Source: Diadema antillarum
Lineage: Eukaryota
DNA: 64,000 nt
Assembly: GCF_040938485.1 (NCBI RefSeq)
Contig: NW_027271416.1
Location: 62,001 to 126,000, forward strand
Direction: 5' to 3'
In this document: in pieces, positions 1 to 64,000 of the stretch
Numbering within the stretch: position 1 is the first letter of the stretch
Layout: each line of letters opens with the position of its first letter
Translations under genes and position numbers: made by a program
Notes under the pieces: generated by a model
Database searches by the model: none
Told to the model about the DNA's origin: nothing
What the model saw: only the letters and a program-made list of their open reading frames with translations

Positions 1-290
1 ATTTCGCACTTTTGTCAGTCCATTTGATAAAAGGTTCATTCAATTTAGCAAAAATCCTCGTCACTACTCATTCTGTCATTCAAAATTTCAACTTGTTCGT
101 GCAATTTAGCATTTCGATCAATGAAATTCGCACATGTGCCTTCCGAATTCGTAAAACGGGCATTCAAATTGGCACGTGCTCTTCAGTCATTCAAATTCGC
201 CAGCACTGGCGGAAAATGCATTTCAGTCATTCAATTTCGCGTATGGGCATTCAAATTCCAAACATGTTCATTCAAATTACCGTGATGTTA
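1..290. repeat. Degenerate short sub-repeat array (CATTCAA(A/T)TT motif), probably the end of a repeat element starting before the window
   Basis: CATTCAAATT or CATTCAATTT recurs about 7 times in 290 bp. Confidence 0.45.
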
Positions 291-1009
291 TTTCTATTTT
301 GAAAAGGTGAGAACCGTGATTTATAAATATTTAAATGTGAATTTTTGTTTCATGCACACACTGATAAGTATACATGTATAGTAAAGGTATCTTTGACTCT
401 AAATAACTCAAGTTTGTTGTTCTATAACGCCCAGCTTCTTTCATACATGTTATCAGAACTATGCATGCACCAGTACCATAGATTCACTTCACTTTCTTAT
501 GTCCAGTCATGGCAGCACGAATGAGATACAGGCGTATCTTTCAGGAAGACAGGGAAACAATCACAGAAGCATTTGAGGGTAATAACCTTGACAAATAGAT
601 GGCTAGAGCTGATCCAAGAACTTTATTCCTACTGATGATTAACGCAATATAGCATCCACCAAATGAAAATAATGAAACATGCAGACGAAAGAAATAATCA
701 CGATGTAAATTGAAACCTCATTCTCCCAATGTCAAAAGAAATTGAAGATTAATATATATATTACAACTTGCTTTGTATCAGAGTGAACTGCAGGAAGGAT
801 TTGCACAAACAGTAATATGCGGGTTTTTGCCTAAATTTATTTATACTAATTTTTATGGCCCAGTCCTGTCAAGTTTTTCGGTTTCCGTATTTACTCACTT
901 CTCTTCTTTATCACAGTTTCAGCTTGTAATCATATGTCAATTTGTTTACGGGTTAATTTTAGGTATACATGAAACTGACACTTATGTAGCAATTCATCAA
1001 ACAAACATA

Positions 1010-1011
<2 letters not shown>

Positions 1012-1042
<31 letters not shown>
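1012..1042. repeat. (GT)n microsatellite
   Basis: Direct read of the sequence. Confidence 0.95.
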
Positions 1043-1046
<4 letters not shown>

Positions 1047-1091
1047 CCGCGTTTTCTCACCGCATTGCATTTCGGTAATGTCTTGTATAAG

Positions 1092-1391
1092 TAAAGCAGT
1101 GTACACGTCACAAGACCAACACCCACGAGTCATACAGCCCACGAGTTATACAGCTCACAAGTCATACTACCTACTAATTATAAGCCCACGAGTTCAACAG
1201 TAAGTAAATAAAGCCAATGAGTTCGACATCAAGTTAAGTAAGCCCATCACGAGTTATACAGTCCATAAGTTCGACACTACGCACGAAAGGCCCACGAAAC
1301 CAACACAACGCTATTAAATGCCCACGAGACTGACACTAAGGATCACGAGACCGACACCATACACTGAAAAGGATCACGAGACCGACACTAA
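1092..1391. repeat. Degenerate minisatellite (CCCACGAGTTATACAG / CACGAGACCGACACT units); resumes at ~3585-3660 after the nested MITEs
   Basis: CACGAG-anchored units of 15-40 bp on both sides of the 1392-3575 insertion. Confidence 0.6.
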
Positions 1392-3575
1392 GGGTGGGAT
1401 TTCACGGGGCACGCGAACGATTTGCGAAGGACGCGAATGGCAAAATCCAGCGTTCGCATTTTGGTCTGCAAAAGATCGCCAAACGAACGTGAGGGTTCGG
1501 AAGCGTCGTCAATTGTTCGCGAATGTCGTTTTTACTTCGGCGAGAATTTCAAAAAAGTTTGAAATTTTCTGCGAACCTTTTCCGCACACTTGGTCGTGAT
1601 TTGCTCGTGAATTGTTCTCGAAAGTGTCTTTAAAGCCTCGTCATATATGCGCAAGACCTTCGCAAGACACGCGAGATGTTCGCAAAATGTTCGTTAAACC
1701 CCAAACAGACTCCGAAACTTTGGGTGGGATTTCACGAAGCACGCGAACGATTTGCGAAGGATGCGAATGACAAAATCCAACATTCGGAAAAGTTTTTCTC
1801 CGAATGTGTTCCGACAATGAAGCCGAAAACTATTCTTGCGCAATTTGTGCGAAGTTCCCACGACGTATGTGCGATTGTCGTGTGTATCATTGCCTAAAGT
1901 ACAGCATGTTACGTACACGAAGAACACGCGACGGAAATGCGAACAACGAAACATTTTCAATAATCATGGGAGAAAATGTAGCAAGGAGAGGTGGAAGCAT
2001 GAAAAAAAAAATCAACTCAAAACAGCTTTCTTGAGTTGAATTTTTTTTCTTTCCTGTATTTCTCCTTTCTTTTTCTCTCATTTCTCTATCGTGTGTTTGC
2101 CTACATTTTTTCCCCCTAGGACGTATCTCCACTAGTAAAGCATGTGATTTTTTTTGCAGTTCCTCCAACACATAATCTCTATAGTTCAAATGAAATTTAC
2201 ATACTTAAGATTGATTTTAAGTGTATTCTGCGATTTTTTTTTGTATATCAAATATTCTTTCTCTTTGCTAGTCTTTAATTTCTTTTGTTACTATAGTTGT
2301 TAATAATTGTTTGATGTTTAGATGTATGCTACGATTTTTATTTGTAGAAAACGTACAGGGCATACATCCCCCAAACGTGCGCTAAACGTTCGCGAGAATG
2401 TCTCAAAAGGTACGCGAACAGTTTGCGATTACGTCGTAAAATGATCGGAAAAACTTCGCAGATTTCGCGTAACCATGGTAACATACGCGAGACATTCTCC
2501 GAAGTTTCGGAGTCTGTTTGCGGTTTCACGAACATTTTGCGAACATCGCGCGTGTCTTGCGAATGTCTTGCGCATATGACGAAGCTTTAAAGACACTTTC
2601 GAGAACATTTCACGAGCAAATCCCGACTAAGTGTGCGGAAAAGGTTCGCAAAAAAAAATCAAATTTTTTAGAAATTCTCGCCGAAGTAAAAACGACATTC
2701 GCGAACAATTGACGACGCTTCCGAACCCTCACGTTTGTTTGGCGATCTTTTGCAGACTAAAATGCGAATGCTGGATTTTGCCATTCGCGTCATTCGCAAA
2801 TCGTTCGCGTGCTCCGTGAAATCCCACCCTTTGGAGAATGTCTCGCGTATGTTACGCGAAATCTGCGAAGTTTTTCCGATCATTTTACGACGTAATCGCA
2901 AACTGTTCGCGTACCTTTTGAGACATTCTCGCGAACGTTTAGCGCGCGTTTGGGGGATGTATGACCTATACGTTTTCTACAAATAAAAATCGTAGCATAC
3001 ACCTAAACATCAAACAATTATTAACAACTATAGTAACAAAAGAAATTAAAGACTAGCACAGAGAAAGAAATGTTTGTGAAAAATCGCAGAATACACTTGA
3101 AATTAATCTAAAGTATGTAAAATTTCATTTGAAGTATAGAGATTATGTGCTGGAGGAACTGCAAAAAAATAAAAAAGATCAAATGCTTTACTAGTGGAGA
3201 TACGTCCTAGGAAAAAAAATGTAGGCAAGCACACGATAGAGAAATGAGAGAAAAAGAAAGGAGAAATAGAAGAAAGAAAAAAAAATCAACTCAAGACAGC
3301 TTCCACCTCTCCTTGGGTACATTTTCTCCCATGATTATTGAAAATGTTTCGTTGTTCGCATTTCCGTCGCGTGTTCTTCGTGAACGTAACATGCTGTACT
3401 TTAGCAATGATACACACGACATTCGCACATACGTCGTGGAAAGTTCGCACAAATTGCGCAAGAATAGTTTTCGGCTTCATTGTCGGAAAACATTCGGAGA
3501 AAAACTTTTCCGAATGTTGGATTTTGTCATTCGCGTCCTTCGCAAATCGTTCGCGTGCTCCGTGAAATCCCACCC
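1392..3575 (+). mobile_element. Non-autonomous DNA transposon (MITE, ~1.07 kb, PIF/Harbinger-like) interrupted by a second copy of itself
   Basis: Termini GGGTGGGATTTCACGG (1392) and CCGTGAAATCCCACCC (3575). Segments 1392-1721 and 2833-3575 join into one copy. Outer flanks (TAA / TTC) are not a clean TSD. Confidence 0.75.
1722..2829 (-). mobile_element. Inner copy of the same MITE in opposite orientation (1108 bp)
   Basis: TIRs GGGTGGGATTTCACG...CGTGAAATCCCACCC. TTT is duplicated at 1719-1721 and 2830-2832. The sequence is the reverse complement of the outer copy. Confidence 0.8.
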
Positions 3576-4384
3576 TTCGCGAACAACGAGACAGACACTA
3601 TACGCGAAAGAGGCTCAGGACACCGACACTAGGCAAAGAAGGCCCACGAGACTGACACCCGTGGAGCTACAAAACCTAATACTGTGACTTGACTATGATT
3701 GCTCAGTCACGGTCAGTCTTCAGATATTCAAAGTACAACCTAGAGTAAACTGTGATGACATTTACAGATATTATATGCTTTGTGTTTACAGCACGCTGAA
3801 GGACGGGGTAGATACTACTTACACACACATACACACAAAAAAGAGCTACCACAGACAGAATACTTTGATGTAGAAACAGATTACACCGACAAAATCCATG
3901 ATCCATAGACCATAAAAGCTATTGGCATTGTCAACTTTTTATAAAATGACTTTGCATTGGAAAATTATACACTTATACCTAAAGTACTGAATATATAGAC
4001 TTTGTTACCAATTCATAGAAATGTAGGTCTACGCTGCAGAAGTCATGTACCTCACAACATACAAGAATTCCCCCAAACCACTTTAATACTTGCAGTAGAG
4101 GCAAAATATCAACTTTTTAACTGATTTTATGTGAAGAGCGTTCACCCTCCCATAATGTTGTATCAGTTGGAGCACTGATATCGCAAAACCCTGTTTCGGT
4201 TTTCTTTTGGAATGGTCAAGACGAGTGTATGGATGTTCATAATGAGTAGACGTGGCACAAGCATGTGCAGTCCATTATCATACTTCTAAACTTCATGTTT
4301 ATTGTACACTCACTTAGACTATCCCACGGAAGAACTTTTTTTTCCCTAACGTGCTACTGCAGAACGAAATCATCACATTTCACA

Positions 4385-5929
4385 TTACATTGCATAAAAA
4401 ATGTAAAGTCTCTCTGGAGTGCAGAAACCTATCTCACCACTCTCAAAATCTTGTAGATAGTACCAAGATCTTTCTGCTTTTTGTGTTTTGAATTCAGTGA
4501 TGAGATTGTGTATGTACTCCAAATCTCTCGTGTATCGATCGATACTGACGAGACCCTCTTCGTACTTCACCCAGGCTACAATGACCGAATCATCTTGACA
4601 AACAGCTGGGTAGGGATCCATACCCTTCTTCTTCAAGACATTCCCCTTCTTCCCCTTACCATCAGGGCACACGACAGCTCTATCGTCAGCTACCATCAGT
4701 TTCCCCGTTGACGGAAAGAAGAATAATTGCCAAGGTGTATAACCATCGCACATTATTTCCCTGACTGCCTTACCACCCTGTGGGGTAAATACATGGATCT
4801 TTTTGAGCTCAATATAACTCACATAGATATTATCATCTCTATCCACAGTGAGACCACCAGACCCTCCTTCATCATCACTCATCGTCTCGAAAGTGACGTC
4901 TTCTCCCATTTTGGAGTGTATACAGTGACATCCCGTTTTTTATATCACGTACAACACTTCGACCATCAGACAGGAATCCAGTTCTCCTGACATTGACATC
5001 CTTCAGCACGGTCTGCTGTAACTCGCCATCAGGGGAGTAGAGATGGATTCCGCCTTGACCGGATCCCACCGCCATCTTACCGTCTGGTGCACGAGTTATA
5101 CAGTTCATTCTGTTGTCAGGGAGCTCTTCGTCTGCTTTGACATCCCACGTGTAACCTTCCAGCTCTCCAAGATGAAGTTCATTGACCTTCACGTGTTTAC
5201 TGAATGAAATCTTCTGAGCTTGTTCTGCCACACCTCTCGGTGATTGGTCGTCAGGATCATCTCGTCCCAGAAAGCTCTTCAAGTCCTCACACAACGTGCC
5301 GTGTGCAATCAAGGCGTCTTTGTCTAGTGGTACCTTCATACCGTTAGTTACCAGCTCTTCCATAGCTTTCATTTGATGAATTGTTTGGTGACTCACTTCC
5401 TCCATGATTTGTAATTCCTTCTCGAATTTTTTAGACAATCGTTTCACTTGACATTTCAGGGTCTCCCTTCTGGCTGACAATAGTTGCATGTATTCCTCGT
5501 ACGCCTTGTCGATGTTATCATTGAGTTTTCTCATCATGTTTGCTATTTCATTGCGCTGTGTTTCTATGAAATCAATATGATTTTCGACGGTTGTTTTCTT
5601 TGATTTTGCCCTTTCTCGTAACTCATTGATATTTTCCATAAATTTCCCCTCATGGATAGCTGCCTCTTCGATCTGATGCCCTGCTTGTAAGTGCACTAAC
5701 ATCCCGCATCTCAAGCAGACATACTCCCGACATCCGATACAAAAACACTCCTCATCATCGTTAGGATGTTTCTTACACTTCCGTCTCCTCTTTAGCGGAA
5801 CTTTTCCCGAGAGCACTCCACTCGTGGCCACCACTACGTGGTTGGAGAACCTTTGCCACACAGAATGGTCTTTCTCACAGGATACACACATGTTTTCCCC
5901 GCAGTCCTGACAGTAGGACACAGCTTGCG
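4385..5929 (-). pseudogene. TRIM (B-box/coiled-coil/NHL-like propeller) pseudogene, copy 1
   Basis: ORFs 4875-5921 and 4385-4909 are two frames of one paralog. A 4-nt deletion plus a 2-nt insertion near 4889-4921 (relative to copy 4) shifts the frame. The RING, start codon and splice acceptor are replaced by a MITE at 5930. Confidence 0.9.
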
Positions 5930-6320
5930 AAAGGGACTGTACAGTATACTGGTTGAGGTGGAGATTAATGTTTCGAAAATTCCAAGTGAGATCATGAGAA
6001 ATCTCTTATGAAATATGAAAGATCATGTAATATTCAGAAGGTTCAACGTTTATTTGATGAAAATTGGTTTTTCAAATGGCTGAGATATCAAAAAAAAAGT
6101 GATAATGATAAATGGCGACAGGCCACGCCTTTTATTAGGATTTCTTTGTTCACCTTGTTTTTCGATACCTCAGCCATTTCAAAATCGATTTTCAAAATAA
6201 TAAACTTTTGATATACCCCTTAGAATTGCATGCTCTTTGACATTTCAAAGAGTGGTTTCTGAATATCTCGCAAAACGTCACAAGCTAAATCCTCACCTCA
6301 AACAGAACTGTACACACCCT
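5930..6320. mobile_element. ~390-bp MITE with AGGG...CCCT termini and an internal hairpin; same family as 48074-48723
   Basis: Termini AAAGGGACTGTACAG...CTGTACACACCCT. Internal inverted repeat AAATGGCTGAGATATC / GATACCTCAGCCATTT. Body aligns by eye to 48074-48723. Confidence 0.65.
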
Positions 6321-7189
6321 ATCATAACATATCACGGCCAAATGAATCTTATTTTTCTGTGTTCCTTTGAATGGAGGAGATCACATGAACTAGTTGTCCG
6401 GTGAGCCGGCTATAGGATGGTGCAACTTAGGATAAATTAAGGTGTTACTTGCTAATTCCCTGAAGGAGTATAAGTAGAACAACAAAGAGTTGCATTACGA
6501 TACGCTCACAAAATATAACGTGGTGATTCGAGCATCTGATGGATTGATGATTCATTTAATCGTGACCTTATAAGTTATATTTATAGTAGCGAGAATATCC
6601 TCAGCGATATCGTAAAAAAGTGCCATGTTAAAGTGAATATCAATGATAATGTGAGCTAAATGATAGAGATTATTGTTTAGAAACCTATGTCCGTTTGACT
6701 GCTGGTATATGTCACGTAACAAGGCATCCTTCAATGTTCAATCTATGTCCATATCCTCGAGAGATAGTATCAATATTCTTTTTTAAATTTCCATAAAGAT
6801 GTTGGTTACGTATGTCTTGGAAGACATATTAACTTTAATAATTTATCTCATACGTCAAGAGCAGAGATAAGCAAAAAGATTACAATTTTCCCTGGATTAA
6901 ATTACATTATAAACAAAGAAAAAAAAGCGGCGCGTCTTGTGAGAAAAGCTTTGAAATCTTCGATGTTAAAACATGTCTATCAAGAATGGTGCAATGAATA
7001 GAATGAATAAAGTAAACGAGTAAAGAAGAATAATTTCAGCCCTTCGGTGACTGATGGTTGTTAGCTGTGATGGAAGCCACTGTGGATTCAATGTCCTTTC
7101 AAGGTTTATTTATACCTGAAATGCATCTAGCGTGCAGAGTGATGTTCTTTCCTAGAATATATTTTGGAAAGATTTAACTGCCATGATTG

Positions 7190-7400
7190 AACTCCTTTAT
7201 CCCTTACCAGCTATTGTCTGTATTAAATGACCTCACACTTTTACTATGTTTTCTGTCATGTCTCCCTTTGTACAAATATGTTTTGAGATCGCAACTGCTG
7301 ATCTATATTTAAAAAAAAGGGAATCAGTGAGGATCGAACCTGTCATCTACTGTTTTCCGGGCAGCAACACTACCACCAGGCTATCCTGGTTACCGCCATC
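7190..7400 (-). mobile_element. Decayed tRNA-derived SINE-like element
   Basis: Minus strand has an A-box-like TAGCCTGGTGG and a B-box GGTTCGATCC. The acceptor stem does not pair. Related plus-strand copies at ~7575-7720, ~18355-18500 and ~45380-45530. Confidence 0.5.
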
Positions 7401-8895
7401 GCAGTGACACAACGAACTTGAAATACCCAGGCTCTGAAATTCCGACATTGTTATGTTAAGTAGACCAAGGCAGACAAGGCTTATTGAATGAAAAAAAAAG
7501 AAGATATTATAATGCAGAGGGGTGAAGATGTGATATCACTTTTATCAATTTGCCTCCCTCTGTACAAAATGTATTTGTCAGTAGATGACAGAGTCGGTTC
7601 TCACTGGTTCCATTTTCCGACATGATTACTAAAATGTAGATCAGCAGTTGCGATCTTATGAATACATTTATACATAGTGAGACAATCTATAAAAATCACA
7701 ACACATCTTCACCCCTATGCTTTAATAATCTCTTGCTTTAATCTAACCCCATCTTTATTTGATGATGATTCACTGATGGGATGACTTCATTATCGAGGCT
7801 CAGGATATAGCACCCTGTCATTGTATATTAGAATACTTACCTCGAGTTTGGATGACACTAGCTCTCACCCACCCCCCCCCCCGAAAACACAAACAAGCAA
7901 ATACAATTAAATCAAACAATCAACCAAAAGAGGAAAAATATATAGTGACAAAGATATATATATATATATATATAGTTAGGCTGGTTACGTCTAACATCCC
8001 TCCTTGCTTTAAAACTCCTCAATTGATTCTTTGATAAATAGAAGAATCATATATCAGGGGGAAAGTAACTGTGTCCTAAAAGAAAAAGAACAAGGAAGAG
8101 GAGACGGATCGTCATAATTTACGGATATAAACGTCCTGAGGTGTTGTAACTCGATCAACATCTTTATTTACCCTTTGCAAGCGAACTGAGGCCATGTAGT
8201 CTACAACCTTACCAGCTCCCTAAAATGTTGTTGTCATGTTAACTTTGGGGGACTCAAATGCATCGAATGCATCTGAAGGAAAGAAATATGTCAAACTTAT
8301 CATTTCATTAAGCAACTAGGTGCACATTCACAACAAACGCTCTTTGAGTCATTTTCCCTTGTTTGTATAGACACTAACGGAGTTCATAAGATTCTATAAG
8401 CACGACTAGCCACCTAGGCTCTCTCTTGTGTTTCAGTTGTTTAAGTCATATGTAAAGGAATTAGTGATTGAGCAGGCAACTGATGATAACTAAAAACGGA
8501 AGTCCTAAATAGGTTTGACTTGTATCAAGTTCTACTCACGTCTCTTACTCCCCAAACTATCTATTTACATTTATTTGTGATAAAGTCCTCAAAGACTGAT
8601 TCATTTCCAGCGGAGATAACGAGTAATATCCTTTTTGAAACAGCATTTCATGTATTTTAACAGGCTATGTTAGTTGTTCTGTTTGGAGTACTATTATCTA
8701 CATTACAAACTTTAACATACATGCAGGTTGTGGGGTTAATCATGTCGAACAGAAGAGGCAAAATCGTAACAGAAATGTTGGCCAAACAAACAAGGGAAAT
8801 CAATTCTAAACTTATTTGATAAGCATGCATTGTTTGTAAACTACGTGAACAAGTACCATGCATGTATAATTCATATCGTTATATCATGCACGCTC

Positions 8896-8917
8896 ACCAA
8901 GTATGCTGCACTTCCGG
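8896..8917 (-). promoter_or_regulatory. Predicted 5' splice donor of TRIM non-coding leader exon plus ETS-type site (unit 1)
   Basis: TTG|GTGAGC with GT at 8897-8896; CCGGAAGT at 8910-8917. Conserved in four units. Confidence 0.55.
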
Positions 8918-9494
8918 GTTCAGTGTTTCTGATTTATGTCTGGTTCTGAAGTACATTTAGACATGGATCGAATTACAACCTGTTGTCTGTTCAGCACGAG
9001 GAGAGGTGTAAACACAAATTAGATTGAAGACCTAAAAAAGCAAAGAATTACTTTTTGGAAAGAGATATTGCGGAGCACTGACAAAATGGTCGGGCGATTC
9101 AGGGGAATGACTGTATTTACCGTGACCTTTACACTGCGAGCCTCTATATTTAGAGAAGTGGGTTTTCCCCACATCTCAAACACTATGCATCTATCTGAAA
9201 ATCACAGCTCATAACGGAATGTCGACTTGTACAGGGACCTGTTCATGCGACATTGAGCTGAGATTACCTTTTTTTTAAGAGTAAGATGTAAACAAAAGCA
9301 TGTTAAAGCATCACTTCGAAGAGAATCTGAGTAAAATAAGACAATATTTGGTTATAATATAGAAAATTCTGTCATTTATCCTTCCGTTGTGATATTTTTC
9401 AAATCTGAGAAAACAACCACGATCAAAGAGCCGAGATGTTTTGCTGATGTAGAAAGATTGTGATGTTCAGATGCCTTTTCCTTTTTTTTTAAAC

Positions 9495-9695
9495 TTGTAA
9501 TCTGTCTTTATTAAGGCCCAGAGTAGCACCCATTTTCTCTCTTGAAACGATGTCGGGATATCAGTCGATGTCGAATTCAGCCGTCAGCCTCTCGAGCTGC
9601 CATTCGGTGAACACGGTCGGACGTCGACGACGAAGGCCTTTGGTAGGAACGGACGTCGAGACTTGAGGGAGAAGCGAGAGTGGAGAATCAGCCAC
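9495..9695 (-). pseudogene. pmar1-like homeobox exon-1 remnant A (no exon 2)
   Basis: 201 nt reading VADSPLSLLPQVSTSVPTKGLRRRRPTVFTEWQLERLTAEFDID*YPDIVSREKMGATLGLNKDRLQ. ATG has become GTG, TGA at 9561-9563, donor GTTTAA. Confidence 0.9.
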
Positions 9696-10702
9696 ACCGG
9701 ATGGATTGGTTTTGTAAAGATTCCGGTTTGTGCAAAGATATGATTTAACTTCGAAACAATGGGTTGTTGCTCTCGTTCGATGAAAGGTCGATAATTGCAG
9801 AGTTGACTAAAACCTATAGGGAAACTATATTTTGGGATGATCAATGCAAAGTTTGAATAAAATGAGCAGTAACAGTAATACAATATGTAATATCTAAAAT
9901 TTTTGATGAGGTGATAGTATGAGGCACATGAACCTCCACCAACTTTTCTTCAGTAAAATCAATTGACTTAGCATGTCAACAAAAGAATGGTCTCTTTGTC
10001 CTTCAATTGAACATATATTATTCTAGAGGTGCAATCGTACTCATTTAACTATTTCTTCTTTTTATATTCGACGTGGTATAAAGCAAAACTAATGACAAAA
10101 GTGCACGGTTTTAATATACCAACTAACGGAAGATTTGTGATATCGTCACCTCATCTAATTTGAGTTTAACGTGTTTTTGTGATCCACATCTCGATTTCGA
10201 AAAAAGAGAAACTTTTAAATAAAGTAATTTATCTCATTCTTGCTTGGTTACATTGAAATATCTGTAGTGTTTGTTCGTATAAGTTGACTTATTAAGAAGT
10301 GAAATGGTTTATTTCTTTTTTGTCGATTTGGTGTGAAGGAAAATGAAGACGTTGTTTCTGTCTTTCTTCTTTATCTAAATGGATTGTGTGTCATCAATAT
10401 CGGTTGGCAGTTTTGTCTTCTTGTTCATTTCAATAAAGTGATTTATTTCTACCATTGTGTAGGCCCTATAATACATATATCATAAATTATATTTATTTTT
10501 CTTTGTTATATTTTCAACTTTCCCTTACATCATTCCATTGTTGCCTCGCAAGTTCACCAAAAATACCAGCCCATCTCTACCAGGAAATTTTCTGTGAAGA
10601 TTGATAAATCCACCTCATAATTTCAATCAAGCATCAACAATAAACACACCTACAAACATTAACCCTTACGCATACAAGGGAACTCGCTTTTACACATAAA
10701 TA

Positions 10703-10730
10703 CACACACACACATACACACACACACACA
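10703..10730. repeat. (CA)n microsatellite; orthologous tracts at ~21559-21647, ~29643-29700, ~37840-37908, ~47660-47688 and a further tract at ~34517-34580
   Basis: Direct read; usually followed by ACGGAGACATGG. Confidence 0.9.
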
Positions 10731-11266
10731 CGGAGACATGGAAACAAAGTTCTCAAAATATGTTACTGATTTAATTAGATTTTTGCCAAAACACAACGAA
10801 ATCAAACACAGGAAAGTAGAAAATTGTAAAATGATTGAAGCATACAACAACAATAAACATACAAACTATACATCCAGAAGAACCAAAGAGTAGTATGAAC
10901 AGACCAATATTACAAGTTATTTGGGTACACAGGCTTATTATAATTTGAATAAAGTTATACATCCGGGTGAAGTGCTGAACCCTAGACTGATAGAGTTCTT
11001 GCAAAGAGAGGAGAGACACCAGTAGTGCATAGAAGCGGACTACAAATGGTATATAATATAAAGCGGTAGATGGATGGTCAGATTTCTCAGTGTTACGATG
11101 AGGAGGAATTAATCATAACGAAATGCTGAAATTTCGGTTTTACTGTCGATAGAAAAACGTAAATGAATTGTATATGAATGTAAATCATGTCAGCATTCAT
11201 CTTCAATCGGAGCACTGGTGTACAGACGTTTTGTCTTAACTACTCCAGTATAGTGTAATAATCTTA

Positions 11267-12076
11267 AGGCCGTGTCACACCAGCCTTGCGTGCGACTTGC
11301 AAAGAACAATTTTGACTACCCGGAGGTCCCCGTATAGATCCGCACATGACAGTACCTAGCATGTATCTCAAAAGTAGTCGCCCGGAGGTGCACACGCATA
11401 TTTTTTTACACGCAACCGTGTTTAGGCCCTGTCACACCTTTCCGGGCAAGCTACTCGGGCTTGTTACGTGTAGGGATTTTCTAGCATACCGGACATTCCT
11501 GAGGGCGGAAAAGGATTTGTGCGAGTCAGCGCATGTGTCTTACTTGCTGGACGCGTTATACTTGCGAGTATACTGTGTGACCTTTGTACCAGTCGCGTGG
11601 GGGCTGACAACTCAGTGAAGGAATTCCTTTAATGCAACGGCTGAAATCTCACAGAATTTCATTATCTTTACTGCATACGGGACTGCGAAGTACCTGCGTG
11701 GGAATTGCCTGGGAAGTACTGCCACTAAGGGTCTCCTACTGGCGTTCTGCGTGGACCTCTACGGGCATTCCCGCGACTCACCCGGAAAAGTTTTGGTCAT
11801 GCTCAAAACTTGGCTGCGGTTAAATCGGACTTGCGTGAGCACCTCCGGGCAACTACGCGCTAGATACTGTCAGGTGCGGACCAACTGCGGAGAGCTCCGG
11901 GGAGTAAATTTGTTTCCCCGCAAGTCAAGCCGCAGAAGTTCCCCCGTACGGTATGACAAGGCATGAATGCAAAATTGCAAACATTCTTGTTCGCCCGCTG
12001 AAAATCTTCTACGTGTTGGAAACTACCTCCTCGCCACAAGCCCGCGTAGCTTGCCCGGAATGGTGTGACACGGCCT
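11267..12076. mobile_element. 810-bp PIF/Harbinger-type MITE
   Basis: 15-bp TIR AGGCCGTGTCACACC. TTA target duplication at 11264-11266 and 12077-12079. Absent at the paralogous sites (~38450, ~49040). Confidence 0.85.
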
Positions 12077-13333
12077 TTATCATCATGTATCATCATGCCT
12101 TTATACATCATGTATATAGCGTGTTGTACAGGACTGTACAAGGATGCCTAAAAATATGAAAGCTTTATACAACGCCAACATTACCTGACGTGCTATATTC
12201 TGATGACTACAAATAAAATATTTTGTGTAATAAGAGCTTGATAACATGACCGAAACATCCTCAAAGATATATACTTTTGAAGACATTCACAAATTTTAGC
12301 TATTAACAGCTCAATCAATGGGCGAAACTAGTCTTACAGTCGGCATGACTTTCATACATTTATTCATTTATTTTCCCATCTCCAACAAAACTTGCAAATA
12401 CCTTTTTTTTTCACAGAAGATATAAGTACATATATACATCAACATTACAAAATATGATAAAGGAAATTTATGGACATACAATTGATAGGGTGATAAAGAA
12501 AAGCGCAAAAACATGAAGTTTAGAAAATGCAGGAGATGGGGAGGAATGCTGAAGAAGCAATGCTTATAGGGTGTATCCTCCTATTGGTTATACAATGATT
12601 ATAAATCAAATACATATATTCTATCAAATATACTTGGATGTTATGTTATACGAATAATTATCAAGGAATTTCAGTTAACTTCAAATTTCTAAGTATGGGT
12701 TACGATATACTGCTTCTTGATCATTCCATATGAAACTAAATGCTTCACCTCAAGCTCTTCCGTTACAACAAGTGACGTCAGTAATTCAATACGTCACAAA
12801 AGGGGGATGATCTAATGCAGACTTCGGGCAGCAAGAAACACCATCAGATAAAAAAATAATAATAATGTGGATAAAATAGAAAATGAAAATGAGAGAGAGG
12901 GATCTATTGAAAAGGGAGAAAGAAAGATGAGACACAAAGTCATTTTGTTTGTAGCGTCACCTGTTCGTTCATTTATCCCAAATCTGAAAGAATTCTCTAA
13001 ATATCTTTCTTCTACTCAAGCATAATGGCTTCTGGCACAAAACAACAATCATACATCTCACATCTCTAGAGGTAATAGCAACTGCGTATGAATAATGGTG
13101 ACAGTTCCTTGGCTGATAACCACAGCGTGTTTCCATCCATTAAATGTTTGGATACAACATGAATATGTAACTCTCTAATAGCTGAAGCGGAAAATTACTG
13201 TTTATCCTCATATCTTAGTCCTATGGGATGTGAATTACAAAATGATACGTCAGTTATAATCTCACCCAAGAGCAGATTGACACATGAATACAAACAGAGC
13301 AAAATAATCAGATTCAACAACAAATGAATTGTT

Positions 13334-13505
13334 CAGGGGGTGTTTCATCAATTTAGTCAGCGCTGACATGTTGTCAGTCACTGACAATTTCAGCAAAATC
13401 CTTGGTTTTGATTGGCTAAGATGCTCTGGTCACTGACTGTTACTATGGTTATTGTCAGAGACTGACAACTTGTCAGCGCTGACTATCTTGATGAAACACC
13501 CCCTG
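13334..13505. mobile_element. ~170-bp palindromic MITE
   Basis: TIR CAGGGGGTGTTTCATCA / TGATGAAACACCCCCTG. Absent at paralogous sites ~23485, ~39770 and ~50465. TSD ambiguous (CAG/CTG). Confidence 0.8.
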
Positions 13506-15775
13506 TTTGTCTCCTATTCGATCAAACAGAGGTAATGCATGTCAAAAACAAACTGAGCATCTAGATTATTTTATCATGTTTATTTAGCCTGCATGGAAAC
13601 GCGTACCAGACTTGACCTTTCTTGTAACTTGTGTTGAGAAGAGGTAAATGCAGAAACAAATTGGCGAATGTAACAAAAGATCAAAAGAAATGTGCGTTTG
13701 GACATATTCATTTTTATGGCCCTGCCCTGATGAGTTTTCTCGGTTTCAATTTTTAACCCCTCGAGCCTGATGCCAATTTATTCATTTCTCTTCACTATTA
13801 CAGTTCACCTGAAGATCATTATCAATTTTAAGGGTTTACATGACACTGAGGTTTTTGTAGCAAGAAGCCAGTTCACAGTTAGCACTAGTCTGCAATGACC
13901 TCCCCAACCACAGACTTTGAAATACGTGGAATAGTCTCAAGGAGCAGTTGACAACATCCATGCAGGAAGTGTTAATTTACCTATCAGTGCTGCATGAATG
14001 GCTTTTGTTACTGTTGCTGACAAGAATGCACATTCACCTGTAAATACCAATCTGCACCTGGTTCAGTTATAACGCAGTTGTCATGAAACCCTATGTAGGT
14101 TTTGAATACCTCAATTGCAAATCCATTTCAAGAGAAGGTCTGCAATGACCTTTAACTGCACATGCTCAGATTGGAATTGTGAACTGGCTTATTCATCAAA
14201 TGATCACTTTCTTTTTTCTTTTGGCTGCATTGCATTTCTGTATAATGTCAGGTATAAGTGGAGCTACAAAACATTCGTGACTTGTTTGTGACTTGATGGT
14301 CAGACGTCTTTAGATGTCTCTGAGGTTTTGTTGTGATGGGGGATTTGGAAGGGGGATGAGGTAGGGTAGTAAGGGGGAGAATGGACGGGGATAAGGGTGG
14401 TCTGGGCGGTTTTTGTTTGCTTGCCTTTTAGGAATAAACTTCAATCAATGGATATTGATATTTAAAGTTGGTTAAAAATTAATGAATGTTGAAAAGATAG
14501 TTTTTGGGTTAGTGATTTAGACAATAAAATTTGTAATATAATGAAGGAATAGAATAAAAAAGAGAATGTGGGGTTAGTAGTGAAAAAATAGTAAAAAAAA
14601 AGGTATGTATATGGATTGTGAAAAAATGCATTACAGTGTAAAGATTATGAAATTGATGTTAAGACTTGGCATACATCTGTTTATGTTATTTTGTTTCCAT
14701 CGATGAAAATGTTTACGAAATTGATATAAAGATTTTTGTATGAATTTGTTTGTACATTTTGTTTCCCTTTGATGAAGAATAAAATATTCTTTAAAACATA
14801 AAAAGTTAACGCATACAATCAATATTGTTTCATTCGAAGGCACGAAAATCAGTACTGAATGGTTTTACCCAAGCATACACTCATTAACGTTAGATGGATG
14901 TTTGACTTGGAATGATAAGGGACTATAGATGAATTGAAGGGCATTAGATTTAGCGAGATGGAAAGAGCCCATATATAAGACAGTCTGTACTAGGGAAGTA
15001 ATGTTGGAGATTTGCAGTGTGCACGCGTAATTCGCCCGAAAGAGAGCGCTCTTCAGATAGTTGGTGAACGGCACTCGTGACCAGGTCTTGTCGTGTCATC
15101 GCTGTGAATACCCCATTTCATTCCTTTATTCGCATTTATAAATTATTCTCACGGTATAGTAACGTTCATGCCACTTTAGACCAAAAAGAAAAGTACCAAA
15201 GCCAGAATACTTTGATAGATAAACATATTAGAACTGACAAAATCCATGATTCATGGGTCATAAGTTTGGCACAGTCAAGCAATTTATAAAATGAGTTTTA
15301 TACATGGAAAATTATAAACATACACTACAAGTAAGTTTTGATACCCATCATGCCCATTCATAGACCTGCGCTGCAGGGGTTGTGTACCTGCGTCATTGCA
15401 ATAATCCCCAAACCACTTTGGTACATGCAGTAAATACTAGCTTTTTACTGATTCGACCTGAAAGGCATTTCCTCTAAATAATGTTGTATCATTTAGAGCA
15501 CTCAATGTCGCAAAACAAATGTTGTAACTTGCCCTAATTTACCTTTGAAATGGTCAATCATCCATAAATTACTTTAACTTTTCGACATGGTTAAGGTCAT
15601 TACAAGTGTATGAATATTCATGCGAGTAGACGCGGCACATGCATGTGCAGTCCATTATCACACATGCAAACTTGATTTTCATTACGATATTCTACTCATC
15701 ACTGAGAGTATCCCACCAACGAATCCATTCTTCTAACATGCTACTGCATGACAAACTTGTCTATCACATTTCATA

Positions 15776-17626
15776 TTATATCACATCAAATAGGTAAAGT
15801 CTATCAGGAGTGCAGAAAGCTATCTCACCACTCTCAAACACCTGTAGATAGTACCAATTTCTGTTCTCTGGTTTTTGTATTTTGAAATCAGTGATGAGAT
15901 TGTGCATGTGCTCCAAATCTCTCGTGTAGCGATCGATACTGACAAGACCTTCCTCGTGCTTCACCCAGGCTACAATGACCAAATCATCACGACAAACAGC
16001 TGGGTAGGCATACACACCCTTTTCCTTCTTAACGACATTCTCCTTCTTCCCCTTACCATCTAGGCAGACGACAGTTGATTCATCTTCCAGAATCAGTTTC
16101 CCCCTGGTGTGAAAGGAGAATAATTGCTGGGGTGTATATCCATCACACATTATTTCCCTGACTGCCTTACCACCATGTGGGGTAAATACCTGGATCTTTT
16201 GAGGTTTCCTATAACTCATGTAGATATTATCATCTCTATCCAAAGTGAGACCACCCAACTTTTCCTCATCGAAACTCATCATCTTGAACGTGACGTCGAG
16301 CTTCTCCCTCTGTGGAGTGTATAGTGACATCGTGTTGTATGTATCACATACAACACTTCGACCATCAGACAGGAATCCAATACCAAGGATACCGACATCC
16401 TTCAGCACGGTCTGCTGTAACTCGCCATCAGGGGAGTAGAGATGGATTCCACCTTCCCACGATCCCACCGCCATCTTACCGTCTGGTGCACGAGTCATAC
16501 AGACCATGCTGTCTGTGATAGGGAGTTCTACGTCTACTTTGACATCCCACGTGTAACCTTCCAGCTCGCCAAGATAAAGTTCATTGACCTTCATGTATCT
16601 ACAGAATGAAATATTCTGAGCTCGTTCTGCCACACCTCTCGGTGATTGGTCGTCAGGATCATTTTGTCCCAAAAAGCTCTTCAAGTCCTCGCACAGCGTG
16701 TCGTGTGCAAACAAGGCGTCTTTTTTTAGCGGTACCTTCATACCGTTAGTTACCAGCTCTTCTACAGTTTTCATTTTATGAATTGTTTGGTGACCCTCTT
16801 CCTTCATGATTTGTAATTCCTTCTCGAATTTTTCAGACAATCGTTTCACTTGACATTTCAGCGCCTCTCTTCTGTCTGACAATAGTTGCATGTATTCCTC
16901 GTACGTCTCGTCAATGTCACCATTGAGTCTTCTCATCATGTTTTTTATTTCATTTCTTTGTGTCTCTATGAAATCGATATGATTTTCAATGGTTGTTTTC
17001 TTTGATTTTGCCCTTCCTTGTAATTCCTTGATATTTTTCATCAATTTCTCCTCATGGATAGCTGCCTCTTCGATCTGATGCCCTGCTTGTAAATGTCTTA
17101 ACATCCCGCACTTACAGCAGACGTACTCCCGACATCCGGTACAGAAACATTCCTCATCATCGTTAGGATGTTTTTTACACTTCCGTCGCCTTTTAAGCGG
17201 AACTTTTCCTGAGAGCACCTCGCTCATGGCCACCACTACGTGGTTGGAGAACCTTTTCCACACAGAATGGTCTTTCTCACAGGATACACACATGTTTTCC
17301 CCGCAGTCCTGACAGTAGGACACAGCTTGCGGCTTTTCGTCCATCTCACAAACTGAGCACGTTGGGCTCTTGGCTTTCACTTCGTCCACGAGAGAACTCA
17401 GGGGTACGTTTGTTTGTAACTTACTCACATCTCCACTGGGTACGGGCGTTTCTTTCCTGCATACAGGACATGCTATAGTTTGTTGGTTTGGCTGAGTTTG
17501 AGAGATACGTTCCAAACAGTTTTTGCAGAAGGTGTGAGAACATGCCAGTGATTTAGGTTGGTGGAATAGCGTCAGACAGATAGGACACTCCAGATTCTGG
17601 CTGCTGATTTGATGAAACGTTGCCAT
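15776..17626 (-). CDS. TRIM E3 ubiquitin ligase, RING-Bbox1-Bbox2-coiled coil-NHL-like beta-propeller (TRIM-NHL/TRIM56-like architecture), copy 2, 616 aa, single coding exon
   Basis: C3HC4 RING CPIC..CSHTFCKNC..CPVC; B-box CSVC..CQDC..MCVSCEKDH; B-box CKKH..CFCTGC..VCCKC..H. Heptad-rich middle and repeats such as PDGKMAVG and GGLTLDRDDNIYMS. Candidate acceptor CAG at 17641-17640, 13 nt before ATG. Confidence 0.93.
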   Translation of the reverse strand: MATFHQISSQNLECPICLTLFHQPKSLACSHTFCKNCLERISQTQPNQQTIACPVCRKETPVPSGDVSKLQTNVPLSSLVDEVKAKSPTCSVCEMDEKPQAVSYCQDCGENMCVSCEKDHSVWKRFSNHVVVAMSEVLSGKVPLKRRRKCKKHPNDDEECFCTGCREYVCCKCGMLRHLQAGHQIEEAAIHEEKLMKNIKELQGRAKSKKTTIENHIDFIETQRNEIKNMMRRLNGDIDETYEEYMQLLSDRREALKCQVKRLSEKFEKELQIMKEEGHQTIHKMKTVEELVTNGMKVPLKKDALFAHDTLCEDLKSFLGQNDPDDQSPRGVAERAQNISFCRYMKVNELYLGELEGYTWDVKVDVELPITDSMVCMTRAPDGKMAVGSWEGGIHLYSPDGELQQTVLKDVGILGIGFLSDGRSVVCDTYNTMSLYTPQREKLDVTFKMMSFDEEKLGGLTLDRDDNIYMSYRKPQKIQVFTPHGGKAVREIMCDGYTPQQLFSFHTRGKLILEDESTVVCLDGKGKKENVVKKEKGVYAYPAVCRDDLVIVAWVKHEEGLVSIDRYTRDLEHMHNLITDFKIQKPENRNWYYLQVFESGEIAFCTPDRLYLFDVI

Positions 17627-19712
17627 GGTGGCTGTCTATCTGTATGATAGCAAAAGAATGAAACGCATTGACGAGTAGTCCTATAAGCAGAAATGTGATA
17701 TTAGCATTTACCATAAAAAAGGAGAAAGTTGACAGTGCATGGTGTTAAAATGTTTGTAATCTTAAAATCGGACGAAGTCACGAAGCACAATTTAATAGAC
17801 GTGTGTGAATAATGTTTATCATTCATGTACTGTGTATGCTTTATATCCGAACCTAATAAAACTGATTCAATGGTGGTTCGTTTGAATTTTAGATCACGTG
17901 AACTATAGTAATTTGTTGTCCAGTGAGCCTGGCATTGGATGGAGCAACTTAGAATGAACTCAGATATTACTTGTTAATTCTTTAAAGGAGTATAATATTG
18001 TATTAGTCAAACAACAAAGAGTTGCATTGCGCTACACTAACAAAAATATGGCGTGGTGATTCGCGAAGTTTATGGAGGAATGACTCTTTTAATCTTGGCC
18101 CTGTATATTTATTGAAATATTGAAATATCCTCAGCGATTTTGTAGACAAAAAGGTCGTCATATTGAAGGTGAATAGCAATGAAAATGTGAGCGAAATGAG
18201 AGAAATTATTGTTAAAAAACGTAGTTCCTTTTGGCTGTTTGTATGTCATACAGCAGGGAGTCGTATTGTACAAAATATCCATATTTTTGAGAGATAGTAT
18301 CATTTTTTTTTTCATTTTCATAAAGATACTGGTTTCATTTGTTATGGTAGATGGCAGTATAAATGACAGGGGCGAATCTCACCGGTTCCATTTTCCGACA
18401 TGTTTGCTAAAATGTAGATCAGCAGTTGCGATCTTACAAATACATTTGCACAGAGTGAGACAATCTATAAAAAATCACAACACATCTTCACCCCTCTGCT
18501 CTAATAATCTCTTGCATTCATTTAATCCCATCTTTAGTTGACCATTCACTGATGGGATGGCTTCATTATCGACGCTTAGGATATATTACCCTGCCATTGT
18601 ATATTAGAATACTTATCTCAACACTGCTCAAGTATGGATGGCACTCCCAAGAAAAACAAAAACAAAAACAACAAGTAAATACAAATTAATCAAACAATTA
18701 ACAAAAAATAGAAAGAATATAGTGAAAAAAGAATCTGGCAGTTAAGCTTTTTCTTCAAACATCTCTCCTTGCTTTAAACGTCTATTAATTCTTTGTTAAA
18801 TAGAAGAATCATATCATTTGAGGAGGAAGTAACTGTGTCCCAAAAGAAAGAGAACAAGGAGTGAAGAGGAGAAGGACATTGCCATAAAATTTGACGGATA
18901 TAAACATCCTGAGGTGTTGTAACTCGATTAACATCAACATCTTTAATTACTCATTAATCAACCATAATTTACACGCTAGTATAACTGTTGCCATGTAGTC
19001 TACAAAGTAATACCAGCTCTGCCGACGTTCCTAAAATGTTGTTGTCATGTTAACATCTTTAGGGGACTCAAATGCATCGAAATGCACCTGAGGGAAAGAA
19101 ATATGTCAAACTTTATCATTTCATGAAGCAATTAGCTCCACATTCACAACAAACGCTCTTCGAGTACTTTTGTCCCTTGCCCGTAGACACTAACCGAGTT
19201 CATAAGATTCTGTGACCATTAATAGCCACCTCTCTCTCTTGTGTTTCAGTTGTTTAAGTCATATGGAAAGGAATTAGTGATTGAGCAGGCCACTGATGAT
19301 AATGGAAAAGGGAAGCCCTTAATATGTTTCACTTGTATCAAATTCCACTCATGTCTCTTATTCCCCAAACTATCTATTTACATTTATTTGTGATAAAGTC
19401 CTCAGAGGCTGATTTATTTCCAGCGGAGATAACGAGTAATGTCCTTTTTGAAACAGCATTACTTTATACTCATAACAGGCTATGCCAGTTGTTCTGCTTG
19501 GAGTACTATTATCTATACAAACTATAACATAGGTTGTGGGGTTAATCATGTTGAACAGAAGCAGCAAAGTCATAACAGAAATGTTGACTTAACAAACGAG
19601 GCAGAATCTGTTCCAAGCTTATTTGTTAAACATACATTTTTTTTGGGTGAAATTACGTGTCGCAGGTACAAGTATAACATGCATGTGTTAGTATCGTTTT
19701 GCATGCACGCTT

Positions 19713-19734
19713 ACCAAGTTTCCTGTACTTCCGG
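19713..19734 (-). promoter_or_regulatory. Predicted TRIM leader-exon donor plus ETS site (unit 2)
   Basis: TTG|GTAAGC with GT at 19714-19713; CCGGAAGT at 19727-19734. Confidence 0.55.
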
Positions 19735-20374
19735 GTTCAATATTTCTGAATTACGTCTGGCTCAGAAGTACTTTTAGGCATGGAATTACAACCTGTTGTC
19801 TATTCAGCACGAGGAAAGGTGTGATCACGAATTAGATTGAATGTTACTTGAAAGACCTAAAACAAAATGCGAAGAGTTAGGTGTTTTTTTAAGAGATATT
19901 GCGGAGCGCTGTCAAAATGGTCGGGCGGTTCACGGGAATGACTATCAACGGTTGACTATATTTACCGTGACCTTTATACTGCGAGCCTCTATTTATAGAA
20001 ACAGGTTTTCCCCACATTTCAATTCTCAAACACTATGCATCTATCTGAAAATCACAGCTCATAACGGAATTTATCCTTGTCCAGGGACCTGTTCACGCGA
20101 CATTGAGCTGAGATGAGGTGTTTTGTTTTTTTAAACAGTAAGATATTAACAAAGTCGTCATGTTAAAGCATTACTTCGAAGAGAATCTGAGTAAAATAAG
20201 ACAATTTGATTATTTAGAAAATTCTGTCATTTATCCTTCTGTTGTAATATTTTGAGATCTGAGGGAAAAAACCCCTTGATCAAAGAGCTAAGATGTTCTG
20301 CTGATGTAGAAAGACTTTGAAGTTCAGATCCTATGGAGGTTTTTTTCTTCTTTTGTTCTCGCTATTTTTTATAC

Positions 20375-20579
20375 TTGTAATCTGTCTTCACCGAGACCTA
20401 GAGTAGCAGCCGTTTTCTTTTTGGAAACGGTGTCAGGATATCTGTCGGCGTCGAATTCAGCCTTCAGTCTCTCAAGCTACCATTCGGTGAATCTGGTTGG
20501 ACGTCGACGATGAAGGCCTTCGGTAGGAACGGACACCGAGTCTTGAAGGAAAAGCGATAGTGCATGGAAAATCAGCCAT
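20375..20579 (-). pseudogene. pmar1-like homeobox exon-1 remnant D
   Basis: ATG at 20579, a 4-nt insertion near the start, TAG at 20477-20479 replacing Gln33. Remainder ..RRRPTRFTEW*LERLKAEFDADRYPD..LGLGEDRLQ; donor GTATAA. Confidence 0.88.
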
Positions 20580-21563
20580 GCCGGAGTTGGATTGGTTTTG
20601 CAAAGATTCCGGTTTGTGCAAAGATATGATTTAACTTCGGAACAATGGATTATTCCTCTCTGAAAGGTCGATTATTCCAGAGTTGACTAAAACCCAGGGA
20701 AACTATATATTTCGGAATGATCATCGCGTTAATGCAAAATGTGGATGAACTAAGCTCTAACGGCAATACAATATGTAATATTTCAAAATTTTGATGAGGT
20801 GTTGATATGAGACACGTAAACCTCCACTGACTTTCCTTTGGCTATTATACATGAATTGATTGGTTTTTGCAACGAAAGAATTCTCTAATGTCAGTCAGCT
20901 AAACTTATTCCAGAGGTGCAATCAAACTTAATAAACTTATTGCTTTTCTATTCGATTTATTGTACAGCAAAAACATTAACAAAAAGTCCATAGTATCAAT
21001 GTACCAACTAATGGGAAATTTGTAATATTCTGACATCACCTCATCTAATTTGAATTCAACGTATGATCTATATCTCGGTTTCGAAAAAAGAGAAACTTTG
21101 AAATGACTTTTTTTTAAATGTCAGAGTAAGAGACTCTTGCTGTAAAATATGTCAAACAGGTTTTTTTTTTCACTATCGATTTGGTGTGAAGGAAAACGAA
21201 GACGTTGTTTCTACCTTTCTTCTTTATGCAAGTGGGATTGTGTGTCATCAATATCGTTTGGCAGTTTTGTCTTCTTGTTCATTTTAATAAAGTAACTTAT
21301 TTCCACCATGTGTAGGCCCTATATGTATCATAAATTATATTTTTTCTTCGTTATATTTTCAACTTCCCCTTACATCATTCCATTGTTGCCTCACAAGTTC
21401 ATCAAAAATTTCAGCCCATCTCCCCAAGAAATTTTCAGTGAAGATTACTAAATTCACTCATAATTTCACTCAAGCATCAGCACAAACACACCTATACAAA
21501 CATTAACCCTTAGCATACACGGGAACGCGCTTTTACACATGAATACACACACCAATACACACA

Positions 21564-21622
<59 letters not shown>

Positions 21623-24089
21623 ACACACTTTCACACACACACGGAGACATGGACACAAAGTTCTCAAAACGTAAAGTGATTTAATGAACTTTTGCCAAGA
21701 CACATCAAAGACAAACACCGGAAAGTAGAAAATTGTCAAATGATTGAAGCATACAACAGCAACAAACATACAAATTGTTATTCGGGTACAAATCTATGCT
21801 TATTATCATTTGATTAAAGTTACATCGGGTGAAATGCTGAACCCTCGACTGTTTCATTTCTTGTATAGATGGGAGGGGAGAGAGATACGCTGTACCGAGA
21901 GTACAAACATGTGACAAAGGAGGAGATTACAAAACGGTATACATGAGTCTTACATGTAAAGCGGTAAATGGATGATCACATTTCTCAATGTTACAATGAG
22001 GATGAATCAACTATAACGAAACACTGAAATTTCGGTTATAAACTAACTGTATAGAAGAATGTAAATGCACTGTATATATATATGAATGTAAATCGTGTCA
22101 GCATTCATGCACAGACGTCTAACTATATAATAGTGTGATGTTCTTGTCATGTACCAGCGTAAAGCGTGCTGTACAGGACTGTACAAGAATGCCAGTTATG
22201 ATAGAGAATATGAATTCTTTACTATGCCAAAATAAATTAACATGCAATGTTCTAATGACTATATGATATTTTGTGTAATAATAGTTGGTTAACATGACCG
22301 GAACATCCTCGAAGATACATACTTTTGAAGACATACAATTTTTTTAGCTATAACAGCTCAATTACTCGGCGAAATATTACAGGCTCACAGTGCTACCATG
22401 CCGACTTTCATTCATTCATTCATTCATTTTTCCATCTGCAACAAAATCTTGTAAATATGATTTTTTTTTCACAGAAGATAAGTACGTATATGCCAACATT
22501 ACAAAATATGATAAATGAAATTTATGGTAACACAATTGATAGGGTGAAAAAGAAAAGGATTAAAATATTCTGAAGTTTAGAAAATACAGACAATGGGGAG
22601 GAATGCTGAAGAAGCAATTCTTGTAGGGTGCACCCCCCCCAAAAAAAAAAAAGAACCACAAAACATATTAAAACAATTATACATACATCTTGGTTACATT
22701 CAACGATTATCAATCAAACTTGGTTACGCAATGATTATTAATCAAACCTGGTTATACAATGATTATCAATCAAATATATTTTGATGCTATGCTACGAATG
22801 ACTATCAAGGTATTACAGGTAACTTCAAATTTCTAAGTATGGGTTTTGATATACTGCTTCTCGATCATTCCATTTGAAACTAAATGCATCACCTCAAACT
22901 CATCCGTTACAACAAGTGACGTCAGTAATTCAATACGTCACAAAAGGGGAATGATCTAATGCAGACATCGTACAACAAGAAACATCTTCAGAAAGAAAAT
23001 AATGTGGATGAAATAGAAAATGAAGATGAGAGAGAAGGATCGATCGAAAAGGGAAAAAGAAAGATGAGACACAAAGTCATTTTGTTTGTGGCGTCACCTG
23101 TTCGAATATGTATCCCAAATGTGAAATAATTTTCTAAATCACTCTCTTCTACCCAAGCATAATGGCTTCTGGCACAAAACAACAATCATACATCTCACAT
23201 CTCTAGCTATAATAACAACTGTATATGTAGAATAATGGTGGCAGTTCCCTGGCTGATAACCACAGCGTGTTTCCACGCATTAAATGTTCGGATACCACAT
23301 TAATATATTACTCTCTTAAAGCTGAAGCAGAACATCACTCTTCACCCTCATACCTTAGTCCTATGGGATGTGAATTATAAAACAATGACTCAGTTATAAT
23401 CTCACCCAATACATTTATTTATTGAGAAGACTTTACCCATAAATACGAACAGAACAAAATAATCGGACTCAACTACAAAATGAATTGTCCCGTTTGTCTC
23501 CTATTCGATCAAAACCGAGGTAATGTATGTCAACAGCAAATCTAGCAACTAGATATTTCATTTAGTCTGCATGGCAGCGTGTAACAGTGACTTTAAATAT
23601 TCTTATAACTTGTGTTGAAAAGAGATAAATGCAGGAACAAATTGGCTAATGTAACAAAAAAATAAAAAGAAATGTGCCTTTGGTCATACATGTATTCATT
23701 TTCACGGGTCTGCCCAGCTAACATAGCTAAGTTTTCTTCGTTCCATTGTTGCCAGCGACCCCTTGAATCTGATACCAAGTTATTCATCTCTCTTCACTAT
23801 CACAGATTTAGCTCAAAATCATATCAATTTTAAAGGGTTACATTAAAGGTTTACATGACATTGAGTGTTTTGTACTAATTCATTAAACGAGTATTGTTTA
23901 TTTTTTCTTTCGCTGCATTGCATTTCAGTATAATGTCAGGTATAGCTAGTGGAGATGCAAAACCTAACACTGTGACTTGTTTGTGACTTATCAATGATAG
24001 TCAGACGTCTGATACTCAAAATGGGGTAATTACCGTGATGGGACTCACAGTTATATGAGCTAGTAATAATAATAGGTTGTAATAATAAA

Positions 24090-24520
24090 AACACACTTCA
24101 TTGCACTTAATGCACTTAATTCACTGCTCTTTATTTCACTTTAATTCACTGTCCTTTTCCCCACTGATGTCCCCTTGCGGACGCCACAAAGTTATAGCAC
24201 AAATTATTTCAATGGGAAATTGGCCATTTTGTATAAATGTATTACCATGTTTCTTATTTCCCTTTTGGGATTCTGCCATCGCTATCAAGCACGTGCTTAA
24301 AGACGGCAGGCTCCTGCATTTTTATTTATTTCTTCCTCTTTATTCGGAAACAAGTGTATCGTCGATTCCTTTGATCTCATTGTTATGATTATACTTTAAA
24401 GATTTTAATTATGATACTTTGGATGTAATATTGTATTTTCCTATTCTGTTGTCAGATACACGTGTTGTCATTTTTCATGATTTCCTTGAATAAAATGATT
24501 TGATTTGATTTGATTTGATT
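24090..24520 (+). mobile_element. Possible 5'-truncated LINE 3' end with (TTTGA)n tail, in sequence that replaced the 3' end of TRIM copy 3
   Basis: AATAAA directly followed by (TGATT)n at ~24488-24520; region not shared with other units. Confidence 0.35.
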
Positions 24521-25155
24521 TATTCTGCTTAATTCCGTTACATGAGATATGATTATGTACACGTCATTTATGACAAACAGTATATCGACACACAATTTTT
24601 AGTATAATTATACAAGACAAATACAAACAGCTTAGGGAACTTAAACAGAAGGGTCTCCAAAATAAGCCAAGGCTTGACGGTATGGAGACTCTATGCTTAG
24701 CTACTCTGGATAGAATAGGGGATAGATAGAGAGAGAAAGAGAGAGAGAGGGAAGAGTAAGGGGAAAACGGAAAAGGGAGAAAAGGGAAAATTACAGAGTG
24801 TATATGTACCACTCCAACTACTTTACAATAATAGTAATGGTAATAAATATAATATAACAATGATATTCAAGTTAACACGTTCAGTTGCCTTTGCTGGAGT
24901 AATGACCGAATATAAACTAAGAAAATAGTGATGTGTGAATACAAAGTATTCTATTATACATAAGGTTATCTGGCATGAAATAAAATATATCGTGCTTATT
25001 TTATGTGCGCAGTAATGTTAAGGCACATCGTATACATACATATACATGCTCATTATTAAACATGATGTACATATCATAATACATACACATACATACCCAT
25101 ATTCATAATATATATATATATGGATAGATAAACAAATCGATATATGTATGCACAC

Positions 25156-26887
25156 ATTTTGAAATCAGTGATGATACTGTGCAAGTACTCGAAGTCTCTC
25201 GTGTATCGATCGATACTGACAAGACCTTCCTCGTGCTTCACCCAGGCTACAATGACCGAATCATCTCGACAAACAGCTGGCCAGGCAGACGTACCCTTCT
25301 TCTTCAAGACATTCTCCCTTCTTCCCTCACCATCAAGACACACGATACCTGATTGATCTCTCAGTATCAGTTTCCCCGTGCTGTGAAAGGAGAATAGTTG
25401 CTAAGGTGTACGTCCATCACACAAAATATGCCTGACTGGCTCACCACCCTGTGCAGTAAATACCTGGATCACTTTCGGCTTTCTATAACCTACATAGATA
25501 TTATCATCTCTATCCACAGTGAGACCACCATACCGTCCTTCATTGACGCTCATCGTCTCGAACGTGACGTCAAGCTTCTCCCACTGTGGAGTGTAGAGTG
25601 ACATCCTGTTGTGCATATCACGTACAACACTTCGACCACCAGACAGGAATCCAGTTTCTTGGATTTTTACATTATTCAGCACTGTCTGGGAGTATAAGAG
25701 ATAGATTCCGCCTAAATGGGAACCCACCGCCATCTTACCGTCTGGTACACGAGTCATACAGTTCATGCTGTCTTTGACTGGAAGCTCTATGTCTGCTTTG
25801 ACATCCCACTTGTAACCTTCCAGCTCTCCAAGATAAAGTTCATTGACCTTCACGTATTTACTAAATGAAATCTTCTGAGCTCGTTCGGTCACACCTCTCG
25901 GTGATTTCTCGTCGGGATCATCTCGCCCAAGAAAGATCTTCAAGTTCTCAGACAGCGTGTCGTGTGCAAACAAGGCGTCTTTCTCTAGCGGTAACTAACC
26001 TTAATACTGTTAATTACCCGCTCTTCCATGGTGTTTATGTGATGAATTGTTTGGTGACTCTCTTCCTCCATGGCCTGTAATTTCTTCTCGAATTTTTCAG
26101 ACAATCGTTTCACTTGACATTTCAAGGTCTCTCTTCTGGTTGACAATAGCTGCATGTATTCCTCGTACGTCTTGTCGATGTCATCATTGAGTCTTCTCAT
26201 CATGTTTGTTATTTCATTTCGTTGGGTCTCTATGAAATCGATATGATGTTCAATGGTTGCTCTCTTTGATTTTGTCCTTTCTTGTAACTCCTTGATATTT
26301 TCCATCAATCTCTCATCATGGATAGCAGCCTCTTCGATCTGATGCCCTTCTTCAAAATGCCTCGTCCCGCACTTACGACAGTCATACTCCCGACATCTGA
26401 TGCAGAAACATTCCACATCGTCGTTAGGATGTTTCTCACATTTCCGTCGCCTCTTAAGCGGAACTTTTCCCAAGAGCACCTCGCTCATGGGCACTACTTC
26501 GTGGTTGGAGACCGGTTCCCAAATAGAGTGTGCGTTCTCATTCGATTTACACATATATTTCGCACAGTCCTGATAGAAGGACACAGCTGGCAACCACTCG
26601 TCCTTCTCACAAACTGTGCTTGTTGGATCCTTCGTCTTAACTTCATATACTAGAGAATTTAGGGGTACGACTGTTTGTAACTTACTCACATCTCCACTGG
26701 GTAGAGGCGTTTCTTTCCTGCATACAGGGCATTTTACAGCTTTTTGGTTTGGCTGAGTTTGATAGATGCGTTCCAAACAGTCTTTACAGAAGGTGTGAGA
26801 ACATTCCAGTGATTTGGGTTGGTTGAATAGTGTCAGACAGATAGGACACTCCATATTCTGGCTGCTGATTTCATGAGACGTTGCCAT
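25156..26887 (-). pseudogene. TRIM pseudogene, copy 3
   Basis: ATG at 26887 with RING and B-boxes. Frameshift and stop at ~25985-26000, deletion in the first propeller blade (~25685), last ~33 codons replaced below 25156, acceptor AG changed to GG at 26902-26901. Confidence 0.9.
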
Positions 26888-28045
26888 GGTGTCTGTCCTT
26901 CCGATAGCAAAACAAACAAACAAACAAAAAACACTTAAAGGTAAACGCACCAACGAGTACAAGCAGAAATATGATATTAGCATTTACACCAAAATTGAGA
27001 AGTTCATGGAAAGCATGGTGTAAGAACGTTTACGTTGATATCGGACAAATTAATAACGCACAATTTGTGTTAATATTATAAGTTTACTATGAACAGCTGA
27101 TGAATGCTTTAAATTTGGCCTCAATAAATTTGATTTATGATGGTTCATTTAAATGGAGGAGAACACAATTTGTGTAAACTTCGATGGGATGCTTTCATTA
27201 TTTACGCCCAGGATAGCATCCTTCATTGTTGATTTGAATACATATAGCACACTTACCTCAATTCTGGATGACCCCCTAACATCATTCCCAATAACACAAA
27301 CAAAAATCATTCAAACAGTAAACAAAAAGAGAAAGAATAGTGACAGAAAATCCTATCAGTACGACATACTTCTACCATCTTGCTCCTAATAATTGAAGCG
27401 AATGCCAAACATTCTATTTCAAGTTATTAAATATCAGCAATTGATTATTTAATGAGAAAAAACAATTACCTCTTTGACATGTAGCTAACAAAGTATTACC
27501 AGCTCTGCTGATATTCCAAAATGTTATTGTCATGTTAATAACTGTGGGGACTCAAATTCAACGAAATGCATTTTAAGGAAGGGAACATGTCTTACCATCA
27601 TCGTTATTTTCCTGAACCAATTAGCTGCACATCCACAACAAATTTGAGTAAATTTTTCACTTACCTGCTGACACTATAAAAGAGATTAAAAAATAAACAT
27701 GAATAGCCACCTGTCTCTTATATTTCAGTTGTAAAGAGGAAGTGATTGAGCAGGTCACTGTACAGTGAAAAGGGAGTCCTACTGAGGTTTGACTTGTATC
27801 AAGTTCTTCTCATGTTTCCAATTTCCTCAAACGTCGATCTCTTTACACTAATTTGTGATGAAGTCCTTAGACTTTGGTTTATGTCAAATACATTTTGAAC
27901 AAAAGCAGCAAAATCATAACAGAAATGTTGAACGAACAAACGAGGGAGAATCAATTCTAAGCTTTTGATAAACAGGCATCAAATTCTGTAAAACTCCGTG
28001 CCAGGCACAAGTAACATGCATGTGTGTATATCGTTTCTTATGCTT

Positions 28046-28067
28046 ACCAAGTATGCCGTACTTCTGG
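28046..28067 (-). promoter_or_regulatory. Predicted TRIM leader-exon donor with mutated ETS site (unit 3)
   Basis: TTG|GTAAGC with GT at 28047-28046; CCAGAAGT replaces CCGGAAGT. Confidence 0.5.
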
Positions 28068-29639
28068 ATTCAATATTGCTGATTTTTGTCTAGTTCCGAA
28101 GTCCTGCTTGGAAGTATGGGATCACAACCTGCTTTTGGCTGCTCAGCGAAGGCGAACACATTCAAATATTGAATGTGGTCTTACTTTTAAGGTCAAAACC
28201 CAAACAAAATCTGAAGAGTAAGCTTTTGAACACAGAGGTGCACTATGTAACACTGACAAAATGGCGGCGATTAAAGCAGCTTTCAGTACAATGTCTGCAT
28301 TATTCTTCGTGACCTTTCACAAACATTATGTGTTTATCTGAAAATCACAGCACATAACAATTGTGCCAAAGACGCTTGAATGAGTAAACAGCGCATAATG
28401 AAATTTCGACATGGTTGGATGGTGAGCTATTCATCAGACATTGATGAACATTTTTTTTTTTTTCAAAAGAGAAATACATCAACAAAAGTCATCTTTTTAA
28501 GGGATCACTTCAACGAGAACCTGAGTAAATATGAGACAATTGGTTTTTCAGAAAACTTCGTCTTATCCTTTTGGTGTATAATAGATAGATTTTTTTTGTT
28601 CCTGAGCTTTATCAAACCATGAGAATAAAAAAAAACACATAAAAATTGTATGCTGATGTATGAATAGTTTGATGTTCTGGTGCTTATTGTGGAGAAAACT
28701 AAACTTTATTACAATTACCTTTAACGGGCTGTTAACGCTCGCCCCGTCACCGTACAGGCATGCTAACCTGGAAACATTGAACTGCACGTTACATGAATAT
28801 GAGACCATTCTGAAGCAAATAATTTTCACACAACAATAGATATATATAATGTACTCCTCAATGAATCTACAAGGATTGGAACAATCATCCCCCAGCATTC
28901 CCACTGATCAGGTACTAGCCATCCCCTTTAAGTTAAATTGATTGATTTACCATTGTAGCAAAAGAATGGTCTCATGTCTTTCAGTGGCACTTGTAACCAC
29001 TTTTTCCACCTATTTATTTGGTGCGTTATAAAGTCAAATTATTGACAAGAAAATAAAATCCATAGCATTTTAATCACCAACTAATTTAAGGATTTGTACC
29101 GTCATGGGAACATCACTCCAACTTATTTGCATAAAACGTTTTTGTTTTTGTTTTTGTTTTTTTTTTTGGGGGGGGGGTCTATATCTCTCTTTCGTCATGA
29201 AAAAGAAACTTTGAAATACCATAACTTATCAATGCTTGTCTGATTTGATTGAAATATTTTTGAGTTTGTCGGAATTTACACTTATTATGGGAAAAAGTTA
29301 ACTGATCATTTCGAGAAGGGTTTTCCTTTATAAGAGTAAGACCCTCCTGCTATAAACTTGTGTCAAAGAAATTTCTTCTCCACTCCTCGTCTGCGGTAAA
29401 TCTTTCAAAGGCAAGAATTAAAAAAAAAATCTTGATACCATGAAAATGTGTATGTTCTGCGTGTGTATTACTGTTTGTACCTACGTGTTAATCAGAGTTG
29501 AACGGCAGTTTTGCCTTCTTGTTTTTTTAACCTGAAAATTTCTACCATTATTCTGTACTGTTTCATCATTACTCCCTTTTCACCTCACTCTCAACTTCAC
29601 TCAAGCACAAACACACCTACAAGTTTTGATACGTAAACG

Positions 29640-29676
<37 letters not shown>

Positions 29677-30151
29677 ACGCACACATGCATCACACACACA
29701 CGGAAACACAGCGTAACTTATCATGCATACACACATCAATGAACAAAAATAAAGCTATGCAATACTCTCAAAATGGCAACAAAATGAAACAGGTAGAAAT
29801 GAAGAAGATCTACATGTCAAAAGACAATGTTTATTAATAGACATCATGATAAACAACCATGCTGCTGAATTCAAGTCAGAAACATCGAGAGTTTTTCAGA
29901 TAACAAAAACAGAATTGTAAAGTCGAAAGCATGCCAAAGTTTTGTTTTCAGCAAAGAGTCAAATGGAACTCTCAACATGTGATATTACACATCACATCTT
30001 AGTCCCTCCTATAAAAAGTGTGGCAGCATCACAGCGTTCAGTGCGGAACAACGAAGGCGTATGGGTGACCAACCATGTAGAATGGCGACTGACTGTGGTA
30101 GAGACTCCCTTCACGGTATGGCGATGGATACGAAGAAGTCGGTCGGCTGCT

Positions 30152-31298
30152 TCAGGAGAGGAAGTCTACAGACATCAAGGGATTGGTGGCGCCCTGCTGC
30201 TTTTGATGAGATGTTGTCTGTCGCAAACTGATGATGTCACGTTCGTCGCTGATGCGGAAAGTCGACCAGGAACCCGGTGATCGGCTGCTACGAGACAGGA
30301 AATCGACTGACATCGGTGAAGCGTTGATGGTGAGCTTCTTGGGCGGCGATGTGTTCTCCTGGTCGATGACGTCGCATTCGGTTGATCGCTTACGCTTTTC
30401 TTTAGATGAAGACTCCGGTCCTTCGACGTCGCTTGGTCTGTTGATCTGGTTGCCTCTGATGTCTGGTCGAGTAGAGAGGGAGTTGAGTGAAGCTCGACGA
30501 ACGCGTGAACGTCGATTCTGAAACCAGACCTAAAGATAAAGAAAAGAAATACATGACTTTACCATGATCATGTGCTTCATGAAGAAACAGAACTTGTAAT
30601 TGACATAAATCCTTTAAAGCTGATACACAATGTATTTTAGGATAGATTGTAGATAATAGTTGTAGGGTATGGCAAATTGTTTTTATACAATTACTGATTA
30701 ACCACAAAGAATTCACAGATTATGAGAAAATAATGAATTGTTAGCTCCGGGCAACGATTTTTCTGGCTGGAACTGAAAATGTTTGAGTCCTATATTTACG
30801 TAGGTAATATGATATTCATTCTAAATAATAAAAAAAAATCCAATGTGTAAACTGTTTTTAACAAGCGTCATATCATTTTGTCGCTGAAAGTCATTCAAAC
30901 AATTTATAACATATAATTATATAGCCTTGATGATATATGTATACATCTCTATCATAAATGTATAGATATCCATGAGAAAAGAAATCAGTCACAGGATTCT
31001 TCTTTCTAGGTTGATTATATTTATTCATTCATACAAATGTTATAGGTGAATAACATCTTCAGCTTTATAATTACTTAACATAGCCCTGATTACATACTTG
31101 TATTCTGTCTTCATCGAGGCCGAGTGAGGCAGCCAGTTTCTCTCTAGAAATGATGTCGGGATATCGGTCAATGTCGAATTCAGCCTTCAGCCTTTCGAGC
31201 TGCCATTCGGTAAACACGGTCGGACGTCGACGACGAAGGCCTTTGATAGGAACGGACGCCGAGACTTGAGGGAGAAGGGAAAGCGGTGAATCAGCCAT
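30152..31298 (-). CDS. pmar1: pmar1/micro1-like PRD-class (Q50) homeobox repressor, gene B. Exons 31298-31098 and 30529-30152; 192 aa, shortened by 38 aa relative to the ancestral stop at 30038-30040
   Basis: Phase-0 GT-AG intron (568 nt) between homeodomain codons 46 and 47 (RIQ|VWFQNRR), the typical PRD-class position. RRRRPTVFT N-arm and two MSVDFLS eh1-like motifs. AATAAA on the minus strand at 29830-29835. The pmar1 name is from recall of the family, not from a search. Confidence 0.65.
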
Positions 31299-31471
31299 GA
31301 TGAATTGGATTGGTTTTGTAATGATGCCGGTTTGTAGGAAAAACCTCAAGGTGCGACTTAACTTCAAGAAAATCGGAATGAAGTGTGGTGATATTATTAA
31401 AGTAGCTGGTAGCTATGAATTGGAGAAGCCAAATACCACTCGCTCAAGCCATAAACAAGCAAAGTTGTTTG

Positions 31472-31638
31472 ATTGGTCCAATAATCCGACCAATAGGCGT
31501 GACAGGATTAGCGAATGAGGTAAAGTTTTAGTTTCTTGAATGCCCACAGACTTCAGCTATTCAAAGGGAAGTGCGGGTGTCCTAATCCATGTCGCAAATT
31601 ACACATGGTTACAAGAGGGTTATGACTTTTCCTTTGTT
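31472..31638 (-). promoter_or_regulatory. Proximal promoter of gene B: CCAAT boxes, Otx-type and TCF-type sites
   Basis: ATTGG 31472; CCAAT 31478 and 31490; TAATCC/GGATTA 31482, 31505 and 31583; TTCAAAG 31560; CTTTGTT 31632. Confidence 0.55.
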
Positions 31639-32389
31639 CATTAGCGGTCTGATTGTCGGTCCGCTGCCAACAAACCAAACAATACCCTTGTAGCAACTTC
31701 CTAAGATGGACAAGGAACAAAAGGAGTAGATGAACAATAGGATAACCCCTGCGTTTGTGGTACAGTCGATTATTACTGACTATGGTTCTATTTTGCAGAT
31801 CCTGGATACTATCTCGGTGTGGTCTCTGACTTACTATGGAGTATGATTTGATTCAGTGACACGTTGATTTTTGCTTTAATTTGATTTAAAATTATCAGTA
31901 AATGGCAAATGTAACTGTTGAAATTGGAGGTATATCGTTTAGAGTAGCGGCAATTTTGCACGTAAAGGTCAATCTGACCATGACATCAGTAGGACTGACT
32001 AACAGTCAGATTTAATCTCCAAATAATTCATCTCTGAAAATCTTTATGAAGAGCAAAACCAAATTCTCGCCCATGCTCAAGATGACTCTAGTAAATGCAA
32101 TCAAAATCAAACCAAAAAAGACACAGTGAATTTGTCACTATTGAAAAAGAAATAGAGAAAATTACAAGATTCGAAGTTTAAATAATTTACATAGGGTACT
32201 AACGTCATCGACTCTTTTGACTTTAAAAAAAAAAACGAGAAACATTGAATTGTCAAATCACATATGACTCCTCTCCTGACTTTTTTTTTTGTTTGTTTTA
32301 CTTTAATTTTTTGGCCCAACATGTTTTTTTTCTGTGGACTCGGTCCACCTGGGTATGGCTAATGTCGAGCTCTGTGTGATGAAATAATA

Positions 32390-32500
32390 CGCATGTATGA
32401 ATATTATTCGAAGTTGGATTTGATGCTTACTTTAACGGTAATCTCAAGCTGCTATTTGCTGAACGTAGTCAGGCGTCAATGTCGCTTGGTAGGAACGGAC
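32390..32500 (-). pseudogene. Heavily decayed pmar1-like exon-1 fragment F
   Basis: Reads SVPTKRH*RLTTFSK*QLE against SVPTKGLRRRRPTVFTEWQLE. TTGGTAGGAACGGAC is identical to remnant A. Confidence 0.65.
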
Positions 32501-34196
32501 TTTTAAGTTTGACGATGATCTCTGTGCATACTATCAATAGTTTATATAGAGTTTAGTGATCGAGAAGAGAGTGTGATGAATTAGCTATGTTGGAAAGTCG
32601 TTAGAGACTTTAGTATAAGGCATGTAAGGTGAGAACTTTTGATGTGTGCAGCCAAGTGAAATGTTTATATTTTTTGATTCCCCGTATGACCAGATATCCT
32701 AGGTAAGTTCACCAGTTTCCATTCAGAGAAAGTCTGACAGGTCAAACCAAAAGACGAATGAGATTGGGTAATAACGGCACAGAATGGGACGTAGTTCCGT
32801 ATCATAACTGATCTATCTGTAACTTGGGTTCTTTCACTGACTGATGTAGTTCCACTTGTCAGGTATAGACTAAAAGGATGAGAAGCTTGCGGCAATTAAA
32901 CTGACACACGAAGCAATACACTGAGACAATGGTTTTCTTCCAACGAGATTACACTAATCTCTTTGCTTTCTTTTCACTCGAAACGCGCTCCCTGGTTGTT
33001 AGATCCTATTATAATCCCTAATCATGACAGGATGCAAGAAATCTAGGAGCAGATCGTATATAATTAAGTTCGTCCTTTAATTGACCAACCCACACAGAGG
33101 AAAGTTCTATCCTATCAAAGAGTTGAGATCAAAGTTTCGCCGAAGATTATTTTGGAGTAAAGTATCCCTGTCAATCATGGCCATAGTATGTCAATCGTGT
33201 TATCTTTCCATCAGTCAAGTTGAATTGTTCTGATAGTGCTAGACACAGGTTATGTTCAATTACTGTACAGAGAGGATGGGTCATCATCTCCTATACTGTA
33301 TTGATGTTCATATAGGTCCCAAGTATCGGTGTGCGCATGTAAGCATATAATATATATGCATTTGGCTATGTACGTATAATTATATCAACGGATCATGTAT
33401 GTAAGTTTGTATGTATAAACCTGCTTTTTGATAAGAGAGAAAATATAAATGGGATGAAGTGAAAACTTTTATATCTGACAGATGTCTGATAAATGGAAGG
33501 GTGAGATTCATGATTGTGTAAAATTACATGCAGATAAAAATGAATCAAACATAGTCTCGTGATAAAAGCAATAAGACGTGTTTCAACCAGAGCACACACT
33601 AATGGGGTCCTCACGCACGAATGAATCGATAAACCAGCAACCCTTGACAATAAGAAGGCGAAATGAAAACTTCACCTCGTACTACTGTGATTCAAGAAAA
33701 AAAGATTACAGCAACTCTTTGAAACTCTATGATCCGTATTCTGCGCTATCACTTAATTTATAACACATTAACAATTAAAGAATATCTGTATAGCTTCTAA
33801 CGGAAAATGTATTTGTTTGTAATGATGCCATAACGACTTGACATCTGTTCAGGGTTTGCAAGAAAGCGTTGGGTCACTCTGATTTAGCCAAAAGGGGATG
33901 ATCTTAGTTTGAAAGACCAGCTTTGGGGACAAGATTTGTGTCGTTATTCCTCGACCTGTATAAGTATGATTATCATCCGCAATATAAGTAGCTGGCATAT
34001 TGCACTGAAATGATGCATTGCCTTGGCTGTGAACATGTAGAAAGAATTTTGTGTGGAGATTGTGTGGAGATTGGTGTGTGTCCGAATGCAGTGTTATGAG
34101 CAGAGGTCTACAACAGGAAAAACTTTAATATTTCATATGACCTTTCCAAGCATAAGAAGGCTAAACACTTCATTTGCTTTCTTTGATCTCTTCCGT

Positions 34197-34353
34197 NNNN
34201 NNNNNNNNNNNNNNNNNNNNNNNNNNNNNNNNNNNNNNNNNNNNNNNNNNNNNNNNNNNNNNNNNNNNNNNNNNNNNNNNNNNNNNNNNNNNNNNNNNNN
34301 NNNNNNNNNNNNNNNNNNNNNNNNNNNNNNNNNNNNNNNNNNNNNNNNNNNNN
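34197..34353. other. Assembly gap (157 N)
   Basis: Run of n. Confidence 1.
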
Positions 34354-34513
34354 GTATGGGCGATATGTTTGTGTGTATGTGTGAATGTATTCGCCGTTTC
34401 ATTCTATCATCCTGTTGCATAGATTGCATAATATTTATTTGAAGGAAAACTATAAAAGCACTCAAATACACTGACATTCATAATACAGATGAAGTATATG
34501 ATATGTATACACA

Positions 34514-34584
<71 letters not shown>

Positions 34585-34886
34585 GCAATACAAGTGGATC
34601 AAGAAACACGTGCGTGCTAATTACACAACAAATACTCCTCAATGAAAAAGTATAATTGTTCAAGAAGTTGATTTGGTAATAGACATTTATTTACAACCAT
34701 AATTCAAAATTTTGCTTCACATCATAATGATAACGTCACAGAACAGGTTTCACAACGACTCGTCACGACGAATGTCCAGGACCAAGATGATATGACATTA
34801 GGATCGTTATGAAGAATATAAGCGATGGGTTGTGGTAATGAAGGGTGGTATGTCACTCCTATGAAAGTGTGGCAGCATCACAGCGT

Positions 34887-36020
34887 TCAGTGCGGTACAA
34901 CGAAGACATACGGAAGACCAACCATGTAGAATGGCGACGGGCTGTGGTAGAGACTCCCTTCACCAGTATGTTCACGGTATGGCGATGGATACGAAGAAGT
35001 CGGTCGGTTGCTTCGGGAGAGGAAGTCTACAGACATCAAGGGATTGGTGGCGCCCTGCTGCTTTCGATGAGATGTCGTCTGCTGCAAACTCATGATGTCA
35101 CGCTCGTCGCTGATGCGGAAAGTCGACCAGGAACCGGGTGATCGGCTGCTACGAGACAGGAAATCGACTGACATCGGTGAGTCGTTGATGGCGAACTTCT
35201 TGGGCGGCGGTGTGTTCTCCTGGTCGAGGACGTCGCTTGTAGCAAAGTGTTTCCTCTTACGCAGGCAGTCAGGCTCACTTTCAGCAACGTCGAGACGGTT
35301 GTTGATGGAAGGTGAGGAGGACTTGAGGGAGGATGGACGATGACGTGAGCGACGGTTCTGAAACCAGACCTGGAAAGAAAATAAAGAAAACAAGACTAAG
35401 CTTAGTTAAAAATCAACCTAACAAAAAAAAAAAACACCAATGTATACTTCTATCCTAATATAAAGCCTGCTCAATTCGGCCTCTTGAAACACTAGTTGCA
35501 CAGCTTCGATTACAGTTTGTTTTGTATAAAAACTGAATCAATATTCATTTGGTAATATATAAGCAAGAAGAATTGTTGATGATAAGAGGTTACTTTATTT
35601 GTTCCTATAATGTCCTGCCTATTATGCTATTATACTGCTTCACATAATTAAATTCGATATTTCATAGTAACAAACTCAGACTATCAGTAATATTAATATG
35701 TAGTGTCATTTAAACGCCAATTGAAATGCTTTTAATTAGTTGATAACTTAAACATTGGTCGACTACATCTTTTCATACCAGATACTATGCCGTATATCTA
35801 ATATGACAATGAAACCTACGTGTATTCTGTCCTCATTCAGGCCCAGTGTAGCAGCCAGTTTCTTCCTGGAAACGATGTCGGGATATTGGTCGATGTCGAA
35901 CTCGGCCTTCAGTCTCTCGAGTTGCCATTCGGTGAACCTAGTCTTACGTCGAGGACGAGGTCGCTTGGAAGGAGCAGACATCGGGACGTGAGGCAGAAGT
36001 GAGAGCGACGAATCAGCCAT
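34887..36020 (-). CDS. pmar1: pmar1/micro1-like PRD-class (Q50) homeobox repressor, gene C, intact, 227 aa. Exons 36020-35820 and 35369-34887
   Basis: Homeodomain RPRRKTRFTEWQLERLKAEFDIDQYPDIVSRKKLAATLGLNEDRIH|VWFQNRRSRHRPSS. 450-nt intron GTAGGT...TTCCAG. MSVDFLS motifs at 35154-35174 and 35016-35036. AATAAA on the minus strand at 34686-34691. Confidence 0.7.
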
Positions 36021-36216
36021 GTTGGATAGCGATTATAGCCTTAGAGATGTTTGAGGGATCAGTGACGGGTAATCTTGTTCGGACGTTCACCCAAGTAAGA
36101 GACAAATTGCTTGTGATTAGCTTCTGTCCCAGTTGATCCGGTTCGTAGTTTTCATTTCACGGAAAGCTATAATTCCTATCTGTGCTGCATGTATGATATG
36201 GGAATAGGCCCAGTTG

Positions 36217-36246
36217 ATTGGTCAGACTGTGTAACCAATGGGATTA
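36217..36246 (-). promoter_or_regulatory. Proximal promoter of gene C: inverted CCAAT pair plus Otx-type site
   Basis: ATTGG 36217, CCAAT 36235, GGATTA 36241; same 18-bp offset as in gene B. Confidence 0.55.
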
Positions 36247-36548
36247 ACGAGGGATGGACGAGGCGGTAAATCTGTTTTACTCAAAACAAAAGCAGCCACC
36301 TCTTTGCCGGCAAAGATCAAACTGCTTATTTCAACAATGCACTAACAATAGCCTGATAGCTCGCGGGCGGTGCGTACGCTTTAATCATTGCGCGTCTCAT
36401 CCTTATTCACTTGTCACACTTTCCGTCTTTGTTCGTGCTATTGTTCGAGAAATGTATAGACTTGCCCCCTTTCAATGGGGATGTTTTACAGGATGTAATT
36501 TAAGTAAGTCGAAAGTTCGGCAAGTTGTAAAGAAATGACCGGCGGAGT

Positions 36549-36584
36549 CTGTCAGTCAGTCACTGTCAGTCAGTCTGTCAATCA
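36549..36584 (-). promoter_or_regulatory. Three TGAYTGACAG (PBX-MEIS/PREP decamer-type) motifs
   Basis: CTGTCAGTCA at 36549 and 36563; CTGTCAATCA at 36575. Confidence 0.4.
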
Positions 36585-37867
36585 CAATCGTTCGAGACGT
36601 GTAGGTGTCGTATAGAAGATGCGAAAGCGAAGCTGATGTTCAAACAGGATGTAATTACAATCATTGCCCTGTGTGGTGATTATTGCAAATCGTTATCCTT
36701 ACCCTCGATATGAAATTGATACCCGTTTCGGGTTCATAATGTATAACTATAAATAAAAACTGATAACTACTATCACTCACAGTCTACACCCAGACATTTT
36801 GCGTTTGTTTGTATTTCATGTCGCGTGTGCCTATGAGTCGAATTATCTCTATGCAAAAAGCAACAATAATAACGAACACCAATAGGCTCATAATGATAAC
36901 ATTACGGCAGAATTTGCTTTTGTTTATCCAGAATAGCCAAGATGTCCTAAGACAGTCTAAATGTTAGCACTTCACTGCAGAGGATCTTATCATTGTTATT
37001 AAAAGACGATAACATTGTCAGGTATCCATTCATCACCCAGGTAACACATAATTCTTTGTCCACTGATGACCTGTCGGAATCGAAGTCAGGACCACAGAAT
37101 ATCAAGTTCACTCTCACAAAATTAAGGCCAGTTGGTAAGAATAATCCCATGTAACATATTTTCATACGTCACAAGACCGAAGTGATTTTCTCATTATAAA
37201 CTCTTCTGTACAAGTCCTACATGGTGACCAATATCTTAGCCCAAGAGATTTGCCAGTATATTGTTGTGATCATTATGCTATCGCTCTTTGTGATTGATTA
37301 TCATGGTCATTGATGAACTTTGATATATTTCGAGTTCGTAACTAGAAATCACTGTTACATCTGTACGTGTTACATTCATTTTGTCCACGCTATACCTGAA
37401 TACACAGTGCAAAAAGATCGGTGTCCCTAACACAAGCCAGTCGATAGAGGGCCACATGCACTGACAGATGTAGAAAGTATATTGTGATGGTGTTGAAAAG
37501 TGTTTACCTGGCACTTCGTAGTGTTAATTTGAAACTGTAGCTGATGATACTTGGGAAACTACTTGGTGTTGAATTGGCATCACTGATGTTAATTTCAATG
37601 GTATAACACCCACCCCGTGTGAATAGGAGACCACACCAACTGGTGTTACTGTGGTGTAAATGTATTCTCGATTTTTTGTTTTCTCAAAAATTAAGGTCTT
37701 TAACGGAAAGTTCTTGTTCGTTTTGTTGAAGTTCAAAATCAAAAAGAAAAACAGGACCTAATTACAGGATGTGTTAATCTAACACCGCAAATGAGCACCG
37801 GGAATTTAACACATGCCGTTGAATTACACACAGACACAGACAGACAGACACACGCGCACACGCACAC

Positions 37868-37912
<45 letters not shown>

Positions 37913-39816
37913 GACATGGTAACAAAGTTCTCAAAACGTATTACTGATTTAATGAACTTTTGCCAAGACACATAAAAAAAACACAAGAAAATATAAAAAT
38001 GTAAAAAACGTAATGATTAAAGTATGTAACCAGAATAAACATACAAATTGTATATCAAGAAGAACCAGAGTAGTATGAACAGACCAACAAGTTATTCGGG
38101 TGACAAATCAATGCTTATTAATATCATTTGATTAAAGTGACATCGGGTGAAATGCTGAGCCCACGACTGTTTCACTTCTTGTAAAAATGTGAGGGGAGAG
38201 AGATACACTATACCGAGAGTACAAAGGAGGAGATTACAAAATGGTATTAAATGTAACGCGGTAGATGGATGGTCAGATTTTACAATGTTACAATGAGGGG
38301 GATATAATCATAACGAAACACTGACATTTCGGTTGTACAAAAACGGTCAAAAGAAGCATGCAAATACACTGTATGGATGTAAATCATGACAGCATTCATA
38401 TTCAATCGGAGTGCTGGTGTACAGACGTTTTGTCTTAACTCCAGTGTAATGATTTTATCATTATGTACGAGCGTAAAGCGTGTTCAGGACTGTACAAGGA
38501 TGCTAATTACAATAAAGAATATGAATGCTTTACTACGGCAAAATAAACTAACGTTCTATACTCTAATGACTAGATGATACTTTGTGTTATAATAGTTGGT
38601 TAACATGACTGGAACATACTCAAAGATACATACTTTTTAAGACATTCACATTTTTTTTTAGCTATGACAGCTCAATAACTTGGCGAAATATTACAGTCTT
38701 ACAGTCCTATGGTAAATGCGAACTTTAATATATTCATTCATTCATTTATTTTTCTATCTTCAACAAAACTTGAAAATATGATTTTTTTTTCCACACAGAA
38801 CATAAGTACATATTTGTCAACATTACAAACTATGATAAATGAAATTCATGGATATAAAATTGATATGGTGAAAAAGTAAAAAGCACAAAAACATTCTGAA
38901 GTTTAGAAAAATATACGGGAGGTGGTTGGGAATGCTGAAGCAATGCTTGTAGGGTCTGACCCCCAAACATAGTAAGATAATTATACATAACATCTTGGTT
39001 ATAGTTTTACAATGAATGTTAATCAAATACATGTCAATCAAATATATTTTGATGCCTACTACGAATAAATATCAAGACATATCAGTTACTTCAAATTTCT
39101 AAGTGTAGATTATAATATACTACTACTCGATCATTCCATTTGAAACTAAATGTATCACCTCAAGCTCTCTCGTTACAAGTGACGTAATTCAATACGTCAC
39201 AAGAGGGGATGATCTAATGCAGACATCGGACCGCAAAAAAAAAAAGATCATCAGATAGAAATAATGTGGATGAAATAGAAAAATGAAGATGAGAAAAAGA
39301 GATCGACTGAGAAGAGAAAAAAAAAAGAAGATGAGACACAAATTAATTTTGCTAGTACAAGTGTACATAGCGTTACCTGTTCGATCATTTATCCCAAATC
39401 TGATAGAATTCTTTAAATATCTCTCTTCTACCCAAGCAGTGACCTCTGGCTCAAAACAACAATCAAATCTCACATCTCTTATAGCTAATAAAAGCAACAG
39501 CAACTCCGTATAAGAATGGAGAATAATGCTGAAATTTCCCTAGCTGAAAATTACAGCTTGTTTCCACGCATTTTAATGTTCGAATACAATATAAATTACT
39601 CTTTTAAAGTTGAAGCAGGGATCACTGTTCATCCTCATATCTTAGTCCTGTGGGATGTGAATTACAAAAAAAAAATTGGAAATTATAGTCTCACCCATTA
39701 AATCATTGAGCAAACTTTCGCATGAATACGACCAGAATAAAATAATCGAATTCAATAACAAAATGAATTGTCCTGTTTGTTTCCCATTCGATCAAACCAA
39801 GTAATGTATGTCAAAT

Positions 39817-40156
39817 GGGCGGTGAGTTGGCTCAGTCGGTAGCGCGTCTGCCTCACGATCACGCGGCCCGGGTTTGAACCCGAGCCTGGACTGAGCAATG
39901 TTGTGTGTAAACACACCGTCCCCTCTAGCAAGAGGCAAAACACTCTGTCCCTCGGATAGGACATAAAATGGAGGTCCCGTGTATGAGAGAGTCACAACTC
40001 ATGCACGTAAAAGATCCCGCTCCACTCATTCATCGCAAAGAGCAGGGTGTCTAACCCGGTGAAGTGGTCCCACTCCACATCCAACTGGACCCCATGGAAG
40101 ACCAGCTTAGTGTAGCTGAATATGGGCAATCCAGCCATCTTCACAGATGGAAAACG

Positions 40157-40196
<40 letters not shown>
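39817..40196 (+). mobile_element. Full-length tRNA-derived SINE (~380 bp) with (AAC)n tail
   Basis: A-box TGGCTCAGTCGG, B-box GGTTTGAACCC, ~260-bp body, about 13 AAC repeats. Absent at paralogous sites. Confidence 0.85.
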
Positions 40197-40197
<1 letters not shown>

Positions 40198-40889
40198 AAG
40201 CAAAACAAGCAACTGGATTATTTTAGTTAGCCTGCATCCGGCCTGCATGGTAACGTGTATAAACCAGACTATTCTTATAACTTGTGTTGAGCTTAGGTAA
40301 ATGCAGGAACAAATTGGCTAATGTAACAATAAATTTTAAAAACATGTGATTTTGGTCATACTCATTTTTATGGCCCTGCCCTGCTAAGTTTTGTTAGTTT
40401 CTTTTTGTGTAACTCCTTGAACCCGATACCAAGTTATTCACTTCCCTTCCTTACCACAGATTTAGCTTGAGATTATATCAATTTTTAAGGGGTGCATTTT
40501 AGGTTTACATCAAACAGAGACTTATGGAGTAACGAGGGTTTTTTTTTTCTAACTGCATAGAATTTGAATGTCAGGTATAAGTGGAGCTACAAAATCTTTG
40601 TAACTTGTTTGTGACTTCTCCATGATGGCCAGATTTTTGATACTAAAGAAGAGTAAACTGTAGTCAGACTTTATACAGTTACATGCTGTCTGTCTAGAGC
40701 TCACTGTACGACGCTCATACTCAAACATATATTTTTATGCCAGAATATTCAGCACCTCCACTATAAGGTCCAATGCTGCCATGTTAACACAGTCATTCAA
40801 ACAATACTGTTTCATTCGACGGCATGTAAATCAATAATGAATGATTGCTTAAGCATATGTAAACTCATTAAACGTTTATGGATGTTTTA

Positions 40890-41060
40890 AAATACTGGTT
40901 AGTAATAATGTTAGAGTAAAAAATTAGGGCTAGGTTTAGGGTTAGAGTTCTGGTTTCAAGTTAGGATTAGGTTCAGGATTAGGATTAGGGTTACAGTCAG
41001 GGCCAGGTACGGAGTAATTGCTCAGGCCACCTGGGGGTAATTGACCTAGACCCTGTAGGC
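40890..41060. repeat. Unit-specific insert with degenerate TTAGGG/TTAGGA repeats
   Basis: TTAGGGCTAGGTTTAGGGTTAG...TTAGGATTAGGGTTA; not present at ~14900 or ~58990. Confidence 0.6.
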
Positions 41061-41807
41061 CGGGAAATAAACGTTGGAGATTTACAATGAGCACGCATTC
41101 CTCCCGGAAGAGGGCGCTCTTCAGTTCACTGGAGAGTTCAATCTGGTGAACGGTACTCCACGTTTTGTGTCACCACTGTGAATTACCCCATTTCATAATT
41201 CGCATTAATACTCATCACGGTATACGTTGATATCACTTTAGACCAAAACAAATGTACCAAAGCCAGAATATTTTGATAGACAGACAGATTACAAAGTCAA
41301 TGACTCAGGATGATAAGTATCGGCATTGTCAAGCAATATATAATAAAATGAGTTTTATATAGGGAAAATTATAAACACACACTACAAGTAAGTTTTGATA
41401 CCCATTCATAGACCTGTGCTACATGGGTCTTTTACCTACGTCATTACAATAATCCCTAAAACACTTTGGTACCTGCAGCAGATATCAGGTTTTTACTGAT
41501 TCGAGCTAAAAAGGCATTTTCCTCTTAATATTGTTGTATCATTTAGAGTACTAATATCGCAAAACAAATGTTGTAAATGGCCCTGATTTACCTTTGAAAT
41601 GGTTAATCATCCATAAACTACTTTAACTTTTCGACATGGTTAAATTCAATACGATTGCATGAATATTCATGTGCAGTCCGTTACCATACATAAACTTCAC
41701 TCATTGCGATATTCTATTCACTTATTAAAGATATCCCACCTCAGAATCTTTTCTTGAATATACTGTATGACGAAATCGTCTGCTAGTAAATTGTATCACA
41801 TTTTACA

Positions 41808-43652
41808 TTATGTGGCATCAAATATGTAGAGTCTATCTGTAGTGCAGAAAGCTATCTCACCACTCTCAAACTCTTGTAGATAGTACCAATATCTTTTCTT
41901 TGGTTTTTGTATTTTGAAATCAGTGATGATGTTATGCAAGTACTCGAAATTTCTCGTGTAGCGATCGATACTGACGAGACCCTCCTCGTGCTTCACCCAG
42001 GTTACAATGACCGAATCATCTCGACAAACAGCTGGGTAGGGATCCATACCCTCCTTCTTCAAGACATTCCCCTTCTTCCCCTTACCATCAGGGCACACGA
42101 CAGCTCTATCGTCTGCTACCATCAGTTTCCCCGTTGACGGAAAGAAGAATAATTGCCAAGGTGTATAACCATCGCACATTATTTCCCTGACTGCCTTACC
42201 ACCCTGTGGGGTAAATACATGGATCTTTTTGAGCTCAATATAACTCACATAGATATTATCATCTCTATCCACAGTGAGACCACCAGACCCTCCTTCATCA
42301 TCACTCATCTTCTCGAACGTGACGTCAAGCTTCTCCCATTTTGGAGTGTACAGTGACATCCCGTTTTTTAAATCACGTACAACACTTCGACCATCAGACA
42401 GGAATCCAGTTCTCCTGACATTGACATCCTTCAGCACGGTCTGCTGTAACTCGCCATCAGGGGAGTAGAGATGGATTCCGCCTTGACCGGATCCCACCGC
42501 CATCTTACCGTCTGGTGCACGAGTTATACAGTTCATTCTGTTGTCAGGGAGCTCTTCGTCTGCTTTGACATCCCATGTGTAACCGTCCAGCTCTCCAAGA
42601 TAAAGTTCATTGACCTTCACGTATTTACTAAATGAAATCTTCTGAGCTCGTTCTGTCACACCTCTCGGTGATTGGTCGTCAGGATCATCTCGTCCCAGAA
42701 AGCTCTTCAAGTTCTCGCACAGGGTGTCGTGTGCAGACAAGGCGTCTTTCTCTAGCGGTACCTTCACATCGTTGTTTACAAGCTCCTCCATTGCGTTCAT
42801 ACGACAAATTGTTCGGCGAATTTCTTCCTCCATGACTTGTAATTTCTTATCAAATTTTTCAGACAATCGTTTCACTCGACATTTCAGGGTCTCTCTTCTG
42901 GCTGACAATAGTTTCATGTATTCCTCGTACGTCTTGTCGATGTCATTATTGAGTCTTCTCATCATGTTTGTTATTTCATTTCGTTGTGTCTCTATGAAAT
43001 CGATATGATTTTCAATGGTTGTTTTCTTTGATTTTGTCCTTTCTTGTAACTTGTTGATATTTTCTATCAATTTCTCCTCATGGATAGCTGCCTCTTCGAT
43101 CTGATGCCCGGCTTGTAAGTGTCTTAACATCCCGCACTTGCAGCAGACGTACTCCCGACATCCGATACAGAAACATTCCTCATCATCGTTAGGATGTTTC
43201 TTACACTTCTGTCTCCTCGTTAGCGGAACTTTTCCCGAGAGCACTCCGCTCATGGCCACTACTACGTGGTTGGAGAACCTTTTCCACACAGAATGGTCTT
43301 TCTCACAGGATACACACATGTTTTCCCTGCAGTCCTGGCAGTAGGACACAGCTTGCGGCTTTTCGTCCATCTCACAAACTGTGCACGTTGGGCTCTTGGT
43401 TTTCACTTCGTCCACGAGAGAACTTAGGGGTACGATTGTTTGTAACTTACTCACATCTCCACTGGGTACGGGTGTTTCTTTCCTGCATACAGGGCATGTT
43501 ACAGTTTCTTGGTCAGGTTCAGTTTGAGAGATACGTTCCAGACAGTCTTTACAGAAGGTGTGAGAACAGGCCAGTGATTTGGGTTGGTTGAATAGTGTCA
43601 GACAAATGGGACACTCCAGATTCTGGCTGCTGATTTGATGAAACGTTGCCAT
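41808..43652 (-). CDS. TRIM E3 ligase (RING-Bbox-Bbox-CC-NHL-like), copy 4, 614 aa
   Basis: Intact ORF. Start placed at the conserved MATFHQ ATG (43652). Acceptor CAG at 43699-43698, followed by a (GACA)n-expanded 45-nt UTR. Confidence 0.93.
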   Translation of the reverse strand: MATFHQISSQNLECPICLTLFNQPKSLACSHTFCKDCLERISQTEPDQETVTCPVCRKETPVPSGDVSKLQTIVPLSSLVDEVKTKSPTCTVCEMDEKPQAVSYCQDCRENMCVSCEKDHSVWKRFSNHVVVAMSGVLSGKVPLTRRQKCKKHPNDDEECFCIGCREYVCCKCGMLRHLQAGHQIEEAAIHEEKLIENINKLQERTKSKKTTIENHIDFIETQRNEITNMMRRLNNDIDKTYEEYMKLLSARRETLKCRVKRLSEKFDKKLQVMEEEIRRTICRMNAMEELVNNDVKVPLEKDALSAHDTLCENLKSFLGRDDPDDQSPRGVTERAQKISFSKYVKVNELYLGELDGYTWDVKADEELPDNRMNCITRAPDGKMAVGSGQGGIHLYSPDGELQQTVLKDVNVRRTGFLSDGRSVVRDLKNGMSLYTPKWEKLDVTFEKMSDDEGGSGGLTVDRDDNIYVSYIELKKIHVFTPQGGKAVREIMCDGYTPWQLFFFPSTGKLMVADDRAVVCPDGKGKKGNVLKKEGMDPYPAVCRDDSVIVTWVKHEEGLVSIDRYTRNFEYLHNIITDFKIQKPKKRYWYYLQEFESGEIAFCTTDRLYIFDAT

Positions 43653-43654
43653 GG

Positions 43655-43691
<37 letters not shown>

Positions 43692-45796
43692 CTCTGCCTG
43701 ATAGCAAAGGAAACAAACAGCGCTAAACACATTGACGAGTAGGAGCAGAAATATGAAATTAGCATCCCCCCCCCCAAAAAAAAAAATGGAAAGTTCATGC
43801 GAAGCGTTGCGTTAAAATTCATGCATTCTCTAATTGTAAACGAACTAATGAAGCACAATTTAACAGATATATGTGAGTAATGTTTATCATGCACTAAGTA
43901 TGCTTTATGTCCGGGCTCAATATATGCGCTAAGTATGCTTTATGTCCGGGATCAATAAAGCTGATTCAGTGGTGGTTCATTCGAGTTGAGGATATCATAT
44001 TAACTAGTTGTCCTGTACGCCCGTCAAAGGATGGTGCAACTTAGAATAAACTCAGATGTTCCTTCTTAATTCTATAAAGGAGTATATTGTATTAGTCAAA
44101 CAACAAAGAGTTGCATTATGCTACACTCGCACAAATATGATCAGGTGATTCGAGTAATGGATGGATGACTCTTTCAGTCGTGACCTTGTATATTTACAGT
44201 AGCTAGAATATCTTCAGCGATATCGTAAACTAAAAAAGTGTCACGTTAAAGCGAATATCATTCATTTGTAAAAGAAAATGTGAGCGAAATGATAGAGATT
44301 ATCATTTAGAAACGTATGTCCGTTTGGCTGTTTTTATGTCATTTAACAAGGTGTCCTTCAAGACAAAATGCCTAAATCCTTGAGATATATTGTTGATTTT
44401 TCCCCATTTGCATAAAACGCTGGTTTCGTTTGTCTTGGAAGACATGTGTAAATTTTATTCATTTACCTCATATGTCAAGCGCAGACATAGGCACATATTT
44501 CTGCCTGGGATTAAATCACATTTTACCCACCCTCAATAGGCAAAAACAAACAAACAAACAAATCGTTAGCAGTGCGTCTTGTAAAGAAAGCTTCATAATA
44601 TTCGATCAACATGTCCTTTCTGGGTTTATGTATACCTGAGATGAATCTGACCCCAGAAAAATGATTCTTTAGGCTGTCATGACTGGCTTCCCATATCCCT
44701 CTCCAGCTATTGTCTGTATAGAACTTCATCTTCATTTGAACATTCAGTGTCATTCTGTGAAAACTTTGAACGAATGCTTTCAATATGAACGCCCAGGAGA
44801 GCATCCTTTAATTGTGGAGACGGACATCGCCATAAAGTTTTACGGATATAGATCTCCAGAGGTGTATCTTTGTCCGTTATGATCACAAATTACACGCTAT
44901 TTAACTGTGGCCATGTAGTCTGAAAGCATTAACAGCTTTGCTAATGTTCCTACAATTTTGGTTGTAATGTTAACGACTTTGGCAGGACTGAAATGCATCG
45001 AAATGCATTTAAGGGAAGAACATTATTACTACTAGCCCCTTCTCTCTTGTGTTTCAGTTGTTCAAGTCATGAAAAGGAAGTAATTTAGCAGACCACTATT
45101 GATACAGTAAAAAGGGAAGTCCTTAAGACGTTTGACTTGTATCGAATAATAATATTATTCTTCTCATGTCTCCTACTTCCAAAACTATCACTGCATCAAT
45201 TAGTGATAAATTCCCCAGGCGTTGATTTATTTCCAAATTAATATTTTTAATCAAACAACATGACAGCAAGAGATAATTGAAGCAGAGGGGTGAAGATCTA
45301 GATGTGCTCTGATTTATATCACTTAATTGTTTCCCTCTGTACAATTTTATTTGTAAAGAGTGTTTAACATAACACTGTCGGTGGTATATGGAGTATCACT
45401 TTCCGGAAGAAAGTAGATGACAGGTTCGATTCACACTGGTTCCTTACACGACATGACCATCGTTTATTAAGATGTAGATCACCAGATGTCATCTCACAAA
45501 TATTGTACAGAGGGAGGTAACTGATGAAAGGCATAGCACAGCATTAGGCCTATAATTCAGGATGTACCAGCTTTTTATTCTGTTTGGAGTAATATTATCT
45601 ATATTACTATACACATGTAGGATGTTGAGTTAAACATGTCGAACAAAAGCAGCAAAATCATAATAAAAATGTTGACCGAACAAACAAGGGAGTATCTATT
45701 CTAAGCTTATTTTGATAGACATGCATTGATTGTAAAGCTACGTATCGCAGACACAAGTAACATGCATGCATTTATATCGTTATATCATGTATCCTC

Positions 45797-45818
45797 ACCA
45801 AGTTTGCTGTACTTCCGG
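45797..45818 (-). promoter_or_regulatory. Predicted TRIM leader-exon donor plus ETS site (unit 4)
   Basis: TTG|GTGAGG with GT at 45798-45797; CCGGAAGT at 45811-45818. Confidence 0.55.
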
Positions 45819-46430
45819 GTTCAGTATTTCTGATTTGTGTCTGGCTCCGAAGAAGACCTACATTTTAGGCATGTATGGGATCACAACCTGTTGTCTGTTC
45901 AGCGAAGCCGAACACCTACATTGAATATGCTTTTACTGTATAGTCCCAAACAAAATGCGAAGAATCAGGTTTTAGAAAGAAACGTGCATGACGAAGCACT
46001 GACAAAATGGTCGGACGATTCAGAGGAATGACTGTACGTATTGTATATTTTACCGTGACCTTTACACCGCGAACATTCATATCTTATAGCCCACATCTCA
46101 AACACTATGTGCCTATCTGAAAATCACAGCTCATAACGAAATGTCGTCTTGTACAGGGAACAGCACTGTTCCTCGCGACTTTGAGCTGAGATGATTTTTT
46201 TAATAAAGAGAAAGATTTAAACAGAAATCGTCATGTTAGAGAATCACTTCAGCGTCGAGAATTTTAGTGACGAAAGACAATTTGTTTATTTAGAAAATTC
46301 TGTAATTTATCATTCTGTTGCGTTTTGTTTTTGATACTTGAGACAAACCACTGTCAAATAGCCAAGAATGTGTGCTCAAATATAAATTGTTTGATGTTCA
46401 GATCTTATGAGTTGTTTTTTTTTTTCATAC

Positions 46431-46631
46431 GTGTATTCTGTCTATATCGAGGCAGAGAGTAGCAACCAATTTCTCTCTTGAAATGATGTCGGGATATTGG
46501 TCGATGTCGAGATCAGCTTCAAGTCTCTCGTGCTACCATTCGGTAAATTTGGTTGAACGTCGACGACGAAGGCGTTTGTACGGAACTGACGCCGAGACCT
46601 CAGGGGGTAGTGAGAGTGGAGATTCAGCCAT
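46431..46631 (-). pseudogene. pmar1-like homeobox exon-1 remnant E
   Basis: 201 nt reading MAESPLSLPPEVSASVPYKRLRRRRSTKFTEW*HERLEADLDIDQYPDIISREKLVATLCLDIDRIH. TAG at 46533-46535; donor GTATGA. Confidence 0.9.
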
Positions 46632-47867
46632 TCCGGATTTAGATTGGTTTTTGTAAAGATGACGGTTTGTACAAAGATATGATATTACTTCGAAACAATG
46701 GATTGTTGCTCTCGTTTGACGAAAGGTCGATATTGCAGAGTTGAGTATTAAAAACCCAGGGAAACTATATTTCGGGATGATTATCGCGTGAATGCAATGT
46801 ATGAATGAAAAAAAAAGCTCTAACGGTATGATACAAATAATATGTAATATTTGAAAATTTTGATGAGGTGGTAAATTATGAGCCACATAAACCTCAACTG
46901 ACTTTCCTTTGGCTATTATACATGAATTAATTGGCTTTTTGCAACAAAAGAATTGTCTAATGTCAGTCGGCTAAACTTATTCTAGAGGTGCAATCATACT
47001 TATTTAACTATTTCTTTATTTTTCTATTTATCTTTATTCGACGTGCTATAAAGGAGAACTAATGACAAAAAGATTTGACCTATCATCATCTCATGTAATT
47101 TGCATTAAACCTGTCTTTGTGATCCATATCTCGGTTTCGAAGAAGAGAAACTCTTAAATGACGTGGTTTTTTTATTATTCTTGCTTGGTTACGTTAAAAT
47201 ATCGCATGTTTGTTTCCTATAAGTTGATTTATTAAATTAGAGCAAGAGACTCTTGCTGTAGAACATGTCAAGCATGGTTTTTTTTTCACTATCGATTTGT
47301 TGTGAAGGAAACCGAAGACGTTCTTTCTATCTTTCTTTCTATATGCATATGCATTGTGTGACATCAATATCGTTTGGGGCAGTTTTGTCTTCTTTTTCAT
47401 TTTGATAAACTAACGTATTTCCACCATGTGTATATGTATCCTAACTTATTTTTACCTTTCTTTGTTATCTTTTCAGTTTCCCCTTGTCTCGCAACTTCAT
47501 CAAAAATTCCAGTCCATTTCTTTCAAAAATATCTTCTGTGAAGATGACTAAATCCACTCATAATTTCAAGCATTTTCATACAAACATCACGCACCAGCAC
47601 ACCTACGAACATTTAACCCTTACACGGGAACTTACTTTTACACATAAATACTCACACGCACAAATACACACACTCACACTCACACACACGGAGACATGGT
47701 AACAAAGTTTTCAAAACGTATTAGTGATTTAATTAACTTTTGCCAAGACACATGAAAAACAAACTCAAGAAAGTATAACATTGTCAAATGATTCAATCAA
47801 GCAACAACAATAAACATTCAAATTGAATATTCAGAAGAACCAAAAAGTAGTATATGAACAGAACAAT

Positions 47868-48015
47868 TGCAACTGATTGATAAATTGCCCTACATCGACG
47901 TAAATAAGCGCTGAATTAATCAGTGATCAATTCAGTGCTTATTTACGTCGATGTAGGGCAATTTGTCAATTAGTTGCAATGAAAACATCTCGACGGAAGA
48001 ATTTCATGAATTTAA
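47868..48015. mobile_element. 148-bp insertion, mostly a near-perfect hairpin, with a 14-bp flanking duplication
   Basis: Inverted repeat 47866-47980. ATGAACAGAACAAT at 47854-47867 and 48016-48029. Empty site at ~10895. Confidence 0.7.
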
Positions 48016-48073
48016 ATGAACAGAACAATATTACACGAAATTTGGGTACGCATGTTTATTATTATTTGATTAC

Positions 48074-48723
48074 AGGGATTGTATAGTTTTGGTTGAGATC
48101 CAAATTAAGGTTTCTCACACATTTGGGTGATACAATGAAAAACCTCTTATGAAGTATGAAAGAGCATGTAAATCCAAGAGGGATTCAACGTTTATTTCAT
48201 GACAATTGGTTCTGAAATGACTTTCTTCTATCAAACTTTGAATTCCTCCTAGAATGGCATGCTCTGTATCACTTCATAAGTAGATTCTTACGGAAGCCCA
48301 TTCGTGCCACGCAGGATAAAACTTTCAGTGGAGCTAACTGGCGGCCGCCACTTAATCATCTGGCGGACGCCAGATAATTATCGATATCGATATCGCTAGA
48401 CGATAATCCAGTGGCGGCCGCCAGATAATTATCGTTTAGCGATATCGATAATATCGATATCGATAATTATGTGGCGGCCGCCATTTAATTATCGTTTAGC
48501 GATATCTATATCGATAATTTTCTGGCGGCCGCCACTTGATTATCATTTAGCGATATCGATATCGATAATTATCTGGCGGCCGCGAGATAATTAAGTGGCG
48601 ACCGCCAGTTAGCTCCACTGAAAGTTTTATCCTGCGTGGCACGAATGGGCTTCCGTAGATTCTTGGTATCTCATAAAAAGTTAAAAGCCCAATCCTCATC
48701 TCTACCAATACTATACCATCCCT
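48074..48723. mobile_element. TTAA-target MITE (AGGG...CCCT; Kolobok/piggyBac-like) hosting a nested element
   Basis: Right flank TTAA at 48724-48727, left flank TTAC. Empty site TTTGATTAAAGTTAC at ~21808. Similar to 5930-6320. Confidence 0.6.
48290..48656. mobile_element. 367-bp foldback MITE with ~70-bp TIRs and an internal GCGGCCGC/GATATC/ATCGAT palindrome array
   Basis: TIR ACGGAAGCCCATTCGTGCCACGCAGGATAAAACTTTCAGTGGAGCTAACTGGCGG. 8-bp TSD AGATTCTT at 48282-48289 and 48657-48664. Confidence 0.85.
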
Positions 48724-50495
48724 TTAAAGTTACGTCTGGTGAAATGCTGAACCCTCGACTGTTTCACTTCTTGTAGAGATGGGAGGGGAGAGAGATACAC
48801 TGTACCCAGAGTATAAAGGAGGAGATTACAAAATGGTATACATGTAAAGCGGTAAATGGATGATCACATTTCTCAATGTTACAATGGGGATGAATCAACT
48901 ATAACGAAACACTGAAATTTCGGTTAAAAACTGTCAATAGAAGAATGTAAATGCACTGTAAATGAATGTAAATCATGTCAGCATTCATTTTCAATCGGAG
49001 CTCTTGTGTACAGACGTTTTGTCTTAACTATAGTGTAATGATCATATCATCATGTACGAGCTTGCAGCGTGTTGTGCAGGACTACAAGGATGCCAATTAT
49101 AATTAAGAATATGAAAGCTTTATACTATGCCAACATTACCTGACGTGCTATATTCTGATGACTACTAAGATAACACTTTGTGTAATAATAGTTTGATAAC
49201 ATGACCGAACCATCCTAGAAAATATATACTTTTGAAGACATTCACATTTGTTAGCTATGACAGCTCAATGAATGGGCGAATAGTCTTACAGTCCTACCAT
49301 GCCGACTTTCATTCATTCACTCATTTATTTTTCCATCTCCAACAAAACTTGCAAATACATGTTTTTTCTTTCACAGAAGATATAAGTACATCCTATATAA
49401 TTATGTCAACATTCCAAAATATGATAAATGAAATTCATGGATATACAATTGATAGGTCGAAAAATAGAGGGTGAGTGAAGCTTAGAAGCATTCAGAAGTT
49501 AAGAAAATGCAGGAGATGGGAAGGGATGCTAAAGAAGCAATGCTTGTATATGGTGCATCCCCGAAACATAGTGAACAATAATTCATACATCTTGGTTATA
49601 CAATGATTATTAATCAAACTTGGTCATACAATGATTATCAATCAAACTTGGTTATTATCAATCAAATTTGGTTATTATGAATTAAATTTGGTTACACAGT
49701 GATTGTTAATCGATCTTGGTTAAACAATGATTAGGCTCCTATTACACATATACGTATCTATCAAATATGTTTTGAAGCTATACTACAAATAACTATCAGA
49801 GTATTTCACTTAACTTCAAATTTCTAAGTGTGGGTTATAATAAACTATCGATCATTCCATTTAGAACTAAATGTATGGCCTCAAACTCCTCCGTTACAAC
49901 AAGTGAGTCAGTAATTCAATACGTCACAAAAGGGCTTGATCGAATGCAGACATGGGACAGCAAGGAACATCATCAGATAGAAAATAATGAGGATGAAATA
50001 GAAAATGAAGATGAGAGAGAAGTTTCGATTGAAAAGGGAAAAAGCAAGGTGAGAGACAAAGTCATTTTATTTGTAGCGTCACCTGTTCGATCATTTATCC
50101 CAAATCTGATAAAATTCTCTAAATCACTCCCAAACATAATGGCTTCTGGCACAAAACACTTATACATCTCACATCTCTAGCTAAGCAAAACAATGACAAC
50201 TGCGTATGTAGAATAATGGTGGCAGTTCCCTGGCTGACAACCACAGCCTGTTTCCACGCATTAAAAGTTCGAATCCAACATGAATATATTACTCTCTTAA
50301 AGTCGAAGCAGAAAATCAGTGTTCATCCTTATATCTTAGTCCTATGGGATGTGAATTACAAATTAATCACTCAGTTATAATGTCACTCAATACAGCATAT
50401 ACAGTATTGAGAAGACTTTCACATGACTATGAACAGAGCAAAACAATTAGATACAACAACAATTCTGTTTGTCTCCTATATTCTATCATACCGAG

Positions 50496-52299
50496 TGTAG
50501 CGTTATCTCGCACTCAAGCGAGCCTTCTACACAGAAGTGGTTAAGATTCAGTCCAAACGCACGCGTGCACCAATCAGACTCTCCACTCGACGAGCCCAAT
50601 GATCACAGGCACCAATTTCTTTACTATTCAAACACTAATAGCATCTTTATTGGCATTCTTCTTTAGCAGCGTCGAGCTGGCATGTGTAAGCATCAGCTGC
50701 ACATAAGCGTGGTTCACTGCAAGTGAACAGAAAAATACAATACAAATACATAATAACGTTTGCATTCTTTGTACTCTGTTACAATTCTTTGTTTCTTCTT
50801 CAATTCAACTAATTCTGTTACCTTATTTAACAGTGCACATACAATTTGCGCAGTATATACATAGCCTAAATACTCCTGGCTCAACTGAGTCAGTGTATTC
50901 TTTCACTAACATCGAAACTTGCAAGCTTCTTCCAGCATTGCATAAATTAGATAACAACTTCCACAGTACACTACATTTAGTGCAATAAAGAAGGAAATGG
51001 AGGATTAATTGGAAGAGAGAGAGAGAGAGAGAGAAGGCTGAAGCAAGGTACAGAACATAGGAGGAGAGGCAAAACTGTGATAAAACAAAGAGCCTGTTCG
51101 TTCAGACCTCTTTTCGTAGTGAGCTAATCCCTTCCTGCTCTGCTACAAACCCAAACATTGGAAGAGGCACATACAATCAAGATGCTCCTAAACAACTTCT
51201 GTAGGAGGTGCACTATTCTACATCACAGACCCGTAACACGATAGAAAGGTAAAATTCGCCTTTTTCTTCACTACATCTGAGCTTATATGCTCATAGAAAA
51301 TATACAGTGCATAATGAAGAATCATTTCATTATACCACAACTACGTCGTAAGTTAAATTGTAAGATATATGCCATCTACCCAACTCCACAAGCAAAGTAT
51401 GCTGCAACTGGGTCTGAAAAGCTAAACTAATCTCGATTTATGTACAGAGGGTTTTACTGCCTCTTGGCTGGACAATGACATTGTCCACCTACACTGCCCC
51501 CATACACCTGAACTTGTATCAAACTTTGGGCATCGTATTCTCTTTGTTCTTACAGCATGCTATATACAATACACTGTGACTCATACTGTCATGTTCACAC
51601 ACAAGGTAAAAAGCTGAGATTACAGCTAGGAGCTGTTCACACAGCACTTGTTATATACTGCACTCTGCTCCTGCAAGCCAATTCACATTTCATATAGTAT
51701 CCGGAGCAAACTTACATCTACAGTAGGACACTTCATTGCAACAATATAAGACATATCATAGCTTTTGATTCTGCCTATATATCTGCAAACAGATATAGCA
51801 GCTAAATCACTCATATACTCAATCAATATTTACTAGAGAAAGGTTGAACAAATCATATCAATCTGCGAGATGTCTTTCTTCTTATTTTCTCCTCTGCTAT
51901 GTAACCTTTCTGTGCATGAGGAACACAGATACTATATACAGACAATAATATTGACTAAATTATAACATTTGATGTTTCGTGCAACTGCCTTTGATCAGCC
52001 ACATCTCAAATATATAGAAATTTGGACAGAGTTATAACTTACCGACTGTTATCCGTCCCTGACTTCACAGACTTTTTCACTACACATCTCTGCTGGGGTG
52101 CAAGTGGTCCTTGCCTCACAAAGGATGATGTGCCAACTGCTGGTGTGGCACAATGTTACCCCTCTCCTCAGAGGGATTATCTAAGGGATTTGGGGGTGCC
52201 ATACCTATTTAAACACAGTACTTTTCTTGAGGGCGACCAAGGGGTGGGACCCCTATTTGGTAACTGATTTTCATGGAAATAATACTTCCTGCCGCTACA
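50496..52299 (-). repeat. 3' LTR (1804 bp)
   Basis: Direct repeat of 56503-58306 (offset 6007); TG...CA ends; AATAAA on the minus strand at 50646-50651. Confidence 0.96.
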
Positions 52300-52522
52300 T
52301 ACCGGCCCCAATGAGCCTACTACAGAGGGGTCATTTTCAATATTACTTAGGAGCGGCATTCTAACAATCATTCATACTTAAATCATAACAATATCTCAGG
52401 TTGAACACGAAAGATAAACAATATACTACACTCATGTTCAACTGAGATCTCAAATAACAACCTGATGTAGATTTATTTCCCAACTACAGCTTCTAGCAGG
52501 CAAAGCTTGGAAATTGGTCTTT

Positions 52523-52778
52523 TCAGGAATCTAGATCAACCTTGATTTCTACCTGGCGGACTAACCCGTCCTTCCCTGGGAACACCTCGACTACCTTTCC
52601 AAGCGGCCACTGTCCCCTCGGAGCATTGTCATCTGCCACAAGGACTAAGTCATTTATGGCCAAATTCCTACGTGGAGTCAGCCATTTCTGTCTTTCTTGT
52701 AGCAAAGGCAAGTACTCTGCTTGCCATCTCCGCCAGAAGGCCGACGCCAAGTACTGAACATGTTTCCACCTGTGCCTC
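52523..52778 (-). pseudogene. Out-of-frame C-terminal BEL integrase tail (DUF5641-like)
   Basis: [32 protein letters not shown]...APRGQWPLGKVVEVFPGKDGLVRQVEIK. Confidence 0.88.
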
Positions 52779-55700
52779 CCAACTCAAATTTCGCCTGCAT
52801 AGGTTCTGAAGGAGTATTTTTGCCGGAAGCACGAATGGAGCCAGAAAACCCAAAGGATCGTAGAGAGAACTTGCAACAGACAAGATCCCACGTCTTGTCA
52901 CCGGCTTGTCCTTTACCTGAACCTCAAACTTGAAGGAGTCTGTTTGCACATCCCACAATATGCCTAATGTGCGCTCCACAGGCATCTCTTCCAAGTCTAG
53001 ACTCAAGACTGAAGCTGCCCTATCAGCCTCTGGAATTGTGGTCAACACGTCACGATCATTGCTGATCCACTTCCTCAAGTGGAATCCACCCTTGGCAAGC
53101 AAACTTCTCAATCCTTGCACAAGACTCTCAGCTGCCTCCTTCGATTCGACAGATTTCAGGCAATCATCGACATAGAAATTTCTCTGGATAGTTTTGATTA
53201 CCTCTTCATCATAATCACCCTTGTTATCAGCTGCAGTCTTTCTCAACGCGAAGCCAGCACAGCTTGGTGACGATGTCGCACCAAAGGTGTGCACAGTCAT
53301 GCGATACTCCTGGGGATCCTGCTGTAGGTCACCGTCTGTCCACCACAGGAATCGAAGGGCATTTCTGTCCTTCGTCGACACCTTGACCTGATGAAACATG
53401 GATTCTATGTCACCCATGACAGCGACATGATCCTGCCGAAATCTCATCAAAACACCTGCAAGATTGTTAGTTAAGTCTGGACCTTGTAGCAACTGCTCAT
53501 TGAGAGATGTACCACCAAACCTAGCCGCACAATCAAACACTACTCTAGCCTTACCCGGCTTGTGTGGGTGGAAAACTGGATGGTGTGGAAGATACCACAC
53601 CACATCCTCTGACTCTACTTCAGACTCTGGTGATGTTGCCTCAGTCTCAACAATCTCAGCGTAACCCTTGTCTATGTACTCTGACATAGTAGATGTGTAT
53701 TTCTCACGGAGGACATCATCTCTCTCAAGCTTCCTCTTGAGATACCTGAGTCTAGCCTCTGCAAGGCCCCTGTTGTTCGGAAGACTCGGAGGACAAGATC
53801 GCCATGGCAAACCAATCTCATAGTGACCATCACTGAGCATGGCACTATTCTGCATCATGGAGAGAGCTCTCTTATCTTCTACAGAGTCACCCACCTTATT
53901 GTCTAGAAGATATGCACCATGGTCTGCCTCCCAAAACTGCTTGAGTTGATTTTGCAGTGGGTCTGGCTGCAGCTGAGTGAAATTTACACTCACATGTTGT
54001 GATCTCTGCTGAGAAGATGTTGGCCCAAAGAGAGTCCAACCAAGTGGAGTACGAACGGCATACGGCTCTTTCCTTTCTCCGCGCCTCTGCTCCAGTACCC
54101 AGAATGCTTCCGGAGTATCTGCTCCTATCAGAATCTGCACCTGTTTTCTTTCGATTGATGGCAAGTGTAAGTCTTCAAGATGTGGCCACTGCTTCACATC
54201 TTGACTACATGGGAATGAGGAGGTGGATATGGGAAGGCAATCAACAGTCCATACATGAGGTAAGTTAATAACATCATCCTCGTCAACACCATTTACAGAG
54301 AGACTTACTTCCATCCCTTTCTTTGACGAAGCCTGCTGATTGACTGAAGTTAACTGAAAATCTACTTCCTTCCCAGCTAACCCTAACTCATCTGCTAGAC
54401 CTTTGCTACATAGCGTGACGTCACTTCCCTCATCTAGCAATGCCCACGTTGTTGCGCTTCGCCCATTACCTTCTACCCTAACAGGCACTACTCGCAAACG
54501 TACGTTCTGTCTGAAAGCATGAGCGCTGTATGTCTGACCACCCCTGTTCCCTACTTCATCAGTAGCAACTGGACCATCCTGATTCTGAACACCCTGATTG
54601 GCATGAGCAGCGTTTTGAGGCTCAATTACATTCTGCCTGTTAGCCTGACTTTGTCTCATTTCTCTATCAGGAGGATGAAGCAGTGAGATATGCCTTTTTC
54701 CACATCCCTTGATCTGGCATGCTGGCTTTGCGAGACAGCCGACGGCCATGTGCATTGGCTGCATGCAGTTATCACACAACTTTGCCTGTCTCGTAAATGC
54801 CTTCCTTTCTTCAAAGGACTTCTTCTTGAACACTGGGCAGAATAGTATGTCATGACTGCCCTGGCAACACTGACATTTTCTCTCAAATTTCTTTTCACTG
54901 CTAGCCGAGGATGGAGGTGTAAATTTGCTACCAGATCCCTGTGTAGCAAATGACATCATCTCGTTGCTCGCCTTTGGCTTTGGAGATTTGATGCTTGCGT
55001 TTGGCTTTAATGCCTTTCCAATATTTTGACCAAACATATTGGTGGCAAGCTTTGCAGACTCTTCTACAAATGCAGTCATGACTTCAAAGTTGGGAACAAC
55101 CCCCCTGCACATCATTGAGTGCGCCCTCTTTGCCCACTCTGCTTGCAGATGTAGTGGGAGCAACTGTTGGATACTTAGAAGGTTATCTGAGCTATTCATG
55201 TCAGCCCCATACCCCCTTTGAGACAACACCATGTGACACCGTTTCATGTCACGTGCCAAATCCCACAATGCATCACCGTCATTAGGTCTGATTTGTTGCC
55301 GAGACAGCACCTTTTTCATGTGGGCGTGGCTCACTTGGTACGACTGCCCAAACTGATCTGCTAGTATTTCCCTAGCCTTTTGGTACCCTTCGTTACCCAA
55401 GAAAGTACAGTTTTCAATACTCTCCTTGGCCTTTCCTCTACAGTACTGAATCAAATATGTCAACTTGACTCTCTCATCACTCGTTTTGGAGGCTACGGTA
55501 GTCTCAAACTGATTGATAAATCCCCAGTACTCTAGTGGATTACCGTCAAACACTGCTATTTCTGGTTTAGGCATGTTTAAAGCCAAATCGATTGCCTGGA
55601 ACAATTGATTTACGGGAGCAATACCGGCCCCAGTTACATCATCATTTCTCTCTTTCTGAAACCACTCAGGAGCACTGGGATTCAAGCCCGAGCTATCACT

Positions 55701-56465
55701 GACTTTGTTAGCATTCTCAGGATTAGATGTTTCCCTATCGTGACTAACTGTCTCCCTCTTTACATCATGACCCCCTGATTGGCCTACCTTTACTTCCCTC
55801 ACAGGGCTACTATGAGACATGTCATATTTAAATTGTACTGAGTCCACCTGAGGTGCGTCGTCATCACTCTCCTCCTCGAGGATCTGCAGCTCCACCTCGG
55901 CAGCCTCTATTTCGTTGTCAGCCTCCATCGCCGCTATCTCTTGCTGAAGTTTAAGCTCCTGTTCCCTCAGCTGTTGAGCTCGATGAAGCTGCTCTCTCTT
56001 CAGTCGTGCTACAGCTGCCTTGGCCCTAGCTTCCCTCAGCCTTGCCGACGATGAACTGGAGTTCGACCTCTTCGATGACCTGATGCTCGATGACGTCGAT
56101 GAGCGGACCGATGTCGCAGATGAATGGACCGATGCCCTGTCGTCATCCTTATCAGCACCTCGATGTCCTGCCGCCTTCTCCAGCCAGCCTTGTAGCCTAG
56201 TGTTGAACTCTTCTTTATTGTTGACGCTGGCATTGAACTTTGCTTCTGCGGTTTCTGCTTCAGCTCCAGACAGTGTGCTATGATATTGGCGGTACTTTTC
56301 TTCATACTGCACAAATACCCCTATCAACTTCTGGTACTTTTCATTCACCGCATCTTTATTTCCAAAGTCAGCCATCAACACTTCGAGCTCCTTGTATAGC
56401 CTCGACAGCCATCCCTGGTGTGCTGACCATGACTGTTTCAGCGATTGAGTTGCCGCATCATCCAT
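52668..56465 (-). CDS. BEL/Pao gag-pol polyprotein, truncated within RNase H
   Basis: Gag [13 protein letters not shown]; three Cys/His knuckles; protease ALLDEGSD; RT YLPHHPV...FYVDD; RNase H start TRRGILS..YDPLG..NLSW, then the deletion junction at ~52779. First ATG outside the LTR is at 56465. Confidence 0.92.
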
Positions 56466-56502
56466 CTCGTAGTCGTAAACAGCAAGTCGTGAACTTATTC
56501 TA

Positions 56503-58306
56503 TGTAGCGTTATCTCGCACTCAAGCGAGCCTTCTACACAGAAGTGGTTAAGATTCAGTCCAAACGCACGCGTGCACCAATCAGACTCTCCACTCGACGA
56601 GCCCAATGATCACAGGCACCAATTTCTTTACTATTCAAACACTAATAGCATCTTTATTGGCATTCTTCTTTAGCAGCGTCGAGCTGGCATGTGTAAGCAT
56701 CAGCTGCACATAAGCGTGGTTCACTGCAAGTGAACAGAAAAATACAATACAAATACATAATAACGTTTGCATTCTTTGTACTCTGTTACAATTCTTTGTT
56801 TCTTCTTCAATTCAACTAATTCTGTTACCTTATTTAACAGTGCACATACAATTTGCGCAGTATATACATAGCCTAAATACTCCTGGCTCAACTGAGTCAG
56901 TGTATTCTTTCACTAACATCGAAACTTGCAAGCTTCTTCCAGCATTGCATAAATTAGATAACAACTTCCACAGTACACTACATTTAGTGCAATAAAGAAG
57001 GAAATGGAGGATTAATTGGAAGAGAGAGAGAGAGAGAGAGAAGGCTGAAGCAAGGTACAGAACATAGGAGGAGAGGCAAAACTGTGATAAAACAAAGAGC
57101 CTGTTCGTTCAGACCTCTTTTCGTAGTGAGCTAATCCCTTCCTGCTCTGCTACAAACCCAAACATTGGAAGAGGCACATACAATCAAGATGCTCCTAAAC
57201 AACTTCTGTAGGAGGTGCACTATTCTACATCACAGACCCGTAACACGATAGAAAGGTAAAATTCGCCTTTTTCTTCACTACATCTGAGCTTATATGCTCA
57301 TAGAAAATATACAGTGCATAATGAAGAATCATTTCATTATACCACAACTACGTCGTAAGTTAAATTGTAAGATATATGCCATCTACCCAACTCCACAAGC
57401 AAAGTATGCTGCAACTGGGTCTGAAAAGCTAAACTAATCTCGATTTATGTACAGAGGGTTTTACTGCCTCTTGGCTGGACAATGACATTGTCCACCTACA
57501 CTGCCCCCATACACCTGAACTTGTATCAAACTTTGGGCATCGTATTCTCTTTGTTCTTACAGCATGCTATATACAATACACTGTGACTCATACTGTCATG
57601 TTCACACACAAGGTAAAAAGCTGAGATTACAGCTAGGAGCTGTTCACACAGCACTTGTTATATACTGCACTCTGCTCCTGCAAGCCAATTCACATTTCAT
57701 ATAGTATCCGGAGCAAACTTACATCTACAGTAGGACACTTCATTGCAACAATATAAGACATATCATAGCTTTTGATTCTGCCTATATATCTGCAAACAGA
57801 TATAGCAGCTAAATCACTCATATACTCAATCAATATTTACTAGAGAAAGGTTGAACAAATCATATCAATCTGCGAGATGTCTTTCTTCTTATTTTCTCCT
57901 CTGCTATGTAACCTTTCTGTGCATGAGGAACACAGATACTATATACAGACAATAATATTGACTAAATTATAACATTTGATGTTTCGTGCAACTGCCTTTG
58001 ATCAGCCACATCTCAAATATATAGAAATTTGGACAGAGTTATAACTTACCGACTGTTATCCGTCCCTGACTTCACAGACTTTTTCACTACACATCTCTGC
58101 TGGGGTGCAAGTGGTCCTTGCCTCACAAAGGATGATGTGCCAACTGCTGGTGTGGCACAATGTTACCCCTCTCCTCAGAGGGATTATCTAAGGGATTTGG
58201 GGGTGCCATACCTATTTAAACACAGTACTTTTCTTGAGGGCGACCAAGGGGTGGGACCCCTATTTGGTAACTGATTTTCATGGAAATAATACTTCCTGCC
58301 GCTACA
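56503..58306 (-). repeat. 5' LTR (1804 bp)
   Basis: Direct repeat of 50496-52299. Confidence 0.96.
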
Positions 58307-59149
58307 CCGAGGTAATGCATATCAAAAAGGACACCTAGAAACTAGATTATTTTAGTTATCCTGCATGGAAACGTGTACAAGACTTGAAAAATTCTTATAA
58401 CTTGTGTTGAGCAGAACTAAATGTCGCAATAAATTGGCTAATGTAACAAAAAATTAACAAATGTGCTTTTGGTTATACTCACTTTTATGGCCCTGCCCTG
58501 CTATTTTCTTTTTCGGTTTCATTTTTGTATCCCCTTGAACCACGTTATTTATTTCGCTTCGCTCGCTATGAGATTTAGTTCAGTGTCATATCAATTTTCA
58601 AGAATTGCATTTTGGGTTTACATGACAATGAGGCTTTGTAGCAATTCATCAAACGATTTTTTTCTCACTGCATTGCATTTCATTGATTTTCAATGTCATG
58701 TATGTGGAGCTACAAAACCTTTGTGACTTGCTTGTGACTTCTCGATGATGGTCAGACATGTCATACTCAAAGTGGAGTAAACTGTGATCAGACTGGCAGT
58801 TATATTTTGTTTGTTTAGAGCTTACTGTAGGACGCTCATTATCGAACATATTTTCTTATGCTAGAATATTCTGAACATCCACTGTTTGGTCCTTATCTCA
58901 TGTTAACACATTCAAACGATATTGTTAAAATCAGTACTGAATTGTTTTACCCAAGCACACACACACTTGAACGTTAGATGGATATTTGAAAATGACTAGG
59001 GACTATAGATGAACTGAAGGGCAATAGATTTAGCGAGTTGGAAAGAGCTCAGGATAAATGCAGTCATAGGGAAGTTACAAGTAATGTTGGAGATTCACAG
59101 TCTGCAAGCATTACTCGCCCGAAAGAGGGCGCTCTTCAGCTCATAATTC

Positions 59150-59584
59150 CAGTGCCGTATATTAAAGGGGCATAGTCCCGGTAGTGTAGATGGCGCTGTT
59201 GATGATACTGCCGAAGATTACCGAAGTAGAGCTGTCATCAAGAGTAAAGTGCGTAGGTGTTGCTAAGTAACGTTGCCTTTGTTGTCTTCTCTGCGCATCG
59301 CGCAGTCTGTAGTAATGCCAGGGTGCGTGCATATGTGCTTCTTATTATGACATCACAAAAGAAGTTTGCTAAAGCTGTCATCCCCCTCAGCCGAATCATG
59401 AGCCGAAGTGTGATCGGACCACTGACTACAGAGAATCGGACTTCTTCGGACTCGGGAAAGTGGGCCAAAGCGTAAGCGCCAAAAGAAGTCGATAGCTTAG
59501 GTCTCTATAGGAAACTTGCGCCGTGCGCCCGCGTACGCATTTGACTAAAACACGGGGACCATGCACCTTTAATATACGGCACTG
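59150..59584. mobile_element. 435-bp hAT-like MITE
   Basis: 19-bp perfect TIR CAGTGCCGTATATTAAAGG. 8-bp TSD CATAATTC at 59142-59149 and 59585-59592. Confidence 0.85.
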
Positions 59585-60636
59585 CATAATTCAACCGACA
59601 CTCCGAGCACACTCACTCTTGTCGTGTTACTGCAGCTGTAAATACCCCCATTTTATTATTCTCATTTATTACTCATTACGGTATAGTAACGTATATGCCA
59701 CTTTAGATAATGAAAAAAAAAGAAGAATTACCACAGCCAGAATACTTTGATGTCAAAACCGATTTAAGAGACAAAGTCCATGATTCAAGAATCATAACTA
59801 TCGGCATTTTCAATCAATTTGATGTAAAAGCGCTATGAAAAAGTATACCCATTCATACATTACGTAGGCCTACGCTGCACGGGTTACAGTACCCGGGTCA
59901 ATACAATAATTCCCCCAAGCCACTTTGGTACTTGCAGTAAATATTAATGTAATACGGAATGGCCTTGAGGGGGATACGACATTATGATAATATATTGCCT
60001 GAACTAGAATTGTATTGCCCGAGTCGAAGACTTGCAATGCAATTCTAGTGAGGGCAATTAATATCGTATCCCCCCCCCCCCCCAAAAAAAAAGTAGACAG
60101 TCAATATCATTGTTATTACCCATTTCAGGCATCTTGAGCAGTAAAATAAATCATTACAATGTAAACTCCCCCTTTTTGACACGTAAATCCTATAGGCGTT
60201 TGTAAAGAGGGGGATGTAAGAAATCTACCCCTCTCTCCCTGCTGGCGCTTAAAATGAAGCGAATACAATTTCGTAGAACCACAGCTCAGATGTCTGATCT
60301 ATAATAGCTATTTACTGATTTGATCTGAAGTGCATTTCCCCCAAATAATGTTGTATCATGTACAGCGATATTATCGTTTAAAAAAATGTTGTAACTGACC
60401 CGGTTTTACTTTTGGAATGGTGAATCATCCATAAATTACTTTGACTATTCGACATGATTAAAGTTATTATAAGTGTATGAATATTCATGTGAGTAGGTGC
60501 GGCACATGCATGTGCAGTCCATTATTATTCATCTAAACTTCATTCATATTGGATACTATTCACTTAGAATATCCAGCAAACAATTTTTATTTTCTCACAT
60601 GCTACTGCAGAATGAAATCGTCTATCACATTACACA

Positions 60637-62493
60637 TTATATCACATCAAATATGTAGAGTCTATCTGGAATGCAGAAAGCTATCTCACCACTGTCAAAC
60701 TCTTGTAGATAGAACCAATTTCTTTTCTCTGGTTTTCGTATTTTGAAATCCGTGATGATATTGTGCACGTGCTCAAAATCTCTCGTGTATCGATCGATAC
60801 TGACGAGACCCTCCTCGCGTTTCACCCAGGCTACAATGACCGAATCATCTCTACAAACAGCTGGCCAAGCATATATACCCTCCTTCTTCAAGACATTCTC
60901 CTTCTTCCCGTTTCCATCAAGGCACACGACAGTTGATGCATCGTTCAGTATCAGCTTCATCGTGGTGTGAAAGGAGAATAATTGCTGAGGTGTGCATCCA
61001 TCACACATTATTTCCCTAACTGCCTTACCACCCTGTGGGGTAAATACCTGGATCATTTTGGCCTTCCTATAACTCACGTAAATATTATCATCTCTATCCA
61101 CAGTGAGACCACCAGTCCCTCCTTCATTATAGCTCATCGTCTCAAACGTGACGTCAAGCTTCTCCCACTGACATGACTGAGGGATGTATAGTGACATCTT
61201 TTCGTTTGTATCACGTACAACATATCGACCATTAGACAGGAATTCATTTTGACGTATTTTGACGTCCTTTAGCACTGTCTGCTTTAGCTCGCCATCAGGG
61301 GAGTAGAGATAGATACCGCCTTCAGGCGATCCCACCGCCATCTTACCGTCTGGAGCACGAGTCATACAGTTCATGCTATCTTCACCCGGGAGCTCTACGT
61401 CCGCTTTGATATCCCACGTGTAGCCTTTTAGCTCTCCAAGACAGAGTTCATTGACCTTTACATGTTTACTGAATGAAATCTTCTGAGCTCGTTCTGCCAC
61501 ACCTCTCGGTGATTGGTCGTCAGGATCATCTCGTCCCAGAAAGATCTTCAAGTTCTCGCACAACGTGTCGTGTGCAATCAAGGCGTCTTTCTCTAGTGGT
61601 ACCTTCACACCGTTAGTTACCAGCTCTTCAATAGCCTTCATATGACGAATTGTTTGTCGACTGTCTTCCTCCATGACTTGTAATTCCTTCTCGAATTTTT
61701 CAGACAATCGTTTCACTTGACATTTCAGGGTCTCTCTTCTGGCTGACAATAGTTGCATGTATTCCTCGTACGTCTTGTCGATGTCATCATTGAGTCTTCT
61801 CATCATGTTTGTTATTTCATTTCGCTGTGTCTCTATGGAATCGATATGATTTTCAATGGTTGCTTTCTTTGATTTTGTCCTTTCTTGTAACTCATTGATG
61901 TTTTCTATCAATTTCTCCTCATGGATAGCTGCATCTTCGATCTGGTGCCCTGCTTGTAAGTGCTTTAACACGACGCATTTATGGCAGACGTACTCTCGAC
62001 AATCGGTGCAGAAACACTCTTCATCATCGGTAGGGTGTCTCTTACACTTCCGTCGTCTCTTAAGAGGAACTTTTCCCGAGAGTACCTCACTCATGGCTAC
62101 CACTGTGTGAGTAGAGAACGGTGTCCAGCCGGAATGTTTTGAGTCACATAACTTACACATATATTTCCCACAGTCCTGACAGTAGGTAATAGCTGTCGGC
62201 TTTTCGTCCATCTCACAAGCTGTGCATGTTGGATTCTTGGTTTTCACTTCGTCCACGAGAGAATTCAGGGGTACGACTGTATGTAACTTACTCACATCTC
62301 CATTGGGTAGGGGCGTTTCTTTCCTGCATACAGGGCATGTTATAGCTTGTTGGTTTGGCTGAGTTTGAGAGATGCGTTCCAAGCAGTCTTTACAGAAGGT
62401 GTGAGAACAGGCCAGTGATTTGGGTTGGTTGAATAGTGTCAGGCAAATGGGACACTCCAGATTCTGGCTGATGATTTGATGAAACGTTGCCAT
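60637..62493 (-). CDS. TRIM E3 ligase (RING-Bbox-Bbox-CC-NHL-like), copy 5, 618 aa
   Basis: Intact ORF from the conserved MATFHQ ATG (62493). Acceptor TAG at 62508-62507, 13 nt upstream of ATG. Confidence 0.93.
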   Translation of the reverse strand: MATFHQIISQNLECPICLTLFNQPKSLACSHTFCKDCLERISQTQPNQQAITCPVCRKETPLPNGDVSKLHTVVPLNSLVDEVKTKNPTCTACEMDEKPTAITYCQDCGKYMCKLCDSKHSGWTPFSTHTVVAMSEVLSGKVPLKRRRKCKRHPTDDEECFCTDCREYVCHKCVVLKHLQAGHQIEDAAIHEEKLIENINELQERTKSKKATIENHIDSIETQRNEITNMMRRLNDDIDKTYEEYMQLLSARRETLKCQVKRLSEKFEKELQVMEEDSRQTIRHMKAIEELVTNGVKVPLEKDALIAHDTLCENLKIFLGRDDPDDQSPRGVAERAQKISFSKHVKVNELCLGELKGYTWDIKADVELPGEDSMNCMTRAPDGKMAVGSPEGGIYLYSPDGELKQTVLKDVKIRQNEFLSNGRYVVRDTNEKMSLYIPQSCQWEKLDVTFETMSYNEGGTGGLTVDRDDNIYVSYRKAKMIQVFTPQGGKAVREIMCDGCTPQQLFSFHTTMKLILNDASTVVCLDGNGKKENVLKKEGIYAWPAVCRDDSVIVAWVKREEGLVSIDRYTRDFEHVHNIITDFKIRKPEKRNWFYLQEFDSGEIAFCIPDRLYIFDVI

Positions 62494-63081
62494 GGTGTCT
62501 GCTTGTCTAATAGCAAAAGATTCAAACAAAACAAAACAAAAACAAATAGCGTTAAACGCACCAACGAATACAAGCAGAAATATGATATTAGCATTTATCA
62601 AAATAAAAAGAGAGAAGTTAATGGGAAGCATGGTGTCAAAATTGTTTTGGATTCGTCATAAAGGACGAAGTAATGAAGCGCAATTTAACAGATTTGTGTA
62701 TCTTTGTTCACTATACCTGTTTTCTGTGAATACTTTAAAACCGGGCTCAATAAATTTGATTTTGATGGTTCATTTGAATGGAGGAGATCACAATTTGTGT
62801 AAACTTCGATGGGATGCTTTCATTATTTTCGTCCAGTATAACATCCTTCATTGTTGATTTGAATACATTATACTTACTCAATTCTGGATGACTCCCCACC
62901 CCCCCCCCCCATCATCCCCAATAACACACCCACAAATCAAGCAAATGAATATTATTCAAACAACAAACAAAAGAGAAAGAATAGTGACGGATTTTTTTCA
63001 ACATAGGCCCACTTCCTTGCTTCTGCTGAGGCAAATGCCAAATTTTTGCTTCCAAGTTATCAGATACCAACAATGCAATTC

Positions 63082-63349
63082 ATTTCAATTCATTTCAATT
63101 CAATTCAATTCAAATCAATTTATTCGGAATTTTCTGCATTGAGCATAATTTTACAAATGATATACAGTCATTTTTTTTTTCTAACACAATAAGGAATACA
63201 GTCTACGTACATCCAAACATTATTGAAGTTTATGCGTACAATGGGCCGTTAACAGATTGAAGAATAGAAAAAGAAAACACGTCGTTGGGAGCTACTCAGG
63301 ATAGTGTGAAACAGATGGTCTGACTGAATTATGGTACATGTATTGTGGG
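63082..63349 (-). mobile_element. Probable 5'-truncated LINE 3' end with (TTGAA)n tail
   Basis: Minus-strand AATAAA followed by (TTGAA)n. ATGCAATTC at 63073-63081 and 63350-63358. Absent at paralogous ~27430. Confidence 0.45.
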
Positions 63350-64000
63350 ATGCAATTCTTTAATTGGTATTTGTGGGAATGAGTAAAATTTGTGGGAATT
63401 GTTGAGTGATAAAGCAATTAAATCCTTGACACCAGGGGAAAGTAACTCATGCAACAAAAGAAAGAGAACAAGGAAGAGGACGAGGACATCGTCATAAAAA
63501 TTTACGGATACAAACATCCCGAGGTGTTAATACTCAGTTCATACATCTCTGCCCATTACAAGCTTATTCACGCGCTAGTATAACTGTGTCTATATGGTTT
63601 ACAAAGTATTACCAATTTTAACTCTGCTCATGTTTCTAAAATGTTGTTGTCATGTTAACAACTTTCGGGGACTCAAATTTGTTGAAATGCATCTTAAGGA
63701 AGGGAATATGTCTAACATCATTATTTCATGAACCAATTAGCTGCACATGACAACAAGCGTTCTTTTAGTAAATTTGTCACTTATCTGCATACACTATAAA
63801 AAAGTTCAAAAATAACCATGAATAGCATGCACGTCTCTCTTGTGTTTCAGTCGTTTAAGTTATGAGGAGGACGTGATTGAGCAAGCCACTGTTAATACAG
63901 TAAAAAGGGAAGTTCTAAGGAGGTCTGACATGTACCAAGTTCTACTCATGTCTCCCAATTCCTCAAACGTCGATCGTTCTACACTAATTTCGGATAAGTC

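Follow-up and report, generated by a model that had tools for sequence, protein, structure and literature searches.

The pmar1 genes head the micromere and endomesoderm program of sea urchins, where Pmar1 is a repressor, and the evolution of their cluster is under active study; among modern urchins, Diadema branched early. The hbox12/pmar1/micro1 clusters of echinoids consist of tandem, fast-turnover copies of a two-exon gene for a paired-class repressor (PMC5370098). The noncoding DNA of these copies has diverged past alignment while the exons are still similar, some copies carry premature stops, transposon relics lie nearby, and trees group the copies by species or genus (PMC5370098). In that study, Cavalieri, Geraci & Spinelli (2017) omitted flanking "unrelated genes" and reported no TRIM neighbor. 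The stretch of Diadema antillarum DNA analyzed here (64,000 nucleotides; hereafter, the window) is like the described clusters in all these features, but most of its units carry a TRIM gene and only a dead exon 1 of pmar1.

Our literature search found no paper mentioning both pmar1 and "tripartite motif." The P. lividus TRIM gene strim1 (Cavalieri 2011) might conceivably be linked to hbox12. The papers examined employ strim1 as an injection control and as a marker of ventro-lateral ectoderm and do not give its genomic place. Two Diadema genome papers (including PMC13511894) mention neither pmar1 nor a TRIM family.

Layout of the TRIM and pmar1-type array

The window contains a mixed tandem array of TRIM and pmar1-type genes, with every gene feature on the minus strand. 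In DNA self-comparison, repeat units recur at offsets of ~10.7 kb, and most of the unit length can be aligned at 70 to 84% identity; homology over the unit length at such regular offsets indicates that the array is not due to chance. The order within the ~10.7-kb cassette is a dead pmar1 exon 1, a TRIM noncoding exon 1 about 0.5 kb farther on, an intron of ~2 kb, and the TRIM coding exon. Upstream of T1, T2, and T4 there is one pmar1 exon-1 relic each, 2.8 to 3.8 kb away, and both full pmar1-type genes sit upstream of T3, in an 8-kb segment between T4 and T3. The original prediction had described just this layout, with a TRIM gene and a relic paired in three units and two full genes in the fourth, and the unit-length alignments agree with its proposal that TRIM and the pmar1 piece were duplicated jointly as one cassette.

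Five RING/B-box TRIM copies on the minus strand, the number that had been predicted, were recovered by tblastn and ORF scans; three are intact and two are broken. The intact copies encode proteins of 616 aa (T2, coding exon at 15776..17639, CDS at 15776-17626; its splice acceptor precedes the ATG by 13 nt), 614 aa (T4, 41808..43652), and 618 aa (T5, 60637..62493, identical to annotated protein P0012). In T4, a (CAGA)n run takes up the last 45 nt ahead of the ATG, at the position of the polypyrimidine tract and acceptor of the other copies. Pseudogene T1 (4391..5927) is without the RING and the first ~100 codons and is frameshifted once, near 4900, while pseudogene T3 (25128..26887) has a frameshift near 25990 and a stop at 25403-25401 and has lost its 3' end. 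The coding part of T1 is 92% identical to that of T4, compared with ~73% for the flanks, which suggests gene conversion. The spacer between T5 and T4 holds a BEL/Pao-type LTR retrotransposon (50496..58306, minus strand) with 1804-bp LTRs. Its ends read TG...CA, and the target duplication is 5 bp long (CCGAG); the two LTRs are 100% identical, and the element is very young.

We found five pmar1-type loci rather than the six that had been reported: two complete two-exon genes and three exon-1 relics. Neither tblastn at E<5 across the window nor six-frame reading around 3540-3800 yielded a sixth copy. An extra match at 3631-3699 (E=1) was rejected as pmar1, its translation not being homeodomain-like.

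Both complete genes encode a paired-class homeodomain with Q50 and are interrupted by an intron at homeodomain position 46/47 (...DRIH/Q^VWFQNRR; the caret marks the junction), and each has two copies of the motif MSVDFLS(RS). HD-A (30152..31298; exon 1 at 31298-31098, exon 2 at 30529-30152) encodes 192 aa, with donor CAA^GTATGT and acceptor TTAG^GTC. Its protein is identical to annotated P0140, and its C terminus is ~35 aa shorter than in 230-aa paralogues. HD-B (34887..36020; exon 1 at 36020-35820, exon 2 at 35369-34887) encodes 227 aa, with donor CAC^GTAGGT and acceptor CCAG^GTC, and is 93% identical to D. setosum P0121. A query made of exon 2, which holds only the last 14 homeodomain residues, matched a Scaphechinus "Micro1/Pmar1 related" protein (5.8e-23), the H. 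pulcherrimus protein Q5TLG4 (3.9e-15; named only "Homeobox protein" in the source, and which we take to be H. pulcherrimus Micro1), and an S. purpuratus "paired class homeodomain repressor" (6.1e-13). This query matched no other named family, and the full-length search agrees. In the homeodomain tree, for which S. purpuratus LOC590448 and a homeodomain protein from Lamellibrachia served as the only outgroups, the Diadema copies form a clade (98, starred) beside camarodont Pmar1/Micro1. By sequence similarity that extends outside the homeodomain, HD-A and HD-B are assigned to the Pmar1/Micro1/Hbox12 family, which bears out the earlier description of these homeodomains as pmar1-like.

The remaining three loci are dead. 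In R1 (9492..9695), the ATG has become GTG, a TGA stop interrupts the homeodomain, and the donor has decayed to GTTTAA; exon 2 is gone. In R2 (20372..20563), the ATG is followed by a 4-bp insertion and the frame is interrupted by a TAG stop, and R4 (46428..46631) keeps the ATG and carries the same TAG stop. This TGG-to-TAG nonsense codon is common to R2, R4, and the D. setosum relic, which also has an internal deletion; the exon was therefore dead before the cassette multiplied. The relic donors are decayed and unlike each other (GTTTAA, GTATAA, and GTATGA), and the relics have diverged as much as their flanks and no more slowly. Outside HD-A and HD-B, the window contains no WFQNRR-type motif and no exon-2 similarity. 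The "half-genes" of the original prediction, which had been described as coamplified with the TRIMs, are thus dead relics, and the stop shared by R2, R4, and the D. setosum relic predates the amplification. All of the relics have an A-rich run after the exon boundary, but the live genes likewise start their intron with GTATGTAAAAT; the relics may have originated either by deletion or from a retroposed partial transcript.

The TRIM family and its predicted gene model

The TRIM proteins of the window are predicted to combine a RING, two B-boxes, a coiled coil, and an NHL-like six-bladed propeller. The Pfam models zf-RING_UBOX and zf-C3HC4 match T2, T3, T4, and T5 at 1e-8 to 1e-10, the RING being missing from T1. 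The TRIM copies also match zf-B_box and have two invariant Cys/His clusters, at residues 90-129 and 150-183. AlphaFold predicts a long helix at residues 188-295 (pLDDT of >90 over most of it), the putative coiled coil, followed by a helix at 302-320. For the modeled propeller (pLDDT 86.7), the best fold matches are the NHL domains of TRIM2, TRIM3, Mei-P26, Brat, and Lin-41, with TM-scores of 0.68 to 0.77 by target length and 0.62 to 0.71 by model length. A Pfam search of the TRIM proteins returned no NHL repeat and only weak SGL matches below the cutoff of that model, and we therefore use the term "NHL-like."

This is a large family, with at least 90 copies per Diadema genome on many chromosomes. 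In the TRIM tree, the window copies fall inside a starred 17-row clade whose members come mostly from the pmar1 chromosome or contigs. The TRIMs had also been called diversifying. Variability peaks about every 40 residues in the propeller lend this weak support, but pairwise dN/dS is 0.3 to 0.46 overall, and no 40-codon window exceeds 1 when dN/dS is averaged over pairs. The annotation of D. antillarum was built from adult tissues only (PMC13511894). Homeobox exon-1 sequence is absent from the annotated TRIM proteins among matches P0001-P0120. A homeobox-TRIM fusion in the annotation was considered and rejected; the long models P0001-P0003 are TRIM-TRIM merges.

Conservation and splice signals point to a gene model consisting of a predicted noncoding first exon and a single coding exon. 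A CCGGAAGT-type motif occurs 0.9 to 2.3 kb upstream of the ATG, and a donor with the invariant pattern TTGGT.AG (read CTTG^GT(A/G)AG) is present, in 9/9 TRIM loci compared; ~13 nt ahead of the ATG lies a polypyrimidine tract that closes with the acceptor AG. First exon/promoter blocks lie at 8898..9030 in the T1 unit (CCGGAAGT motif; last exon base 8898, donor GTGAGC), at 19715..19844 in T2 (last exon base 19715, donor GTAAGC, with an inferred intron at 19714-17640), and at 45799..45930 in T4 (last exon base 45799, donor GTGAGG). The T3 unit has a first exon block at 28048..28131 (last exon base 28048), and the expected position of the T5 block is beyond the end of the window. The same first exon and donor also occur in D. 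setosum TRIM paralogues that lie on three other chromosomes and lack any homeobox relic within 10 kb, and Lytechinus TRIM copies share the acceptor.

Origin of the linkage

We consider it probable that the window is part of the D. antillarum pmar1/micro1/hbox12 cluster, in which TRIM hitchhiked by way of the ~10.7-kb cassette, and that the linkage is a structural by-product. We infer an order of events in which a single gene from a large TRIM family, fast-evolving and bearing an NHL-like propeller, came to adjoin a pmar1 copy that would already have been without exon 2 and have carried the nonsense codon. Unequal recombination in the tandem cluster may then have multiplied the ~10.7-kb cassette, and birth-and-death turnover and gene conversion would have followed. 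The linkage itself would have no regulatory meaning.

The window aligns colinearly with two D. setosum loci (L001 and L007), where TRIM and pmar1 are interleaved too. The dS between orthologues of the two Diadema species is 0.12 to 0.18, and the arrangement is older than their split. The Diadema cluster comprises three pmar1 subtypes and many dead copies. Persistence since before the Diadema split, and three intact TRIMs, would also be expected if the position were useful, which speaks against hitchhiking.

No TRIM was found in the pmar1 arrays of L. variegatus and S. purpuratus (~20 kb of each array inspected), which consist purely of pmar1 repeats, ~3 kb and ~6 kb in length, respectively. 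In L. variegatus, TRIM homologues are located at 56.4 and 59.2 Mb and pmar1 is at 64.9 Mb, 5.7 to 8.5 Mb apart. The original prediction had named TRIM expression only in adult tissue and a lack of linkage in related genomes as signs of incidental hitchhiking; the linkage half of this is what we found, with TRIM unlinked to pmar1 in L. variegatus and absent from the stretch of the S. purpuratus array.

An assembly artifact, in which the repeats would be haplotypes or misjoined contigs in an incompletely collapsed assembly, is extremely improbable. The D. antillarum v0.4 assembly amounts to ~2.5 times the estimated haploid size (PMC13511894), which we count for an artifact together with the presence of one gap in the window and the fact that the T1 and T3 frameshifts are known from the assembly alone. 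The units, however, differ by 20 to 27% in DNA, far above the allelic level, and the independent chromosome-level D. setosum assembly has colinear loci, the gap region included. The gap (Ns at 34197..34353) lies between HD-B and HD-A, 530 bp past the HD-B stop and 2.9 kb upstream of the HD-A start, and since it is intergenic, no reading frame crosses it. Its flanks at 34733 and 34191 correspond colinearly to 11229 and 11851 in L007, and no whole unit appears to be missing. Could the relics instead be working parts of the TRIM genes? They share the strand of the TRIM first exon and are located ~0.5 kb upstream of it, and a relic and its promoter might supply an alternative 5' leader that is spliced to the TRIM coding exon under pmar1-type control. 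The TRIM coding exon has an acceptor 13 nt before its ATG, and in 3/3 relics the upstream ATG is lost or soon stopped, which would permit TRIM translation. We regard such a captured promoter as highly unlikely, given that the relic donors are decayed and differ whereas the TRIM's own donor is invariant, that relic identity equals flank identity, that the D. setosum relic is internally deleted, and that the annotated TRIM matches cited above have no homeobox exon-1 sequence.

The linkage might also be functional, with in-cluster TRIMs sharing the very early zygotic (micromere) expression of pmar1 through the same regulatory domain and the cassette being kept for that reason. Consistent with this, the two Diadema species have conserved the interleaving, 3/5 in-array TRIMs are intact and under purifying selection, and the in-cluster copies form their own clade. 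We consider functional coupling unlikely, however, because the TRIM first exon/promoter block is family-wide and occurs in copies far from any pmar1, the linkage is not seen in the ~20 kb inspected of each of the Lytechinus and Strongylocentrotus arrays, and 2/5 TRIMs and 3/5 homeobox loci in the window are dead. TCF and Otx motifs also occur at background level upstream of the TRIMs, as they do upstream of the homeobox genes and relics, and their counts are uninformative. We speculate, as an outside chance, that Diadema in-cluster TRIMs could be under early-zygotic control via a shared chromatin domain or residual relic promoters and be switched on with pmar1 at cleavage. If true, this would be an echinoid counterpart to the genome-activation clusters of mammals and would add a new ubiquitin-ligase layer atop the micromere program. 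Coexpression of the TRIMs with pmar1 would make the result considerably more important; at present, the best reading is a structural by-product.

Comparison with known systems

The array is a concrete example of remodeling in lineage-specific developmental gene arrays, with a foreign gene family amplified inside a pmar1 cluster, and it supplies predicted gene models for a large family of TRIMs that have an NHL-like propeller. In their predicted architecture, with a RING, B-boxes, a long coiled coil, and a C-terminal six-bladed propeller, these proteins resemble the TRIM-NHL proteins (TRIM2, TRIM3, TRIM71/Lin-41, Brat, Mei-P26, and Thin). They differ from them in being without a Pfam NHL repeat or a filamin domain and in having a single coding exon. 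Canonical TRIM-NHL genes are few and conserved, whereas the Diadema family has its copies (at least 90 per genome) in lineage-specific tandem arrays.

Mammals have cleavage-stage PRD-class homeobox genes and TRIM43/49-type genes, which are fast-evolving or expanded and both form tandem arrays. Physical interleaving is not a feature of the mammalian case, in contrast to the Diadema array, and the likeness, which the original prediction drew, would be one of analogy. A further comparison is with the general carrying along of neighbors by unequal recombination, which produces the same type of unit (an unrelated gene plus a truncated fragment), birth-and-death turnover, and conversion tracts. Nothing essential differs from that mechanism in Diadema; what is special is only the identity of the host array, the pmar1 cluster.

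Composition of the array

All long reading frames of interest in the window lie on the minus strand. Pfam placed RING and B-box domains at five places, and tblastn with the window's own proteins, by which TRIM and homeobox loci were counted, gave five TRIM copies, all on the minus strand, in agreement with the original prediction. The copies T2 (15776-17626, 616 aa), T4 (41808-43652, 614 aa), and T5 (60637-62493, 618 aa, identical to annotated protein P0012) are intact. In T1 (4391-5927) the first ~100 codons are missing and the frame shifts once, near 4900; in T3 (25128-26887) the frame shifts near 25990, a stop stands at 25403-25401, and the 3' end is gone. Homeobox sequences amounted to five copies of exon 1 and only two of exon 2: the complete pmar1-type genes HD-B (exon 1, 36020-35820; exon 2, 35369-34887; 227 aa) and HD-A (exon 1, 31298-31098; exon 2, 30529-30152; 192 aa, identical to annotated P0140) and the exon-1-only relics R1 (9492-9695), R2 (20372-20563), and R4 (46428-46631), all on the minus strand. 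A sixth pmar1-type copy, which had been counted from the sequence, was not found in the window.

In a self-comparison of the window, most of each unit aligned with the others at 70 to 84% identity and with offsets near 10.7 kb, which bears out the proposed tandem array. This divergence is far above allelic difference, a point that matters because haplotypes are incompletely collapsed in the D. antillarum assembly (PMC13511894). The N gap at 34197-34353, between HD-B and HD-A, lies outside every exon; its flanks (34733 and 34191) correspond colinearly to 11229 and 11851 in L007, a pmar1-bearing D. setosum locus, and it seems that no whole unit is concealed there. Both pmar1-type and in-cluster-type TRIM genes were detected on each of two D. 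antillarum contigs, of 513,450 bp (on which T5 was placed) and 1,073,883 bp. Given the incomplete collapse, these contigs may be two haplotypes of one locus, and copy numbers in the assembly may be doubled.

The window also contains a BEL/Pao-type LTR retrotransposon (50496-58306, minus strand) with a CCGAG target duplication. Its 1804-bp LTRs (TGTAGC...GCTACA) are 100% identical to each other, so its insertion is very recent; its ORF (52668-56606, minus strand, 1312 aa) encodes DUF1759, an aspartyl protease, a reverse transcriptase, and the start of Peptidase_A17. A large inverted repeat, in which 1390-2504 pairs with 3575-2499 at 89 to 93% identity, has arms of ~1.1 kb that almost touch; this element (1390-3575) may be of the foldback type.

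Homeobox relics and the putative TRIM promoter

The homeobox half-genes of the original prediction proved to be dead relics. In R1 the start ATG is changed to GTG and a TGA stop falls within the homeodomain, R2 has a 4-bp insertion behind its ATG, and a TGG-TAG nonsense codon is common to R2, R4, and a D. setosum relic in the orthologous place (3798-3923 of the pmar1-bearing locus L001). Relic splice donors are decayed and unlike (GTTTAA, GTATAA, and GTATGA), and in a unit-wide alignment the relic exons are no more conserved than the surrounding DNA. The relics were apparently dead before they were copied. Their similarity to the live genes breaks off at exon boundaries, and the absent exon 2 could reflect either a deletion or a partial copy at origin.

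All relics have an A-rich run (6 to 11 A) a few nucleotides past the exon-1 boundary (9478-9492, 20357-20372, and 46413-46428), which may be left over from the poly(A) tail of a partial retrocopy or may have arisen when the intron's own GTATGTAAAAT start slipped. R1 is closer to a D. setosum HD-A-type exon 1 (L001 17778-18025; 87 to 88%) than to the other relics and shares its ATG-to-GTG change with the L001 copy, its flanks nonetheless being relic-type; this likeness may be coincidental or may stem from conversion by a live gene.

The TRIM proteins consist of a RING, two B-box-like zinc modules, a 108-residue helix, and a C-terminal domain that a structure model folds as a six-bladed propeller. 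The best structural matches of the propeller are the NHL domains of TRIM2, TRIM3, Mei-P26, Brat, and Lin-41; we call it "NHL-like" because profile matches at the sequence level are weak and to SGL only. A polypyrimidine tract ending in AG lies ~13 nt before the ATG of each TRIM coding exon except that of T4, and the same arrangement is found in Lytechinus TRIM homologues. In T4, a (CAGA)n microsatellite (43653-43700) occupies the 45 nt before the ATG, replacing tract and acceptor, and splicing may be different or impaired.

Upstream of the coding exon by 0.9 to 2.3 kb is a block of ~110 to 130 bp with a CCGGAAGT-type motif; its end is an invariant TTGGT.AG, which we read as CTTG|GT(A/G)AG, and the last base of the putative first exon is 8898, 19715, 28048, or 45799 (minus strand), depending on the unit. 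The block recurs in D. setosum beside TRIM paralogues of three further chromosomes (L008, L009, and L010). No homeobox relic lies within 10 kb of these TRIMs, and L009 is a tandem array of TRIM only, with a period similar to the window's. Conservation and splice signals suggest that the block is the TRIM family's own promoter and non-coding first exon. The relics lie ~0.5 kb upstream of the block. TRIM expression would not need them, and the TRIM genes appear to be self-contained.

The dispersed TRIM paralogues of L008 (chromosome OZ188190.1) and L010 (chromosome OZ188188.1) are 84% identical to T2 in DNA over a stretch that begins 15 nt ahead of the ATG and runs a few nucleotides past the stop. 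Elsewhere the short first-exon block matches and the remaining flanks are unalignable, with dS about that of in-array copies; conversion limited to the exon may be the cause, or the copies may have dispersed in an unusual way.

TRIM history and linkage to pmar1

The best TRIM matches all came from Diadema antillarum and D. setosum, in which at least 90 paralogues at ≥60% identity are spread over many chromosomes and contigs. T2, T4, and T5 fall within a starred clade of 17 rows in the tree, 14 of them from the window, the D. setosum pmar1 chromosome, or D. antillarum pmar1-bearing contigs, a pattern that would fit a single arrival of TRIM in the cluster and its later amplification in place. 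T5 groups with D. setosum co-orthologues and T2 and T4 with the TRIM protein P0004; part of the array is therefore older than the species split. dS is 0.12 to 0.18 between orthologues of the two Diadema species and 0.22 to 0.37 between in-array TRIM paralogues.

The view of these TRIMs as diversifying is weakly supported. The propeller is the most variable domain among 68 aligned Diadema paralogues, with peaks about every 40 residues, roughly once per blade (T2 ~371, 411, 451, 471-491, 511, and 581; stretch compared, window 15776-16560), which is suggestive of a variable binding face. However, dN/dS is 0.3 to 0.46 overall and ~0.06 to 0.1 in the RING and first B-box, and it exceeds 1 in no 40-codon window averaged over TRIM pairs. 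Between the pseudogene T1 and T4 (4372-5929 versus 41795-43357), identity is 92% over precisely the coding part and ~73% in the flanks, which points to a gene-conversion tract confined to the reading frame.

The linkage was also found in D. setosum but not in the L. variegatus or S. purpuratus arrays. Two D. setosum loci are colinear with the window: L001 has a relic and an HD-A-type copy together with a T2 orthologue (84% aa), and L007 an HD-A-type gene together with an HD-B orthologue. L007 differs from the window in that the 10 kb upstream of its HD-B orthologue hold no TRIM. In L001 (17815-19071, OZ188189.1), the "full" homeobox copy that lies downstream of the T2 orthologue begins with GTG and runs into a stop after ~88 codons, so it is probably a pseudogene, with both exons still present. 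L. variegatus has four pmar1 copies with a 3-kb period and no TRIM between them; its three TRIM homologues are on the same chromosome, 5.7 to 8.5 Mb distant. The two S. purpuratus copies are flanked by a methyltransferase gene and HECT genes, with no TRIM in the array, and no pmar1-TRIM pairing was found within the short contigs of a further echinoid assembly (ENA).

The pmar1-TRIM structure is best explained by hitch-hiking, in which a TRIM gene would be carried along as the pmar1 tandem cluster recombines. The original prediction had proposed that in-cluster TRIMs share early-zygotic expression with pmar1. We regard this as improbable because the TRIM genes have a putative promoter block of their own, the relics are dead, and the urchins compared outside Diadema lack the linkage. 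The RNA-seq publicly available for D. antillarum comes from adult tissue (PMC13511894). Our literature search found pmar1 together with "tripartite motif" in no paper; the P. lividus family inventory left out "unrelated genes" flanking the copies (PMC5370098), and Diadema genome papers (including PMC13511894) mention neither family.

Kinship of the homeobox genes

Protein matches, intron position, and repeats all uphold the proposed pmar1-like identity of HD-A and HD-B. With most of the homeodomain excluded, HD-B matched Pmar1/Micro1-type proteins only: Scaphechinus "Micro1/Pmar1 related" (5.8e-23), S. purpuratus "paired class homeodomain repressor," and H. pulcherrimus Q5TLG4, named only "Homeobox protein" at source, which we take to be Micro1. 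A full-length search with HD-A gave the same family picture. In a homeodomain tree whose outgroups were a Lamellibrachia homeodomain protein and S. purpuratus LOC590448 rather than named Phb, Hbn, Otx, or Alx sequences, the copies from Diadema make up a single clade of three subtypes beside camarodont Pmar1/Micro1. Similarity between HD-A and HD-B ends at the exon boundaries, their introns are no longer alignable, and dS is 0.44. The paired-class intron interrupts both homeodomains at position 46/47, and each protein has two MSVDFLS repeats, which resemble the octapeptide repeats of Hbox12 (PMC4273433).
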